Assembly: GCA_905178155.1 (NCBI GenBank)
Contig: CAJINV010000008.1
Coordinates: 1,798,001 to 1,862,000, forward strand
DNA length: 64,000 nt
Reading direction: 5' to 3'
From: Amoebophrya sp. A120
Taxonomy: Eukaryota > Protista > Dinoflagellata
Shown here: one piece after another, positions 1-64,000 of the stretch
Numbering within the stretch: position 1 is the first letter of the stretch
How the letters are laid out: every line of letters starts with the position of its first letter
Notes under the pieces: generated by a model
Told to the model about the DNA's origin: nothing
Seen by the model: only the letters and a program-made list of their open reading frames with translations
Databases searched by the model: none
Translations under genes and position numbers: made by a program

Positions 1-1450
1 CAGAGCCGGCGGCGATATTGAAGCACCTGGCTGCGCTCACAGCCGGAACTGGGCTGCAGGTGGGGCGCGGTGGCTCTCGCAACAAGCCACAGGTAGGAAC
101 GGCCAGCACGGCGCCAGAGGCCACAGGTAGCAACCGAAACGCCAGCCAAGCCGGCCACTTCCGGTCGTGTGTGGAAAGGCCGAAGGCAGAGGGCCCGGGA
201 ACCGGCCCCGCCAGCCAATGCCCACAAAGCGAGGCGGGGCAGGGAGACGCGGCGGCCGCGGTGTCTGCGTCCTTTTCCGTCGCCGGCCATACGGGTCGGC
301 AAACTTGGCCACATCGCCGGCAATTTGCTGGGCATTTTCTGGCCGGTCGCTGCCCTCGCTTCTGCCCCCGCCGCTCGCGCTGTCTCGCCGAAAAAGCCAG
401 CGGCGGACTTGCTGGAAAGCTCTGCGCTATCGTAATTAGTCAATTGCACCGCCCTCCCGCGAGACAGCACCACTGCCGCCATTCCTGGGTCCTCGATGGA
501 GAGGATGCGATCCGACGGCAGCTGAATTGAAGGCGGGAAAAGCGCCAAACTCCGGTCGGCGTCGAAGCCCTGACCCCCATCTTGCGTAGACAGGGTAATG
601 GAGTCAGCGACCCGGCGCCATGCATCGTTCCGATTTCCGGCCAAAGAGCCTGTGGAACGAGGGGCGATTTCAGTCGTCGCGCTGATCCACTTGAAACAAA
701 TGGGGCCCACTCACCACCGCCCACAGTCGCCCTGCGTCTACCAGGACCATCCTCCCGCCCAGGCGCTGCGGCGCCCACACGCCACAGGCAGCCCGCGCGC
801 GTGGCCCGGGCTTGAACCAAGGAACACGGGGCGAAGTCAATGCATGCCGATGCCCTACTAAGCCCGGCGGAACGAAGCCCGTCCGCCGATTCGCAGGACG
901 AACCGCGCGCGCGCGCAGCGCGGGCGCACCGCGGGACCCACGAGGGGCCCGGGCACGGGAGCCAGGCGGCGGCGCGCCCCCAAAGTTCGCGCGCAGCAGC
1001 AGCCCCCCGCCCGCCCCCGCGCCATCGCCGGCATGCGCGCGCCATCATCGGAGGAGGCCCCACACCCGCGCGACAACTCTCATATGCCGCACGGCTGGGG
1101 GCTCGCGAAAGTCTGGGCTTGCCAATGGAGCAACTCTCTCCGCGATGGAGAACCTCTTCCGCCCACCTTTCAACAACCGGGCTCGCGGAAGTCTTCGAGC
1201 GAGTCCCGAATTGGGCGCCCTAGCGCCTGCGCCTCTGCTCTATTCCGATAGCGATAAAGCGGAAACGCTGAAAGGCCGAAGAGGTTGGCACCTGGCGCGC
1301 GGCGCGGTGCTGCACACACGCGACACCAATGCCGGCGCTGTTAAATTTAACAGCGAACGACTACGGTATGCCATACATAGCCCCGCGCACTCGCAATGAC
1401 GGCAGCGGACTTCTAGGACTTTACTCCGCTATTTTCTTTTCGCTGGCGCC
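1..1450. other. GC-rich low-complexity block with no recognisable gene
   Basis: Very GC-rich with GCGCGC runs. Overlapping Ala/Arg/Pro/Gly-rich ORFs occur in all frames without motifs. Composition resembles 27150-27960. Confidence 0.4.
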
Positions 1451-1635
1451 TCTCTGCACGCAGTTCTTCATGCGCAAGTTTATTTTACAACCAGAGAACA
1501 CATTGCACAATGGTACATCTCCTGCTGCTTGAGCAGAATTTTTCTTCAGTACTGTTTAGCATTTTTCGGTTTGGACAACGATATGAAACATGTGGAAAGC
1601 AACGCTATTTCCTCAACAAACTGAAGTCCGGATTG

Positions 1636-3520
1636 CTATTTCGACTTCCCGCAACCGCCGGACTTTCCGTACACTCCACTTGCATCGTCTGCCAGAGCAG
1701 CATTATCCTTGCCGCCTTTGTGCCCACTTTTGATGCCCGTCTGCTCGTCCTGCTCTTCAGCACCGGTCTTGCTTACTGCAGTGCTCGACTTTCCCGACTT
1801 CTTCCCGTCTTCCTTTCCGCCCTTCGCCGCAACGCCAGAAGGAACACAACAAGCGGATCCCTTCTCCGCATTTTCTGCTCCCTTACTGCTGGTGCCCGTT
1901 GACGATTTCGCCCCTTTCTCCTTCCCTCCACCGCTTGCGCCCTTCCCCTTCCCCTTACTGGACTTCAACGGTGGCGCCATCATGGCCTTCAGATCCGCCT
2001 CCTTGTCCCGCGTCAGCCAGAAGGGCGGATTGTAGGGCGGTTGCGTCTTCTTGCTGAAGTCCAGCTCGTCCTCGGACGCCTCTTCCACCTCCATGGCGTC
2101 GTCTTTCGCGGGCTCCATACTCCCGACACACTCCCCCGCCATCCACACGCACCACTCCGCGATGCGCCGGTCGCCCATCCACGGCTCGTCGCCGACAATC
2201 TCCACTTCCGGAAACCGCTGCTTCAGCGGTTTGTGTTCTTCCGCCGACAGCGGGTCGACGTAGGGGTAATACATGCTGTCCAGCCGCTCCAAAAACTGGC
2301 GTCCCCCCGTCCCGTTGAAGCAGGACAAAACCACGACTTTCGTGACCTTTCCCTCGCCCGCCTCGATGGCGCCAGCGATGGCGTCGATGAAGCGCTTCTG
2401 AACGAAAGGCTGAAAGATTTTCAATTTCAAGTTCCTTGTGTTCTGCCCAAGGCGGGCCGGCGACGAATCCTCTGCGAAACAACCCCACTAATTGCACTGA
2501 AAAAAAGGTGCTACAAGCACTAGTCGCGCCACTTGGACACGTGCACATCGTTTTTGTTACACTTACAGTTACAACGAGCGTACCTTCCGACTAATAAAAC
2601 CAACTAGAGTTTGCACAAGCAGCATTTCGTACCTTCCGCAGCGTCTGCAGGTAGCACCAGGTGTTGACCTTCAACGCTGGGAATTCGGCGGCGATCCGAT
2701 CCCGAATACGTGCGTGCAAGTGCCCCCAGAAGTGTTCGCACCCGTCCCCGTGTGACACCGTCACCACGGCGGTCTGTGCTTGTTCCGCCGCGCTCAAAGG
2801 CGTGTAATCGTGTGTCGTGGACGAAGATGATACCAGCATTTTCCTCGCACTGTCCAGCAGAATTTCTGGCAGCACGGTGCCGTGGTCCAGACTGCTACAG
2901 TAAGTCACAGGCAGAAATCCACAGTACCTGCGCAAGTCGTCGTCGCGTTCCGGGGTAAACCGCGTGTTCAGGCAGTTCGGGATGTCGCGTTCCGAGTGCG
3001 AGGACACGCTGATAAAGACCGGGATCGCGATCACGTGGTCGACTTCTCCGCTCTGTTCCAGCTCCTCCATCGCCTGCTTAATATCCGGCTCGGCGAATTC
3101 TAACCACGCCCACTTCACGATCTTCACTTTCTTCTGCAGTGTCGCGGCGTGCTTCGTAGCATGATCTGTTGTAGTTGTCTCCCCATGTCCCTGTTGCAAG
3201 AGTTTCTCCACCTGGTCGCGCAAGGTGATCTGGCTGGCATTCCACTCTTTCGATGGCGAGCCGTGAGACACCAGGAGCACAGCGTACGTGCGCTCACGGG
3301 TCGGTGACATCTTTTTCCCCGAGAAGGCAGCAATCTGGTCCTTGTCTGTTGTCGGAGAAGAAGCAGAGTTGTCTTTAGCAGCTGCTGGAGGTGAGGTTGT
3401 AGTTGTGTATGATGTTTTGGTTTTCGCACTGTTTTTAGCAGTGGAGTCGGAACGCAACGTCGTGTCTGAACAGAGCAACAACGAAGACAATTGTCGAGGG
3501 AGGCAAAAATCGAGGTCCAT
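1636..3520 (-). CDS. CbiX/SirB-like (sirohydrochlorin chelatase family) protein, two chelatase half-domains, spliced
   Basis: Motifs LLVSHGSPSKEWN, AWLEFAEPDI and VIAIPVFISVSSHSERDIP, plus a second half-domain VVTVSHGDG. A GT-AG intron at 2410-2632 joins LQTLRK to PFVQKRF. The start could be the ATG at 3310. Confidence 0.75.
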
Positions 3521-3990
3521 CTAGGCGACGGCGACAGGTTGCAACAAGGCTGTAGTGAATTCGCTAGAAGAATTAGGAGTGACGAGGAAAGCACAATCGA
3601 CAACAATTTTTTGGGATGAAGACAAGTGTTCAAGGAAACCCACGGCGCACCGACGCAGACTGGTATCTGATCAACATCGGCGAAGTCGAGAGGCCTGAAA
3701 TGATAACCGAAGAAAATAGATCGCTTTCCGGCAGGATCTAGCGACTTTCTACTTGCGTGAACACGGACAAAAAAAACTATCGATCTTCTGCGGAGCGGGT
3801 AAAAATATTTAACTTTAAGTACTTTACTTTGAGTCGTAAATCATGCGTGAGGTGGGTGAGGATGTGTAGTAGCGTCACCTTTTTGTATGTTGAAGAAGTC
3901 CTCGAAATTGCGCCAAGCCTCGTCTCGCGTGGCAGTGGCTCACTCAATCACTGAAACTGATCACTACAAGAACCTTCTCGCGGTCGCGTA

Positions 3991-6900
3991 CTATGAAAAA
4001 TTCGCCGTCCGAAGGCGATTGATACAGCAGGCTATTTCCAATTTTCGAGGTTTTGCGTAGAAACCCTGCGGGCGGTCCCACCTGCTCAGCACGTCCAGTG
4101 CCAACGGACTTTCGGCCAGCAAGCTGTCGAACTTGTCCAAGAGCTGGGAGAAAGAGCTGCTCTCGTCCACGATCTGCTTCTTGACTTTGTTACTATAGTC
4201 GTCGCCCAACAGCTGCAAAATATCCGTCAGCGCCTTGGCCTGCGACAGCTCGACCAGCTGCTCGACGTAGGTTAGCTCGACCTCTTCCTCTCCGTACTGA
4301 ATGCAGCGCAGGTTTCGGGCCGACGCCTTCCCGTCTGCCGCACAGTTTGTATTGTTGTTCAAACGCCGCGGACGGAGCGCCGGAAAGCTGCCTGTTAGTT
4401 TATTTTCGATGGGGGGGGTGAACAAAGCTAGTTGTAAAGATCACGACGATCGTTGCATCGCGTCGTAGCTGCAGCGGGAAGGGCAATGGCAAACAAAACT
4501 ACATACACATTTCGTTCGCTTAAAAGAACATAGTCAAAGTTGCAAGAAAGTCGAGCCCAGCCGTGCAGGCCAAAAAACAATGAAGCAAAGAACCTTCACT
4601 CCTCCCGTCCAGGGTGGAGTCCCAAAACTTGGTGGAGGTGACGATCTTTTTTGCCTCGGCCGTCACGTCTTTCGCGATGTAGTTTTCTAAACACAGCACC
4701 GTGTCGGCCTTTTCGAAGAAATCGCCGCTGGCGCCGACCACTAGGATTGTCGACACCCTCGTGGTTTCGAACAAGGGGACGACTTTGTCGATGAAGGGCT
4801 GGATCGGTTCCTTGTTGTTCGCGACCAGCATTTGCATGCGCTTGTCCCGAATCATAAAGTTCGTCGCGCACGTGTCCTCATCCACGAGCAAACAGGTCGC
4901 TCCGGCTTCCAACGCTTCGCTGATATTCGCCGCCTGAGACGTGGAGCCGGACGCGTCTTGCGTGGTGAAGTTGGTCGTCTTCGCACTGTCGTTCGCGGTG
5001 GTGTTGGGAAGATTTTTGATGAAGGGGGAAATGTCGGTGTTCAGAACGCACCGGCCGTCCTCCGACCTCAGTTTGAACGCATTTTCCTCCGTGACGACCA
5101 ATTCGCGCCCGTCGTTCGGAATTTTGTCGTACACGCCGGTTTGTAACGCTTGCAACAGAGTGGACTTCCCGTGGAAGCCCCCACCGACGATGAGCGTGAC
5201 GCCCTTCTTGATGCCCATGCCGCGGACTTTGCCCCGATGGGGGAGTTCCACGAAAAACGCGGAACTTTCCGGAGATTCGAAAGGGACCACTTTGGCTCGG
5301 TCCATCGGCCGGTCGTCGTTTCCGGCCTTGCGGGGCAGAATGGCAGAATCACCGACGAACGCGACCAGGTCGTTGTCTGCACACCAGGCACGGAGGTGCT
5401 GCTGGTCTTCGACGCATCTGGAATTTAAGTTCGTCGTTCAAACTGATCATGATCAACCATTGCTTTTACATAGTTTGCTACAGCATATGCGTTGAACTAT
5501 ACTCAATCGAAGCAAACAAGGCGACAAATCTCTTTATACTGTAGATGTTTCCGAAGTGCAGCGTGATCCAAGTTTTGAAATATCAGTGCTTTCTGCGCGG
5601 TTTTCACTAGTGCGTCAAACGCCGCCGCCGCCTTTTTGCCTTCTGCCGTCCGTCCATGCGCCGGCAAGGCCAGCGTCGCCCGCACCTCGCAGTACTCGCG
5701 CATCAGAACCACGCAGGACCGCTGCAGCACGAACTGCGACGGCCGGTCGACCTGGATGTCTCCCCCCTTACTGCTGCTCCAGCCCGCGTTCTTCTCCGCC
5801 ACCTCGGTCCAGTCCACTCCCGACCTATGGAAGTGTCAGTATCGAAATTGGCAAAATCGAAAAATTTGTTATGCACAAAATCGATGCCAGTTGAAGCCTC
5901 AGTTTCCAAGTGGCGCATGACAAATTTCGGAAGCACCCACATCCGGTCTGTCATGCTGTTTGGGCAAAGAAGACTGCTCCTGTCATGCTACTCTGGTAGC
6001 ACATTGTATACCCCTAAACAGGCTTACAATTGGTCTCATTTGCCTGCTCCCCAATAGTACAGGCCTTGCGTGCCCTACATTTTACGCATCACAAATTTTT
6101 CGACTTTGCCGATTTCGATCCCGACACTCCCATACGACCCGCCGCGAAGGTAGTCGTTCACCACCCGCTGCACAAAATCCGCGGCCGCGAGGTTTTTCAC
6201 TTTTGTCTTCTTGTCCTTGCGAAAGTTGTCCAGCAAAAACGCATCGGGCCACTTCGCGACCGCGGCCGGAATGCGCACCCGCACGTGGCTATGGAAGCGT
6301 CAGGTTTAAAATCGACAAAGTTGAAACGATTTGTCATGCATAAAGTGGATGCCAGTTGGAAGACCAATTTCCAAGCGGCGCATGCCAAATTTTTGGAGCA
6401 CCGGAATCCAATTTGTAATGCTGTTTGGGCACAGAGGACTGCTTTTGTCATGCTCCTTTAGTAGCTCTGTCCCAAACCCTAAATAGGCTCACAATCTGCC
6501 TCACTTGCCATCCCGGCAAGACAGGCACTTCATGCCTTGCATTTTATGCATGGCAAATCATTTCAACTTTGACGATTTCAATCCTGACGCTTCCATAGTG
6601 GCTCGGCGGTGCGTACGCGTCGCCCTGCACATGGTCCACGTACACGGTATATCAACTGTAAAAATGTCTGGGTCTGGAAGATTTTTTCTAGATTTGCCAT
6701 GCATATTTTCCATGACCCATGATGTCTGTGATGCATGCCGTAGCATCACAGATTTTTAGAGCGCTTTGTGATGCCTCTACAGCATGAGAAATGACCTCTC
6801 CGCGTAGCACAAACTGGAGTCCTCTTGCTGGTCATGTAATACAAATTTTTTCAGAATTCAGAGACAGCATCACAAGTTTAGAATGTTCCAGACCCAGACA

Positions 6901-7144
6901 CTTTTACAATCCGTACGGTGAACTCGTCCTCGGCCCACTCCCCCTTCAAATCCTTGTACGACCCGTAACCCGCGCCCTCCAGGTTGTTCCAGCAATACTT
7001 CTGCAATTCCGTTTGGGGATGCGTCAGCTTGGGCTTCTTCGCGTCCGGTTCCTCGTCCTGCTGTTTGCCCCCGCCTTTTGACTTAATGTGCTGCCACCAC
7101 GGGTAGCCGCCGCCTCCCTTTTTGCCGCCGCCGCCTTTACCCAT
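3991..7144 (-). CDS. Predicted ABC-class ATPase (ABC_ATPase / MRB1590-like family), multi-exon
   Basis: Walker A GGGFHGKS, Walker B LLVDEDTCATNFMIRD, DASGSTSQAA. N-terminal YVDHVQGDAYAPPSHVRV is reconstituted after removing three inserted elements (5826, 6290, 6650). Two conventional-looking introns near 4430-4594 and 5418-5538. Confidence 0.88.
5826..6134. mobile_element. Introner-like TIR element, family C (309 bp)
   Basis: TIR TATGGAAGTGTCAG.../...CCGACACTCCCATA. TSD CGACC at 5821-5825 and 6135-6139. Removal gives DYLRGGS|GVDWTEVAEK. Confidence 0.92.
6290..6597. mobile_element. Introner-like TIR element, family C (308 bp)
   Basis: About 55-bp TIR TATGGAAGCGTCAGG... TSD GTGGC at 6285-6289 and 6598-6602. 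Removal gives YAPPSH|VRVRIP. Confidence 0.93.
6650..6915. mobile_element. Introner-like TIR element, family B (266 bp)
   Basis: TIR core TGTCTGGGTCTGGAA / TTCCAGACCCAGACA. TSD CGGTA/CGGTG (1 mismatch). Removal gives DEFTV|YVDHVQGD. Confidence 0.9.
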
Positions 7145-8193
7145 GGCTAGATAGATCGCGCTACTTCTTCTGCTGTTCAAGTTGCGCAATGCGATGAAAA
7201 GAAAGCGAAAAGAGGATGACGATAATACTGCAAGAGTGAGAGCAACGTCTTTCTAGAGGAGGTCGCGTTCTCATTGAAGCTTATCCATATGTAACGAGGG
7301 ACAGTACTTTATGATGTGATGGCTTTCTCAGTTCACAGTGACGTTGTTGATGCTTGATGACCGTAGCTCAGTTCTCTGAAATGATGAGTGAAAACAAGTA
7401 ACGAGGGGAAGCCGAAACGGCGGCAGAGCAGCTTGTTGCGGATGCGATGGCGGTCGGGTGAGCAATACAAAAAGGAAAAAGAAAATGGAAATGCAAGGAT
7501 CCGAACATAAGCGAGAGCAGAAAAGGAGATCTTCAGAAAGGTCGTGATCTTCTTTCAACTGTCTGCAGCGTAGACTTTATTTCTGCTTCTGAAAATAGAA
7601 CCGCACCAACTACACCATCATGGCTGATGCGTTCATTTTGGGCGCTCTCGACGAACAGCCAGAACAAGAACTACAACCGCTGTTATTAATGATCCGAGAC
7701 GCAAAACTGCTCGTCCTGCTACAGGATCGTTTCTGTTTGAGTGCCCTTACTTGATGCGGACGAACATCAACACATCGGAGGAGCTGCAGAGCCGTGCAAT
7801 GAATCAAAAGGCCAGAGATGCTCTGACCCTGCTACCAGCACACCGCATTATCGCAGTTGTCGGATTCCATTCGACACTATCGTGTTGGAACTACGCGGCG
7901 AGTTCTTTCTCCTTCTACCCGAGTTCCAACATACTGCCGAAAGAACTCTTCAACGTATGAATTTCATCTTTTTGTTGCTCTTCCAATGACAACTGGTGGC
8001 CCAGCTCACTTTGGTTCATCTTCATCAATTCTGTACTTTTTAGTACCCCTTTACCACTTGTAGATGACTCCGGGTCAGCGTCATCGTTGAAATTATAAGT
8101 TTCTGACTTCTGCAAGTGGTACACTAGCCCTGCTGGAAAATAATGTTTTTCTGATTGTTTTTACGTCAAGCAATTGGATATATGCGTTATTTT

Positions 8194-10264
8194 TTACTTC
8201 GCCGGCAGCTTCTTCATGTCTGCGTCGACACTCAGATCCACCTCCCGGATCACGGGCATCTTCATTTCCGTGGCGTCTTCCGGCGTTGGCACGGCGTTCA
8301 AGGCCTGCGCGCCCATCTCCCATCGAAGCATATCACTGCTGTTCCACATGCGATGACCTGGGACGATGTGCAAATAATTGTAATTCTCTCTCGCGCATAG
8401 CGAAACTGCACTTGCGGTTGCGACCATGAAAATGGTCACGACCATAAAATGGTTGGAGTAAGTACATCATTTATCACCACCAGTAGTACCTCTCTCAAGC
8501 AACTTGATGTCAAAGACGTCGTCGACATCCGGATCCTTGGCGAAAATCTCCTTGTGATCCTTGTAACTTTCGTCCACCCAGGAATTCCCGTACGTCACGC
8601 GAACCAGCATGAAGATCTGGTCGCACTCACCGCAACGGTACAGAAATCCCTCGCGGCAGTGGAAGCTGATTAAGTATTGTTGACGTCGGTTATGGTTCGT
8701 CCATGTCGATGTCCTCAACAATCAAATTGCTCGTGCGAAAAAAATAGATGTTGACGTACTAGCTAGCAAACGCGAAATTAAAAACACAAACACATCAAGA
8801 TGAGCAAAAGTAACGATACAACATCGCGTCGTGTTCGTTATCACCAGTGCCGCCCGTACAACACACCTGGCGGATATCCGAAAGGGAGGGCACTATTACC
8901 GGGTTCTCGACAGTCCCGAAAGGCCCGATCATGGGCGAGCTTTTCAAGTATTCATACAATTCGATGATCCCCATGTGGTGTTCCAAGACGTCGGAAGAGT
9001 GTGAAAGGAAAACTTAGTATTTGTCAACTTGCTTGTCCAACCACGTGGCTGTGGCATGCAACACAAAATAGGAACGCAAGACAAAGACTCGCTCGTTTTT
9101 TTTGCCATAAAACCAATGCATTCATTCTTTTTCTCGCTGTGCGCTCGAGGAATGACAGAGGATCCTGGTGCACGGCAGCTCCGAGCTGCGCACCAGCAGA
9201 AAAAGAAATAGACAACTCGCATGACAACAGCACGCCTACGCGGTTGAAGACACTGCTGAAGAAAAATCACAGACATTGTTTTCCGTACCACTACTGGCAT
9301 GCCCATATCGTACGCTAGCTGCTTGTACCTGTTGTAGAAAAAGTGTGACAAAGAAAATCCATATTCATCGCCAGCAACTTCTTGCTTCGTCGCCAGCAAC
9401 TTCTCGATTTCCGTCGAGTATCTATTGGTTTCACGACATGCAAACGCAGGTCACCCGCAGCATCAGCAAGAGTTACTTGATACGTGAGCGTGACGAGCCT
9501 CTCCGGGTGCATGATTGTGGATTCCTTCCGAATCCGCCAGTACCAGTAGTGGTCCAGAAAGTCAAACTCCCGCTTGCTCGGATCCTTCTATGCAGTGAAA
9601 ATAGGTGGTTGGTTCAGATCTGGAAGACGAAGACTGGGTAATGCTTGGCTAGCATTATACACAGTCGATTCTGTAATCACGCATGCTGGTGCTGCGCAGA
9701 CGAGGGTCGACTGTTTTTTATTATTCTTTGTCAAGATGTATTCGAAAAACCCGAGTTCTCGTGCACCGGAGCTAGAAAACTCGTCCTGCGTAGCTGTGTA
9801 GTGCTCGGCCTGCTTGCCATTTACAGGATGACGTTGCAAATCCCTAGTCTTCAGACGAACCCGTCGTTTTTCCGTGTGGATAGCTTTAAAATCTCCTTGA
9901 TATCAATGGGCATGGAATGCGGCGGCAGCGTAAAATCATCCACCGCGGGTGCGTGCCAGTGTCGGTAGTGCCGAATCTGCTGTTGTGCGCCTGGTCGTAA
10001 AAGTGGTGATCTGCAAGAACTCCGGTTCGCCCTTGGATTGTTGCGGAGCCGCAACGCATTTCCGTTGTGATTCGGATTGTTCCAGTGCCCCCCTAGTATC
10101 TTCCCGCCCGCCGCAGACCCAACTGCCACATGCGTCCTCGAGGTGGCCGGAACAAACGCAGCCCTTGGGTTGCTTTGCACCGGTGACGCTGATGCGCTGG
10201 ACCAGAAACGCCGAAAGGTCGTGCACAGCGATCCCGAGCGAGGTACCACAGCAGAGGCGACCAT
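8194..10264 (-). CDS. COX5B: Cytochrome c oxidase subunit 5b (myzozoan type), multi-exon, with N-terminal mitochondrial-targeting-like peptide
   Basis: [22 protein letters not shown] followed by [20 protein letters not shown] (Zn-binding Cys motif). Arg/Ser-rich N-terminus. Several GT-AG introns. Confidence 0.85.
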
Positions 10265-12316
10265 CACTGAGGACGGTCAGAGAAGTAGAGAAAATTCGGT
10301 AGCTGTGAGTAATACTAGGGAGAGCGACCGCTCTGGCCAAAATCAAAAGCTGCACTTCCTCTACTACCCACTCGGGTTACTTACGCGCGATTCCTCGTTT
10401 GTTTCGTTACGCCCGTGGTTCTTGCTGCCGTCGTCTTCCTTGCACTGGTGATCTACTTCCCCATGCCGAAAAGCAATAAACACGCGTCCTCCACATTTCA
10501 AGACTTTCAAACAACTACGTTTGGGGCAAAAATAACAATTTTTGGACAAGTACCGTGTAAAAGTTCAATGCGAGTACACGGTTGCAGGAGGCGCGCTCGT
10601 GCACGACCCGAAACAGAAACAATGCGCCATTTCAGACTGGGAGTCGTTCTGGCACAATGGCCAAAAAAGCACAAAGACACACACACAACTTCATATTCTC
10701 CAAGGCTTGTTGGTACTAGTGCTCCTTCTCTCCTTCGCACTCGACAAATAGAAACGCAAAGATCCTCCCTCACCGTTAGAAGCTGCACTTCAACCTGTGA
10801 TGCTGAAAGAAGATGGATGGAATTCAACGGCCGAAAAGAAGCAGAATTTCTCTTGTATTATCTACTGTTGAAGCAATACTATATGTAACGACGATGTTTT
10901 GGCTGCACTGCGGCAATCCCGCGCGTGTGAAGAATAAAACACAACGTACCAAATTCTCCGGACTACACTACCCGTCACAATGTCGCGACCGGTCGTAGGC
11001 TATTAATATGTTGGTGGCCACTGCTATATTCTTCAAGACCATCACATCTCTTGTTTTTTCGAAACAAAAACGTACGAGGAATCCATCTGCTGAAGACCGT
11101 ATCAGGGAAGCACGCCACCTAGTGAAGACCGTCTCCGCCGGCAACACTCACTCCCATCTCATTTCTAGCCCAGATTTGTAGAGAGAGAAGCCAGTGCTCA
11201 CTGCAGCGACAAGAAGCAATCCCGCTGTTGCCAAGAACGAAACAAGGAAATGCTCTTCACTGCAGTGAACTTCGCCTCATAGCTTCAAAAAAAGAAAGAC
11301 CTTAACGAACCTACCCGACTATCGAAACGTAGAAAAATATTTTCCAAAATTCAAAGTGAAAGAAGTGCCAGCTTCTTTTTTACAGGTTCATCCCACCCGT
11401 GGTCCACAATCTGCTGTTCGTTGAGCAGCTGCCTCTTCTCTTGTCTAAGTGTCTATCTTTTAATACTGTGTGCACACTAATAATCCTATGCATTGTAAAA
11501 AAATATTCTCGCGACCCATCTTAGGACAAGCCGTGGGTTAAAAAAGTATGTGGCTTTGTTCCAGTTTGAGACATGTGTCTCTTTCTGACTTCATCTTCGC
11601 ATGGGAAACGTTTCTCTACTGCTTCTCTTCTTCATGTTGATTTTTGACAAGTACATTCTATTTGATTCATTATGGCAACCAGGCACGGTCGCGGATGAAA
11701 ATTATAAACTACACCTCCCGCGAGAGGTCTCTTCTATCGGGGGCGAAAATTTGTGTGCTAGTCTGGATCTCCCTACGCTACACAAGATAATTAAACCTGG
11801 TGACCTACCTGCGGCGCCAACAAGATGCACGCGGTCTATCTCTTGCAAAAGATGAATCTTACAAGGCGAGGACGGCGCACTGTCATTGCTGACGTCCATC
11901 ATCGGTGGTCTTCGTTCTTGCAGCTGATGCCTGTCTGCGTGTGCGCGCGGCGTCAAAGAAACTGCTCTCTATCTCTTCACTATATTACTTTATTTCTTTC
12001 AACAAAATCACATCTGCTGCCAAAACTAAATCTGTTCGGAGCCTCGGAGGTGATGGCAAGAACTACGAACACAACACTACATCGATACATATCTGCCTTC
12101 CTACGAATACAGCACGATGACAGAATCTCCTGCACATCAGCGAGAAAAAACGCGAAAGCTTTTTCAAAAAAACAGAACTCTACCGTATTTTGTAGAGCAA
12201 ATTTATTCACGAATTTTTGAAATACTGTAAAAAACTACGAAGGCCCTACGCAGGTGTGGATCCACATCTAGTTACTCATGACATAAAGCATCCTACAAAT
12301 CCGAGTCTGTCAAACC

Positions 12317-15300
12317 TCAGTTGTGTGCTGGTACAGAGCCCGTACCGCACTGGTGCATCATCATCGTCCCACTATTCCCGGCGCCCCCCGCGCCGGCCGC
12401 TAGTATCAAAGAGAAAAATCCCCCCTCCCCATATCAAACAGGCACGTTTCCGAAAATTTGCGTTGCTGATTTGAAGTCACAAATAACGCTTGTCTTGCAA
12501 GAGGACAAGGGCAGAAGCTTCCGCCCCATTATGGAAGCGATTTGTCATGCTGTTGGGCCTAAAGGAAAGCCGTTTGCCATGCTGAACAACTAGACCCATA
12601 CGCCCCTATCCAGCCTGGGGATCTGGCCGCAGTGCCTCCTCGCAATACAAACCCGATTTGTGTACACAAATCCAGCATCAGAAATTCCGTTTTGATATGG
12701 GGAGGGGGGATTTTTCCTCTCAATAGCTAGCGACGAGGAGTTGCTGCTGCTGCTCATTCCCGGCGAACTGGTCTATCGTAAGGAAAAACGTCCCCACCCC
12801 AGAGTTGTCATGCAAATGTGCAATGACAGGAAAATTTGTGCTGCACAGCTCCATGAGGGGCATTTCCAATCAGGTTTTGGATTTTGTAATGCTGTAAACA
12901 GGATGAGAAAACGGCTTTCTCATGCGGCTTCCCTTGCCAGCCAGCACTACACCGCAGAGGCAAACTTGTCATGCACAGGTCGCAAAACTTGGAGATTTGT
13001 GTTGCTAGATTCCCAACTTGACTATGGGGTGGGGACGTTTTTGCTTCGGATATGGTCAGATTCGTTGTTACCGTGCGGAAGTAACCATGTGACTGCAGCT
13101 CGCTCATCGCTGGACGCTTGTGCGGATTGTACTGAAAGATTTGCTGCTGTTATCCAATAAAAGAAGCGGAGTGTATAGTCTGTGTTTGTGTTGGTTGAAC
13201 ACACAGAGGACTGTTACTTATTGACAATTGCCATTTTCATCTTGAGTGCACCTCGCTACGTCCAATAGGAGACTTCTGCACGAATCGCACCGCAACGCGC
13301 TCACTCTGCTCGCACTCTGTATCTTCACTGGCGCTGTCAGTGTAGGACTGTCGCAAACTTCTAACACCCTCTTTTTTCTTGAATAGCAGGAGATCATAAA
13401 GCAGCGGTAAATCCTCAGGAGCGACCGCAGGGGTATTCGGGCGCGCGTTGTGCAAGTGAAATCGTGAGTCAAGCTGATTGTAGTACTACTGGGTTGTAAC
13501 CGATTCTTGATTCGAATCTAAATCTACCAAGCAACAGAAATAAGGAAACAATTTTCTTTTGCGCATGACAAGTGCGCGTACCTGAGAAGATACCAACGCT
13601 AGCACACCCCACACTAAACCATGGAGCAATCGAAATGACTCACAAGACAAACAAAGTTGATGTCCTCAGCATGCAGAGCTTCAATAGACCCGATACCACA
13701 CTGTACTTGACCCGAATAGGAATCTGCCATGCATACGCGCTAAGCCATTCTTCCACCGGTTTCGCGACGAATTTTGGATACTCCGGTGAGAAATAGGGCA
13801 ACTGCGTCACACCGGTCCACTCGCAAAAGGCTGGAGAACCTGCGGCACGGTAAAAGTTGTATGGTTCAATCGAAGAACTTCGGCTTTCATCAGAATGAAT
13901 GCTGCTCGTTCAGAACGTTCCACCTCATGCATCGCTCTGCGTCGTGATCAGGGATGACCACGACCACGACGCGTCAAAGGCGACATTTCTACAGTGGAGC
14001 ATGCACCATGAACCTCAATACAGCCTCGTAGGTATGCTAGTAATACACTACGCGTGCAGCTATGGATGTAGCAATGAAAAATCGGAAAAAGTATCCTGTA
14101 CCGATGACACGGAAAATCTGGAAAATCGTGCCAATCTCACTGTCCCCCACGAACACCGGTGCCCCGTCGTTGGCGAGCTCCCCAAACACGCAGCCGAAGG
14201 ACCAGAGATCGATGCTGACCGTGTACTTTTTTTCGCCAAGCAAAATCTCGGGTGCACGGTACCACAGCGTCACCACCTCGTGCGTGTAGTTGCGGACCGG
14301 CGCCTGGGTCGTGTGCAAATTGATTTCTTATAAGACAGCGACTCATCACTTACTGATAGACCAAAATAACGGCTTGGAACAAGTAGAGCACGCACTTGAT
14401 AGCAGCATGATCCTAAGCCGCTGTACCGAAAAAGCGCGAGCAAGGCCGAAATCGGCGATCTTGACGTTCTGCATGTCCCAACTGATCAGGACGTTCTGCG
14501 GCTTGATGTCCCGATGAATGCGGCTATGGAAAGGAAATATCGCACAGTCTTAGACATATTATTCAGGAGAGACGTAATTGACGCCCATCTTCAGGTACCA
14601 AGATTTTTGGCGCCGCATATGTACATGGTTGGAGCTCTTCGACTACATCTGCGACGGCGGGTAACAAGGAAGGAATAAACGTAGTCATAGCATGATAATC
14701 TTTAAGACGCCGTCGATATCACGAGCTGAAGAGAATTATCACTCGAAGCAGTTGATAGATTCCCGATGCGTCCCGTAGCGAAAAACTCGTACGAAATTCC
14801 TCTCTGATACATGCGGTGCTTGTGGAGGTGCGCCAGCCCTATGCGTTGTAGTGGTTGTTCTTGCTTTGTTCTTGTTAGCGATCAGGGTAGCAAAACATAC
14901 TAGTACATAATCTAAAAAGTGCAGACATTGAGGGTGACTGATTTTCATGCCGCGAACACCTGCTTATCGCTTTCACTTTTTTTTCTCGGGTTGTAATAGA
15001 TACCGTCGAGCATCATTTTCCCAACTCGTTTCAGTGGTTCCCCGCACATTTTCGGCGCCGACTGACTCTTCATGAACTGCCTCAGGTCCGCATCCATGAA
15101 CTCAAAAACCAAGTGCAAAAAACCCCCGTTGCTTTTCACGTCGGAATGCACGTCCTTGAGCTTGATGATGTTCTCGTGGTTGGCAACCTCGTGCAGAAAA
15201 CACACCTCCCGCAGCGCTGTGGACGGGATTCCCTCGTCATCTTCTGACGAGAATGCAATACCTGACATCAAGAACGCATGGTGTTCTGCTTCTGTTTGTG

Positions 15301-15939
15301 CTACGACCCGTCGGAGAATAAACTTTCGTGATGCCCGAACATCATAGAAAAAATGTTTATGTTGTTGTGGAAGATATTGACACTCGTGCTGGGAATCACA
15401 TCAGAGCTCTGGAACTGTGTCTCTTGCGTAAGCATGCAAAAGAAATGTAAAAAAGTAAAAAAGCACGAGGCTGTAGATACGTTTCAGCGCGACGAATTCC
15501 TTTGTCTGCAAATCTTGTGCCTTGTACACGGTTCCGAAGGTGCCTTCGCCGAGCTTGTCGAGCCGCTGGTAGAAGCTTTCCAGCGCATCTATCCTGCGCA
15601 AAAACGTCCCCACCCCAGAGGTGTAATGCAAATCTGCTTGCCAAAAAAGTTTGCCATGCGGGGCGCCATGAGAGGCATTTTCTACTCGTGTTTTGAGATT
15701 TATGATGCTATAATCCGCATGATATACTAGATCTGTGCTGCTGCTGAACTACCTAAACAGGATCACACTACGAGGACAAACTTGTCATGCCAAACGAGCA
15801 AAGCTGGCTGATTTGTCTAGCAGATTTCCCATCTTGATTCTGCTGTGGGGACGTTTTTGCAAATGATAGCATCCGCCCCATAGTTTAGCGACAACTGGTC
15901 GCCCCCGCCCTCGAACAAGGTTCCCACCGCCCGCGCCAT
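12317..15939 (-). CDS. Cyclin-dependent kinase (cdc2-related), multi-exon
   Basis: [93 protein letters not shown]. The ATG at 15939 and stop at 12317 are obtained after removing three inserted elements. Confidence 0.92.
12404..12725. mobile_element. Introner-like TIR element, family D (322 bp); interior partly similar to family C
   Basis: About 35-bp TIR TAT....GAAAAATCCCCCCTCCCCATATCAAA. TSD GCTAG at 12399-12403 and 12726-12730. Removal gives SSSLA|AGAGG...HN*. Confidence 0.88.
12774..13052. mobile_element. Introner-like TIR element, family A (279 bp)
   Basis: TIR TATC......AAAAACGTCCCCACCCCA. TSD TGGTC at 12769-12773 and 13053-13057. Removal gives TTNLTS|SPGM. Opposite orientation to the copies at 18629 and 48418. 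Confidence 0.92.
15590..15868. mobile_element. Introner-like TIR element, family A (279 bp)
   Basis: TSD GCATC at 15585-15589 and 15869-15873. Removal gives MARAVG...NYGADA|[17 protein letters not shown]. Confidence 0.93.
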
Positions 15940-17081
15940 TCACGATCCTCTATTCTATTAGTGCATCATCAGGCAAGCCTGCTTTGGTTTGGCAAAAGCC
16001 TCGTCATTCTTGTTGCGGATCAGACTTTTGTTTTCTGTCATTTCGTTCTGATCTGACACTCAACTTCTGCCTCTCCAGCCGGCATTCTCCGAAGTAGAAC
16101 ACTCTTCGTGCACTCAGCCTCAGGCAGCCCCACCTGTTGCCCTCTTTGCACGAGCTCCAGTTTCAACGCAATTGCAAATAGCTTCATACTTATAAGGAAG
16201 CAGCTACTGAAGAACAATCAATGCCTACGCAGCATTGCCGAACAAGAAGAGATGAACGCGTGGTGGCCCTGCTACTTATAATGCGCGCTCACAAAGAGAA
16301 AGACGCATGCCGCGCAGTTTTCTCGGTGCCAAGCAGAGAGACAGGCGACAACGAGCTGTGCTTATGATTTCTCGCGAAACATATTTTTTGTCTGAATTCT
16401 AGATGTTCAAGATCCACGTCAAGAACTGACAGAGTTCTGTGGGCGGTTTTTATTGTCCTTTATTCTCTAGTGGGGACGATAGCTCTCGGTAACAAAGGGG
16501 CATTGGCGTGGGTTCGCCTGGATCGATTTGAGCGCACCGTGGACATTCCTTCCTCAGTAACAAGAACGAAGTTCACAAGGCATGTAGGAACTAAAAAAGG
16601 AGTTCCAGAGGGAGAATACACAGAGACGAAGCAAATGTGCAGTTCAGGTGAAGTCGGTGGAGAGTGGGAGCTGCTTGTGCTAGTGTAAAAAAGCCGTGGT
16701 AAAAACTAAAACTTTGCATTGCCGTATATTCCGCTGATAACCCTATTGCCAACAAAGCTCGACACTCGTGATGCAGGTGTCTTAGTCTTGATCGACTCGT
16801 AAATTCGAAACTAGATAGACGAAATGTCTTTTACTGAGAGAAAAAAGAATTGCAGACTGATGCCATTACACCGGTTCTGCAGCTGGGATGAGACTGCAAT
16901 TCCTTTTCCGAGAAGAGTGAGGCCGTAGAAAGCGAAGCAGACACGACTGCACCTAGGCAAAAAGAGGACTACAAGAACAGCACCAGTAGCTGCCCCGCAC
17001 GCGCGGAACAATGAATCCGAAGGCCTTCTAAGAAGCACAATAGCGGAACGAAATCGACGAAAACGATCGATCGCACGATTT

Positions 17082-20000
17082 TTACAGCCCCCCGCTGTTG
17101 GAGTACCGCGAGTTGTCGACCTTTCTCTCGTCGTCCGGGTGCAGCTCCGCGTTTGGCTCCTGCACCAAGTGGTCCGGCATGGGGGCCGGCGGCAGTTCGA
17201 ACCGCACCGCCGCAAACTGGTCCTGCTTCGGCACCTTTGCGTCCCAGGCCTTCTTGACGGTGTACTTCTCGCGCTCGTACTTGACCGCCATTTTCCCGAA
17301 CTGGAACACGCGGGAAAACTCGGCGAACAGACTCTTCTTCGTCTGATGCTGCTTGCGCCTCTTCTTCTTTTCCCGCCGCTCCTTCGCCCGCTGCTCCGCG
17401 TCCGAGTTCCGGAGGTCGGCAATCACCTCCTTGCCCGGCTCCGGCCGCCCGCTCTGGTTCACGATCTCCTTCTGCCCCGGCGGCCGCGGCCGGTTCTGCC
17501 GCGGCATGAACATGAGCTTGCCGCCGTCAAACGTGTGTATCTCCCGCATCTCCCGCCGCAAAGGGTCCTCCTCGATCGGCGTAATCTTGTTTCCATAGTC
17601 CCGGTTGCCGTCCTTGTACGTGAAAAAAGTCTCGTGCTCCTCGACCATCGCGCGCGACGGCAGCGCGAACCTGTCATTTTGTACAAGGTTTAAATTTAAT
17701 ATGCTGGCGAAATTGATCATACTGTGAGTGTGACGGCTTTCTATTATTTTTCCAACTTCATGTAACAAGAAGTTGCTTGGTAAAGCTGCACGGTGCTCTT
17801 GCGGATCGCGAATGCCACACGGACTAATGATGGGGAATAGAAGCGCACCACTCCTGCGGATTTGAGAGCAGTTCGCCGAATTGTCATTAAATGATACTAG
17901 CAGTAAACTGAAGTGGATGAGGAGCGTCCTTCTGGTGGTGGTGTGAACAAGTAAGTACTATTAAAAGCCCGCTATCATGTTTGTTTGCAATTCGAAACTA
18001 GGGAGGAACAGAGCCGCAAAAACAAAAAATTAATCAGAAAACCTGGCCAAGTCGCTGGGGTCCACGGTTGGTCGGGGGTTCCAGAACCTCGGGCGGAATT
18101 CCAGGTCGAAGCGTATTCTGCCCTGCTGGCTCATGCGCAGCGGGCGGTCGAACTCGAACACGCCCGGCTGCCACAAAGACTCGCGCAGGGTGCGGAAACT
18201 TAAAAAGATGACGCCGAGCGGGATGTGCCGCTTAGGCACGGCCGGCATGGCCACGTTCTGGTAGCCCCGCTTGCGCATGACCTCGTGAAAGTTCTTCAGA
18301 CTGAGCCACACGGAGTCTTCCATGGTGCGGACCGGAATCGGCTTCGCGAAATCCGCCTTGAACATGGCCCGGTCGGCCTCCAGTTGCGAGGAGAAGGCCT
18401 GCAAGTAGTCCTCCGTTTCCTCCGTCGCGGCTGGCCCGCCGGCGCCGCCGATCCCGCCGGCCGCACTGCTGGCGTTCAACGGATTCGAAGCGCCGCGCGG
18501 CCCGTTTTCGTCCTCCACCTCGATACCGCCCACGTCCACGGCCGCAGCCGTGTCGATCCCGATCTCCTTCTCCGCCGGCCGCATGGCCTCCTTCATGTGG
18601 TCCAGCTGCGAAGTGTCCTGGGTGCCCATATCCTGAGTTAATCCGTACCCACACCAGAGTCAGGATGGGGATTTTGCAACACAAGCCTAGGAGTTTTGTG
18701 AGTCATGCATGACAAGTTGCACTCTGCAGTGTAGTGCAGATTAGCAAGTGCAGCCGCGTCACAGATTCGCCTGCTCATCCTGTTCACAGCATCACAAATT
18801 CCAAAACACGATTGGAAACGGCTCTCATGGGGATGCGCGTTACAAGTCTTCCTGTCTTTGCAAGTCTGCATTACAACTCTGGTGTGGGGACGTTTTTACT
18901 CAGGATAGCCCAGAAAGTGGATACTCAGAAAGGAAAACTGGGTCAGCTTCTTCAACTGAAACGAAAACGTCTCGTTCCACACCGGATTCGGGTTCCCCAG
19001 ACAACAACTACTCGATGGGTCCATAGGAAAAGTCGTTACCGGCTCAAGTCAGATGACTATGACATATTATACGTGTTTATAGTTGATTTCGTTCTAACTT
19101 CTTGTATCGATTTTTTCCGTGTCATAAGAAACCACATGCAGATCCCATGTTGATATCAATACCTGAAAGGTGACTTGACTTCTAGAGAACTAACTTTTTC
19201 CAAAGGATATATGCAGATCTCGCTGTTTTCGTCAGGGTTGGCGGCAAACTGCAAGTAGGCGTTATGAAATGCAAAAGTGTCTGGGTCTGGAAGAATGCAA
19301 CTTGTCATGCTGATTTTGGATTCTAAAAAAATCTGTATTGCATGAGCAGCAGAGAGGTTCCAAGTTTTGCTACACGGAGAGAGCATTTGTCATGCGGTAT
19401 AGGCATCAGGAAGCCCTCACAAAATCAGTGATGCTAGGGCATGCATCACAGACATCAGGAGTCATGCAAAATGTGCATGACAAACCTGGCAATCTTCCAG
19501 ACCCAGACATTTTTACATTTGATAGGCGTAAGTGTTCAACGATGCGCTGTCCACCCCGGGGCACGCAAGATGCCTTCCATGCAGCAGAGACAGGATGATG
19601 CTACCTGAAGTGGGATTGAGTTTTCTTTTGCGAACGATCGTTTCTTGACCTGGATCAAGTTCTCCTATCTATGTATGGTTGTACTCGCGTCAATCACTGG
19701 CGAAGGAAAACGACATCGGCAAAGAGAAGATCCATTCGTCAGTGGACGCTACGGATACTTCCTTCGCTGCTGCGAACAAAGCAAAGAAAAGCCTCTCAAG
19801 AAAAGCACGACAGTGGTGCAGGGCCAGAGAAGCAAGTAAGTAGAGAAATACCGTCTGCATCGACGCCATTCAGCAGTTGTTTCGACGTGAGTCCGCGGGT
19901 CAGATCATGATCCCGCATTCCGTCGCAGATAATGTCGACCAGCGCTCGAAAGTTTCCGTCCTCCACGTCCATTTCGATCAATTGCGCGTGCGCCCCCTCT

Positions 20001-23000
20001 CGCGCCAGGTCGTAGGCTGTCTGCCCCGAAGCCGTCTTCCGGTTTAGGTCTGCCCCCATGTCGATTAGCAGCTGTGCCGCGTCGTTGCAACCCACCCGGT
20101 ATGAAAGCGAAAGGAAGTTTCTGTCAAGGTTGGAAGTTCGACGAGCGCACTCGGCTTGCTGGTCGTCGGGCCTCTCATTGCTCAAAAGACACGGCGTTAC
20201 CGGTAAATTGTGTTTTGCTTTTGGAATTGGATTTCACACAATTCACTGTAAGTACACAATCACATGTTTTTGCCTTCTGCATCTTCGAAACATGCCAAAA
20301 AGACTCCATTGTCGTGCCGAACTCCCTAGACTGACATCATCAAATCCTCCTTCAATCCCATACGTGCGTCGCCAGGTGCATGGGCGTCCACCCTGCGGCG
20401 TCCACTTCGTTCAGGTTTGCCTTGCAGTCCAGCAACGTGGCCACGCAGGCCGTTTCTCCCTCGTGGCAGGCCCAGTGCAGCGCCGTGTACTCATCCTTGT
20501 CCTTCATGTTCAAACTAGCGCCCGCGAGCACCAGTCCCGGGATCAACGACCAGTTTCCGTCGCGCGCCGCGATCATCGCAGCCGTGGTCCCGTCGTTGGT
20601 TTGCGCGTTCACGTCGATCGATTCGAAGGCCAGGTGCTTGTTGGGCGTGCCAAATATCAAATGCAAAAATGTCTGGGTCTGGAAGAGTGCAAACTTGTCA
20701 TGCACATTTTCGATGCCCCATGAGGTCTGCAATGCAGGACCTAGCATGACAGGTTCTGCGAAGACTCTATGATGTCTATCCTGCATGACAAACTGCCGCT
20801 AAACTTGTTTAAACGTGGACAGCTTTTGGTAATCACGCAACACAATTTTTTGTACTATCCAGACTTAGCATGACAAGTTCCATCCTTCCAGACCCAGACA
20901 TTTTTGCAATGCATACCAAACAGGCTGGTGCAATCCTTGTTGACTAAAAGCAGGTTCACCAAATCCAAGTTTCGTCCGGAGCAGGCGTGGTGCAGCATGT
21001 TCTTCCCATTGCGGTCGACCGCACTCGCGTCGGCAACCACTCGGGTATCAAGGTGGAAATGCTTTTCGTTCTCTTCTCCCCGGACGGGTTCGTTCTTGTC
21101 CGATAACATGCATGACTTTGCGGCATTACGGTTATTGATTAAGTATTCTTTCACTTTTTTCCTGTTGTAGTGCAGCTGCATGTTGTCAGTCAAGGACATA
21201 TAAGAAGCTGCAACGCTTGCTTGTGCAGCCGCGTGTTGCAAAAAACCGGCGCGTGCTGGCTGCGACCACCAAATAGCAGATGAAAATGATATGCATAATC
21301 GACTTAACATTCACCCCCTCCTGCGGAGAAACAACACCATCAGTTTTCAACATTGCATACGGGTTGCGGCGATCGAGCAGTAGCAGTACGCAGTTCATGT
21401 TGCCGCGGCTGCAGGCAAGCAGCAGTGGCGTTTCTTCCTGCACGTTGCGGAAATCGACGGTCATTTCCGACAACCGCCGGGCAGCGTCCGAAGACTGGCC
21501 CAGCGCCGCTTCCTCGCGCTCCTTCAGCTGCCGCTCCAGCTCCAGCTCGGCCTTACTCTTGCGCATCCGCCGCTCGTTCTTCTTGCGCACAAAGTCGTGG
21601 AACTTCACCGTCTTGATGGGCTCTACCTTCGTCCCGTAGGCCGACCGCAGCTCCGCCTGCGCGGTGGCCCGCTGCTCCTCCAGCATCTTCTTCCGGGCCG
21701 CCACCTCCTCATCCGCCTCCTCGATCACGTAGGCCACCGAGTCCGTGAAGATGAACTCCAGCAGGTGCCGCAAGATCTGCCCGTTTCCCTCCTGGCAGGC
21801 CAGGTGCAGCGACGTGTTGTCGTTGCAGTCACCCTGCGTCACGTTCGGCAAAATCCGGGTCAGCAGCTCCACCTCCGCGAAACTACCCATCGTCACGGCG
21901 TGGCGCCTATCCCCTGCAAAAGTAACGCACAATTCGTGAAAATTCATATTCAAATTTTTGCAATACAAGTTATCATACTGCATGGCATATACAAGTTGCA
22001 ACTATTCCAGATCCAGCATGATCGAACTGCACCATCAGAATTACTGCACGAGTGCGGGACTTTTGCAAAAATGCGTAGTGCAGCGCGCACATGCCCTGCG
22101 GGTCCTTCCATCCCGTGACGTTTTTAATCTCGTCGCCGAAACCCAGCAGCACCTCGCCGAGCTCCTTGAGCAGCTGCGTCTGCACGGCGTAAATGAAGAT
22201 GTTCCATCCCCGCCCGTCCACCACATCCAGCTCGGGATGCTCCTCCAAAATCTGCCGCACGATCTTCCCGTTCCTGGTGTCCATCGCAAACATCAGGGGT
22301 GACCGCCCCTGCGGGTATCCCAGAAAAAAACTGCATCGGCACTACGACCTCAGCTTGTGTTACATACTGTTGCGGGAGGAAAATGCGAAAATCAAACGGA
22401 GGAGAAGAACCTTCATCAGGCACATGAAGCTTCATCTCCTCATTTGGAATTTTCGTACATCATGATCAGCATCTTAGTCCCGCTTCCGCCCGATCGATGC
22501 AAAGTCTGGTGGTGCAAGTGCGTTAGCATTCGCTGAAGATGCTACAACAATGCAAAGACAGGAGGGCGCTTGATGTAGCAGTGATACAGCTTTTTCGTCT
22601 CATAGCGAGTCGTACACGTTTACAGACGCGCTCATCCGAATCAGCATGTTAGCCATTTGCTCGTGCCCTGGAGTTGTCCAAGTGAAATCTTGAAGCAGAT
22701 GAGAACTTCGCTTCCAACGAGCATGCAGGACGACCGAAAAAAGAAAAACCTAGAAACGTTACGTTTCCTACTGTGGACCTCCCCACACATCATATGCAAG
22801 TCCAGACATTCCGTTTGCAAATGTAAATCTCCAACGAGTGTCGAAATTTTGCCCTTCCCGTCTGCCTCAAGATTTCACACACGTACAGTCGACGACCACG
22901 TGAAGCGGAAAGGTGAAAAAGGCGTCGTGCACCTCCACCTTCGCCCCGGCGCACAGCAGCATCGCCAGCGACTGCGTTTGTCCGTTCTTGCAGGCGGCAA

Positions 23001-24850
23001 ACAGCGCGGTCTGCCCCACGTTGTCTTTCCGGTCGATCTGCGCGCGCAGGGCGATCAGGCGACTGATGATGTTCAGATAGCCGTCCGAGCAGCAGTACAT
23101 CAGCGCGGTGCGGCCCTTGCGATCGCACAGATTCGGGTCCAGCTTGTTCATGCCGCGACCCTCCAGCGACCGCACCAGGATAAGCTCCACCCGGTGCTGC
23201 GAGTACTCCCAGTACCGGTTCACCGACTCGTTGTATCATTCGGCAAAGGTGTGCCCCTACGACTCCAGGGTGGGATTTTGGGGTCACTCGAATTCATCTC
23301 GAAGAAGGTGCAGTTCTCCTGCTCATTCCCATGTATACAAGACAGAAAGTTCTTCGTTTTTTATTTTTTGGGTGAATCGTCGATGAAGAAAGAACTTTGC
23401 ACTATACAAACACTTCGCTTTCCGCTGGGAGTTGTAATGCACAGTTCACCTTGATACGTTGGCTTTCTGCTTCTCCTCCTGGTAGTCTAGCTTGCGGCGG
23501 ACCAGCTCGAAAGGCGAAATGCCCTGGCGCTTCTCCCAGAAGGTCAGCACCCGCGGCCGCTCGTACTCCTCGTACACTTCGTACCCGTGGCGAAGCTTAC
23601 ACAGCACATCCAGCGTCTTCACCGGATCAATCTTCGGCCCGTACGTTTGCAGTAGGCGATTCTGCACCTCGTAGTCACGTATGCATTGCAAAAACTTCGG
23701 AGCCACATGGAACAAATGTCATATATATTTATGCCTTTCGCAGTATCACAAACAGGATACTGCAACTGCCGAGAAGGGAAAACGCAGTAACTGTCGCGCA
23801 CCTGAAGGTGAAGGTTGCGGCGTAGCAAATTCTATTCTATTCATCATGCATCCGCGACCGAATAAGTTTGCAGAGCATAACAAAGTATCGCGCCTTCGCG
23901 CGCTCTCGTGCGGTACGGTCCGCCCGCGTCATGAAATCGTCTCGATATAGACGAAATGAGGAAGCGATTAGCATGAGTGGCGTGTCATCAAATTCGAAAA
24001 TTCGTTAGACGAGCCAGGGACAGTGTGTGAGACATCGACCTACCAAGATTCATTATCTTCGCCTTCCCAGGTTCGGGATTCAACTTTATCAAGAAAAGTA
24101 AGTGCTGTCTACCTTTTCTGGCCAGCCTAACCAACTCATTCAAATGGATACGTCACTCCCATGTTATCGCGCGGATTCGTTGCCGCATTTTTCTCGATCA
24201 AAATCTCCACCACACGCGTATGCCCGCAGAAAACTGCCACGTGCATCGGAACCCACCCGAAAGATGTCTTGTGGTAGGTCTTCGCACCTGGAAATGGTAG
24301 GAAAAAACTTTTCGCGTCGACCAAAAAGCATGCTCGATCGAGAGAAGGACAAACGTTCCGCTTCTGCTTAGTGCAGTTTCAGTCGTAGCGCTCCTTTGGC
24401 TTTCAAAATCTGGAATACAGATATTCCCTTGCGTGCCAAATCAGGAATTTACATCCACTTCGACAATAAGAAAGCAACAAACGCCCACCTCCTCTGCGAA
24501 ATTCAAACAGTTGCACCTGACTGCAGCAGCAGACCGACGGTGAGCGGATTTCCTAGTTCGCAGCATATGTACAGCGCTGTCTTGCCTTCTGGGTTGATCA
24601 GCTCGATACTCACACGCGTGTTCCGCAGACAGTGCACCACTTTGTAGTAGCTATTGGTGGCCGCCGCTTCGTGCAAGGGGTAATCAGGCCGGGGCTCCCC
24701 CTCGTCGTCTTTCGGCTTACTGTCGTCGTGATCTAGATCCTTCACCAGTGCCTCGTCGTCTTCGTCTTGCGGTGTGAGATTGAAAAGTTGGGCTACGAAA
24801 CGATGACGAATGCAAGAACGATTCTCTGCTTGTAGGTGGTTGAAATGCAA
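17082..24850 (-). CDS. Large ankyrin-repeat protein with C-terminal C2 domain, about 15+ exons (5' end approximate)
   Basis: Many ankyrin repeats (GKTALYIC, GWVPMHVAV, GRTALMYC, GQTALFAAC, NTSLHLAC, ETPLLLAC, YTALHWAC, GWTPMHLA). C2 motifs GSIILSLLHGRHL...NTYAYLQF and GNPNPVWNETFSF are read in frame once elements 19263 and 18629 are removed. Confidence 0.82.
18629..18907. mobile_element. Introner-like TIR element, family A (279 bp)
   Basis: 32-bp TIR. TSD GCCCA at 18624-18628 and 18908-18912. Removal gives WNETFSFQLKKLTQFSFLSIHFLG|TQDTSQ. Highly similar to the 48418 copy. Confidence 0.94.
19263..19524. mobile_element. Introner-like TIR element, family B (262 bp)
   Basis: TIR TATGAAATGCAAAAGTGTCTGGGTCTGGAAGA. 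TSD GGCGT at 19258-19262 and 19525-19529. Removal gives SLNTYA|YLQFAAN. Opposite orientation to the other B copies. Confidence 0.93.
20655..20915. mobile_element. Introner-like TIR element, family B (261 bp)
   Basis: TSD CCAAA at 20650-20654 and 20916-20920. Removal gives DCTSLFG|TPNKHLAFESIDVNAQTNDG. Confidence 0.93.
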
Positions 24851-25314
24851 TCTGCTTTTTTCTATACTCGGTCAGGTCATCTCCGTCTCACTTTGCAAAA
24901 CAAACCACTCCATCCTGATCTTAGCACTTTCTTTCACGCATAGACGCCAAAGACCAGGGCCTGCTGTTACTGCGTTAATTGGTTTACGTGCAGAGAAAAA
25001 ACTCATGGTCTCAACTAGTAGCCCAAGAAAAAGTGCAAGCCGTAGCTTCTTCTTCTGCGTCGAACCCGGCAAGCTCCGCTATGCAAGAGAAAACCGCAAA
25101 ACGAGGGCAATAATTTCGCAGAAAAATTCTTTTTAGATATTAACTTGCTAACAAACACAATGAAAATTTGCAACGAACTGCAGCAATAGAAGTATCTATA
25201 ACTCCTATTGCTGAGCTGCGCGAGTTAAAACTTTGCGACGGGGAGGAAAATCGCCCACGCCGGAAATTTTTTGACAATTTTGAAACTTTCCAAAGCTGTC
25301 GCGATTTGCGAAAT

Positions 25315-25750
25315 CGCCCACCGCCCAACGGCCAACGGCAACCGGCCAAATCGCAAACGGCCAACCGCCAACCGCCAACGGCCAAATCGCAAACGGCCAA
25401 ATCGCAAACGGCCAACGGCCAGCGGCCGAATCGCAAACGGCCAACGGCCAAATCGCAAACGGCCAACGGCCAAATCGCAAACGGCCAACGGCCAAATCGC
25501 AAACGGCCAACGGCCAAATCGCAAACGGCCAACGGCCAAATCGCAAACGGCCAACGGCCAAATCGCAAACGGCCAACGGCCAAATCGCAAACGGCCACCG
25601 GCCAGCGGCCACCGGCCAAATCGCAAACGGCCAACCGCCAACCGCCAACGGCCAAATCGCAAACGGCCAAATCGCAAACGGCCAACGGCCAGCGGCCGAA
25701 TCGCAAACGGCCAACGGCCAAATCGCAAACGGCCAACGGCCAGCGGCCAT
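25315..25750. repeat. Minisatellite built from GGCCAAC (7 bp) and GGCCAAATCGCAAAC (15 bp) subunits, modal unit 22 bp
   Basis: Directly visible tandem array. A higher-order block starting near 25342 recurs near 25612. Confidence 0.95.
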
Positions 25751-25754
25751 TTTG

Positions 25755-26050
25755 CAGCTCGGAATATTTTCAAGCTCGAAATATTTCCCAGCTCGGAATA
25801 TTTCCCAGCTCGAGATATTTTCCAGCTCGAAATATTTTCCAGCTCGAAATATTTTCCAGCTCAAAATATTTTCCGGCTCGAAATATTTTCCGGGTCGAAA
25901 TATTTCCCGGGTCGCAATATTTTCCGGCTCGAAATATTTTCCGGGTCGAAATATTTCCCGGGTCGAAATATTTTCCGGGTCGAAATATTTTCCGGGCCGA
26001 AATATCTTCCGGGTCGAAATATTTCCCAGCTCGAAATATTTTCCAGCTCC
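25755..26050. repeat. 17-bp minisatellite GCTCGAAATATTTTCCA / GGTCGAAATATTTTCCG (about 17 copies)
   Basis: GCTCG recurs at 25808, 25825 and 25842 (period 17). Each unit contains the palindrome AAATATTT. Confidence 0.95.
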
Positions 26051-26243
26051 AAGGTATTTTGCGACGCAAAATATTTTGCAGGGTCGCTCGGATCTGCGCG
26101 ATCGCGTGGCGCTTCCTTAATGAAATTTCTAAGGAAAAAAAAACTGCAGCCCAGCTGGAGAGCAACGCGATCAGGCGGCCGAAGACCGAAGGCGGCGATC
26201 GCATCCCTGCAAGCTGTGCGTGGATTGTCGCCTGTCCTACTGC

Positions 26244-26817
26244 GAAATCTTTCCCCTGGGTAGCCAGAATTGCTGTGCTAAACACAGCAACTCGGGAAAA
26301 ACAAACAAAATTTCCCTCCCCTTGCCCGTACCTTCCCACTATGCCAATATCCCCTCACTATCCTGATACCCTCCCAGTACCCTCCTGGGAAATCTTTCCC
26401 CTGGGTAGCCAGAATTGCTGTGCTAAACACGGCAACTCGGGCAAAAGAGCGAACTTTTCCCATCCGTTGCCAATATCCTCCGACTATCCTGAAGACATCC
26501 TCCCACTATCCTATTGGAAATCTTTCTCCTGGGTAGCCAGAATTGCTGTGCTAAACACGGCAACTCTGGAAAAAAAAATATCCTCTCACTATCCTGATAC
26601 CCTCCCAATATCGTACTGAAAACCCGATCCCCGGGTAGCCAGAAGAGCTATGCTGAGCGCGCCAACTACTAAAAAGAAGCAAACTTCTATCATTCGGCCC
26701 CAATATCCTGGCACTAGACCGGTAGCCCCCACTTACCCCAATGCCTTCCCATTAGGCCATTGTCTTCCCCGGGTAGCCAGAATAGCTGTGCTAAACACAG
26801 CAACTCGGGGAAAAAAA
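26244..26817. repeat. Five degenerate copies of a ~50-bp hairpin-containing repeat, period 102-145 bp
   Basis: GGGTAGCCAGAATTGCTGTGCTAAACAC(A/G)GCAACTC cores start at 26258, 26403, 26531, 26633 (degenerate) and 26771. Confidence 0.9.
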
Positions 26818-26839
26818 CCGAAAAGCCCCGACGTCCCCC

Positions 26840-27960
26840 CTGGAAATGCCCTTAGACATCTCCGCCCGAGCTTCCACCTGGATATGCCTTGAGGTGTCTT
26901 GCTTCGCCTGAAATTGCAGCAATTCCCGCGCTGCAGATGCCTTCTCAAAGTGTTTCCAGCTGGACTCCCAGATAGAAATGTATGGAGCAGGCCTCTTCAG
27001 CTGGAAATCCAGCTGGAAACACTTTGAACAGGCCAGGTGGGAAATGCATTGATAGGGCGTCTGCAGCTGCATTTCCAGGTGGAAATGCGCTGCAGATGCC
27101 TTTTCCAAATGTTTCCAGCTGGATTTCCAGCTGGAAACGCACTGAAAAAGCGTGCGCCGCCGTTGGGTGGGGAACGCCACCGGCGGCCAATCACCAGGCG
27201 AGCAGCTGCCCACCACCCTCCCCCGGCGCCCTCCCTGCTCTGTTCGCGAAGGGAAAGTCGCGCCCCAGCGCCAGGCTTGCAGGCGAGCAGCTGCCCACCA
27301 CCCTTCCCCGGCGTCCTCCCTCTGTTCACGAAGAGGCCGGCAGAGGGCGCCACCATCCGCCGTCTCTGTCTTGGAGGGTGCGCGCGAGGGAAGCAGGCGG
27401 GGGCACAACAGATTGCATGCGGGCTAACACGGGGGGCGCCGTTGTTGTCCGGGGGTGCTGGGGGAGGGTGATGGGCCCCTGCGCCTGGAGGGCAATGTAT
27501 GAATGCCCCGCCCCGGCGCCCGTCCTCCATCCACGCGCGCGGCAGGGGCCCCAGCGCGCCCCCGTTCTGCAAGGCTGCGCGCGGGAGAAGGGCGGGGGGC
27601 ACGAAGGCGCACAGGGGCGGGGCACACAGGCAGGCGGCACGAACGGGCCACACCGCAAACGCGCGGGCGGGGCGTCACGCGCCACAGCCTCGCATGGCGC
27701 GGCCTGTTCCCCCGTCCACTGGCGGCCGCCTGCTGCCGCGCTTTGCGTTGTTGCTTGGGCCTAAGGCTTGCCGCCAAGCAAACGCGCGCCCAGTGCGGGC
27801 GGGCGGGCCCTCGCGCTCGCACAACGACGGGAACCACGGGCGCCATGGCGCTCCGCCTTCGTTCTTTCAGCAAGAAGCGGCGCAGATGCCTGGCCCCGCC
27901 CTGCATCAAAAATCTTTTCCCTTGCCCCTCTGGCGTTTTTCTTTCCCCCCCGTCCACTCG
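26840..27960. repeat. Degenerate CTGGAAA/TTTCCAGCTGG motif region followed by a GC-rich low-complexity block
   Basis: Recurrent TTTCCAGCTGGA and GCTGCAGATGCC in 26840-27150. CAGGCGAGCAGCTGCCCACCACCCT is duplicated at about 27195 and 27280. Confidence 0.6.
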
Positions 27961-30900
27961 TTCACCCTCCCACTGCGCGACATAAGTTGTTTCCTTGTAT
28001 TAAGGATTTTGATTTTCACCTGCTTGAGCTGTTCCTCTATTGCTGTTTGCGTCGCGTAGCCAGCTGGTACTTCTTCGCGGTGTCATCATCTTCAAACCTG
28101 CGTACGAAATTTTAGGAGTGCTCATACCTTCAATTTCTTGGCATGCGGCCTAGTATAGCGCAAGTGAAACTAAAACCCTTTTCAGCGAACCTCTTCATTG
28201 CAGATCTTGAGCGTATCAATCTTGAAGTGGTGACGTTTTGCTTTTTGGTACTACTCGATATAATCATCAAAGAAACTACAAATAAAGCATCAATACTCTT
28301 CCTCGTCTTCCTCCTCGGCTTCTTGCAGCCCCATGGAGATTTTGTGTGCGGCGGTAAGGTACTCAGGGCACTTCTCCCCCTCGAGGTACTCAACCATGCG
28401 CTCCATGGCCGCGGCATCAGCGGCACGCCGCTCTTACGTATGACTTTGCAAAACTACCCGGACGTCTAGCATCAAAAGAAAAGTCAAAGTGGTCTAAAGT
28501 GGTTCGCATGCAAATTAATGGGTGCTCATGATATCTCGAAGTGCCTCTTGCTGTTCAAGTTCATGTTCTGTCTGGTACTACCGCAATTCATTAACACTTC
28601 AATTCACTTCAACTACGACAAAAAGTCGAAACAAAATTACCTACGTTCGGTTCCTGCACCAGTAGATGTTTCAAAGTCATACTGCATCTTCCCGATGAAC
28701 ATTCCCATTGTCGCTGTCTTGGTACTGGTACTAAAGACAACGCAGAGGTCCAGTTACGCACTCGAACTACTTGAGGAATGAAAAAGGGTCGTGGTGCAGA
28801 ACGCGTTGAAAGACAGTGTCAGCCACCTCTCTGTCTTTCTCCTGCCTTCCCGCCTCATGATCCATAGCAGAAGTGGAGGTGTGCTCCTTAATCGTGTACG
28901 GTCTTGTCAAACTCCTTGTGGTGGTTCCCTTTGTGAGCAAGAGAGTGGATAGAAGTCGTGCGTCTGCCCAGAAGACGTCGCCTCGGCCTGGATTCGATTC
29001 TTGTCAAGATACTTTCTTACTGTGCTCAGGCTTCCGAAGCGCTGATGAGCCTACTCAACCACTCGCACTATGCCGCCTTGTGCCAGGACGAAAGCAAAGC
29101 GGGTGAGACACCTGCAGCGCAGGGCTGGACAACCGGATCGGGGGTATTACTTTGCCTAGCAGAACGCGAGTGAGGCTATGAGGACCCGGCTTTCGCTTCT
29201 TCTTCTTCCATTGTCTTCGTCAGGCTTTTCCGCTCCCATTCATTTGCTCCTATCAGCAGGTACACGATACTTGGAGAGGGTAGAGGCGAACACGGCGCGG
29301 CCGGAATTTATTTCCCTCTCACCCTGCGAATTTACAGCAAACACGAGGAGACGACCGGCATCCTGCGGCCGGAGCACCTTGACCTTGTAGCATTATCGAC
29401 CTTGCATTCATATGCTCTGACATTGTAAGTTTCAAATGGAACTACAACTGACTCGCGCTTTCGCTCACAATGCTGGCAAGTGTTTAGTACGAGTGAAAAA
29501 TACACGATGGGTGGGGAATCGGACTCGGACATAGAGTAGCTTCTGCTATAAAATAAATCTCAAGCCTCTGGAGGAAGTGTGGAAGCGGAAACCAACAAGA
29601 GTCAAACGGACACACATCACCTGGATGCCTGCGAAATCCGTTTATCAGTTCAGAACTCCATCTATCTTCCTCTCCAATAGAGTGCTCAATTTGCATTCCT
29701 CGGTAATTGCGCGAAGTGGCAACCTCCCTCTGTCTCTCTCTCTCGATCTCTCAACACATGTCGACCATTCCTCGACACTCGATCTCTCTGTAAAAAGACG
29801 AGTCGACGTGGACGAATTCATCTGATTTAAGAAAGTAAGCCTCTCGCCCTCTCTGCGCTCAAACTGAAACTGAACCGGGCTCCTGCATAATGCTGCGGAT
29901 TTTGCGAAAAAACATAAAGCCGTTCCTTGGTCATGGCCTGATCGACGCATGGTATTCCTCTAGCGTGTCATCGACCCCGTCGACGACAACGACGACCACA
30001 CTTCAGGATGCAAAGTAAGTCTGCATGCGAAGTGATGCAGAACGCCTTTCAAGTTTTGCACTGGGTTCCGCTACCCTGCCGAGCAGTCGCCGGCGCGGCC
30101 GATTCACAGCAACCAGAAGTGCCAAGATCGACAGAACAAGATATGACTCTAGTGGGTGAAAATTGCTTTGCACACTGCAAAAAGCTGCACAAAACTAGCC
30201 TGCTGGCTCGCCAACATCGTGTCAGCAAGGTCGTTCTTTTCGCTTTGCTTCAAGGGGATAGATTATCAATATTCTTCTTGATTAGTAATAGTATTTCCAG
30301 ACAAATTAGCTATTTTTCATTTTCCTGCAATCGCGACATAATTCAAGAAATCACTTAGTTTTTCAGTTGTAAAATTGTCAAACAAAGCAAAGAAATTAGT
30401 CTCAACATGATTGAAGTTCCGTTCACAAATAGCGGAAATCAGCATACGGCTAGCAACCATAATCTACTCCTGTACTTGACGGATCAACGATGGGCTTCTC
30501 ACGATATGTGATCAAAGTGAGGAATTCGAAGATCATGATTGCTGCCTAGCCTTGAAGTCCGCAGTGTTACGTCTTTAATCTTAGTCTTGTAAAAGTTTCT
30601 GCTGGGTTCGGATTGACATTAACAATTGTAGAGTAGACAATCTGGGGAATGATCATGATTCATCGCCACTCCTCTGTCATAAAGCGTACACATCCTGGGA
30701 TGCGTAATGTAGAAGAAGCTAGCTACCTCTTGGGAAAGGATCGGTGGTGCTGCCATCGTTCTACAAACAAAATTTCCATTAGTTCTTACTGTAATATGTG
30801 TACTTAAAGTCATAATAAATACATACTGCAACATGATATCGCAACGCCGTCCTTTGCGCGCCCTGCTAGGAATTGATTTAGAGTTTTGCATTTTTAAACT

Positions 30901-31512
30901 TATTAAACAAAATGAAATTAAAAACTATACAAAGACTACAAGAGCTAGTATGAGATCGCGACTTCCTTGCAGTTGCAACTTCATCTTATTCAACTGCAAT
31001 CAAATAAAGAATGAATCCCACGTACTGGTAGAGCTCCACCTGCAAGCGACAAAGAAGATCGCGCTTCGTAATTTTTCACAAAACGGTCTGACTGAAGATA
31101 TTTATTCTCCACCGCGGCTACTTAGTATTGCGAGCACGCACAACGAGTATTTTTATTTGAACGCACTTTTGCTTTTGGGGGGCGCGAGGCCCCCACGTAC
31201 TCTTTCGCGGTGCGAAGACCCAACCCCTGAATTTTGAACGTCGACAAAAGTAATCACCCCATTGAAATTACTTAGTTCCAAAACACTGCAGCTAGTCCTA
31301 GTGACTACGACGACTATAATTTTTTGTTTTTGATGATGAACGGCATCTATCAAAGCGTCACGAATATAATTGCCAAAGGCGAAAATTTCCAGTTCCAGTA
31401 CGTACTGTACTACAAAAGACGGTACAACAGTTAAGTACTTGTACTGCGAGGACGACGAGCAAGAGAAAGAGTGTGATAACAACAGCCGCCCGGCACCGCA
31501 TTTGCTTCGCTA

Positions 31513-32046
31513 TTACGCCGAGATGAAAAGAGAGTCGTGTCTTTGCCTAGCAGCACTCCCGTAGTCGCGGAGTCGAGAATCGCCTGCAGCAGAAAAATAC
31601 TGAGGACGAGGTAGCTCCGAAGACCGCGGCGGACGAGGTAGCTCCGGCAGTGGCGTAGGCATGTGCCGCACTTTTTCTGGCTTTTCTTCATCTTCACTTC
31701 CATCTGCTTCTGCTGGTCGAAAGAAACGAAACCAATCAAATGAGTCAAAAACTTCGTTACCACGTGGCGAAAAGCTCCGCGCCATACCGGTGCGAAAACT
31801 GAGACTTCTCCTGTCGACTATGTCATCCTTTGCGTTTTTGTGATCAATGAGGTTTGTTATGAAATATAGAAAGGACTGGCAATTGAAGGAATGGTAGCCA
31901 TCGCGCCAGTAGGCTCGCATGCCTCCTACGATGGACGAGAACTCCATCACCCGGTACAGGTGCGGATTGCCGAAACCAAACATCCTGCTGGACACCATCA
32001 GTATCACATATTCCCCTGCAGTGAGCTGGGTCTCAATCACATTCAA
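31513..32046 (-). CDS. Hypothetical protein (probable exon)
   Basis: 177-aa minus-strand ORF with plausible composition; no motif recognised. Confidence 0.3.
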   Translation of the reverse strand: MNVIETQLTAGEYVILMVSSRMFGFGNPHLYRVMEFSSIVGGMRAYWRDGYHSFNCQSFLYFITNLIDHKNAKDDIVDRRSLSFRTGMARSFSPRGNEVFDSFDWFRFFRPAEADGSEDEEKPEKVRHMPTPLPELPRPPRSSELPRPQYFSAAGDSRLRDYGSAARQRHDSLFISA

Positions 32047-33291
32047 CGCCGGATGAGCCTGTTGTGGACGTTGGTTTTAAGATTGATGTCTAGCAGTGTC
32101 GTCTTCGTGGCTTCGACTTACTTGTATGATGATGTATATACTTAAATATACCGACTTCCTGGTATCCAGCTAAGTAGTATCCGTTTCACAGTCTCATCAC
32201 CCACGCTCGCTTTATTCTACCCTAGCGAAGTGCTGTTGCAGCTTCTGGGTAGTGCAAGCATCTTTACAGACAGAAATTGAAGGTGGTACGCTGAGGCAGA
32301 AAGCAAGAAGACTGGAACAGAAAAATGCTGCAGTTCGCCGCTGGCCGGGCATTGCTGATCCGCTCGTCCACTGGGACAAACAAAACCGGATCCGCCCGCG
32401 CAGAAAACCCAAAACCCCACAGTTGTCCTCTTTTGAAATCAGTTGATGTGAAGAGGAAGCCTACAAGCCCAAAGATGCTCCTCAAGCCATGAACCTGGCC
32501 ACTCAATGCACCCAACCCAAACGCCTACGCCATTGCGAAGTGCGCTAAGGTTCAGCGCGAGCGTGCTCTCTTCTGGTGGTTTGGCGCTGACTCTTGTTCA
32601 TGTGGTAGTGGGCAAGTAATCAAGCCGTGAATCATCAGGACCTAAAGAAGTGGAGTTCGAGGTATACGCGGAGCATCTCGCCGGTGTTCGTGTTCGTCTG
32701 GTAAGAGACAAAAATGGCACTGGCGATAATGACTCGGGACGCCAAGGCCAGATGCCTCAGGAATTCGTGTCATCGTCAACATCGTAGCACCGAACTACTT
32801 CATAGATATGGTGGCCTGTGTAGCCGTAGCGTCTGAGGAATGACCCAGCCCTGAATTTGCAGAAGGGCCACAGCATGCATCGGAGTTGTAAGGCAGCTCC
32901 AAGCTAGCTAGAGTGAGGGCCAAAAGCTGAGAAGGGGAGTTCTCGACACTGGCCGCAATTTGCCAAGATTACATGAAACGAAAACGCTCTTGGGCGTCAG
33001 CGTTTATTATGAGTGCACTATGTGCAGCTGCTCTATTGTTTTCATATTGCAATCGTGATCCTCGAAACATCTATTTGTATCTATTTTCATGCCTTTTTTC
33101 ACGCTCGGGCTGATCTAAAGGCCATGCATGCAGGTGCAGCCGCGTCATTCATTCACGTTGGTTGTACCTAGAGGCACCTTGGGCCGCAGCACTATGCACC
33201 ATGTGCAGTTCCTGCGTTTCGTACGGCGCCGCAATCGCCTACCTTATGCTATCGCCTATATTTCGCACGACGTGTATGTTAACGCAATGGC

Positions 33292-35406
33292 CTATAGTGT
33301 GCTACTCCCGAATAAACGTAATATTATAAGTACAACTACACTCAGGACAATGACAGGAACAAAATAAAATCGGAACAAATTCTGTACGTCGTAGTTTTCC
33401 TCATCACTGTGCTTCTGCTCATTTGGACGAAGACCACCAGACGAGAACCCTTCGTCCTCACGTTTTTTGTCCTTCTTTTCATCTTCTTGCGACAGCGCGA
33501 GCTTGCCGCCGTAACTGTAACGCTCGTATATTGTCACTTCTTGTCCTCGTCCGCGATTCCAGATTTTCGACGTCACCTTGAATTCCATGAACTGGTGGAT
33601 CTTTTCTTTAAATACTTCTACCCCGCTCGGCAGGCTCACCGACTCTTCTTGTGATCGTTTTAGTGTCACCTCGACTGCAGCCGCGCCCAAACTCGTTCTC
33701 GGGATGTTTCGCTTGGCTAGCGCCGTCATGAATACCTTGCGATTGCGCGTCCAATTCTGCAGTAGGTGGTCTGTGCCAAGAAAATAAGATCCGCGACTTG
33801 GTAGCACACCGCACGAGCTGGCTCCCGCGATATTTTTGAGTTTGACTTTGAGAAATGGCCTTTTTTTAGCCTTAGATAGGTGGCCCTATCGCTTTGGATT
33901 AAATGGCCGAATGGACGGGAACTGGCCAGGACAGGACAGAAGTATAGTAAGGGCACAGCCCAGCCTCTTACACTTACTCAGGCCATTGCAAATAGAAATT
34001 GCTGTTCTGTTGCACCCGACTCACCCCACGCAAAGACATTCGCGATTCAATGACCACAAGAAAGCTATGCCAGAATGAATCAAAATGATGCGACCGAACG
34101 CGCACTGCAGCACCACTTGTTGTGACCGCGGGGATCTTTGGCAATCGGCCCGAGACGCAGAAAAATCCCGCGGGCTAGGCTAGTACCAAAACGCGAAAAG
34201 TAAGTAGTGCTTCTGATGCCATGCAAGGTCTTTGCAGCCAATTCATTCGCGCGGCCGCCGGTGTGCGATGTGTGCAAGTCTGGCGGAATAGCACTGAGCT
34301 GGCATACTATAGACTAAGATGCCTTGTAATTGGGTCTTCAGAGGTGACACCCCAGTGTCTTCGTATTTTGGCGCCTCTCCACGATCGATGCGATATGCCA
34401 CCAGCTTCAGCGCCGTCGTCACGAGTCCCATAGCCAAATTTCTCCATTCATACTCAAGTGCGTCTTTGATTTGTCTGTCAATGTGCTTGTCTTCCTGCCG
34501 AGATACCGCGTTTCCTATCTGCACTGCAACTTGCACCACGCGCCCCGCCACCCATTTTGGTGCCTCTCGATCTTTGACGTTGTCTAGCCGAAGATTTTCA
34601 TCCTCCCCCTCGATTTCTTGTCTAGCAACTTTGATGAAGCTCTCCGATGGCAAGGTCGTGCTGTCGCGAGCAAAGAGGCGCCCAAGAAAATCTTTTTTGT
34701 TGGCAGCGGGGGGGTCGAGGTACCGCAAAGCTTTAAACTTCAGCGGCTTGGAGAGATCACTCAGCCGTCGATCATCAGCTGACGTTCCTTCGAACAGCTT
34801 ACGCAAAGGGCCAGCTGCAGCGTCTTCGCTGAAGGCTTTGCTCCATGCGTACTGCCATGGAAGAACAAGATTTTCATGGTCAATAAATTCACGACGTTTC
34901 TCGTCCATGTACCCACCGAAGTCGAGAGTCTCGGCATTTATCGCTCCTGTCAAGCGCTCGTCACCGTTGTAAAAGTTTGGCCGTGGCTCAGATAAGCTGA
35001 AGAGCAAATACGTGCAGAAGCCTTTCGCCATTTTCTCGAGGAAGCGTTGCGTGTGTTCTCCAATTTTGCCTTGGTCCTTTTGGTTTTCAAAAAGATATTC
35101 TTTTTTGACGTCGTGAACTCTCCGCTTAACTTCACTCACAAAAATTTTACCGCGGCCTTTCATATCATTGGGATCCAGAATTTTGTCTCTTTCGGCGTTG
35201 TTCTGGTTCGCATCGTACTTCGATGGTGTTTGTTTATTTTTTCTTGGATCGACCCACTCTCCGTACTTGATCCATTGAAACAACGGTGCTTCCACCTCTT
35301 TTGCAATGTCCAGGCCCCAGTATCGTCGTCGCACGACCTCGTTCATCTTTTCGTAAATGTCCGCGCTGGAGTAGAACGCCTTGGCCTTGTTGTGAGGCAA
35401 TATCAA
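33292..35406 (-). CDS. Hypothetical protein (387-aa and 171-aa ORFs, possibly exons of one gene)
   Basis: Long charged, globular-looking ORFs on the same strand as all other genes; no family recognised. Confidence 0.5.
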
Positions 35407-36397
35407 GTGGTAAACATGCCGCCTGTATCTGCTGAGCTGCAGATGGGAAAAGCCGTGGCGCTCTCCGTACTTTTCTCGTTACGCTTACGCGACAAAAGGT
35501 CTCTATCACCATAAGGCAGCCTATCTACACTGTTGCACTAGCGCAAACAACATGCTGGCTGAGGGCACCTATTCCTAACTCTATCGTTGAATAAATAAAA
35601 GGAATAGCCTAGTCGAAATCCTCTAAGCTGTACAAAGCACAGGGTTTTCTTGTGTCCAAAAAAACCCATGCGCTTTCACACTCGGGCACTCCAGGGACTG
35701 GAATACCAGCCCCAGAATAACCTGACTTGATGGTGTAATCAGGGTTCAAACTCAACCTGCGTCGGACCACCTCCCCCCTTGAATTTGTACCACAGGGAGG
35801 GGGACAAAAACCCCAAGACGAGAAGAAACGATGGCAAACGCCATGCGTTTGCTCTCGTTTCCATCTTCCCCCTCCAGCGTGTATTAACACGAGGCAGAAA
35901 CTGCAGCAAAAGCCAAGTTTTCTAAATGCCGCAGCAAAAGAGCCTGAGAACTCTTGCAGCCATTCACAAGTTGTGTCAGACTTAGTCTCAGATGGGCAAA
36001 GCGAACCAAAAAGACCTTTCTGTCGAAGAATCAGCCGTCACTTTTGAAAAACGAATAGCTTTCGGAATTCCTCTCGTCGATCACACACACGCTGCATGAT
36101 GTCATCTAATAGACAAAAGGCCTCAGTTGTGTTCGTGTTTCTGGTGTCGTCTCTATTGATATTGTCATGCAAAATCCATTCAAAGACAAAGAAATCAAGC
36201 AAACACGGAAACAGAGACTAAGATGAAAATAAACAGGTACTTATCTTCATCTGAGTAAGTACTTCCTTGAATGAAAAATCATCATCACCAGTATCGCGCA
36301 TCCTGAGCTGTAGGAGGACGTCGACTACAACAGACACGAACAATAAATTCAGTATTCTGCCTTCAAGTTTTCATTTGAGGTAGCTTGCATAGATGAT

Positions 36398-37724
36398 CTA
36401 TGTCCTCCTTGACCAATCGTCTTTTGCACAGTTGCTCGCAAATTTGCAACAATACATGATGCGCGTTAGCCACTTGATATCTAAATTACGCACATCCTCG
36501 ACGTAAGTGTCTGGCTCTTCGTCGTCATCATCGTCGAGTTGCTGCTCTAGTGATTTTTGATCTTTCGGAGGACCATCTGAATCCAGATCACCTGCCCCGT
36601 ATCTGCCGGTGGAAGAAGAAGGCGCCGTGCCCCGTGTGACCCATTGGTTCTCGTTTCCCAACCAGATCCGTTCATGTTGGTCCTCGGAAACCGATCGAGG
36701 TAAAGGTGGGCCTTGGCTTGTAGTTGTGCGCGTTGAAAAAGGTGCAGGAGTTGACGCCCCTGAAACCCGCGTCGGCCTTGGACGCGAAAGAGCATCACCA
36801 GAGGGTCGAGCGCTGATCGGGTACCGTGTCTTCGGTGACTCCAACAGTTTGGTATTTTCGCTCTCCTGCGGCGAGTGGGATATGCTGGGTCGTCCCTGTC
36901 GGTTTGCATTTATCAGAAGGGAATCTGCTGGCACCCATGGATGCCTCAGGCATACCATCTGGTTTCTACTCTTACTTATTGCCCTAGGTCCACAATAATG
37001 CGCACGAGATCAAAATCAACCCTTTGCTCGCAGCTTATGGTGTGCGAGTGACTGTCTCCTGAAGTATGCAGCTAATATAGCAAGTTTTTTACGCTATAAC
37101 AATCAAACTGAAAATCAGTGAATCTCGAATGTTCCTCGAATGCGGCAAATCAGACATGGAAGATTATACTTATAGAGCGTTCAGTTCCTGTACATCGTCA
37201 CAATCAGATGAAATCTCACGCAACATAGCCAGGCAGACTGTGCAGCAGCACGTTTGTTTCTTTTGGAACCCTTTGAAAAGGATAGATAAAGATGGGATAG
37301 ATAGCAGAAAAGGATAGATTGATACCGCCGGCTGGGTTCTCGTCACAGTTCCGGGCCGCCCCACCTCTTCCCGGCGGCCCGACCTGCTCAGGGAGAGCTC
37401 ACTTTGTTGAAGAGACGCACGGACATGCGGAGAGCCTGCAAGTCCTGGTGCTGATGGTATCCTGGTGCTCGAAGCAGGAGAGACACCAGGCGAACGCGGT
37501 GGCGCACGTGGAGAACCGCTACCGGTTCGAGCACGGGCAGCAGCAGGCGCCGACTGAGCCCGAGCATGCCCAGCACCACCAACTACACCCGGCTGCCCGT
37601 ACAGCGGCCGAGGCTGCTCAATTCTCGCAGCAGGAGAACCCTGGGTGATTCCAGGCCTGGGGGCTCCCAAGCCGTAGGGTCCACTGACGGATTCCTCCTT
37701 CCTGTCGAGCTTTGTCCTAGCCAA
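36398..37724 (-). CDS. Hypothetical Pro/Ser/Arg-rich protein (probable two or more exons)
   Basis: ORFs 37170-37724 and 36398-36958 are both low-complexity and co-oriented; no motif recognised. Confidence 0.35.
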
Positions 37725-40700
37725 AACGCTACTTGTCTCCCGGTCATTGTAAAGGGTCAGCCAGTTACTTTATGGAATGTAAACTCTTCACAATCACCAG
37801 TGTCAGAGCCAGCACGTACTGAATCACGCCATTCTGTAGGCGGCAGCGGTCATGATGTCTGCGCCGCGGTGTCTGTGTACGTTCACAGACATCAAACTTA
37901 ATCACGGAACGAGCTCTCCTCGGGGACGCACACGTGATGGATGTAGCATACCAGAGGTCCGTCAAATATTTATCTCCTGGTTTACTTTGCGACAAGATCT
38001 GAATATGAATGTGTTACTGTATGAGAGTCTAAGTGACTATGACCAACGAGACACAGATCGCCACGTATGATTCATTGCGCTGGCTCAAAAGCGTGAAGCT
38101 TCCTTGACTTTCATCATGATGTTTCTTCAAGTGCATAATCCCAGGAAAAGTAAGCCACTGCAGACCAAAATTTTGTTGCACTGCTTCAAGCTCTCTACGA
38201 ACGTGGACCGCCTCGGCGGAAAAGTAGTTTTCTTCATCTTGAGCCTCCGTAGAATCTCTACTGACGCACCTGTTTTTGTTCGAATCAAAAGTCGCAGCGT
38301 GGAGGCCCCTTCGCGTGAGTCATTTTGACAGAACTTCGCAAAAGAAAAGAAAACGTGGTCTCGTCACAAACAGGCAACTGTTGATACGAAATCGAAATCA
38401 ATCACCTTCCAGTATCCAGTTCTTATGTGAAAACTCAAATTTCACAAAAACCTTATATCGTGTCTGCGCCGCTGCACCACCCGCGCTCCTGCTACAACTG
38501 ATTTTTACGTCGCCGTCACCCACTCGTCTCGTCTGAGGTGGAAGAATGTTCCTGTAGCTGCTGATTCGCGTTTTGTTTGATCTCTTTCGTTCGAGTTTGT
38601 CTCGCTTTGGTGGTTTCCTCAGAAAAAAAATGATGCTGGTCGTCAAAAATCGTCCTCTTACTCTTGTTATTGTTTTCAGAGAGATTACAAAGAACTGCCT
38701 GTCACGGCTTTATCTTCTCCTCATACAACTGTTGTAGTCCCAGAAAAAATGGAAAAAAAGACTGCATAAAACTAAAAGGCAAACATAAATTCGTTTAGAA
38801 ATTGTAAAATAGCCTTGCGAAAAGACGTTGACAAAAGATTCAATGCTGGATAAATTTGTGAAAACTGTTATTGCTGTCGATCAGAAGTAAAAACCTGGGG
38901 GGTTCGACCAGTCCACAGCACAGAAAACACAAACGAAATCCTGGTGGGGGGGAAGACGAGATTCAATTGATTCAACAATGCTCTTCTTTCAATAAAAAGC
39001 ATCAAGAAAATGCCTCGCACGAACAAAGCCATACAGCATCGGTGAAATACATGCACCTACATAAACCAAAGGGAAACGAGAGGAGTCTTTGTAATAGCCG
39101 TATGAAATGGCTGCTCTCAAATCGACAGATCTCGCAAGAAAGACGCGCTGAGCAAAATTGTACGACGAGCTAGCACCGAGACGCACTTACGATTCAAGGA
39201 CGCCACCGACGGCACTTTGTCGGACTTTATGAGCCGAGTTTCCGTTTTTAAGAACCGAAAACAGATGAGGGAAACACAGTGTCCTCTCGTACTCTTTGTC
39301 TCTATTTTTATTTATAGCAGTGCATACAATGGAAAAGTACGGCAGTCACGAACGGGCGACCGACATTGTCAAGCCAACAACTATGCACCGGGAAGTAAGT
39401 GGCCGCAGGAGCAGGAGGAATACCGAACTATTAAACTACGTACAGCGCAGCACGAAGTCCACAACCGATGCTGCAGATTCCACAACGAGCGGCCGTCAAG
39501 CGAACGATACGTCGTGAAGGAGGACCGAACAATGTACATGTACTAGAGACGGAATACTTATACAAGTTTGCAAACCGAAGGGCATGTTCTAGGTAGAAGA
39601 AGTGGACACCGAATCGTTTAAGGACTCACTACAATGCATCTATCAGAACAAATGCGTGGTTTGCACGTTGTCGCATTTCATGGGTTTTCTCGCAGCAGAA
39701 AGAGAACACTATCGCTGTTGGTCCTTGCGATGAGCACGAGAAATGTTGCACATAGACATATCGGCCGCCTGTCGATGAATATACTACATCATCAGCATTT
39801 TTTTATTTTGGTTTCCCAACAATACCGAAATGGACGAAACAAATCCGTTTTACTGCTGTATGTGTTTCTTCCTAATTTTTTTTATACTGAACCGAAGGAA
39901 AACTTAAGAGTTCAACACACTCCGGAGGAACGGAGACGCTGCACGACTGTGGTTCTCATTTTGTGTAGGACCGCTCGCAACACCACTGCTCGCACTGCGA
40001 CTGTTTGCCGAAGCAAATCGCCCGGCCTCGCCCGCGTATCCAGTCTTGTTTGAAGTGATGTGTAGTTTCGACGTACCAGGACTAACTTTCAGCGCGAAGT
40101 CAGTACCGTAGACCGAAAGGTCCGTAATATCTCGATCGACCTCTGCGTGTTGTACCTCTCCAGTTCTCAGCTCGCGATTTCTATCTTCTTCTGTTTCCCC
40201 ATGATGGCCATGCTCTCGTGGCAGTGATCTGTTACTGCTTTGCTGCAGCTGCTCGTCGTGCTCCGCCATGAGGGACAGCGAAAAGTCCACCGGCGAGGAC
40301 ACCAACACTTCTCGCGCGCCTCGTATGCGCTTCCAAACGAAGAGGAACCGCATCGGCAAGATCAGCAGGCGCAGGAAAAACACCGGCAAAGCCAACGCTG
40401 GATAATCAAAGGGAAAGACGTCTGTTGAGTTGTAACCGCCTCCTTGTTTTTCTTGTCGTTTCTTTTCTGTGGATGAAACTTCTCCATAAGTACACAGATG
40501 GAAAAAAATGGACGAGTGTGTACCGTTTCGTTCGGTCCATCGTATACTTGCAAGTCAATTTATCAAGCTGCATACAACGCAAGGAGGACAGCGGGATGGC
40601 AACAGATGATTTTTCTCTTTTCATACGTGTCGACGCAGGCCCAGAACAGGTTTAGGAGAGTATCACATAGAAAAAAATCCTCTTATCCAGTGGTGACGCT

Positions 40701-41260
40701 AACGCCATAAATCGTATTTCGGAAAATGCAAATCGTATTCGCGCTCAGACTGTCGCGTCTTTTATTCCGTGCAGGAAAGCGAAGACATGCTCTCTTTTGA
40801 ACTATCCCATAAGGGTACCATAGTAGTATCACTTACTCTCAGCTATCTCTGTGGTAAGACAGATTTATTTCCAGTTCATAAGGTACCACCTCCGCGGTTC
40901 CTGCGTCGAAGTTGTGGAGCACTGAAACGCCGTAGAGTATCGACAAAAAGCAGCAGCACGCGATGAAAAAATCCCGCCGCGTGTGTGGTGGGTCTAAGGC
41001 GAAGTAGAGAGAGAAAGACGCCTGCGCACACAGGAGAAAGACCAACAAGGATGTGTCGAATCGAAAATTTTCGCTACCAGAGTACTTATGTGCCTGATCT
41101 TGGACGCCACGAAAAACCTTACGCTCTTTCGGATGCTCGAGAGTTTGAGTTCGTCCACGGAAGTGCTATGCGCTCGCGCAATACAGCTGTTTCATTCTTC
41201 AGCATACATTCATTACTGCAACGTGAAGTTGTAGACAACTATGGTGCTCTGCTAGCGCCT

Positions 41261-41704
41261 TTATCCTATCCCATAGGTTTCGAGGATGAAGAGCAGTGAG
41301 ACGAAAATCTCAATAAGCTCTTCCACCAGCAGCTCTTTCCAGGCGGTCTGGGGGCCAAAGAAGAAATTTCGGTGGTGTTGGAGGTAATGCAGCAAATCGC
41401 GGATCCAAAAAATACCACTCGAGTGCGCGTCTCGGCCGTCCGGATCATTCGGGTTGGTTGATGGGGGAAAAGACTGCGGAAAAAATATAACCAGCTTTGC
41501 GCCATGCCACGCGAAAATCGCGAAACAGAACAGTAGAAAGACGAAACAGTACTTCAGGTAACAGTGGTGACTGCGGCCCCGCTTCAGCTTCGACCGCTTT
41601 TGTGAAAATGAAAAGCCAAGGGTTACTTCCTCCGGACCGAAACAAACATAGTACTCAAAGCCAGGGAGTCGGGCCTCCCGGGAATCGTTTTTTTCTCGGC
41701 ACAA
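41261..41704 (-). CDS. Hypothetical membrane protein exon
   Basis: 147-aa ORF with a hydrophobic segment YCFVFLLFCFAIFAW. Confidence 0.25.
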   Translation of the reverse strand: MCREKNDSREARLPGFEYYVCFGPEEVTLGFSFSQKRSKLKRGRSHHCYLKYCFVFLLFCFAIFAWHGAKLVIFFPQSFPPSTNPNDPDGRDAHSSGIFWIRDLLHYLQHHRNFFFGPQTAWKELLVEELIEIFVSLLFILETYGIG

Positions 41705-43327
41705 ATCGTGTCCGAGTGCGGTATGGGCTGATCGAGCTGATCGAAGTCAAGTGTACAAGAAGTGCTTTTGTCGGTCAGCTTTTACTGCAAGATGCAAACC
41801 TTGTCATAGACAACTGGTGATAGTGTAATCGGCCAACTACACTTTGAGCATTTATTGGGTCGGTTTCTGTTGCCGTTGGTGCGGAAAGAATAAGTAAACA
41901 CTTTTCTGTGATCATAGCCCCAATGCTCGCACAAGCAGCTGCTCCTGTTCCGAGTTCAGTTGCAGCGAGGCCGATGAAGATGCAGCTGCACTAGACGTAA
42001 AGAGGGACGAGTTCTGTGATGCTTCAGGCGTGCCTCGCTCGCTCATATTCGTGACGGTCGCCATGATGAAGTTCTTTTGCTAGTACAGTTTTAGCTTAGA
42101 AGTGGAAGTACGACATTCCCTTCGGTGCGATGTAGCTGAGCCCTTCTACGCATGAAATCTCAACGACCTCGCCCACGATTTCAAGAAAAAAACTACCTCT
42201 AGAACATACCACCTCACTTGTTAGAGTCGACAGAGCCCAGAACGACATTCAACCGGCTCTTCGTGAGGAGTCGTGGGAAGTGAAGGCCAAGGCTTCTACT
42301 CTACTTATCGTACAACTTCGATAATCAGCTTCTGGTAGACAAAGGCAAATCATACTTCTTTCTTACGGAGAAGTGAACGCGTAGCATTTTCGCACAGGGC
42401 CGGGTCCACGGGGGTGTTAGTTTCTTACACACGATAAATCAACCAAAAGATAAAAAAAAGCGGTACAAAGCTAGGGTTCGTCATAGGTGGGTAGCCTCTA
42501 AGTCGGGTGCGGGATGGGTGGGGAGGAGAAGAATCTTGGGAAAGACAGGCACAGGCACTGCGATCGAAATAAGAAAGGCGAGTTGCACCTGTGTGAAAAA
42601 ATATACAAACTGAGGCAACCATGGTACAGTAAGCCACCCTAGGCGAAAGTACAAATCAGAACTCGACAACACAAAATATCCGCGCTCGCAAGTGAATGCC
42701 AGTGAGTACCGATCAAGGATGCACTCCCAATGAGGTCTGGTGATCACGACATCTGTTTCACGCACTGTCCTGTGTCAACCGAACGGTGCGAGCTCCCATA
42801 TTATGGCGGGACAACTTCAAAAAGCGAGTTACCTCCAGTTCCACCCTAGGCCTTTTCACTGCCGCACACCTGAACTCTCAAATTTTCGACCTCGATATGA
42901 AGATAAGTCTAGCGGCAACAGGGGGATCGATCAGTCTAAGCGCTTTTTTCGCCTGTTATCTATGTCAAGATGCACCGATGAGAGTCCTCGACGTGTCCCA
43001 TGCGGTCACCGTGTCCTAATATTTGTTCGACCGACCTGCAGTCGATCTTTCTAGCGGCTGATCATCCGGAATTCTTTCTAAAACATGAACACCTGCAACG
43101 CAAGAATGAAATGAAGCCGGCTCGTCATGGAATGTCGTGAACGAGTCCTCTTCGAACGAAATCGACAAATTCCGAAGCCGCTCCTCCTGTTTCACTTATT
43201 TCACTTGTGCTTTTCCTTTTAAAACCAGTTCTACTAATGAAACTCATCACACTCCACTTCACTCGTGTTAACTACAGAAACGCTTTCTTCGAGAACTTCT
43301 ACCCCTTGTATCAGTTCGAGAATCCTA

Positions 43328-46300
43328 TCAGCAGAAACAGCAGCATTTACGACAGCACATTGCCCTGCTGCTCCCCTGTCCGCCGCCTGCACTCCCACTC
43401 CGAGTCTGCTTGTACGTCGTTAAAGTTTTGCACTTTTTGTTCGGCGCACTTGCTTTAGAATTTACTTCTTTCTCGGCACTTCTCCTCCCAGGGCGTTTCT
43501 TCCCACTGTCGCTGTTTCCTGCGTTCATCCCAAGGGCGACAAGAGCGTCGTTCGACGGTGCCACCACATCCGCCTCATTCAGCATGTTAAAGACGAAACA
43601 GCTGTTGGGGCACTGTTGCACGGCCTGCAAGATCTCCGCGTAGCCGTCTTGAGTCTCTTGAGGGAAAATCTTGAGTATGTCGTGCCGCCTGTACAAGCAT
43701 CTTGCTCGCGAGTGCGATTGCAATTCTGAAATCGATCCGAATCAATAAACCGAAATATCAACTACAAAAACATGTTTCGTGCGATCATTGGCTGCGATAA
43801 ACGAAACGCGGCGCGACATACATCCCTTTTTCACCACTTCGATAAAATTTCGTGACTCCCGATCTGCACATACGTTTCGACAACTTCGGCCTCGAATCGC
43901 GTTAGAATTTTCAAAAAGAGCGTTTCTAGTGAATCATACAGCGACAGCGCCTCCCCGGACGCCTCAAACGCGTCCACTAGTCGCTGCCGTTCCTGAATCC
44001 AAGCTGGGGCAAAAAAACGCGTGAACGGATTCTTTTGCTGCTGCCGGGACGCTGTTGCTGATGGACTGTTCATGTTCTTCATCATCCCACCTTGTCCCCG
44101 CGATGGAGTAGCTACCTGCGACTCCTGCTGCTGCAGGAGAGTGTTGTCGACGCTGAAGCTCAGCCGACCCAAGCGGTGCGTATCGCCGACGGACACTGAC
44201 TTCGTCAAAAAGCTGTGGTAGCGCACGTGCACCTTCTTCACGGTCTCCGGGTTGCCGGCGAAGTCCAGCAAAACCGCGCCTTGTTGCGTGGGGGGCAACT
44301 TGTGCAAAAACCGGTAGTCGTCGTACAGGAGAACCTCGGAACTCACGGCGTTGGGTCGGGTTTTTCCCTTTGGCTTTGGGAAATTCGCCTTGAGGAATCG
44401 CTCCACGAAGCGGTAGTTCGCGCCCGAAGTTTCGTATGAACAGGAGGAGCGGAAAAGACACACAAGAGCTTGACGAGGTAGGTGTCGCATCAGCATCATG
44501 GGAAATGATCTCTTGGAATGTTGCGCTGAGAAGTTGCCTACCTACGATTCTACCTATAGTCAACTCTGACTCTCCAAGCCTGGATAGAGCTACGGAACTA
44601 TCGACGACGCGATGTCCGATTTTTGTATAGCACAACTCTTGCGTCATTTTTTGTCTCCGTATCATACTACTGCAATGATTTTCAGTGGGCGCACCTGACC
44701 GGCGCCTCCGCCACGTGTGCCGCCGCCGAATAGAGGACGCCGAGCTTCTAACGGTAGCGAGGCTGTGAAGTAGCGGTGGGTTTCTTCAGTATGGTGGTAG
44801 TCCTGGTGCACGACCAAGTTTATTGTTGAAAGGTCAATTGCAGCTGCAAAGATGAATTCAAAAACATACAAAAGAAGTACCTTCCCGCTTCCTCTGTTCC
44901 TGCAATACCATGAGAAAGCAGAGTGCTGACTTGCAGCTTGCGCTCGTGATGACCAGCGTGTCCGCGTCGAAAAAGTCGTGCCAGCGCAGCCAGTCCTCGA
45001 GGAAGAAAGCCGTCGGGAACAAGGGCTGCAGCAGCATCAACAAGTCCTCCGTCGCCCGCGAGTACAGGTTCGGCCATGTCCCGGGATCGCACACCCGGTA
45101 CGACCGGTAAACTAGTGGCAAAACGTGCCGGCGCGACGGATGCTCGTCAATAACCAACTCCGAGCCCCGCTTGAAAGTGAGCCCTGCAGTCGACTTCCGG
45201 TTGTGGTAAAGAGGACCACCAAACGCTGCACTTCGGCGAGAAGCGACAGAACCCTGGTCGTGGGCATTCGTCGTGTGCTGGTGGAAGGGGTTCTCGTGCA
45301 CAGCTCTTGACATGACCGTGCTGGGCGATTGCATCGAATTTGCCACTGCAATCCGCCCGCTGGGACTACTGTTCTTCAGCATAGTCTCCCCGTGCTGTAA
45401 CAGCTGCTCCTGTTGCAGCATGAAAAAGTACTGCCTGCGCCACGAGGAGCCCGGAGACTGCTGCTGGTCGGCACCCGGATCGAGTTCCAACAAGGTCCGC
45501 TGCCGACCATTCAGATATTCAGTGCGAACATTCCAGATTGATACGTAGGCCACAGCGCCACGCTTTTTGGCCACAGTGGCTCGGTAACATAGTATTTAAA
45601 ACCCTACGTGATCATGAACAACGACGGGGACGGCGATTGCGATTCGCGTTCGCGCTTGCATGACATTCATTCCGTATTTGGAGACCCTGCTGCGCAGGAA
45701 TATCTAAAACTTCCGCACCGGATATTGTTTGCGCATGATCTTGGTAATGCCCAACCGGCACGATTGCCGAGGGTTGGTGTGGCTGGTGCTTGCCTCGTAC
45801 GCCATTCCCTCCTGTGGACGGCGACAAGGGAAAGTTGTGACGGTTCTCGGCAAATACAAGCTCAGGAACGACAACCAGGCTTGAGTATGAACGGAAGTAA
45901 AAAAGTTTGCCACAGGGCAGGGGACGGGGTCCTCGTGACTGTTGGTTTACGGGCTTCACTCTTTCTTCGAATCCTGTACTACTTGTACTTGGTGGAGCCG
46001 CGCCCATCTAGGATACAAAACTCGCGCCGCTGTGGTCGAGGTTGAATTCTTTCTATGTGTCCTGTAAGCAGGAGCGATCCGTACACACATCGGGAAGAAA
46101 GAGGGAGATGTCCCGCCCTGAGACAGTGCAACTACATTATTTCTACTTGATACAGACCGACTCCGCTTCATCGCCACATTGTCCGCCAACTCTTCCGGCT
46201 CTAATTCAATGGTAAACATGTCTGTACTTGTCATGTGTATCAGCAATTTGGCAGCGCAAGCGACCTGAGGACAAACCCCTTTCCACGCATGACACTTCGC

Positions 46301-46899
46301 GTTTCTTGAGAGACGGAGAATGCAAACGAAAATGTTTTGGTGCGCAAGAAGTAGTTCTTCTGCCCTGCCAGCAGACGTTACTGCAAGCGTATTTTCATCT
46401 TCTCTGGTATTTACATCTGATTCGACGTGCGACGAGAAGTCCTAAGACATATTTGCTCTCATTCATACTGCAGCACGAGAAACGACGAAGTGGGCCACAT
46501 CCCGAAGAGCCTCGTACCCCGCCGCAAAAAGGGACTTCGCGATGCCACCACGGTCGCAAAGCCCCACACTGGCAAGCGCCCAAAGTGCAGTGCCAGCTGC
46601 TGCTCCACTTGCTCTACTTCCGAGGTCATGTGTGTGTCAGTAGAAGACGCCGAACAGTAAGCACCGGTTGACGAAGATGTTGAGGAGCTGGAAGCCCCAC
46701 CACAGGATGTCTTTCCCCTTCCGCGCGGGAAAAAGTCCCAAAACTGCATTTTGTCGCCGAGAACGGCGTAGCTCAGGTTGTTGGCCGACAACGCAAATTT
46801 CTCCACCTGCGCCAGCGCCTGCCCGTCCTGCAGCAGCACATCCTCGCTGGTGACGAAGCGGGTCTGCGTTATATCCGATCGCTGGATCAAGAGATCCAT
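43328..46899 (-). CDS. DUF2855 family protein, multi-exon, with long low-complexity insertions
   Basis: VEKFALSANNLSYAVLGDKMQFWDFFP, GRLPVWGFATVVAS, LLQPLFPTAFFLEDW..FFDADTLVITSASCKSA, LLDFAGN, SVGDTH and FFAPAWI match the DUF2855 pattern as I recall it. Confidence 0.78.
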
Positions 46900-47846
46900 G
46901 ATCGTGGCAGAAAACCTCGTTCGAGACCTGCACTATCACGGGACAGCACTCGGTGGCCGCTTTTGCAGCGACACTGTTTGTACTATTTGAGGTACTCTTC
47001 TAAACGCTGTGGTACGAGTGGTTGCTCAACTCTCATTCTCTCTGCATATGGCCTCAGATCAGAGTATCTGGCGTCAGCTTGTGGTGCAATTAGCAGTGTA
47101 ACCTCGACGACTCAGCCACATTTTTCTCGGAACGTAACAAGTACTTGGTCTTCACGTTGAATACGTCTCGATCTCACTTTTGTCCTGCCGTTTTGATGTT
47201 CTGTGATCGATGATCTTTACTCTCGCTCGCGGAACACGAACATTTCAAGGGCACTTCTTCTGTTCTCGTGTAGCAGAACGAGCAACATGTGCCCTTCGAG
47301 TGCTGCCGGATTCATCTTCAGTATCAGTAACTTGGAATTCATGGTGACACTTGCAAAGAAAACCCACCGCCGATGTAGCACTAGCTACTTTTACTTGTTG
47401 CTTACGCCAAATCATAAACCAGGAAGCTTTTGACAGTGTCATTTAAACACAGTTCACTAAACCCAACCACCTGCTGTCATCAAAATGAGTACATCAAAGG
47501 AAAAAAACGTGTGTGTGTGAACCAAAATATCGCTTTTGCTTTTGAGTAAAGATACTTTTGTTGTCCTGATGGCCTTCAACTGAATGCCAACGTTATCCTT
47601 ATTTTTGTTCATTCTGCAAAAAAACTCAGAAAGATAAATTCTCATCCCGCTCCCAATTAGCCCCGAACAACCACTCCGATATATCAAACCACTCCACGAC
47701 ATGGGCGGCGCAAACGACCTTTTTCATCGGAAAGCCGATGACAAAAAATCGGCTCCAGCTCTTCATTTTGACAACACAGAAAGAGAAAAGACCTCAAGTA
47801 GCTACACAGTCGTCGACTCCAGCACAGGGATCCTCTGAATTCCTCG

Positions 47847-50800
47847 TCACGCTGCCGCGCTGATCTTGGAAAGGATTTCCCGGGTTTCGCTCTTCAGGTT
47901 TTCTGTCGCAAGCATTTCCGTAATGGTTTTCTGCACCTTCGTTGCAAACTCTTCGGTGATCTTGGTCTTGCACTCAAACGCCCGCGAGAGTCGTGCGGCG
48001 ACCTGCCCGTTGCCGTAGTTGTCCAGCGCGAGGATCTGTTTCTTCACAAAATCCCTACCTTGATCGCTGTGGAAGAGCTTGATGTTTCGAATCGCCGAGC
48101 CGACCACTGACCGAAATCGGTTCGGATTGGAAACGGTAAACTCCGGGTGCTTCGTCAAAGCCGCAACCTGGGGAATGGCATAGGTTGTTCAATCACAATC
48201 TGAATCTTCGTTTTTCAACTGCATCAAACATTTCAGTTTATTTTTCCAGTCACTTCACTAAGCAGGTCCAAGTGGAGGTGGAGGTGCCCAACAAGAATAA
48301 ACAGAGACATTATGCAATAACTGCCCGTGCTTAAGCATGCAATTGGCGTACCTGATCAAAATTGCTTGAGAACGCCGCCTGCAAGGCGAACCACTTGTCC
48401 ATCACTGGACCGGAGCCTATCCTGAGTAAAAACGTACCCACACCAGAGTCAGGATGAGGATTTTGCAACACAAACCTAGGAGCTTTGTGAGTCACGCATG
48501 ACAAGTTTCAGTCCGTAAGGTAGTGCAACTTAGCAAGGAAAGCCGCATCACAAATCGACCTGCTGATCCTGTTCACAGCATCACAAATTCCAAAACACGA
48601 TTGAAAATGCCTGTCATGGGGATGCGCATTACAAGTCTTCCTGTCTTTGCAAATCTGCATGACAACTCTGGTGTGGGTACGTTTTTACTCAGGATAGAGC
48701 CGGATTTTTTCGCAAACTCGAAGAAGTCCGCCTGTGCCTTGGCCTGTTTGTTCTGCTCCACCAGGACCCGGAAGGCGGCAACGCGCTCCGTCATGGTCTG
48801 CGCAGCGAAGTACTGCTTCTCCGCCAGCTCTGGGTCTTGCAAAAGACCAAGCAGCGCGTTCTTCAGCAATCGGCTTCCGATCGCCTCCTGGGAAAGCGAG
48901 AAGCCGCTTGTCGTTGTGGCCTTCAGCGTGGCTTGATACCTGGTAGGGAGCAGAGGTTTTATTGCAAAATCCAATGAAAGAATCATGAATATAGGAACGC
49001 GAATTTTCTTCGCTTTGTTACTCTGCTAGGTAAGTAAGTACTTACTTCGCATTCGCAAGATTTTTCTTTCCATGTGGCCGCTCTGTGGTGCAGTAGACAA
49101 AAATGCATAGAAGATGCACTACCACTGCAAGTGCTCGTGTTGCGATACAAAAACATTCCGAGAAGTACAAGCTGTACAGAATGGATGCTGCCAAGTGCAA
49201 CTTACAGCTATTCGAGATCAAGAATCAAGTATTTCTGCATTATACCTTTGCTTAATCTCCTTTCCCAATTTCTGCACGATCTTTTCCCGCACCAGCTCGA
49301 CGCTTTTGTCCAGCAGGATTGGATATGAAATGCAAAAGTGTCTGGGTCTGGAAGATTCTGAGAGTTGGCATGCACGTTTAGCATGAGCCGTGATGTTTGT
49401 GATGCAGGCCCTAGCATGACAGATTTTCTGAGGACTTCTTGATGCCTATCCTGCATGAGAAATGTCCTCTCCACGTGGCAAAAACCTGACTCCTATTGCT
49501 TGTCATGCAACACATCTTTTTTTAGAATCCAAAAATAGCATCACAAGTTGCATCCTTCGAGACCCAGACATATTTGCAATGCATATCGGATCCACCTTCG
49601 ACCCGTAGCCCACCATGAGTCCGCTCACATCCGGCAATGCCAGTGTCTTCCCGAGCGCCAGCGCGGAAGAGGATTTGTCGTCCAGCAAAAATTTTATCGA
49701 CTGGAGCAGGTAGTCAAGTTTCTCCGTGACGCTGCTTTTGTTTTTCTCGTCCAGATAGGCTGCCTTCCCCTGGCTGTTCTCGTACACGTCGTAGATGACT
49801 TTGGTGCAGAGTGCGTCGAACGCGTTGTACTTGCAGTACATGTCCGTGTCGAACGCCGCCAGGGAGGACAACTCCTTCACCGTGTAATCGTAGTAGAGCT
49901 TGATGGGCGCGCCGAAACCACGATTCAAAGACGGCACCACATCATCAAACTCAACGCCGGGGGGGAGCTGTGTGTTAGTGCTTGATATGCACACTCTTGC
50001 TTTAAGATTAAGGTCTTTTTTCGCTACTTATCGTGCCGGAACTTCCAACCATGAATGAATCTCCACCGGAAAAGACGTGCCAAGAAGCCGATAAAGAAAC
50101 AAAAAGAATAAGATCAAATATCCTAAACCCTAAGACCCTCAAAACCCTATCGACGCTGGTGTCGGACAGGGGCGGAAACAGGACGTAGATCGTAGGGAAG
50201 AAGATGTGGCGGAGGGGCGTAGGACGGCCTGATCAGAGAAAGCGCGCAAAACGCATGTTCTGAACCTAAAAATACTATGTGAATATACCCAACCCGAAAA
50301 AGATAATACGACACCGGAAGGTGTCGCGCCCCAATCCCAAAAAATTACTGCTTGGTGCCAGTAGGGCCCAGGGAAAAACAAAAGGCAAACAAGAGGAAGG
50401 CAAGGTAAAATCTACTTTCAAAAAGCGCTAGTAAGCCTTGTGCTCTGATCCGTCCGGGCGTGCACTCCCATCTGGTTCTAAAGCTTCAGCAGTGCTGAGA
50501 GCGCTCCGACCCTAAACCTCAAGGCAAGCCAAGAGATCTACGTACGTATGCGCACGAGCAAGGCAGGAATATTGCCTGATGTGGGCGAATATTCCTAACT
50601 AAAATCAAAAACGACACTCGTACCGGAGGTACACCTCAACGGAATCGATACGAGCTACAAATCGAAAAAGAATAAGAAAGACTGTGTTCCAACACGGCAT
50701 AATAAGTCATAAGTACCTCAACGACCACCGAGCCGGTTTTGTCCGTGAGGTGAAACACCTCCAAGTTCGCGTCCCCGGCGGGGTAGATCTGCTTGCCCGT

Positions 50801-52849
50801 CTTCGCGTGCAGCAACGCGAACGACACCGGGATGTGCAAAATTTCCGTGACTGCGGCGGCCGTCCCGACGGTTTTCACCGGGCCCTGCGTGAACTCCAGC
50901 TCGAACCGGCTCCCGGTCGAGCGCTCGCGGCACTTCTGGACCTTGACCTCCGGCGTGCCCTTGGTGCTGAGCCACTTGGAAAAGAGGTCCCAGTCGATCT
51001 CCTTGCCGAGCTCCTTGCCGCCCAGCTTCATGCTGTGCAGGAAGTCGTCGCAGGTGGCCGCGGTGCCGTCGAAGAGCTCGAAGTACTTCTTCATGCCCCG
51101 CTTGAAGCCCTCCTCGCCCAGAATCGTCCAGTACATGCGAATCACCTCCGCGCCCTTTTCGTACACCGTGGCGGTGTAAAAGTTGTCGATCTTCTCGTAG
51201 CTCTCCGGGCGGATGGGGTGCGACAGCGGCCCGCTGTCCTCCACGAACTGCATCTCCAGCATGTCTTGCACCTGGTCGATGCGCTTCGTGTCCTTCATCA
51301 GCCCCACGTGGGTGGAGAACGTCTGGTCCCGAAACACGGTGAGCCCCTCCTTGAGCGTGAGCTCAAACCAGGACCGGCACGTGACGCGGTTGCCCGTCCA
51401 ATTGTGGAAGTACTCGTGCGCGACCACGGACTCGATGCGCTCGTAGTCCGCGTCGGACGCCTCTGTAGGCGAGGCGAGGATCAGCTTCTCGTTGAACACG
51501 TTTAGCGACTTGTTCTCCATGGCGCCCATGTTGAAGTCCTTCACGGAGACGATGTTGAAGATGTCCAGGTCGTATTCGAGTTCGAACATGTCCTCGTCGA
51601 ACTTCATGGCCTTGATCAGGCTGTCCAAACTGTGCCGCAGCAGGTGCTTCACGCTGTCCTCCGCGTACACCCGCAGCGTCACCGTTCGGGGCTTGAAGTT
51701 CCCGGAGGACACAAACTTTCCCTGGGTGGTAAACTTGTCCTCGATGTACGCCAGGCGGCCCGCGACCAGGGCGAACAGGTAGGCGGGTTTCTTGTGCGGA
51801 TCTTCGTAGACGGCGTAGTGGCGGGTTTTGTCGGTGGGCAAAGTTCCCTCTTCGACCAGATTCCCGTTCGACAGCAAGACCGGGCAGGCCTCCTTGTCCG
51901 CCTCGATCCGCACCGTGTACTTGCTCATCACGTCCGGCCGATCGAGGAAGGGCGAAAATTTCCGGAACCCCTCGGCCTCCATCTGGGTGCAATGGAGATA
52001 AGACTTGTCGGCGAGTTGCGTCAAGTACAACCCCATGCAGGTTTTGTTCGCGTCCGGGTTGAACTCCACGACGGTCTTCAGCTTCGTCGACGTCTGCGCC
52101 TCCGTCTTCAGCAGCCGGTCCTCCAGAATTTCCAGTTTCCGCTCGTCTCCGGACCCGGAGAACGCGTAGTCCACGCTCGGGGACAGAATGACCGTTTCCC
52201 CATTGTCTTCTTGCAGCACCGAAATTTCCTTCACGTCCAGCATGGCATCGCAGTCCAGCACCAACGGCGAGGGACGCTTGTTCCCGCCGCCCAAGTTCCT
52301 CTCCAAACTGAGAACCGCCTCGACGACGGTCTTTTCCGGACCGAACAGCTTTACCGTCAGGGCGACGTTCGGCACCCAGAAATTCGGAGGCTTATAGTCC
52401 TTGCGGTAGAAGGTCACCGCCTCCTCCTTCTTGTCCGGCTTGGCGACGGATCCCATGGTGCGTGTTGTAGAGGTGCGCGCTAGTAGGTTTGAGAAGCTCA
52501 GATCACTTTTGTGAAATAAATCTGGGTTCGTAAATAAATTTGAGGAAAGAAAGGAAGAAGAAGTAGTACTTCTAATTTGCTTTCTGCTTGTACTATTGGA
52601 TAAAGGGAGGTGAAGTAGCAGGTCGCTGAGTTGTGAAGAAGGAGCAATAGAAGAAGTATTGCGTGTGCTCGTTTGTTGTGAAGGGCAAAGAGATTGTGGA
52701 TATGGAGCAGTTGCAAATCGACATAGAAATAAGTGTTGTTGCGATGATAGAAAATTTCGTCGAAAGTAACTTGTTGACCTAGAGGTATTGAGTAGTTGTG
52801 ACTCTAGCTTCGGGGTAGAAACAGCAAGCTTCCGACTGATGCTGAGCAT
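47847..52849 (-). CDS. pepN: M1 family aminopeptidase N with N-terminal targeting-like extension, multi-exon
   Basis: TQMEAEGFR, FNMGAMENK, HEYFHNWTGNRVT...LKEGLT, NFYTATVYEKGAEV, PSLNRGFGAP, VMDKWFALQA and NPNRFRSV. Confidence 0.95.
48418..48696. mobile_element. Introner-like TIR element, family A (279 bp), perfect 32-bp TIR
   Basis: TATCCTGAGTAAAAACGTACCCACACCAGAGT is perfectly inverted at both ends. TSD GAGCC at 48413-48417 and 48697-48701. Removal gives FAKKSGS|GPVMDKWFALQA. Confidence 0.96.
49324..49585. mobile_element. Introner-like TIR element, family B (262 bp)
   Basis: TSD TTGGA/TCGGA (1 mismatch). Removal gives GSKVDPI|LLDKSVELVRE. Confidence 0.92.
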
Positions 52850-53619
52850 GATGGAGACGCACGCGACATGAGCGCGACTCGCATGCTTTTTACTCTATCG
52901 AATACATCAGCGCATCGTCTTTCTTGGCTCGGCGTTAAAGGACACCATACTTACAAACATGTTCTTCTTGCATTCTTCACAATGAAAAATGATGCAGCTA
53001 TTTTATACAGTACTTGGGAGGATTACGAAGACGGGCACTATTTGGTTTCAGAGGGGTTTTATCACATCACAAGCACATAGAATTGTGTATCTTTAGACCT
53101 TTGGCTGTATTTTCTGGCGTTTTTTGCAAGCTCGAGCGTTTATGACACGACAAAAATTCATTGGAAAAAGCAAGTCAGATCCTTTGCCAAATTCATGAGC
53201 AACGTGGTGCACAACACAACTACTGGCATGGGGTTGCATCAAATGCATCGAGAGTGGATCCTCGCTTCCGTGTGAATCACAAAACGCTTTCTCAGCACCG
53301 CAATCTATGTCCATAGAAAAAAATGACGAACAGAACTACTGATGAAACAAATTACTTTCGACGCTGCCACCATTGTGCCCAGCGCGTGCTTGTTGCAGCG
53401 ACGCGTGCGTTTCAAAAATTGACTCTTCAGCAGGCATTTTTCTAGAAGCATGTGGCTTTATTTTTTTTGTATATCTGGTTCCAATTGCATTCCGGCCGCA
53501 CAAAAACTATTTTACAAGGGATAGACGGACTTTTTTCCGTCGCATTTTTGCAATGCGTATGTTCAGAGCGTTGGCCTCAATTTACTTATACACTAATGCT
53601 ATCTGTGACTCGGTCAATC

Positions 53620-56600
53620 TTACAAGGACCCCTTGCTTCTCGTCTGCACGACGGTTTTTTCCTTCTGATCTAGCATGAGCATCGTCTCTGCCAGCACTTT
53701 CTGCATTCTTTTGAGGTCCTCTCGACTCCTTTTGTTGAAGCGCTCCAGGTCCAGCTTCGAGCCGGTACTACTCAATCCGTTCGAGGAAACCACAGCCTCG
53801 ATTGGTAACTCGGGCTTTAGTACTGCCCTCTGCGCTTTGCCATTCCGGCGCCCACCTCCTCGAACGTCACCACTCCGTTGCTCCGGACTCCGGCTCCGCT
53901 GGTCTGGCACCGCATCTCTGTTCTTCAGCCGCGTCCACAAAGCCGCGGTCGCGCTGGGTGCGGTTTTCAAAAACTCTGGCGAGGCTGTCCGCGGAGGGTT
54001 TTCTGCCGTTTTAATAGTTCGATGCCCATCTTTACTGTGCAGGTTGTCCTGAAGATTGTCTCCCTGTTCATCGTGGAGTTCCGTTGAAAGCAACTGGTCT
54101 ACTTTCACCATATCGTAGTCTCCTTCTTCTGCTGGATCGGACGATGGTGATATCAAGTCTGGCGGGTCGCCACGAGCTGAATGCTTCTGAACGGAAGATG
54201 CTGCCTCTGCTATCTTCCTTTTCCTTGCGCCCGTCGTATTCATTCCGGGGGAAATGAGCAAGGTCGGAGGTTTCTGTATTGCTGCATTCCCCCCGTGGTC
54301 CAGCGTTCGTGTAGCCGCACCACGTCCGTCCCGGCGCACTTGCAGGAAGCGCGGCATAGGAATTTGAGCATCTTTCAGGTTGTTCTGTTGGCACCGCGAG
54401 AAGATATCAGCCGATGCAGATGGAGGTTTCGCAGCTAAAGTTGTTGTAGTTCCTACACCGCTGGCGTCATGAAATGCTTTCTGTGAAGCTGAGCTTTTTC
54501 CCGTGTGATAGAAATAGCCACCGCTGTTGTTCCCGACGAAGCTACCCAAAAGTTGGTGAAACACGAGCTGCAGCGCCTTCGTTAGCGTTTTGATGGAGCT
54601 GAGCAACTCCGCCGTCAGTTGCTCTTGCTGCTGAATACGGGGTTCGAGGAATACTCCCTTGAAATTCACGATTTCGGGCTTGTAGTACAGGTGCGACGCG
54701 GTCGGGACGGCAGGGTTCGTGGTTCCTGGCACCGCAAAATTCAGATTTACTCCAGCGACGCTTGCCCCACCAAGCAGTGTTCCAGGCGGAGCACCTTGAT
54801 GTTGCGCGAAAAAAGCTGCCAAGGCTTGCGCCTGCACTTCCGGCGTGAGACCTGCGACAAATAAATTCTGCTGGGGTAGTTGCGAGGTTGCACTGGCAAC
54901 GGCTGCGGCTGGACCACCCTCAGGACCGTCTTCCTTCTTCTCTCCCGCCGTGATCAGAATGTTCGGATCACTTACCACCAGAGGCTCCTTCGCCGCAGGC
55001 TTTCTTTTCTTCTTTGCATCGCTCGAGCCCTTAATAGCGACGTTCTGCTTTTCGGCGGTCATCTCCCTCTTCTCAGCGTCGGCTTCCACCGTATTTGTTG
55101 TGCTGTCAGCATTCCCTTTACCGGGCACAGCGTTGTTGCTTGCCCTGTTCTTTTTCTTCCGTGAAAACAGTCCTGTTGGGTCGGCGTCTGCGTCGCTGGA
55201 CTGGTTCCCCAGGTCGAAGTCCGAGGAGATCTCGCGGACCACCCCTGTCTCCGGCAGAGGTGGCATCTTCTCCTGCTCGCTGTTTTCGATACTCGCCAAG
55301 CGGCTCATCATGCTTGCACCACCGAACGTGATGGGCCCGTTGCTGGCACCAGCTCCAGCAAAGTTGCTGGCACTGCCAGAAAGAACCCCGCCCATGTTCA
55401 TCTGACTCTGCATGCGCTGCATTAGCTCCATCTGTGACGCGGGCAGGCCCATGCCCCCGGGACTAAAGCTAAAGGCTCCGTCCGGGCCAGCACCGCGCTC
55501 GGAAATGACGCTCGACGCGCTAAGTCTTCGCATCTCGTTCACGGAAACTCGGCGCGGAGAGGGGATGCCGCTCGGGGCGACGGAATTGGCGAGCGAGTTG
55601 CTGTTGTTCATGTTAAACGAAGACCTCCGCTGGAAAAACGGGTGCTGCTTGTTTTCCAAACCACCCGCATTGTTCTCGAACGATTGCTGCCCCCCGCTCA
55701 TGGAAGAACCACCAACTGGAAAAGAGCTTCGCGCCCCCATAAGCTGCATTCCGTTTCCCAAATCGTCCGCACTGGCAGCGCTTTTGTCGAAGTTCGCGAA
55801 GGTTTGGCGCTGTTTCGTGAGTTGGCTGTCGACCGAGCCGCGGCGGTGGTTCATGCTGTCTTGCCGCTGCACGTGGAAACTGTTGCGCCGCGACAAGGCC
55901 GAAGGCTGCTGCTGCTGGCCGTTGTTCTCAACCGTCCCTCGCGTTGAGGAGGGCACCACGCGCCGGCCGCTGCCGTTGTTGCCCAGCCCGCGTTTATGGG
56001 GAGAGGCGGCTGCAAGCTTCTTCATTTCCTCCATTTTCTGCTGAAATTCCAGCCGCATCTCGTCCATCTTCTCAGCCACCTCTTCGCGGACCTGCACCAC
56101 GCTATCGAGAATCTGCTTGCCTTCCGTGCGCATCTTCGTCATCTCGTCGCGAAACCCACCGCGGATCTCGCGCAGGAACCCGGCGGTCTGGGCGGCGACC
56201 GATTTCGTCCCGCCACCCGTCCCGGCTTGTCCCGGGCCGGCATCCAAAATCACGGACACCTTCGCTTCCATCGCCTGCGAACGCTTCAGCTGGGAACTAG
56301 CTTCCTGCATAATTTTGTCCTGGTCTCGCTCCACGTGTTTCACCTTGGATAGGGTTGGTAACTCGCTTTTGCGTTCCCGAGGGCACCCCACGGCCCGCGG
56401 CGACTTGTTGACGTCTATGCACGCATTTTCATGAACCGCTTGATTATATACTGCATCATTAAGTCCTTCTCGTTTACCGAAACGCTTGCGTTGTATCTAT
56501 CAAGCAGCACCAGTCTATTTCAAACCTTATCAACGAGATCTGCCATGCGTTCCTGCACTTTGCTGCTCTGCTTCTCGGTTTTTTCCAGCTTCTCCCCCGT

Positions 56601-57551
56601 CCTTTCGATAAAGTCGTCGAGCACCTCCCGGTCCGCAAATTCGCCCAGCCGCGCAAAGAGCATGTCTTGGTTTTCCCGAATTTTTTCCACCTGCTTCTTC
56701 TGCTGCTCTTGCCGTTTTTCGTTCAACTCTCGTTCTTTTTCCAGCTGATGCTTCACGTCAGTGATCGCGGCTTTCAACTCTTGCACCTCCTCTTCATTCT
56801 TCGTTTCCTTCTCCTGCAAAAGCCGGATCTCTGCTTCCAAAGGTGCAACTTTAGTCGTCAGAAGCCGGTCTTCTGCAGCTTCTAGCGCCTCTTTTGCTCG
56901 CGATGTCTCTGCCTCCAGGTCAGCGCGGGTCTGGTGTTTTTATTTTCGTGATATGGGACTGTAGCTTTACTTCGCAACTCCACTGGCAGTGGCATGATAG
57001 ATTTTCTTTGCAATATCCTTAAAAAACTCCTTATGTACGTCATCGAGTTTTCGATTCGTGGTTTCCTGCTTCTCCTCCACGTCATGCAACTCTGCGAGGC
57101 GATTGACGCAAGCCGTCAAGTCCTTTACGACGGGTGCGTTCAACTCCAACACCAAGGACCTGAGTTTCGCCTTATGCTAGCGCCCCGTCGGAAATCGACT
57201 ACAAAAGGAAAATTTCTACGCCACACACAAAAAATTATATCCGTGTTGCAATTGAGGCAACTGATCAAAATTGTCAACGTGACTAGACTGCTGGACGGGT
57301 TTGCTGAAGAGCATGACGAGAGCCCCTGTCTTACTTTTTTTTTCTTTGCTCTACACAGCATGCCCCTAGGGGTGGGAAAAATTTGTCATGCGTCGCTTGG
57401 AAAGAAGTGGCGGCTCTATCGAGAACAACGGTCGATTCTAAGCATGTCAAACTTGTTGTTTTTCCATTTTGCAAATTTCCCGGTTGACACTTCCATAGAC
57501 CTCCAGCTCGGCATACCGCAACTCCTCGGCGAAAACCTGGGCGACTGACAT
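53620..57551 (-). CDS. Hypothetical protein, N-terminal coiled coil plus long disordered region, multi-exon
   Basis: 923-aa terminal ORF plus upstream E/K/Q-rich exons (56520-56930, 56990-57170, 57453-57551) with GT-AG junctions. Confidence 0.7.
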
Positions 57552-58050
57552 CTTGTTCCCTGTGGCTCCAGCTCTTCTACTTTGTGTACTAGTGAGCGGC
57601 CCAACGTTCGTCACCGATCTTCTCGGGCGGAAGCAAATGCGGTTTAAGTTCAGATCCTTTACTCTCTCGGAGAAGTGCATATTTCTGTCTGAATTGATCT
57701 TCAACCATCCAGATGCTCTTGGGTCAGCGCATGGCCATCCCAGGAGCGCCAGTTGTACAAGCATCCCTGTATACCACAGCCAGCGAGAAATCCTCTTTCG
57801 TTTTACTTACTTAAGTACTTCGGTCAGCATCCACACGAAGAAGAACAACGAAAGCGCCAAAAACAAGCACTATTAGAATCAACAGCCACACGTCAACTAC
57901 CTGGAAACGGGGCAACGCTCCAGGTTCGTGGTCGAACTAAGCTCCATTCTCAAAGCTAGTTTCCTTGTTTTCGGAATGTAACTGTGTTCTCAAGGATAAG
58001 AAAATTGCAGCTGCTGCTCCTGGTATTCAATAAAACGGCATAACATATGC

Positions 58051-61000
58051 TCACCCTTCGACCACTTCGTCGCCTCCGCCATCCGCTTCTGCCTCCTCTC
58101 CTTCCTGCGGTGACTGCGCCACGTCGCTATCCAAGTGGTAGGTACTTTTGTGCTCCTCATGCTCCGGGCTCGTTGCACCGTCCAGCAAGTTCTCCTCCTC
58201 GAGGGAGGGTGCAACATCACCGTCCTCACCATCGACGGCTTGCTTCGGCCTCATCAGGCTGATGCAGCAGATTACGATAATGATGACAGCGCAGATCCCG
58301 ATAAAAATCATGTCGCCGCCGTGTTCCTTCGCGATCGCTTTGGCCTTCTTCTTCTTCACCTGTGCCTCGATGGGTACGGTCGTGTGGGGCGGAAGGGTGC
58401 CTGTAATTGTGTATTGCGGAATGGATTCTTCTTTGAAATCGCTGTGTCTGTACTATCCATCATGATCATCAATATCAATGACACGAAAAAAAAAACGCAC
58501 AGAAAATAACGACTACACTAAACTTGTACGCACGATGAATACTTTCTTCGTCAACCGGAGTCAGTTTTGCTCCCACACTTGGAGTGCCGGTGACCACGGG
58601 AGCAGTAGTTACGGCCATCAAATTTATCCCCGACACCCCGTGCGTGCTCAAACCCGCTACCAAGTTAGTGTGCAAGTCTCCAGGAAACGTTGAAGCGGTG
58701 ATGTCCTGCTCTACTGCGTTTTTGTCTGCAGGATTGCAAAAAACCGAGTACTGGATCTCAACTGAGCCGATCGCTCTGCTTCGCCGTGTCGCTGCTGCGC
58801 CCTCGCCGCTTTCTTGTTGCGCTTCCTGTAGTTGTTCTGCTAGACTCGTTACCCGGCGCGCGCGGGCTCGGCCATCTCGGCCACTTCCAGGCTCAAACGG
58901 TAAAACATCAGAGCTCCTGTGGTGCTTTTTTTCTTCCCGCAGCAGCACCGGTTTTCTTTTCCCTTCGGATCGTTGAGCTTCCTGGCCCCGCGCAAATGTT
59001 GACTCCAGCACGTCCATATCCTTATCAACAGCTACCGCTTCATTTTCCCATGACCTGGGACGATCGCTAGCAAGAACGGCACCGCTTTCCTCTACGAGCG
59101 CTGACGCCGCAGCGCTGCTGCCACTCAAACTCATTGGGGATGAAGATTCGGCTGTGAGCGCGCGCAACTCTACGTCCGTTGTTTCTACCGCGACAGTAAA
59201 ACTTTTTGCGATAGCCTCTTCGAGCGCAGCTTGGAAATCCGCGCCTTCGCTTATTGTCTCGACGGTCTCAGAACTGCCGGACACATCCAGACTCAGACGG
59301 ATCGCGCCCTGCACACTCTCCATTTTTGTGCCGGAGTTTATTTCGTCCTTTTCTGCTGAGGTGTAAGTGACTGTTGTTGTCGTCGTCGTGCTAGTGCTGG
59401 TCGTACTGTAAAAGTTCTCTGCACAGTCGCTGCAATGAGGAACAGTTTTCCCCGTTAGCAGGAAGCGGCTCATGTCGATTCCACGGGGGAAATTTCGTAT
59501 CGGCCCCACATACTTCAACCCGGTCAGCGCATCGCGGGTTTCGTTCAGTTCGTAAGGACGAGCAATACTACCTGTCTGATTTGACACTTTCAAACTACTA
59601 GCGCCTCCTCCTGCAAGAGCGGCGCTTTTACTCAAGTACAAGCGTATCGTGCCGTTTCCCGCCGAACCGCTTTCATCAGCATTCTCGCTTCTATTGTGAT
59701 CTGCGACGAACAAAGGTGGCATCTCCGCGTGGAACCCTGCGTTTTCCAGACACACGTTGAGATCGCCGGCCGCGGAGGTGCTGCCTGACTTGAATTTCAC
59801 TTCCAATGCCGTCTTGTTCAACCCGACCAAATCCGCGACTTTTTCGATCGCGGAATACATGCTCAAACACTGCTTCTTCCGCGGCTGCCGCAGGAGGAAG
59901 TTTTCCATGCCCGACATAGCCATTTTCCACACATTTCGGAGAAACACCTTCTCGAAGCACTCCTCTTCGCCCTGGCCACCAGTCAGAAAAGGCATCCCCA
60001 CTTGTCCGGAAAAACGGAGCTCGGTAGCCGTCGCGTTCAACTTGATCTCTAGCTTGTTCAAATTGACAAGCGGAAAATACCCAACCGGCTCGTGCTTCTG
60101 GCAGTAGCCAATCCCCGCTCTGATGGCACTTTGGAGCGAACCGAGAATCTGTAGTTGTGTGGTCGTTGGAGCAAAGAGTTCTTTGTTTTCTTCATCGACG
60201 GTGCTCGTCGCGTTGTAGGAGCGAAAATAAAGTGAGGCGATCCGATCCCACAGACGAGGCAAAATCCATGCCGCGACAGTTCGTACGGTCCAGAAAAAAC
60301 CACGACGGCCTTACATAACTAAAAATAAAGCGAAAACAATGCTTGAGTACCACTTCGCTCCAGGCGTGCTTCCCCAGCAGAGTCTCTTTTTCCCACTTCA
60401 TCTCGAAGACGCGCTGAAAAGGATTGCACGGTGTTTTGGTCACGTGGGTAACCCAACTGGTTGTCGCAAGATGCACAGAGGAGCTGGAGTGATTGGAGTT
60501 GCTGGAACTAAAAGATGGCAATCCAGTCGATGAAGATGAACTTGGGCTGCCTTGGTAGGATTGCGACGAGATGGTTTGCGTTTGGTTCGGTAAACCATTG
60601 TTTATTCCCGTTCCACCACTAGCTGCATCTTCAACCCCTGCCGTGAAGTACTCTGTCGTGGTGTACTCCGCAACCCCCTCGGTGTGGTTGTTCGCACTGG
60701 AATTTAGGTTGAAAAAATTGGTGGAAGCGTAGTGCGAGGTTGCGTTCGTCGCGTTGTTGTCCGTCAGCTTACCCCCGAGTGCTTCGATCAACGGCTTCAT
60801 CAGGGCCATTTGCAGCCCCTCCAGCTGCACCGTCGTGTTATCCAAGGCGGATGTTTTGTTCGACCCGTGGAGAAATACCTCCAACATCTCGGCGTCGGAA
60901 AAGCTGGAAGCGGTGATGTTGTGCGATGTAGTCCCACCAGAAGCGGATCCCGGCGTGGTTGTATGATGTGTACTATCGTTGGACACTAGTGTCGTTATTA

Positions 61001-62765
61001 CCCGGTCGGTCTGATTCGTACTCCACATCCAGGAACCGTACAAATCCCAGAGCAGTGGTGGGAGAAACGTCCAGAGGCCCATGCTGCCCTGCACACCGTG
61101 GACGCCGCCCCAGCTCCAGTTGGTGTAGAGGAAGGGCTTGAAGTGGAGGGTTCCTTCGACTTCAAAAACCCCATTCACGTGCGTTTTCGCGAAAAGCGGC
61201 ATCGACGTTTCGAAAGAATTGTTACTGAAAGAGAACCCACTCGAGGACGCATTTGGTCGTGCCAACGTCGAAAGCGATCTGCATTTTCCTGCGGCCGACA
61301 CGATTTCCCGTTCGTGCACGCACTCCGGGGCGGTACACTGGTTAAAGGATTCCTTCGAAAATACGCTGTCGTCCTTGGCTGTAAACGCGAGGGTCGCACA
61401 GGTTGTGTTCTGTAGTTCACCCTGCTCCTTTCGTAGAAGTTCTTCCCCATGGACGAGACGTTGTTGGCCAGTGGATATGAAAGAACTCGCTTGATTTGTG
61501 GTCTCTGCCTCCTTGTTTGCAATCGAACACCGCTCGCAATCTATGACGTCTGTGCCTTGGATCGCCGCGCTAGTGGTACTAGAGACGTTCTTCAGCCCTG
61601 CTACCACGTCAAGGGTCGGTGCGCACACTTCCGGAAACAAAAACACGTTCCAGTGCTTGCAGATCCAGTCCACACACTCGCTATCGGTAGACCACACGCA
61701 TTCGGGTTTTGCCGTGCAGGTTACGCGGTCGTAGTAGTGAGACGCCGTTGTGGTCTCGCAGGTCGCAACTGCGGTGGTGTCCGCGTTGTCCTTGGCGTAG
61801 CAGTGGCAGGGGCTGCTGCTAGTACTAGTACCGGGTGCGACAACAGAACTCACCTGCGACACACGGTGCAGGCATCTGCTTTCACCGGAGCAGTGGAAGT
61901 GCTCGCACAAGTCACACATTGCCTGTTCGTTCGCGGTCAGGTTGTCCGGCTTCGGAATGCTGAACTCGTAGCCGGGGATTAAATGCGAATACAGCGTAAT
62001 GCCTTTTTCGTCTTTTACAGTCGTCCTGAGCTTGCGCCGCCGCCTTTTCCCATGCTGCCGTGCCATCTTCTGGTTCTGCACCGAGCTCGTACTACTAGCT
62101 ACCTCGTCGGTCTGCGAGAGTCTTGATGTTGTACTGTGCCTTTTCTCTTCCACGTAAGAGTCGTGAGATGAAGCGGATCCGGATGATGTAGTCTCGTCTC
62201 GGACACCTGCAAACTCCGCCCCCGACGCTAAACGCACTTCTTCTTCGCTCGTGTAGTGCGCCGCTGCATCCTGTCGTATTACCTCGGTTCCTATTTTCTT
62301 GGAAAAAATGGACTCTTCTTCTGCAGGAAAGACGCGGCGGATCGCGGATTGCCACTTTTTCGTTTCTGACGAGACACGAAGACACAGAGTGGAACGAAGC
62401 AGGCATCCAAAAAGATTCCTCTTCGATAAAAACGAATGGCTCATGCTGGAGCGCAGTTGTGCTGCCTTCGGGGTCATACCCACATCAAGGTGCTTTTTAC
62501 AACATGGAACCTTCTTTGCGTTTGCGATGGTGCAAACGTAGTTGCTCTCTTGCAGAACGCCATCGCGAAACGCTGTGGCTACAAACTTCGGGAGTTGTGT
62601 GATTTGTGTAGTAAGTACGAGCAGCGAAACATATAGATCACACATGGATATGGCTTTGGCTGCCAGCACACGCATAAACAAACCTTGTGTCACACCTCTG
62701 CAGCTCCTCTCCCCATTTTCTAATCTTGCAGACCTATCCTCACTCGTAAAAAAAAAAACGATCAT
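58051..62765 (-). CDS. Putative single-pass surface protein: Cys-rich and Ser/Thr-rich ectodomain, SEA-like module, C-terminal TM helix
   Basis: 857-aa and 595-aa ORFs plus an exon with TM MIFIGICAVIIIVICCISLM and an acidic tail. The junction near 60260-60350 and the start are unresolved. Confidence 0.6.
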
Positions 62766-64000
62766 TTCCCTTTGAAGACAATAGCCTCTCGATCTTCACT
62801 CAAAGATGATGCAACCCAGAAAACCCCCAAAAATTCGCTTCTCGATCACCATCTGCTTCCGGCGTTGTTGTATCTTTTTAGCTTATCCCTTCAGCACGAC
62901 ACGAGCACGACCAAAAAAACGAGCGAGAATGAAAACGAAACAATCTCGCATTCTTGTCATGATTGATGGTCATCGTCATGGTGGCATTGGAGTGAGCAAA
63001 AAAAATTGTGGTCGAGAGCAGGATGCAGCGAAACGATATCTTTGATTGCAGATGCACGGAAATTTTTGCCAGAACCGGAGAGTTCAAACGTGGAACAACA
63101 CATGAAGGCACGACGTCATGAAACTTTAGCGGGAGCTCAACCAGCGAAGAATCGGCAGCTGAAGAACCAACGCATCGATAAGATCAGAACCTCCAAAATG
63201 TGGATGCTTTTAGTTACACCAAACGCAATTCCAGTCCCGTTCAAGGAAGATATAATGGTATAGAGCAGAATGTTGAAAGGCTAGAAAAGCAGATCGCACT
63301 CTGTGTCTGTATCTTTTCGTTGTCTCAACAAATCATATCAATATCTAAAGGAAATGCCATATCAAGAACCTCTCGTAACGAATTGTTATTTGGATTGGAT
63401 TGGAAATCTGATACAAGTCCGATTCGTTCGGTAGTATCCGCTCCACCGAGGTGGGTTCACTCAGTCTTTAGCCCAAAACGTGGCATTGAGAATGATGGAA
63501 GTGAGAAGTCAAAGACTAGACAACATAACATAAAAACTAGACTGTGTGCTCGAAAAATGATTCCGAGACGCGAAAGAAGAGCAACGATCACGAAAAGGTC
63601 AGTATACGGCACGAGGACGCCAGAAAGCGTGTAGGTATAGCCACATAAATCCTCAAAACATCAAAACATTATTGAACAATTTTTTCAAAACGAAAAGCAA
63701 CTATCAGCGCTCCGTAGCATTTCCTAGAGGGATTTTTACTCCTGAATATTCACGTGAATTCGCTTGGTAATAGGTGACGCTATCAACAAATCAGTTCTAA
63801 AAGTAAAAAGCCCGGCGTGAGTTATTGCGACCACCAAAGTTTTCAGGAGATACACCTGTTCAGTGCTGCCCGTCGAATCTGTGAGTGCTTGCGCATTTTG
63901 GTAAGAATAATTACATTGGCCGCTTGGATGCACGCTTTAGCTCTTGGCGATGAGCTCTTAGCGATAGCCAATCGAGTAGGACAGACTCCAGTTTTCTACC

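Follow-up and report, generated by a model that had tools for sequence, protein, structure and literature searches.

Coding exons broken by transposon-like insertions in Amoebophrya sp. A120 raise the question of how, and at exactly which bases, the insertions are cut out of the message. We addressed this in a window of 64,000 nucleotides (the whole stretch of DNA analysed), in which three exons match proteins bearing the name Amoebophrya sp. A120 at 100% identity. The host genes all lie on the minus strand and encode an ABC_ATPase (PF09818) family protein (3991–7144), a cyclin-dependent-kinase-like protein (12279–15939; A120 protein P0002), a protein with ankyrin repeats and a weak match to C2 (17082–28708; P0007, 1393 aa) and the M1 aminopeptidase PepN (47847–52849; P0012, 1070 aa). 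Introners with inverted and direct repeats are known from this same strain (Farhat et al. 2021, PMC7789003), and the initial annotation cites them as reported in Amoebophrya; the accessible text of that paper describes TAT-starting inverted repeats, 3–5-nt direct repeats and RNA-seq-supported non-canonical introns with a mean length of about 240 nt. Both the elements and the fact that they are removed at non-canonical ends are thus in print, and the finding as first written is a rediscovery. About 60% of A120 introns are non-canonical, and the published description, in its accessible part, gives no defined cut sites (PMC7789003).

All eleven insertions of the initial annotation, 261–322 bp long with terminal inverted repeats (TIRs), are present, and its four families were recovered by all-against-all BLAST, with 70–89% identity within families. 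Intron coordinates given here in brackets are predictions from the fixed register argued for below. Family A comprises 12774–13052 (12770–13053, AT..CC), 15590–15868 in the CDK N-terminus (15586–15869, CT..TG), 18629–18907 in the C2 region (18625–18908, CT..GG) and 48418–48696 in PepN (48414–48697, CT..CT). Family B comprises 6650–6915 (6646–6916, GT..CC), 19263–19524 (19259–19525, CT..GC), 20655–20915 in an ankyrin repeat (20651–20916, GT..TG) and 49324–49585 in PepN (49320–49586, AT..CA). Family C comprises 5826–6134 (5822–6135, GT..TC) and 6290–6597 (6286–6598, CT..CA), and family D, without a relative in the window by BLAST, is 12404–12725 (12400–12726, CT..AG). This last element sits in the low-complexity tail of the kinase, not in a conserved motif of the kind that the initial annotation often named at the insertions. 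Both ends of all eleven carry inverted repeats with a TAT start, except that one arm of 6650, its start on the gene strand, reads TAC. A target site duplication (TSD) of 5 bp had been claimed throughout; the direct repeats at the element borders are perfect 5-mers in nine cases and match at 4/5 in 6650 and 49324. A run of at least three A follows TAT and seven further bases on at least one arm in 9/11 elements, family C having none. When TAY..RTA pairs were sought at a TIR match of at least 14/20 and a TSD match of at least 4/5, 18 of 20 shuffled windows gave none and two gave one, against at least 11 in the real window. A relaxed scan (at least 12/20 TIR matches) was at chance level, with 135–185 matches per shuffle, and was discarded, as was a scan match at 3778–4024, which is coding sequence of the ATPase gene.

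The insertions have the traits of MITEs or other non-autonomous TIR DNA transposons (TIRs, a TSD of fixed length, short and highly repeated), and they are used in both orientations. An estimated 590 or so stretches carry the family B TIR in a metagenome collection, and in the DNA-like run X6 coverage of the element bins exceeds that of unique DNA by hundreds to thousands of times, a depth that does not equate to copy number. Among elements collected from a second assembly, 161/201 have a 5-bp TSD and 0/201 a 6-bp TSD, and their target 5-mers vary broadly. The TA..TA termini resemble those of IS3EU/GingerRoot, an integrase-like DDE group whose TSD is usually 6 bp according to the accessible text of PMC10045372; membership of IS3EU was rejected on TSD length. 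No transposase was seen, and 7/7 tested ORFs of the roughly 3-kb intron at 25076–28059 had no Pfam match. Integrase-like ORFs have been reported between the TIRs of one A120 introner family (PMC12130899, accessible part). The elements may owe their spread to a DDE transposase or an integrase that acts in trans.

The initial annotation proposed that each element leaves together with one TSD. This is borne out for five of the eleven (12404, 15590, 18629, 19263 and 20655) by spliced contigs of two runs, X1 and X4, which cover the kinase and ankyrin genes, are presumed to be RNA (the guess of the tool) and also omit the canonical introns. In a raw-read run, X10, the 16 partly fitting reads do not cover the locus. 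At 12404, 15590, 18629 and 20655 the contig pieces end flush with one TSD: X1 record 3 and X4 record 8 restart at 12398, X1 record 4 reaches 15869, and X1 record 4 and X4 record 9 restart at 18623 and at 20649. The distances between pieces equal those expected if the element and 5 nt are deleted, namely 108 nt beside 15590 and, across 19263, 230 nt (X1) and 475 nt (X4). None of the five has a GT/GC-AG reading. Annotated A120 proteins fit the same removal for seven elements, four of them among the contig-supported five: P0007 maps accordingly at 18629, 19263 and 20655, P0002 maps across 12774 with a gap of 284 nt (the element plus 5), and P0012 agrees at 48418 and 49324, where P0013 is also colinear. 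In the ATPase gene homologues align without a gap at 6290 (120/124) and 6650 (102/121), and weakly, across a farther context, at 5826 (18/124). A model in which the intron is the element with one TSD base on either side, adding one codon and giving GT..AG where the TSD is G...G, was rejected, because the contig gaps equal element+5 and such a TSD occurs in only 16/103 oriented second-assembly elements.

It is very improbable that the elements are not spliced at all, being retained in transcripts of dead copies or cut out of the DNA in some members of the population, whose element-free templates would then yield the clean transcripts. For 6/11 elements (5826, 6290, 6650, 12774, 48418 and 49324) no junction was seen in X1 or X4, and element sequence does occur in RNA-like runs. 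Against this, the contigs that skip elements are identical to the window exons (with 0 other letters among the pieces listed) whereas the listed pieces of X6 continue into element sequence; aged copies are skipped even where TIRs and TSDs have decayed; the host proteins are intact, with 76% identity to the A25 orthologue; and the published introns are RNA-seq-supported, as far as the accessible text of PMC7789003 goes.

The count of eleven proved incomplete: in the genes for the kinase and the ankyrin-repeat protein it overlooked older copies, at least 15 of them; the 15 decayed introns described here are all on the minus strand. Four of them allow a single placement: 14521–14810 (GT..CG) in the CDK catalytic loop HRIIHRD, placed by P0002 and the orthologues P0003 and P0004, with a whole-intron fold no better than shuffles (z −0.86); 19014–19210 (AT..TC), placed by P0007, with P0008 identical across the site and a length of 197 nt that fits the contig sum; 22671–22886 (GT..TC), with TIRs in phase at 15/20 and P0008 gap-free across the site; and the introner-like 24769–25045 (CT..GC), placed by annotation in a poorly conserved region. 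At 20096–20363 (GT..GG), X1 record 4 joins 20362 to 20093, skipping 268 nt, and at 23676–23880 (TT..TG) both P0007 and P0008 read YFDYE. Annotated-protein mapping places 13147–13386 (CT..AG), 13445–13736 (GT..GC), 21042–21360 (GT..CG), 21904–22078 (CT..CG), 22312–22605 (CT..CG), 23230–23457 (GT..AC, its TSD still perfect), 23982–24151 (GT..AC) and 28435–28682 (GT..TA), the elements from 21042 to 24151 resting on annotated proteins rather than on base-level RNA junctions. The last, at 25076–28059, is 2984 nt long; its ends (CT..GG) are those of an aged introner, and tandem arrays lie inside it.

These aged copies indicate where the cuts probably fall, which is what is new here, although the figures of PMC7789003 may already hint at a register. 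In three genes we mapped 33 introns, 11 canonical and 22 without a GT-AG reading, having dropped one of 34, the P0002 intron 12373–12725, because the contigs contradict that annotation at 12404. All 22 non-canonical introns allow one shared register, N|TAY...AYN NNNN|, in which the cut likely falls 1 base before the left TIR and 4 after the right one (position 4), as judged from annotated proteins (the source of most of the evidence), orthologues and one contig joint. A cut at position 4 suits 22/22 introns, the next best being position 5 with 16 and position 3 with 15; the joint at 20096–20363 excludes positions 0–3, and position 5 is excluded at 23676–23880. The four single-placement introns allow position 4 only, and all four start N-TAY. 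Orthologues confirm the residues at 14521–14810, 19014–19210 and 23676–23880.

Slid through the TSD on the gene strand, the junction can read GT-AG in one element (5826) and GC-AG in one other (48418), as the initial annotation stated, and neither in the remaining nine; AT-AC can be placed in 0/11 and minor snRNAs are reported absent (PMC7789003), so the elements are not U12-type, and with 2/11 they are not canonical U2 introns as a class. It is unlikely, in our estimation, that there is no single register and that the spliceosome simply takes whichever near-canonical dinucleotides the TSD offers, the apparent rule being an artefact of annotation and placement. Perfect TSDs do conceal the true cut, a GT/GC-AG option on either strand is available to 20/161 second-assembly elements with a perfect TSD, and the accessible text of PMC7789003 terms the sites variable, with several of the top motifs ending in AG, AC, AA or AT. 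Position 1, which both canonical readings need, is however compatible with only 10/22 introns, and the single-placement introns all lie at position 4. At 22671–22886, reading by eye, one could also splice in frame at GT..AG with the loss of one residue, but the A25 orthologue is gap-free to the non-canonical form.

Within the register, T at +2, A at +3 and A at −7 are invariant in 22/22 introns whereas the terminal base at either end varies freely; −6 and −5 are altered in five introns and +4 in four. The +2/+3 invariance is partly circular, as placements were first picked by an N-TAY start, from which the four single-placement introns are exempt. Elements of the second assembly point the same way: among 10 orientable ones with altered ends, +2/+3 is changed in 0 and the mirror positions −5/−6 in 7 (p 0.016), five of the 15 (L021, L027, L031, L077 and L078) having been left out because a negative coding score makes their orientation unreliable; on the strand called for them, L031, L027 and L021 would oppose the asymmetry. 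The orientation model, trained partly on the host genes of the window, called the minus strand correctly for 9/10 genuine window elements detected and erred at 12404. All 11 canonical introns start with GT, nine of them with GTAT or GTAC, so that TAY agrees with the donor that the genome itself uses. Pairing of the ends (z below −2) is seen in 11/11 young and 11/15 aged introns and in 0/11 canonical ones, and the element at 18629 folds with z −5.46.

Independence from canonical splice dinucleotides, the conclusion of the initial annotation, is supported, 9/11 elements of the window, and on either strand all but 20/161 perfect-TSD elements of the second assembly, having no GT/GC-AG reading; it was right, if largely in print already (PMC7789003, accessible part). 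The route is not signal-free, as the cut sites appear fixed relative to the TIR, and this together with the retained +2 T and +3 A favours a relaxed spliceosome over a wholly separate pathway. Our main reading, to which we give a probability of roughly 55%, is that the insertions are A120 introners whose removal by a relaxed spliceosome likely cuts 1 base before the left and 4 after the right repeat. The intron would then begin with the final base of the upstream TSD, run through the element and end after the fourth base of the downstream TSD, leaving exactly one 5-mer and an unchanged protein. The TAT end may supply a donor-like U at +2 and A at +3, a terminal stem joining the ends may take over positioning from G(+1) and a 3′ AG, and the A at −7, whose invariance is suggestive, could serve as the branch point of a 2′-5′ lariat. 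We advance more tentatively a stricter version, in which the A120 spliceosome needs neither G(+1) nor a 3′ AG, reads N|UAY, branches at the adenosine 7 nt from the 3′ end within the TIR and makes its cut at a set distance of six bases further downstream. With TAT..ATA being a palindrome and the cut measured, not read, insertion at almost any 5-mer, in either orientation, would give a perfect intron, and the transposon would be invisible to the proteome. One oriented element, L002, has G at −7, which speaks against an essential branch A, and bases before −7 show no consistent branch consensus.

We consider it doubtful, if less so than the lack of any register, that the same register is read by a non-spliceosomal or specialised structure-guided nuclease and ligase, which would recognise the terminal stem with its 1-nt 5′ and 4-nt 3′ overhangs, as proposed likewise for euglenid nonconventional introns, and release circles or linear RNA. 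The free first and last bases and the end pairing that persists in aged but not in canonical introns would suit such an activity. So would the failure to detect U1 in A120 (PMC7789003, accessible part) and the release of euglenid TIR/TSD introns as circles (PMC11282704, accessible part). For the spliceosome speaks the report of nearly all spliceosomal proteins and of U2, U4, U5 and U6 in A120 (PMC7789003, accessible part). The asymmetric decay of the TIR ends (0 against 7) is not something that pure stem recognition predicts; four aged introns, including 21042–21360, are annotated as removed without significant end pairing; and four introns put up with a C at +4 facing the A at −7, with no compensating change.

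The following comparisons rest on the accessible parts of the papers cited. The window elements share with the published A120 introners the organism (by protein identity), repeated families, non-canonical ends and the TAT start, with the seven variable bases and A-run in nine of the eleven on at least one arm and no A-run in family C; the Fig. S19 legend shows 5-bp direct repeats, and all nine top non-canonical motifs start N-T (PMC7789003). The introners of Polarella/Symbiodinium and Aureococcus are likewise TIR transposons of the non-autonomous kind, and splicing them out leaves a single TSD; some function in either orientation, and one class takes both splice sites from the TSD (10.1101/2020.10.14.339549). 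Their donors are still G(T/C/A) and their acceptors AG, so that they need particular targets, whereas the target 5-mers here are variable and neither G(+1) nor a 3′ AG seems to be needed. Euglenid nonconventional introns have TIR-paired ends, TSD-like repeats and non-canonical junctions too, but belong to a different lineage and pair +4..6 with −8..−6 rather than +2 with −5. Excision as circles is described for them; what is common is the terminal stem, which here is predicted (PMC11282704). In Fritillaria borealis the spliceosome also handles transposon-derived non-GT/AG introns genome-wide, there with AG..AN as the prevailing motif and with U1 conserved, in contrast to the variable terminal bases and undetected U1 of A120 (PMC13326754; PMC7789003).

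A single register with asymmetric conservation of +2/+3 and −7 would reduce the varied dinucleotides to one rule and would correct gene annotation. It also makes exact predictions, the junction base at mismatched TSDs and a branch at −7, that would tell a relaxed spliceosome from a new pathway. Drift towards GT with age is not significant, G at +1 being found in 8/15 aged introns against 3/11 young ones (p 0.25) and 41/103 oriented second-assembly elements (p 0.40). Separately, AG occurs at TSD positions 3–4 in 12 of these 103 elements, against 4 for the mirror image, a suggestive difference of which no use was made here.

Nine of the eleven elements described in the initial annotation were recovered by a de novo search of the window for inverted ends bordered by perfect 5-bp direct repeats. 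The 5-bp target duplication (TSD) ascribed to all eleven is indeed perfect in nine, the copies differing by one mismatch in the elements starting at 6650 and 49324. In 20 shuffles of the window, TAY..RTA pairs with a terminal inverted repeat (TIR) match of at least 14/20 and a TSD match of at least 4/5 were absent from 18 and occurred once in each of the other two. The grouping into four families (A: 12774, 15590, 18629 and 48418; B: 6650, 19263, 20655 and 49324; C: 5826 and 6290; D: 12404) was reproduced, with 70–89% identity within families. All four host genes lie on the minus strand, and members of families A and B are found inserted in either direction with respect to them. BLAST within the window also located a family C relic with one recognisable TIR (57379–57497). 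A candidate aged introner lies at 40661–40880 (TIR 14/20, TSD decayed), where the minus-strand frame stays open once the element and 5 nt are deleted.

The kinase, ankyrin/C2 and PepN exons match, at 100% identity, proteins named Amoebophrya sp. A120, and the elements are an instance of the introners published for this organism. Farhat et al., 2021 (PMC7789003) report that more than 60% of RNA-seq-supported A120 introns are non-canonical, and describe 1,954 families that comprise 29,850 repeated introns, with 3–5-nt direct repeats and inverted repeats that start with TAT followed by seven variable bases and an A-run. In the same study the nine predominant non-canonical motifs (Table S4) all start N-T, no U1 snRNA was detected, and the mechanism of removal was left open. 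Both the elements and the fact that they are spliced non-canonically are thus already known; the proposed fixed cut register is a useful mechanistic refinement. Neither this register nor the -7 A proposal below was found in the literature searched, in which Roy et al. was represented by part of a preprint.

Removal of each element with one TSD was compared with contig matches over window positions 4500–21500, which hold nine of the eleven elements. Contigs of two runs (X1 and X4), which are assembled sequences rather than raw reads and whose RNA nature is only a guess, agree with the window exons letter for letter, leaving out canonical introns and elements alike. In both runs contig pieces resume at 12398, 18623 and 20649, directly beyond one TSD. 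Record 4 of X1 extends to 15869, and its unlisted stretch of 108 nt is that expected for removal of element 15590 plus 5 nt; for 18629 plus 19263 the unlisted stretches (230 nt in X1, 475 nt in X4) likewise equal expectation. Among the contig matches listed, such removal fits five of nine elements; 5826, 6290, 6650 and 12774 are not among these. Listed pieces from a DNA-like run (X6) continue into elements, which are hence present in DNA-like data. Annotated A120 proteins map with a gap of element plus 5 nt at 12774, 48418 and 49324, and the PepN homologue P0013 is colinear at the latter two. For the PF09818 ATPase gene, where 127 of 150 homologous proteins gave a match, gap-free alignments back removal of 6650 (102/121) and 6290 (120/124), and only weakly that of 5826 (18/124), which lies in a variable loop. 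At the family D element the publicly annotated kinase protein P0002 uses another acceptor (intron 12373–12725) than the X1 and X4 contigs, probably a mis-annotation. One 5277-nt X1 contig (15003–20649) covers both the ankyrin gene and, downstream of it on the same strand, the kinase gene; either overlapping UTRs or read-through may explain this.

Because perfect TSDs hide the cut, we used decayed TSDs to locate it. Three annotated proteins, once mapped, yielded 34 introns; one was dropped since contigs contradicted it, and the 33 kept comprise 11 GT-AG introns and 22 others (seven of the eleven elements plus 15 older copies whose repeats have decayed). Cut positions were numbered through the TSD, position 4 denoting a start one base before TAY and an end four bases after the 3' TIR. 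All 22 are compatible with position 4, against 16 with position 5, 15 with position 3 and 10 with position 1, in a comparison that leans on the annotation and on placements picked by their TAY start; four of the 22 allow a single placement, in each case with an N-TAY start. The clearest case for position 4 is 14521–14810, where the two TSD copies differ in their last base (G upstream, C downstream): HRIIHRD, found in A120 and two orthologues, requires TSD bases 1–4 to be those of the upstream copy and base 5 that of the downstream one. YFDYE, shared by A120 and A25, rules out position 5 at 23676–23880, and a contig joint excludes positions 0–3 at 20096–20363. The ankyrin gene includes an intron of 2984 nt (25076–28059) whose ends, those of an aged introner, follow the same register. 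It contains 17-bp and shorter tandem arrays and internal inverted repeats, with no Pfam match in the seven ORFs tested; such long cargo apparently does not block removal.

Sliding the junctions confirmed that only 5826 can be read as GT-AG and only 48418 as GC-AG. In the fixed register the ends of the eleven elements become GT-CC, CT-CA, GT-TC, CT-AG, AT-CC, CT-TG, CT-GG, CT-GC, GT-TG, CT-CT and AT-CA, so both canonical readings are probably coincidences. A scan of a second assembly with the family B TIR gave 153 loci (L001–L153) with 201 elements in all; the TSD is a perfect 5-mer in 161 of them and 6 bp long in none. Only 20 of these 161 allow, on either strand, a GT-AG or GC-AG reading, and each base is found at each TSD position; canonical dinucleotides are therefore not required, as had been proposed. 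These loci are dense in TAT..ATA elements, with up to five per 3–4 kb and lengths of about 150 to 480 bp.

T at +2 and A at both +3 and -7 are invariant across the 22 introns, while -6/-5 differ in five and +4 in four. Altered ends were found in 15 of 204 second-assembly elements, ten of them orientable; none of the ten is changed at +2/+3 and seven are changed at the mirror positions -5/-6 (p 0.016), a count that leaves out five elements of unreliable orientation, three of which would oppose the pattern. Position +4 is changed in two and -7 in one. Nine of the 11 canonical introns begin GTAT or GTAC. Significant end-to-end pairing is present in 11/11 young, 11/15 aged and 0/11 canonical introns; the terminal stem thus appears still to matter, although descent alone could account for the pairing. 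Drift towards GT in aged versus young elements was not significant.

We favour, at a probability of roughly 0.55, a relaxed spliceosome that is positioned by the stem and cuts in a fixed register. Such splicing would proceed through a lariat, with the -7 A as candidate branch point. Structure-guided excision of the euglenid kind would also suit the paired ends and is a real but lesser possibility; the asymmetry between +2/+3 and -5/-6 is expected of a spliceosome donor, whereas a purely symmetrical hairpin reading would not yield it. A register that varies between elements would be compatible with the perfect TSDs, which hide the cut, but the four introns with a single placement all fall at position 4, and we consider it unlikely. 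That the elements are not spliced at all is very improbable given the contigs that skip them.

Many GT-AG introns of the window are flanked by 4–9-nt direct repeats (e.g. 15262–15480, 17671–18042, 24288–24516 and 48940–49245), and three carry ATG or CTA at -7..-5. Some of those so bordered may be fully canonised old introners, although end pairing is absent in them.

A transposase would lie behind the spread of the elements. Their TA..TA ends recall IS3EU/GingerRoot as described in PMC10045372, but the TSD length given there does not match. PMC12130899 describes, among the A120 introners, one family whose TIRs enclose integrase-like ORFs, a possible kind of mobiliser. Three long ORFs at 53623–62795 are without a Pfam match; elsewhere in the window, ORFs at 2594–3520 and 44861–45595 match CbiX (PF01903) and DUF2855 (PF11017), respectively.

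Follow-up and report, generated by a model that had tools for sequence, protein, structure and literature searches.

Introners in the window and their removal from transcripts

The window, by which we mean the whole 64,000-nucleotide stretch of DNA analyzed here, holds 11 introners of 261-322 bp with TAT...RTA ends and a target-site duplication (TSD) of 5 bp, detected by their inverted repeats. Its M1 aminopeptidase matches a protein labelled Amoebophrya sp. A120 at 100% identity, and the next match (A25) is 69% identical. The introners and four further non-canonical introns are listed below, with the start and strand of each copy ("site") of an inner motif described later; TIR denotes terminal inverted repeat.

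5826..6134: introner C1; TSD CGACC; sites 5866(-), 5915(+), 5948(-), 5980(-), 6086(+)
6290..6597: introner C2; TSD GTGGC; sites 6331(-), 6380(+), 6413(-), 6445(-), 6516(+), 6548(+)
6650..6915: introner B1; TSD CGGTA/CGGTG; sites 6694(-), 6726(-), 6743(+), 6782(+), 6836(+), 6867(+)
8996..9288: decayed non-canonical intron, skipped; three motif-like sites, 9058, 9076 and 9219
9585..9883: skipped, decayed non-canonical intron; tips TAT-N7-AAA; no site of at least 8 bits
12404..12725: introner D1; TSD GCTAG; sites 12458, 12490, 12542, 12574 (-), 12642, 12675 (+); joint 12398>12726 skips 327 (the element plus 5)
12774..13052, minus strand: introner A1, opposite in orientation to A4; TSD TGGTC; six sites on the minus strand with starts at 12805, 12836, 12884, 12917, 12966, 12997
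15590..15868, minus strand: introner A2, opposite in orientation to A4; TSD GCATC; six sites in one orientation, partly degenerate; joint 15584>15869 skips 284
18629..18907, plus strand: introner A3; TSD GCCCA; sites 18676, 18707, 18756, 18789, 18837, 18868 (+); joint 18623>18908 skips 284
19014..19210: skipped non-canonical intron whose ends pair over a short length; no site of at least 8 bits
19263..19524, minus strand: introner B2, opposite in orientation to B3 and B4; TSD GGCGT; six sites, at the same offsets as in the rest of its family; joint 19255>19523 skips 267
20094..20361: skipped non-canonical intron; tips TAT; one 9-mer with one mismatch (20309-20317), no site of at least 8 bits
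20655..20915, plus strand: introner B3; TSD CCAAA; sites 20695, 20727 (-), 20744, 20783, 20837, 20868 (+); joint 20649>20916 skips 266
48418..48696, plus strand: introner A4; perfect 32-bp TIR; TSD GAGCC; sites 48465, 48496, 48545, 48578, 48626, 48657 (+)
49324..49585, plus strand: introner B4; TSD TTGGA/TCGGA; sites 49365, 49397 (-), 49414, 49453, 49507, 49538 (+)

Five window elements are skipped by joints in contigs (15 of 45 joints listed). These contigs, X1 and X3, were taken as RNA and judged to be spliced because they also skip GT-AG introns; the read sets X8 and X9 placed only 16 and 4 reads, respectively. Removal of A4 and B4, which lie in the same minus-strand M1 aminopeptidase gene, is supported by the database protein P0001, a model that reads across both. 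Taking out C1 so that one TSD is left restores a minus-strand frame, and its joint is absent among the 15 of 45 that were listed. A2 and A3 are oppositely oriented, as are B2 and B3, and all four are skipped. Nine of the 11 elements have no GT-AG, GC-AG, or AT-AC register. Removal as non-canonical introns takes place in either orientation, and we read the elements as non-autonomous TIR transposons. Of the four decayed or otherwise non-canonical skipped introns, three lack any site of at least 8 bits, and the one at 8996..9288 retains three motif-like sites.

We also examined three loci (L001-L003) of another assembly, from a metagenome collection, which had been chosen by a motif-pair pattern with a spacing of 34-36 bp rather than 31-33 bp. 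Element calls there were blind to the motif, and the three elements picked by the search pattern were omitted from site counts, leaving 31 that were counted. Two calls were judged false: 9791-9948 of L002 (1 of 35 calls), with a weak TIR and no motif, and 46408-47066 of the window, again with no motif.

Elements occur repeatedly as families in the window and the loci. All 11 window elements have TA..TA termini and nine have a perfect 5-bp TSD. Among 45 elements from the window and the loci, the TSD is perfect in 33, matches at 4/5 positions in 11 and at 3/5 in one, the caller used on the loci having imposed TA..TA termini and a TSD match of at least 3/5. No 4- or 6-bp register gave a full match in any of the 45, the best 6-bp match being 4/6. 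A logo of the 90 ends shows that the tips follow TAT-N7-AAA (G9 in 75, A11 in 77, A12 in 83, and A13 in 87). The original prediction had described the TIRs of the different families as unrelated, which was an overstatement: most share a 14-bp tip, one identical 14-mer terminates both B and E elements, and only family C departs, beginning with TAT and lacking the A run.

An inner motif common to the families

The motif GCAT(G/C/T)ACAA(A)T is enriched about 98-fold within the window introners and is real. Exact GCATNACAA occurs 30 times in the 11 elements (3,106 bp) and six times in the remaining 60,894 bp, where several of the six sit in element remnants; in 300 dinucleotide shuffles of the elements the mean was 0.27 and the maximum 2. 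Enrichment over both the rest of the window and shuffled sequence thus bears out the prediction, and every position at which a copy had been placed carries one with zero to two mismatches (two at 12458, 6836, 49507, and 18756). The word is longer than the 9 bp first described, extending to about 11 bp (...ACAAAT). It is present in 34 of the 35 motif-blind calls of the other assembly, new families included, with 71 exact sites in the 31 counted elements (7,536 bp). Fifteen of the 90 tips score at least 6 bits as the motif, at positions 4-14.

The number of sites, their orientation, and their distance from the ends differ widely between families; the first site lies 32-59 bp in, in either orientation. 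This layout varies more than at typical transposase ends. Outside the window, the 34-36 bp pair pattern found no viral loci and the three metagenome-collection loci, and the corrected 31-33 bp pattern had no match in viral contigs and four in prokaryote genomes (two tandem repeats and two lone pairs), which we take as chance.

Spacing of the sites

When each family is represented by a single site map, co-oriented neighbors lie 31-33 bp apart in 9 of 16 cases (P about 1e-5 for any range of 3 bp), these maps having been drawn after seeing the data. At L001-L003, where copies are related, 30 of 89 per-copy spacings fall in that range. At the family level, the eight new groups give 6 of 23 (P=3e-4); leaving out the two that are related to B and E brings this to 2 of 16 (P=0.16), or 4 of 16 at 30-34 bp (P=0.03). 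Spacings of 18, 39-40, and 48-49 bp and inverted pairs 16-17 bp apart also recur. A spacing of 31-33 bp is the commonest, and it is no rule. The main peak would fit three helical turns, as had been suggested; the remaining 20 spacings, however, lie off a 10.5-bp ladder (P=0.16), and we rejected strict 10.5-bp phasing. At periods of 10.0-10.2 the same 20 spacings give P=0.009-0.025, uncorrected for the six periods. A 16-bp lattice of alternating sites was likewise rejected, since the other spacings misfit it (P about 0.7-0.8).

Conservation of the motif

In six groups (37 aligned copies), motif columns have an identity of 0.86-0.93 versus 0.56-0.71 in neighboring columns, as the prediction had anticipated, and non-CpG columns alone, at 0.60-0.75, are also below the motif. 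In families A, B, and E, the motif changed at 0.12 of the rate of other positions on internal branches and at 0.42 on terminal ones (Fisher P=7e-4), and 2 of 150 uniform-constraint simulations reached the observed internal/terminal odds ratio. The terminal-branch rate of 0.42 is still below neutral, as a role after insertion would also give. When window elements were compared with other copies in contigs, 6 of the 40 listed differences fell on motif bases where 9 were expected (P=0.17, no depletion), a test of low power because it used 40 of 108 differences. A3 and B2 have motif-damaging differences from their relatives, yet both are skipped.

Once motif sites are masked, which is a harsh test, family interiors are barely alike (best E 0.03), in agreement with the proposal that intervening sequence is not common to the families; unmasked, C aligns with D (E 1.6e-12) and B with D (E 6.8e-10). 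The free middle base of inverted partners is paired in 15 of 39 cases versus about 0.37 expected, so there is no covariation. All sites of a family A array point one way, yet copies of A and of B are removed whichever way they lie. These comparisons support a shared DNA-level site that is read by its sequence and is under selection, the part of the earlier interpretation that stands; general phasing is weakened, and the TIRs are in part related.

Relation to known elements

Introners themselves are already published; a description of an internal motif grammar was not found in those parts of the literature that were accessible. As far as the available portions of PMC7789003 and PMC12130899 go, A120 introners make up tens of thousands of introns and 17% of the assembly, and are likewise non-canonical introns with inverted repeats (TAT, seven loose bases, As) and short direct repeats at the boundaries. 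The window elements have an A120-type host, TAT-N7-AAA TIRs, a direct repeat within 3-5 nt, non-canonical removal, and repeated families, and the sizes of 147-322 bp seen here are those of the listed A120 families. The same portions give only terminal motifs of 8-20 nt and repeats of 3-5 nt, whereas we find a 5-bp TSD throughout, and they report 1,954 families with no mention of a common internal motif, whereas one inner word unites families here.

In the accessible text of PMC10045372 and PMC6839031, IS3EU/GingerRoot and Ginger elements have TA..TA termini in common with ours, and an integrase-type DDE enzyme as the likely mobilizer. They usually have a 6-bp TSD, in contrast to the 5 bp and absence of any 6/6 match here; GingerRoot TIRs are 100-150 bp, and no subterminal motif array is described in that text. 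Autonomous IS3EU/GingerRoot partners encode an integrase-type DDE transposase of that clade; the scanned window ORFs showed none. Tn7/CAST and IS1202, judging from the available parts of PMC10201428 and PMC10132070, are alike in a short terminal signature, a 5-bp TSD (ISAjo2 group), and extra internal, asymmetric sites, which there are transposase sites whose spacing matters. Those elements are bacterial, have TGT..ACA ends, and are not introns, and their sites are ~19-bp copies of the TIR interior, whereas here the ends are TAY..RTA and a 9-11-bp word runs across the whole miniature element. The 5-bp TSD and repeated internal sites are thus found here; TGT..ACA ends and sites that copy the TIR are not (15 of 90 tips resemble the word).

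Subterminal repeats of hAT, CACTA, and Harbinger elements are bound by transposase-side proteins. The Emigrant MITE/Lemi1 system, in the part of PMC1636448 available, offers a precedent in which such proteins bind cooperatively to subterminal motifs repeated within a non-autonomous element. Unlike the present elements, all of these have one family per motif, belong to other superfamilies with other ends and TSDs, and are not spliced with non-canonical ends.

A proposed role in mobilization

On balance, we favor the view that the elements are TIR transposons spliced as non-canonical introns and that the word is a putative binding site for one mobilizing protein, probably an integrase-type (Ginger/IS3EU-like) DDE transposase supplied in trans. 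Such a transposase would cut at the TAY tip and make a 5-bp staggered cut in the target; further subunits may load on the 2-9 inner sites, preferring pairs about 32 bp apart, and by analogy with Tn7/IS1202-type multi-site ends this loading would build a synaptic complex. Families could then diverge freely between sites, and a single enzyme would serve many of the "families". For splicing, the paired tips would matter and not the inner sites, which would decay after insertion.

The uniform 5-bp TSD, a mark of transposition, argues for mobilization. The accessible part of PMC12130899 (supplement file 8, row 580) annotates A120 family 38, of about 808 bp, as "Ginger; 5-bp TSD, TA/TA termini", with ORFs of Copia/Gypsy integrase-like homology. 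No transposase was found in a Pfam scan of 30 of the 120 window ORFs or among four window ORFs compared with PHROGs, and no kilobase-scale or autonomous element was found in the window. The site layout, which varies so much between families, and the three sites kept by the decayed intron at 8996..9288 also speak against the favored view. The available sections of the genome paper (PMC7789003) leave A120 introner mobilization and splicing unexplained, report that no transposase was found, and take this to exclude general mobilization by a transposase.

Because the motif is constrained mainly on copying lineages, shows no RNA-stem covariation, and is missing from three of four decayed spliced elements, it most likely serves mobilization rather than splicing, as far as sequence comparison can tell. 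Of the two factors originally envisaged, the transposase is accordingly favored, an excision-marking factor being weakened by those three skipped introns with no site of at least 8 bits. That the word replaces the missing U1, marking the element for pre-mRNA removal through a DNA-bound cotranscriptional factor or a strand-indifferent RNA-binding protein, seems to us improbable. Some unusual signal is needed for the nine elements with no canonical register, U1 is reported undetected in the accessible part of PMC7789003, a mark on DNA would be orientation-free, and constraint on terminal branches is not fully relaxed; however, constraint is stronger on internal branches, and the skipping of those three introns, and of A3 and B2 despite their damaged motifs, speaks against it. 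It is somewhat less improbable, though still unlikely, that a host protein, DNA-binding or architectural and co-opted for mobilization or avoidance of silencing, is what binds the word, with the transposase reading only the common tip. The selection pattern would be the same as with a transposase, the arrangement of sites is lax from family to family, the families share the TIR tip independently of the word, and host-factor sites at transposon ends have a precedent in IHF at CAST ends (PMC10201428, accessible part). Yet the word is rare outside elements (six exact copies in 61 kb, several in remnants), unexpectedly so for a general host factor, and the 15 of 90 tips scoring at least 6 bits suggest that one protein reads both tip and inner sites.

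Two simpler accounts have very little probability in our estimation. Inverted copies might merely lengthen RNA (or single-strand DNA) stems joining the intron ends: inverted sites 16-17 bp apart could form 9-bp hairpins, and the folds predicted for C1 and B3 have subterminal sites lengthening the TIR stem. But the six co-oriented sites of family A cannot pair with one another, a stem could form without the same fixed sequence in every family, and pairing of the variable middle base at chance level largely refutes the idea. Slighter still is the chance that the motif is a neutral relic of one ancestral element or 32-bp repeat unit. Common ancestry is likely, given the unmasked C-D and B-D alignments and the shared tips, but ancestry alone explains neither the survival of motif columns only, a contrast that holds in 37 copies, nor the loss of alignment between masked interiors.

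Implications for introner spread

For the spread of Amoebophrya introners, a shared and selected inner word makes direct tests possible: it can serve as pull-down bait, as a search key for an autonomous element, and as a means to regroup the about 1,950 families. Two signals are separated in one element, inner sites that appear linked to copying and paired tips still present in introns that are old and spliced, so that the ends become the place to look for the unusual splicing signal. More tentatively, A120 introner families, numbering in the hundreds to thousands, may all be clients of a single undescribed superfamily of integrase-type transposases (TAY..RTA, 5-bp TSD), whose cargo is defined by a portable word array rather than TIR identity, a proposal we consider possible but doubtful. 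If it is true, any short sequence with the tip and the word array would become a mobile, orientation-free intron.

Intact elements and other features of the window

Eleven intact inverted-repeat elements of four families (A1–A4, B1–B4, C1–C2 and D1, the letter giving the family) were found in the window. All 11 start with TAT and end with ATA or GTA, and their 5-bp flanking duplication is perfect in nine and has one mismatch in two. GC content is 60% in the target duplications of all 45 elements and ~51% in the window, a difference to be expected if insertions fall in GC-rich exons. The elements are the introners of PMC7789003, the accessible text of which describes A120 repeats with a TAT start, seven loose bases and then As.

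Features of the window (window positions)
Family A: 279 bp, 4 copies
Family B: 261–266 bp, 4 copies
Family C: 308–309 bp, 2 copies
Family D: 322 bp, 1 copy
21908–22078, 22316–22604, 28439–28681, 36292–36468, 57190–57497, 13440–13760: likely element remnants or decayed elements that bear TAT tips or a C-type end
2591–3520: CbiX domain (PF01903, Pfam), intron-poor ORF
4520–5437: ABC_ATPase P-loop domain (PF09818, Pfam), intron-poor ORF
25270–27500: tandem-repeat block between gene clusters, of 14/22-bp and 17-bp units, then about 100–145-bp units
50636–52894: M1 aminopeptidase
53620–62795, minus strand: three long uninterrupted ORFs of 958, 611 and 867 codons

The ABC_ATPase and CbiX families are more typical of bacteria. 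The three long ORFs gave no Pfam or PHROG match and hold no intact introners.

Removal from transcripts

The aminopeptidase has an identical match in a protein that carries the label Amoebophrya sp. A120, and this protein continues uninterrupted across B4 and A4. Furthermore, D1, A2, A3, B2 and B3 are skipped, each with exactly one duplication copy, in contigs of two runs that are RNA by our guess and in which GT-AG introns are skipped (among the 15 of 45 joints listed). Host frames around the window elements lie on the minus strand; since A2 and A3, and likewise B2 and B3, are oppositely oriented and all are skipped, removal is orientation-free. No GT-AG, GC-AG or AT-AC register exists in nine of the 11 elements. 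A few raw RNA reads of one run from a different study match a B-type end with its adjoining motif (19491–19524) but have other flanks, so B-type elements are present in that sample too.

An inner word and its spacing

The original prediction was that a 9-mer, GCATNACAA, recurs in pairs 31–33 bp apart across families with unrelated terminal inverted repeats. The motif was present at every position named, with 0–2 mismatches. Exact copies number 30 in the 3,106 bp of elements versus 6 in the remaining 60,894 bp, and shuffles average 0.27; the consensus of 64 aligned sites is G C A (T>A) (G>C>T) A C A (A>G) (A>G) T. The remnants at 21908, 57190 and 13440 retain 2–3 sites (13531/13563 being 32 bp apart), and those at 22316–22604, 28439–28681 and 36292–36468 have none.

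A pattern scan gave three further loci (L001–L003; 25 kb, one other assembly), and because its pattern required a 34–36 bp spacing, they were not selected on 31–33 bp. Among 35 calls by a motif-blind element caller, 34 hold 2–9 sites; the one motif-less call was discarded as false. The calls comprise families A–D and new groups of 147–282 bp, and excising them recovers long frames, e.g., 435 codons across ten elements in mixed orientations. Without the three pattern-picked elements, the exact motif occurs 71 times in 7,536 bp, and 31–33 bp accounts for 30 of 89 spacings. The smallest family, E (L001 6491–6637 and relatives, 147–158 bp), has two co-oriented inward-facing sites per end (43+, 74+, 90−, 108−) and would be well suited to binding tests as a minimal substrate. 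The element at L001 6710–6991 has one B-type and one unrelated end, which suggests end swapping between families.

At family level, 31–33 bp accounts for 9/16 co-oriented spacings in the window (P about 1e-5, on post hoc maps) and 6/23 in the new groups (P = 3e-4), but just 2/16 in the groups least related to the window families (P = 0.16). As single copies also tolerate insertions of 3–8 bp between sites, the predicted spacing stands as a mode and not as a strict rule. The helical phasing proposed for it fared less well: the other 20 spacings do not fit 10.5 bp (P = 0.16) and fit 10.0–10.2 bp weakly (P = 0.009–0.025, uncorrected). A 16-bp lattice was rejected for the same 20 (P = 0.8).

Relatedness and constraint

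The repeats proved not to be wholly unrelated. Across 90 ends, position 9 is G in 75 and positions 11, 12 and 13 are A in 77, 83 and 87, family C being the exception to this common tip; one identical 14-mer terminates both B and E copies, and positions 4–14 score as the motif itself in 15 tips. Interiors align across families when unmasked (C–D, E 1.6e-12; B–D, E 6.8e-10) and barely once motif sites are masked (best E 0.03), which supports the claim that intervening sequence is not conserved. The families are likely of common ancestry, of which the motif scaffold is the surviving part.

Pairwise identity (six groups, 37 copies) is 0.86–0.93 in motif columns versus 0.56–0.71 in other internal columns, and is likewise lower in non-CpG columns (0.60–0.75); the comparison with neighbouring bases, proposed at the outset as a test, thus favoured the motif within this sample. 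Parsimony on A, B and E placed 50 terminal and 8 internal changes in the motif and 352 and 190 elsewhere, a motif/other rate ratio of 0.42 on terminal and 0.12 on internal branches (P = 7e-4); in simulations with uniform constraint on the trees of A, B and E, 2/150 runs reached the observed odds ratio. Window copies differ from their closest relatives at 6 motif bases versus 9 expected (40 of 108 differences; P = 0.17). Constraint looks strongest in lineages that kept copying, and may persist after insertion.

What the word may be

Beyond the observed ends, duplications, removal and conservation, we consider it fairly probable that the repeated word serves as a double-stranded DNA site for a mobilising protein, which would probably be an integrase-type DDE transposase. 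Counting against a transposase, none was found among the window ORFs scanned (30 of 120 in Pfam, 4 in PHROGs) or in the window element search, the accessible text of PMC7789003 reports none in A120, and site layout differs widely between families. Binding by a co-opted host factor appears unlikely. That the word marks introns for splicing is somewhat less likely again: four further non-canonical joints have short or decayed terminal pairing, and three of these introns are removed with no site of at least 8 bits (the remaining one has three). The word is thus not required for non-canonical removal, though it may help; such word-less introns may come from lineages that never had it. Six canonical introns have no site of at least 8 bits.

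It is very improbable that the word forms RNA stems: between inverted partners, the middle bases pair in 15/39 cases, which is chance level, and family A has co-oriented sites only. The word therefore acts through its sequence and not through a stem. Least credible of all is a neutral relic, which the likely common ancestry would favour but which leaves the higher identity of motif columns unexplained.

Relation to known systems

For a mobilising-protein site, the closest working models are the extra spaced transposase sites at Tn7/CAST and IS1202 ends (accessible parts of PMC10201428 and PMC10132070) and the subterminal motifs of Emigrant/Lemi1 (PMC1636448, likewise). TA..TA ends mark IS3EU/GingerRoot in the accessible text of PMC10045372 and PMC6839031 and are alike here; however, the duplication is usually 6 bp there and 5 bp here, so membership fails on its length. 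Among 41 of the 58 A120 rows of PMC12130899, family 38 is Ginger-like, with '5-bp TSD, TA/TA termini' and integrase-like ORFs, and by its description is the best candidate relative.

Introner elements are already known, as is the principle that transposase sites can be repeated inside an element. The inner motif is undescribed in the literature and supplement text searched, including the accessible part of the review PMC11282704; figures (logos, alignments), bioRxiv supplements and subscription papers may bear on this. The inner word makes the unsolved mobilisation of A120 introns testable.

Follow-up and report, generated by a model that had tools for sequence, protein, structure and literature searches.

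Elements that lie within genes of Amoebophrya sp. A120 in either orientation are absent from transcript-like contigs, and a single lopsided register, beginning 1 nt before the terminal TAT and ending 4 nt after the terminal ATA (1/4), fits all 15 spliced non-canonical introns in the window, by which we mean the whole stretch of 64,000 nucleotides that was analyzed. The data support removal that is independent of both the orientation and the internal sequence of the element. This fixed, lopsided offset of the cut likely arises because a relaxed spliceosome takes the element ends for splice signals. The elements are introners already published from the same host organism, Amoebophrya sp. A120; they have TAT...ATA ends and 5-bp direct repeats. 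The introner system is already known, and it is the fixed splicing rule that is newly testable.

Excerpts of the earlier report on A120 (Farhat et al. 2021; PMC7789003) give about 66,000 introns, more than 60% of them non-canonical, whose mode of removal was left open there. They list U2, U4, U5, U6, and nearly all spliceosomal proteins, with U1 undetected. The introners are described as having inverted repeats of TAT, seven variable bases, and at least AAA, together with 3-5 nt direct repeats, non-canonical ends, co-oriented genes, and a hairpin model. Because that model is already present there, the hairpin idea in the original prediction for this DNA is not new.

The assertion that all host genes lie on the minus strand is borne out by several types of evidence. 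Pfam matches were obtained for 16 of the 40 minus-strand open reading frames (ORFs) tested in the window and for 0 of the 25 on the plus strand. Nine GT-AG introns, read on the minus strand, are spliced out of transcript-like contigs from the window, and the spliced contigs yield minus-strand ORFs of 944, 378, and 349 amino acids. One window ORF is 62% identical to a protein of Amoebophrya A25 (and 100% identical to an A120 protein), and the canonical donors of the window read GTAY in 11 of 12 cases. Comparison with viral contigs gave no matches, nor did an Rfam scan at gathering thresholds.

All eight elements named in the original prediction were found in place (Table 1), with TAT...ATA termini and 5-bp flanking direct repeats, except that the right end of B6650 reads GTA instead of ATA. 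A 5-bp direct repeat flanks 11 of 11 young copies in the window, two of them (6650 and 49324) with one mismatch each, and 125 of 140 repeats in related loci, collected with a finder that demanded 3 of 5 matches, are perfect. The inverted repeats start with TAT, 7 nt, and AAA, in agreement with the description in PMC7789003. These features are best explained by non-autonomous DNA transposons with TAT...ATA ends and a 5-bp target duplication that insert into exons in either direction. No clear selection of G5 or AG was seen at target sites (24/77 and 11/77, respectively). For the nine decayed introns, the assignment to elements rests on end motifs and arm complementarity, because only one of the nine matches younger copies by BLAST.

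Table 1. Elements and decayed element introns in the window. Registers are given as nucleotides before TAT/after ATA; joints and skipped lengths are from contigs of the samples indicated.
Feature	Position	Strand	Host gene	Orientation	Direct repeat	Removal or ends
Family A element	12774..13052	-	CDK-like kinase	1	GACCA (sense)	Intron 12770-13053 in 1/4 register; joint 12768->13053, 284 nt skipped, X6
Family A element	15590..15868	-	CDK-like kinase (as 12774)	1	GATGC	Joint 15584->15869, 284 nt skipped, X6
Family A element	18629..18907	-	Ankyrin-repeat	2	TGGGC	Joint 18623->18908, 284 nt skipped, X3 and X6; depth 0 in X1, X7
Family A element	48418..48696	-	Aminopeptidase N	2	GGCTC	Deleting 284 nt restores annotated protein P0001 (basis is protein, not transcript)
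Family B element	19263..19524	-	Ankyrin-repeat	Inverted relative to other three B copies	ACGCC	Joint 19255->19523, 267 nt skipped, X3 and X6
Family B element	20655..20915	-	Ankyrin-repeat (same gene and contig as 19263)	Majority	TTTGG	Joint 20649->20916, 266 nt skipped, X3 and X6
Family B element	6650..6915	-	ABC-class ATPase		CACCG/TACCG	Open frame, not a joint among the joints listed
Family B element	49324..49585	-	Aminopeptidase N		TCCGA/TCCAA	Deleting 267 nt restores P0001
Family D element, 322 nt	12404..12725	-	Kinase		CTAGC	Joint 12398->12726, 327 nt skipped
Family C element	5826..6134	-	ABC-class ATPase			
Family C element	6290..6597	-	ABC-class ATPase			
Decayed intron	8996..9288	-			0/5	Unambiguous, G|TAC...ACA|CTCT; fixes 1/4
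Decayed intron	14521..14810	-			2/5	Unambiguous, G|TAT...ATA|GCCG
Decayed intron	19014..19210	-			0/5	Unambiguous, A|TAT...ACC|CATC
Decayed intron	21042..21360	-			2/5	Unambiguous, G|TAT...ATA|CCCG
Decayed intron	9585..9883	-				Registers 1/4 to 4/1
Decayed intron	13147..13386	-				Registers 0/5, 1/4, 2/3
Decayed intron	13445..13736	-				Registers 0/5 to 4/1
Decayed intron	20096..20363	-				Registers -1/6, 0/5, 1/4
Decayed intron	21904..22078	-				Registers 0/5, 1/4

Orientation was assessed by aligning internal sequence only, with 35 nt cut off each end. By this measure, A12774 and A15590 lie on the same strand (alignment score 64 versus -86) and opposite to A18629 and A48418 (56 to 151 versus -79 to -114), whereas B19263 is opposite to B6650, B20655, and B49324 (191, 98, and 182 versus -64, -52, and -76), precisely the inversions that had been claimed. 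Wider counts were drawn from 150 loci of one other assembly, none of which overlaps the window outside the elements. In this sample, which is not the whole genome, all four families with at least eight copies occur both ways, and family B is split 32:27 between the strands of the related contigs, with no bias. A total of 106 family B copies were collected, including the four of the window, showing that this family is repeated in the genome.

Copies of families A and B in both orientations are missing from transcript-like contigs, and the stretch that is lost equals the element plus the length of one repeat whichever way the element lies. The opposing copies B19263 and B20655 are spliced out within one contig in two samples (X3 and X6), and neither orientation proved to be unspliced or strongly depleted. 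Joined forms have a depth of 0 in X1 and X7, whose contigs cross element edges, and raw RNA reads over the window number 16 (X9), 4 (X10), and 8 (X11). The frame of the ABC-class ATPase gene is open after deletion of B6650 and the two family C copies, each with one repeat. Canonical termini do not account for removal: in the 1/4 register, GT and AG occur together in 0 of 15 spliced elements, which therefore lack U2-type GT (GC)...AG ends, and only 2 of 86 young copies could form GT-AG in any register. No drift of the elements toward G+1 or AG was detected. The original prediction had ascribed removal to strand-symmetric features rather than internal RNA sequence. Orientation and internal sequence are indeed dispensable, but a need for the long stem joining matching repeats is not supported, given that nine decayed introns are still removed. 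Furthermore, the presence of both orientations is no proof of a stem mechanism, because any motif in a terminal inverted repeat is shown either way.

No register other than 1/4 is compatible with all 15 joints, and four introns permit it alone. In these four, the direct repeats match at 0-2 of 5 positions and 12-15 of 30 arm positions are complementary; at three of the four unambiguous joints, record lengths reveal no extra letters. The joints of young copies, which can slide, are not placeable within the 5-bp repeat. Instead of being symmetric, as had been implied, the cut is lopsided, with 1 nt taken at the 5′ side but 4 nt at the 3′, such that element ends read N TAY ... AYN NNNN, followed by a variable first exon base. 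TAY occupies +2 to +4 in 15/15 spliced elements (9/9 decayed) and matches the host GTAY donor. An A at -7 is likewise invariant (15/15), and -7/-6 reads AY in 9/9 decayed introns, in which the mirror positions of the end motifs vary. Among A-run positions 11-13, the 3′ arm keeps 25/27 bases and the 5′ arm 17/27 (p=0.019 by a post hoc Fisher test), and the U at -2 of the usual branch motif is found in only 3/9 decayed introns. When decayed elements were sought de novo with a symmetric model of the ends, 6/7 validation calls were exact, but only 6/15 elements were recovered. The 55 'old' candidates of this search, with evident false calls among them, carry A at -7 in 54 cases (mirror 49) and A at +3 in 53 (mirror 48), and this same set shows no G enrichment at +1 or -1.

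A terminal inverted repeat stem of 30-55 bp had been proposed. The arms are near-perfect over about 30 bp, with 25-27 of the first 30 positions paired in six young copies, and in A18629 and A48418 they run ungapped for 55-56 nt at 73-82%. Whichever way they lie, young copies fold strongly end to end into a stem (z -4 to -11). What is not supported is the need for such a stem to join two matching repeats, since the nine decayed elements are still removed although 10-18 of their 30 arm positions are complementary and their repeats match at 0-4 of 5. A duplex between an intron's own arms is nonetheless kept in 9/9 decayed introns, with a mean of -21.1 kcal/mol, against -13.5 in mismatched arms (p=1e-5) and -10.0 in canonical introns, and it is stronger on the sense strand in 6/9 (p=0.30, not significant). 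Weak end pairing may therefore be a helper in splicing. Compensatory substitutions between the arms, which had been suggested as a check, were not detected at the RNA level among the 106 family B copies, a set in which the search itself had fixed positions 1-3 and 11-14. The observed covariation was reached by 360, 109, 374, and 271 of 1000 shuffles at positions 4, 5, 7, and 15, and by 3/1000 at position 10. Covariation over most of positions 17-30 comes from about eight copies in which the core of both arms is different, and transposase binding at the DNA level explains it equally well. There was also no excess of sense-strand G-U pairs (84 versus 87).

We lean toward a relaxed, U1-less spliceosome that reads the element-end motifs, perhaps helped by weak end pairing. 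A spliceosome of the U2 type would read short motifs borne on the terminal repeats, with the 5′ arm supplying N-UAY as a copy of +2 to +4 of the host GUAY donor. From the sequence, we infer that the N-TAY end is this GTAY donor with G+1 relaxed. The 3′ arm would supply a U-run at -18 to -15, followed by the invariant A at -7 and a pyrimidine, a putative branch point suggested by conservation in nine introns of one window. The 3′ cut would be set 6 nt downstream of A-7 and not at an AG. Pairing of the arms may juxtapose the ends where U1, which is undetected, would otherwise do so; neither matching repeats nor a long, perfect stem would be necessary. Because the repeats are inverted, both motifs are shown in either orientation, and a 1+4 overhang takes out exactly five repeat bases, so that host codons would be restored. 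More tentatively, and with the chances slightly against it, the A120 spliceosome might dispense with U1, G+1, and the AG acceptor altogether and place both cuts by a ruler from UAY at +2 and the branch A at -7. The inverted repeat would then encode splicing in full and in either direction, its 1+4 offset exactly cancelling the 5-bp duplication.

The end duplexes could instead guide a non-spliceosomal, euglenid-like excision, in which a dedicated nuclease and ligase would cut in a staggered fashion, 1 nt ahead of the stem and 4 nt past it. This amounts to the original stem idea freed of the need for matching repeats. The strong stems of young copies in both orientations, the above-background duplex in all nine decayed copies, the dispensability of GT/AG, and the undetected U1 would all be consistent with such a system, as would the fixed lopsided register beside paired motifs in Euglena (excerpts of PMC12501133). 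We consider it the less likely reading, however, because in-register pairing of the terminal three bases has P>0.5 in only 2/9 decayed introns and is near 0 in several. In addition, a terminal pair (of three) is broken in 4/9, in no case to G-U; such changes are uncompensated and unlike between the two arms, a sense-strand G-U bias is absent, and the 5′ motif equals the host spliceosomal donor. The stricter version originally predicted, in which a stem of 30-55 bp brings two identical target-site copies side by side and joining can occur at any point within them, is very improbable. It is compatible with the unplaceable joints of young copies and with splice sites described as variable relative to the hairpin (excerpts of PMC7789003), but not, unless they form a class of their own, with the four poorly matched, poorly complementary introns that all use one register.

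Least probable of all is that the elements are excised from DNA, as are the internal eliminated sequences of ciliates, or that the joints are assembly or reverse-transcription artefacts at direct repeats. Template switching is a recognised artefact where hairpins carry short repeats, X3 and X6 are RNA runs by guess only, none of the runs listed as containing this DNA being recorded as RNA, and the raw RNA reads are uninformative. Yet these contigs also lack the nine GT-AG introns, giving long ORFs, whereas the X1 contigs retain introns and have no joined forms. Exact joints occur even at introns without any repeat, the element-plus-repeat length is not a multiple of three in 16/20 cases, and homologues are colinear across A48418 and B49324.

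With one register and named invariant bases, splice sites that had been called 'variable' come under a testable rule that predicts the branch nucleotide. This rule lets slidable junctions be re-annotated, and it can tell a relaxed spliceosome from a second, Euglena-like splicing system. If it is true, an element could land in any exon sequence, either way round, and leave the protein unchanged. A transposon that is harmless whatever its target sequence or direction would bear on the origin of new introns.

There are both likenesses and differences between these elements and known systems, as represented by excerpts of the cited reports. The introners of PMC7789003 share TAT inverted repeats, direct repeats, and non-canonical ends with the window elements, but their splice sites were called variable, 1-5 nt from the repeat, whereas the window elements fit one register. 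Neither orientation counts nor a fixed register was found in the A120 literature covered, including the text excerpts of PMC7789003; its figures and Roy et al. 2023, Henriet et al. 2019, and Huff et al. 2016 lie outside that scope and may bear on novelty. Among transposons, IS3EU/GingerRoot have matching TA..TA termini, but IS3EU duplications are usually 6 bp rather than the 5 bp seen here; Ginger2 has similar 4-5 bp duplications, and a superfamily assignment is a lead only (PMC10045372). In Polarella glacialis and Aureococcus, introner-like elements are also DNA transposons; they duplicate their target and give rise to introns whichever way round they insert (Roy et al. preprint 10.1101/2020.10.14.339549). 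Those elements carry or recruit GT/GC/GA donors and AG ends and show orientation bias, whereas A120 needs neither dinucleotide and family B is split about 50:50. The non-canonical introns of Fritillaria borealis are derived from MITEs with terminal inverted repeats and target-site duplications and are removed by an adapted U2 spliceosome (PMC11282704; PMC12621601); their ends are mostly AG-AC/AG-AT, in contrast to the free first base and last four bases in A120 (PMC11282704). Euglena nonconventional introns, held to be non-spliceosomal and excised as circles (PMC12501133), likewise have MITE-like inverted repeats, slidable junctions from direct repeats, and a lopsided register known from non-slidable introns (PMC12501133; PMC11282704). 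The Euglena motif N3CDG ... CHG N5-6|R is absent here, where the ends read N TAY ... AYN NNNN, with the stem beginning at +2/-5 and a 5′ motif identical to that of the host donor (PMC12501133).

In the window, inverted ends with flanking direct repeats mark 11 young elements, 261-322 nt long. All start with TAT, end with ATA (GTA in one), and are bordered by 5-bp direct repeats. Internal sequences define families A (four copies), B (four), C (two), and D (one), and individual copies are named here by family letter and window start coordinate. When 35 nt are trimmed off each end, these interiors reproduce exactly the element orientations listed in the original prediction, which held that both occur in minus-strand hosts. 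The host genes encode an ABC-class ATPase, a protein kinase, an ankyrin-repeat protein, and an aminopeptidase N whose ORF is 100% identical to an Amoebophrya sp. A120 protein and 62% identical to an A25 protein. Pfam matches were obtained for 16 of 40 minus-strand ORFs versus none of the 25 plus-strand ORFs tested. The motif GCAT[CGT]AC[AC] is common to the interiors of families A, B, and D and a 211-nt family. With both strands counted, young copies contain it 1.9-3.9 times each and decayed spliced copies 0-1 times, compared with 0.02 times per 270 nt outside; the motif is likely a transposase-binding site common to several families.

Removal was evaluated with contigs of sequencing runs X3 and X6 (presumed RNA, two samples of one study) mapped to 3900-22400 and 16300-22400. 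The joints listed (15 of 34 and 15 of 79 rows) comprise 24 transcript joints and 6 repeat-to-repeat joints from runs X1 and X7. A12774 and A15590 are each skipped by 284 nt in X6, and A18629 (284 nt), B19263 (267 nt), and B20655 (266 nt) are all skipped in one contig each of X3 and X6, so oppositely oriented B copies are removed from one type of molecule. Each skip spans the element plus five bases. These element-skipping contigs also lack nine GT-AG introns, and spliced contigs encode minus-strand ORFs of 944, 378, and 349 aa; X1 contigs retain introns and span element edges, with a depth of 0 for joined forms. The one indication of removal for A48418 and B49324 is the annotated protein, and for B6650 the reading frame.

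Both orientations are also found in related loci. A pattern scan of one assembly (contig prefix JACKZZ01) returned 150 loci representing 140 distinct elements. A codon model, with the window genes as its training set, could assign a host strand to 84 of these. In validation leaving each host gene out, the model at the thresholds used called 16 of 20 window elements, one borderline, all correctly. Family B is divided 32:27 (p=0.60; 95% interval 0.41-0.67), with neither orientation strongly depleted, in keeping with the original prediction; the three smaller families give 4:1, 5:2, and 2:4. Among 86 copies with perfect repeats, only two could have GT-AG ends in any register.

The spliced non-canonical introns among the transcript joints comprise six young copies and nine with decayed repeats and arms (terminal inverted repeats). 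In this window and the contigs of one study, the only register that fits all 15 is lopsided, with the 5' cut lying one base outside TAT and the 3' cut four bases beyond ATA (1/4), and four decayed introns admit this register alone. Joints alone give these four the 5' ends G TAC, G TAT, A TAT, and G TAT and an A-pyrimidine at -7/-6, and thus the register is independent of the chosen element boundary. Extra letters are ruled out by record lengths at three of the four joints, and the kinase frame is kept at the other. In these four introns the direct repeats agree at 0, 2, 0, and 2 of 5 positions, so matching repeats are dispensable for removal.

Sequence that survives decay is strand-asymmetric. 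All nine decayed introns keep T+2 and A+3 in the 5' arm, with T or C at +4, and A-7 in the 3' arm, with T or C at -6. The T-run of the 3' arm is kept in 25/27 versus 17/27 in its 5' mirror (p=0.019, post hoc). The arms of a larger but noisy de novo set are asymmetric in the same direction. A terminal pair is broken in four of nine decayed introns, never by a change to G-U. Canonical host donors are GTAY in 11 of 12 cases, and therefore the element end equals the host donor apart from G+1. No drift toward GT or AG was found, and a U two bases before the putative branch A is present in only three of the nine decayed introns.

We lean slightly toward removal by a relaxed U2-type spliceosome, in which N-UAY at the intron's 5' end would serve as donor, A-7 would be the branch point, and the 3' cut would fall six bases downstream, with arm pairing as a helper at most. 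No branch was observed. The main rival, possible and distinctly less probable, is a Euglena-like excision guided by a stem, with a staggered cut. Introns of Euglena are described as following a fixed, lopsided code next to paired motifs and as thought to be non-spliceosomal (PMC12501133; for diplonemids, PMC12621601). Counting against the spliceosome, along with the unseen branch, the scarcity of the U before it, and the lack of drift toward GT or AG, is the residual own-arm duplex of all nine decayed introns (-15 to -28 kcal/mol), which exceeds that of mismatched arms (-13.5, p=1e-5) and canonical introns (-10.0), is far weaker than in young copies (-41 to -57), and may reflect ancestry or selection. 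Only two of the nine have in-register terminal pairing. Of 30 arm positions, 10-18 are complementary in the nine, against 25-27 in young copies, and folding of the whole intron gives z-scores between -3.9 and +0.8, against -4.3 to -9.7. Low-power tests on young copies found sense-strand mismatches between arms divided about equally between G-U (84) and A-C (87), with no covariation between arms at most variable positions.

A strict model requiring both a stem and matching repeats fits these data poorly and is improbable, and DNA excision or artefact, another poor fit, is hardly credible. The original prediction attributed removal to a 30-55 bp stem juxtaposing two direct repeats. Its observation of both orientations stands and its interpretation is partly right, except that matching repeats are dispensable and orientation symmetry alone does not prove a stem.

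Other features of the window, by coordinate
Coordinates	Feature	Details
7857-10503	spliced ORF	349 aa; six introns; Cys-rich stretch
25140-27160	gene-poor block between minus-strand gene clusters	tandem arrays (22-, 17-, and ~128-nt units); short inverted repeats
48939-49246	GT-AG intron	308 nt or one less; starts G TAT N7 AAAT
49968-50716	GT-AG intron	749 nt; ends with ACTAACACACAG
53623-62795	three long minus-strand ORFs	958, 611, and 867 aa; no Pfam matches; no young elements
57379-57498	family C remnant	one arm and part of element; matching partner arm not found

Judging by sequence, the 48939-49246 intron looks like an old element whose ends have become canonical in the 1/4 register. ACTAACACACAG may correspond to the fused motif for branch and acceptor known from Trichomonas and Giardia, and the Cys-rich stretch may resemble cytochrome c oxidase subunit Vb. 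Across 16300-22400, summed X1 contig depth over family A and B copies exceeds that of their flanks by three to four orders of magnitude, which is not a copy number and accords with very many near-identical arms.

The window elements are the A120 introner elements already published by Farhat et al. (PMC7789003), whose text describes inverted repeats that open with TAT, followed by seven variable bases and three or more A, as well as direct repeats of 3-5 nt and genes in co-oriented blocks. The same text reports that U1 was not detected, offers a hairpin model, describes splice sites as variable (1-5 nt from repeats), and uses "orientation" for genes only. Introners of Polarella and Aureococcus, which use GT/GC/GA donors and AG acceptors, are reported to work both ways (preprint 10.1101/2020.10.14.339549), so orientation symmetry alone is neither new nor implies a stem. 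Among the 22 of 58 rows listed, A120 families differ in the mechanism assigned automatically and have mixed ends (Gozashti et al. 2025, PMC12130899), and the text portions of a 2022 paper (PMC9860276) and two reviews (PMC11282704, PMC11453091) give no register. Among the openly available passages searched, none gives orientation counts or a fixed register for A120. The system is real and previously described, and the contribution is a specific, testable splicing rule that addresses an open problem. Among known transposons, IS3EU/GingerRoot are described as having TA..TA ends like those of the A120 elements, whereas their usual duplication is 6 bp rather than 5 bp (PMC10045372).
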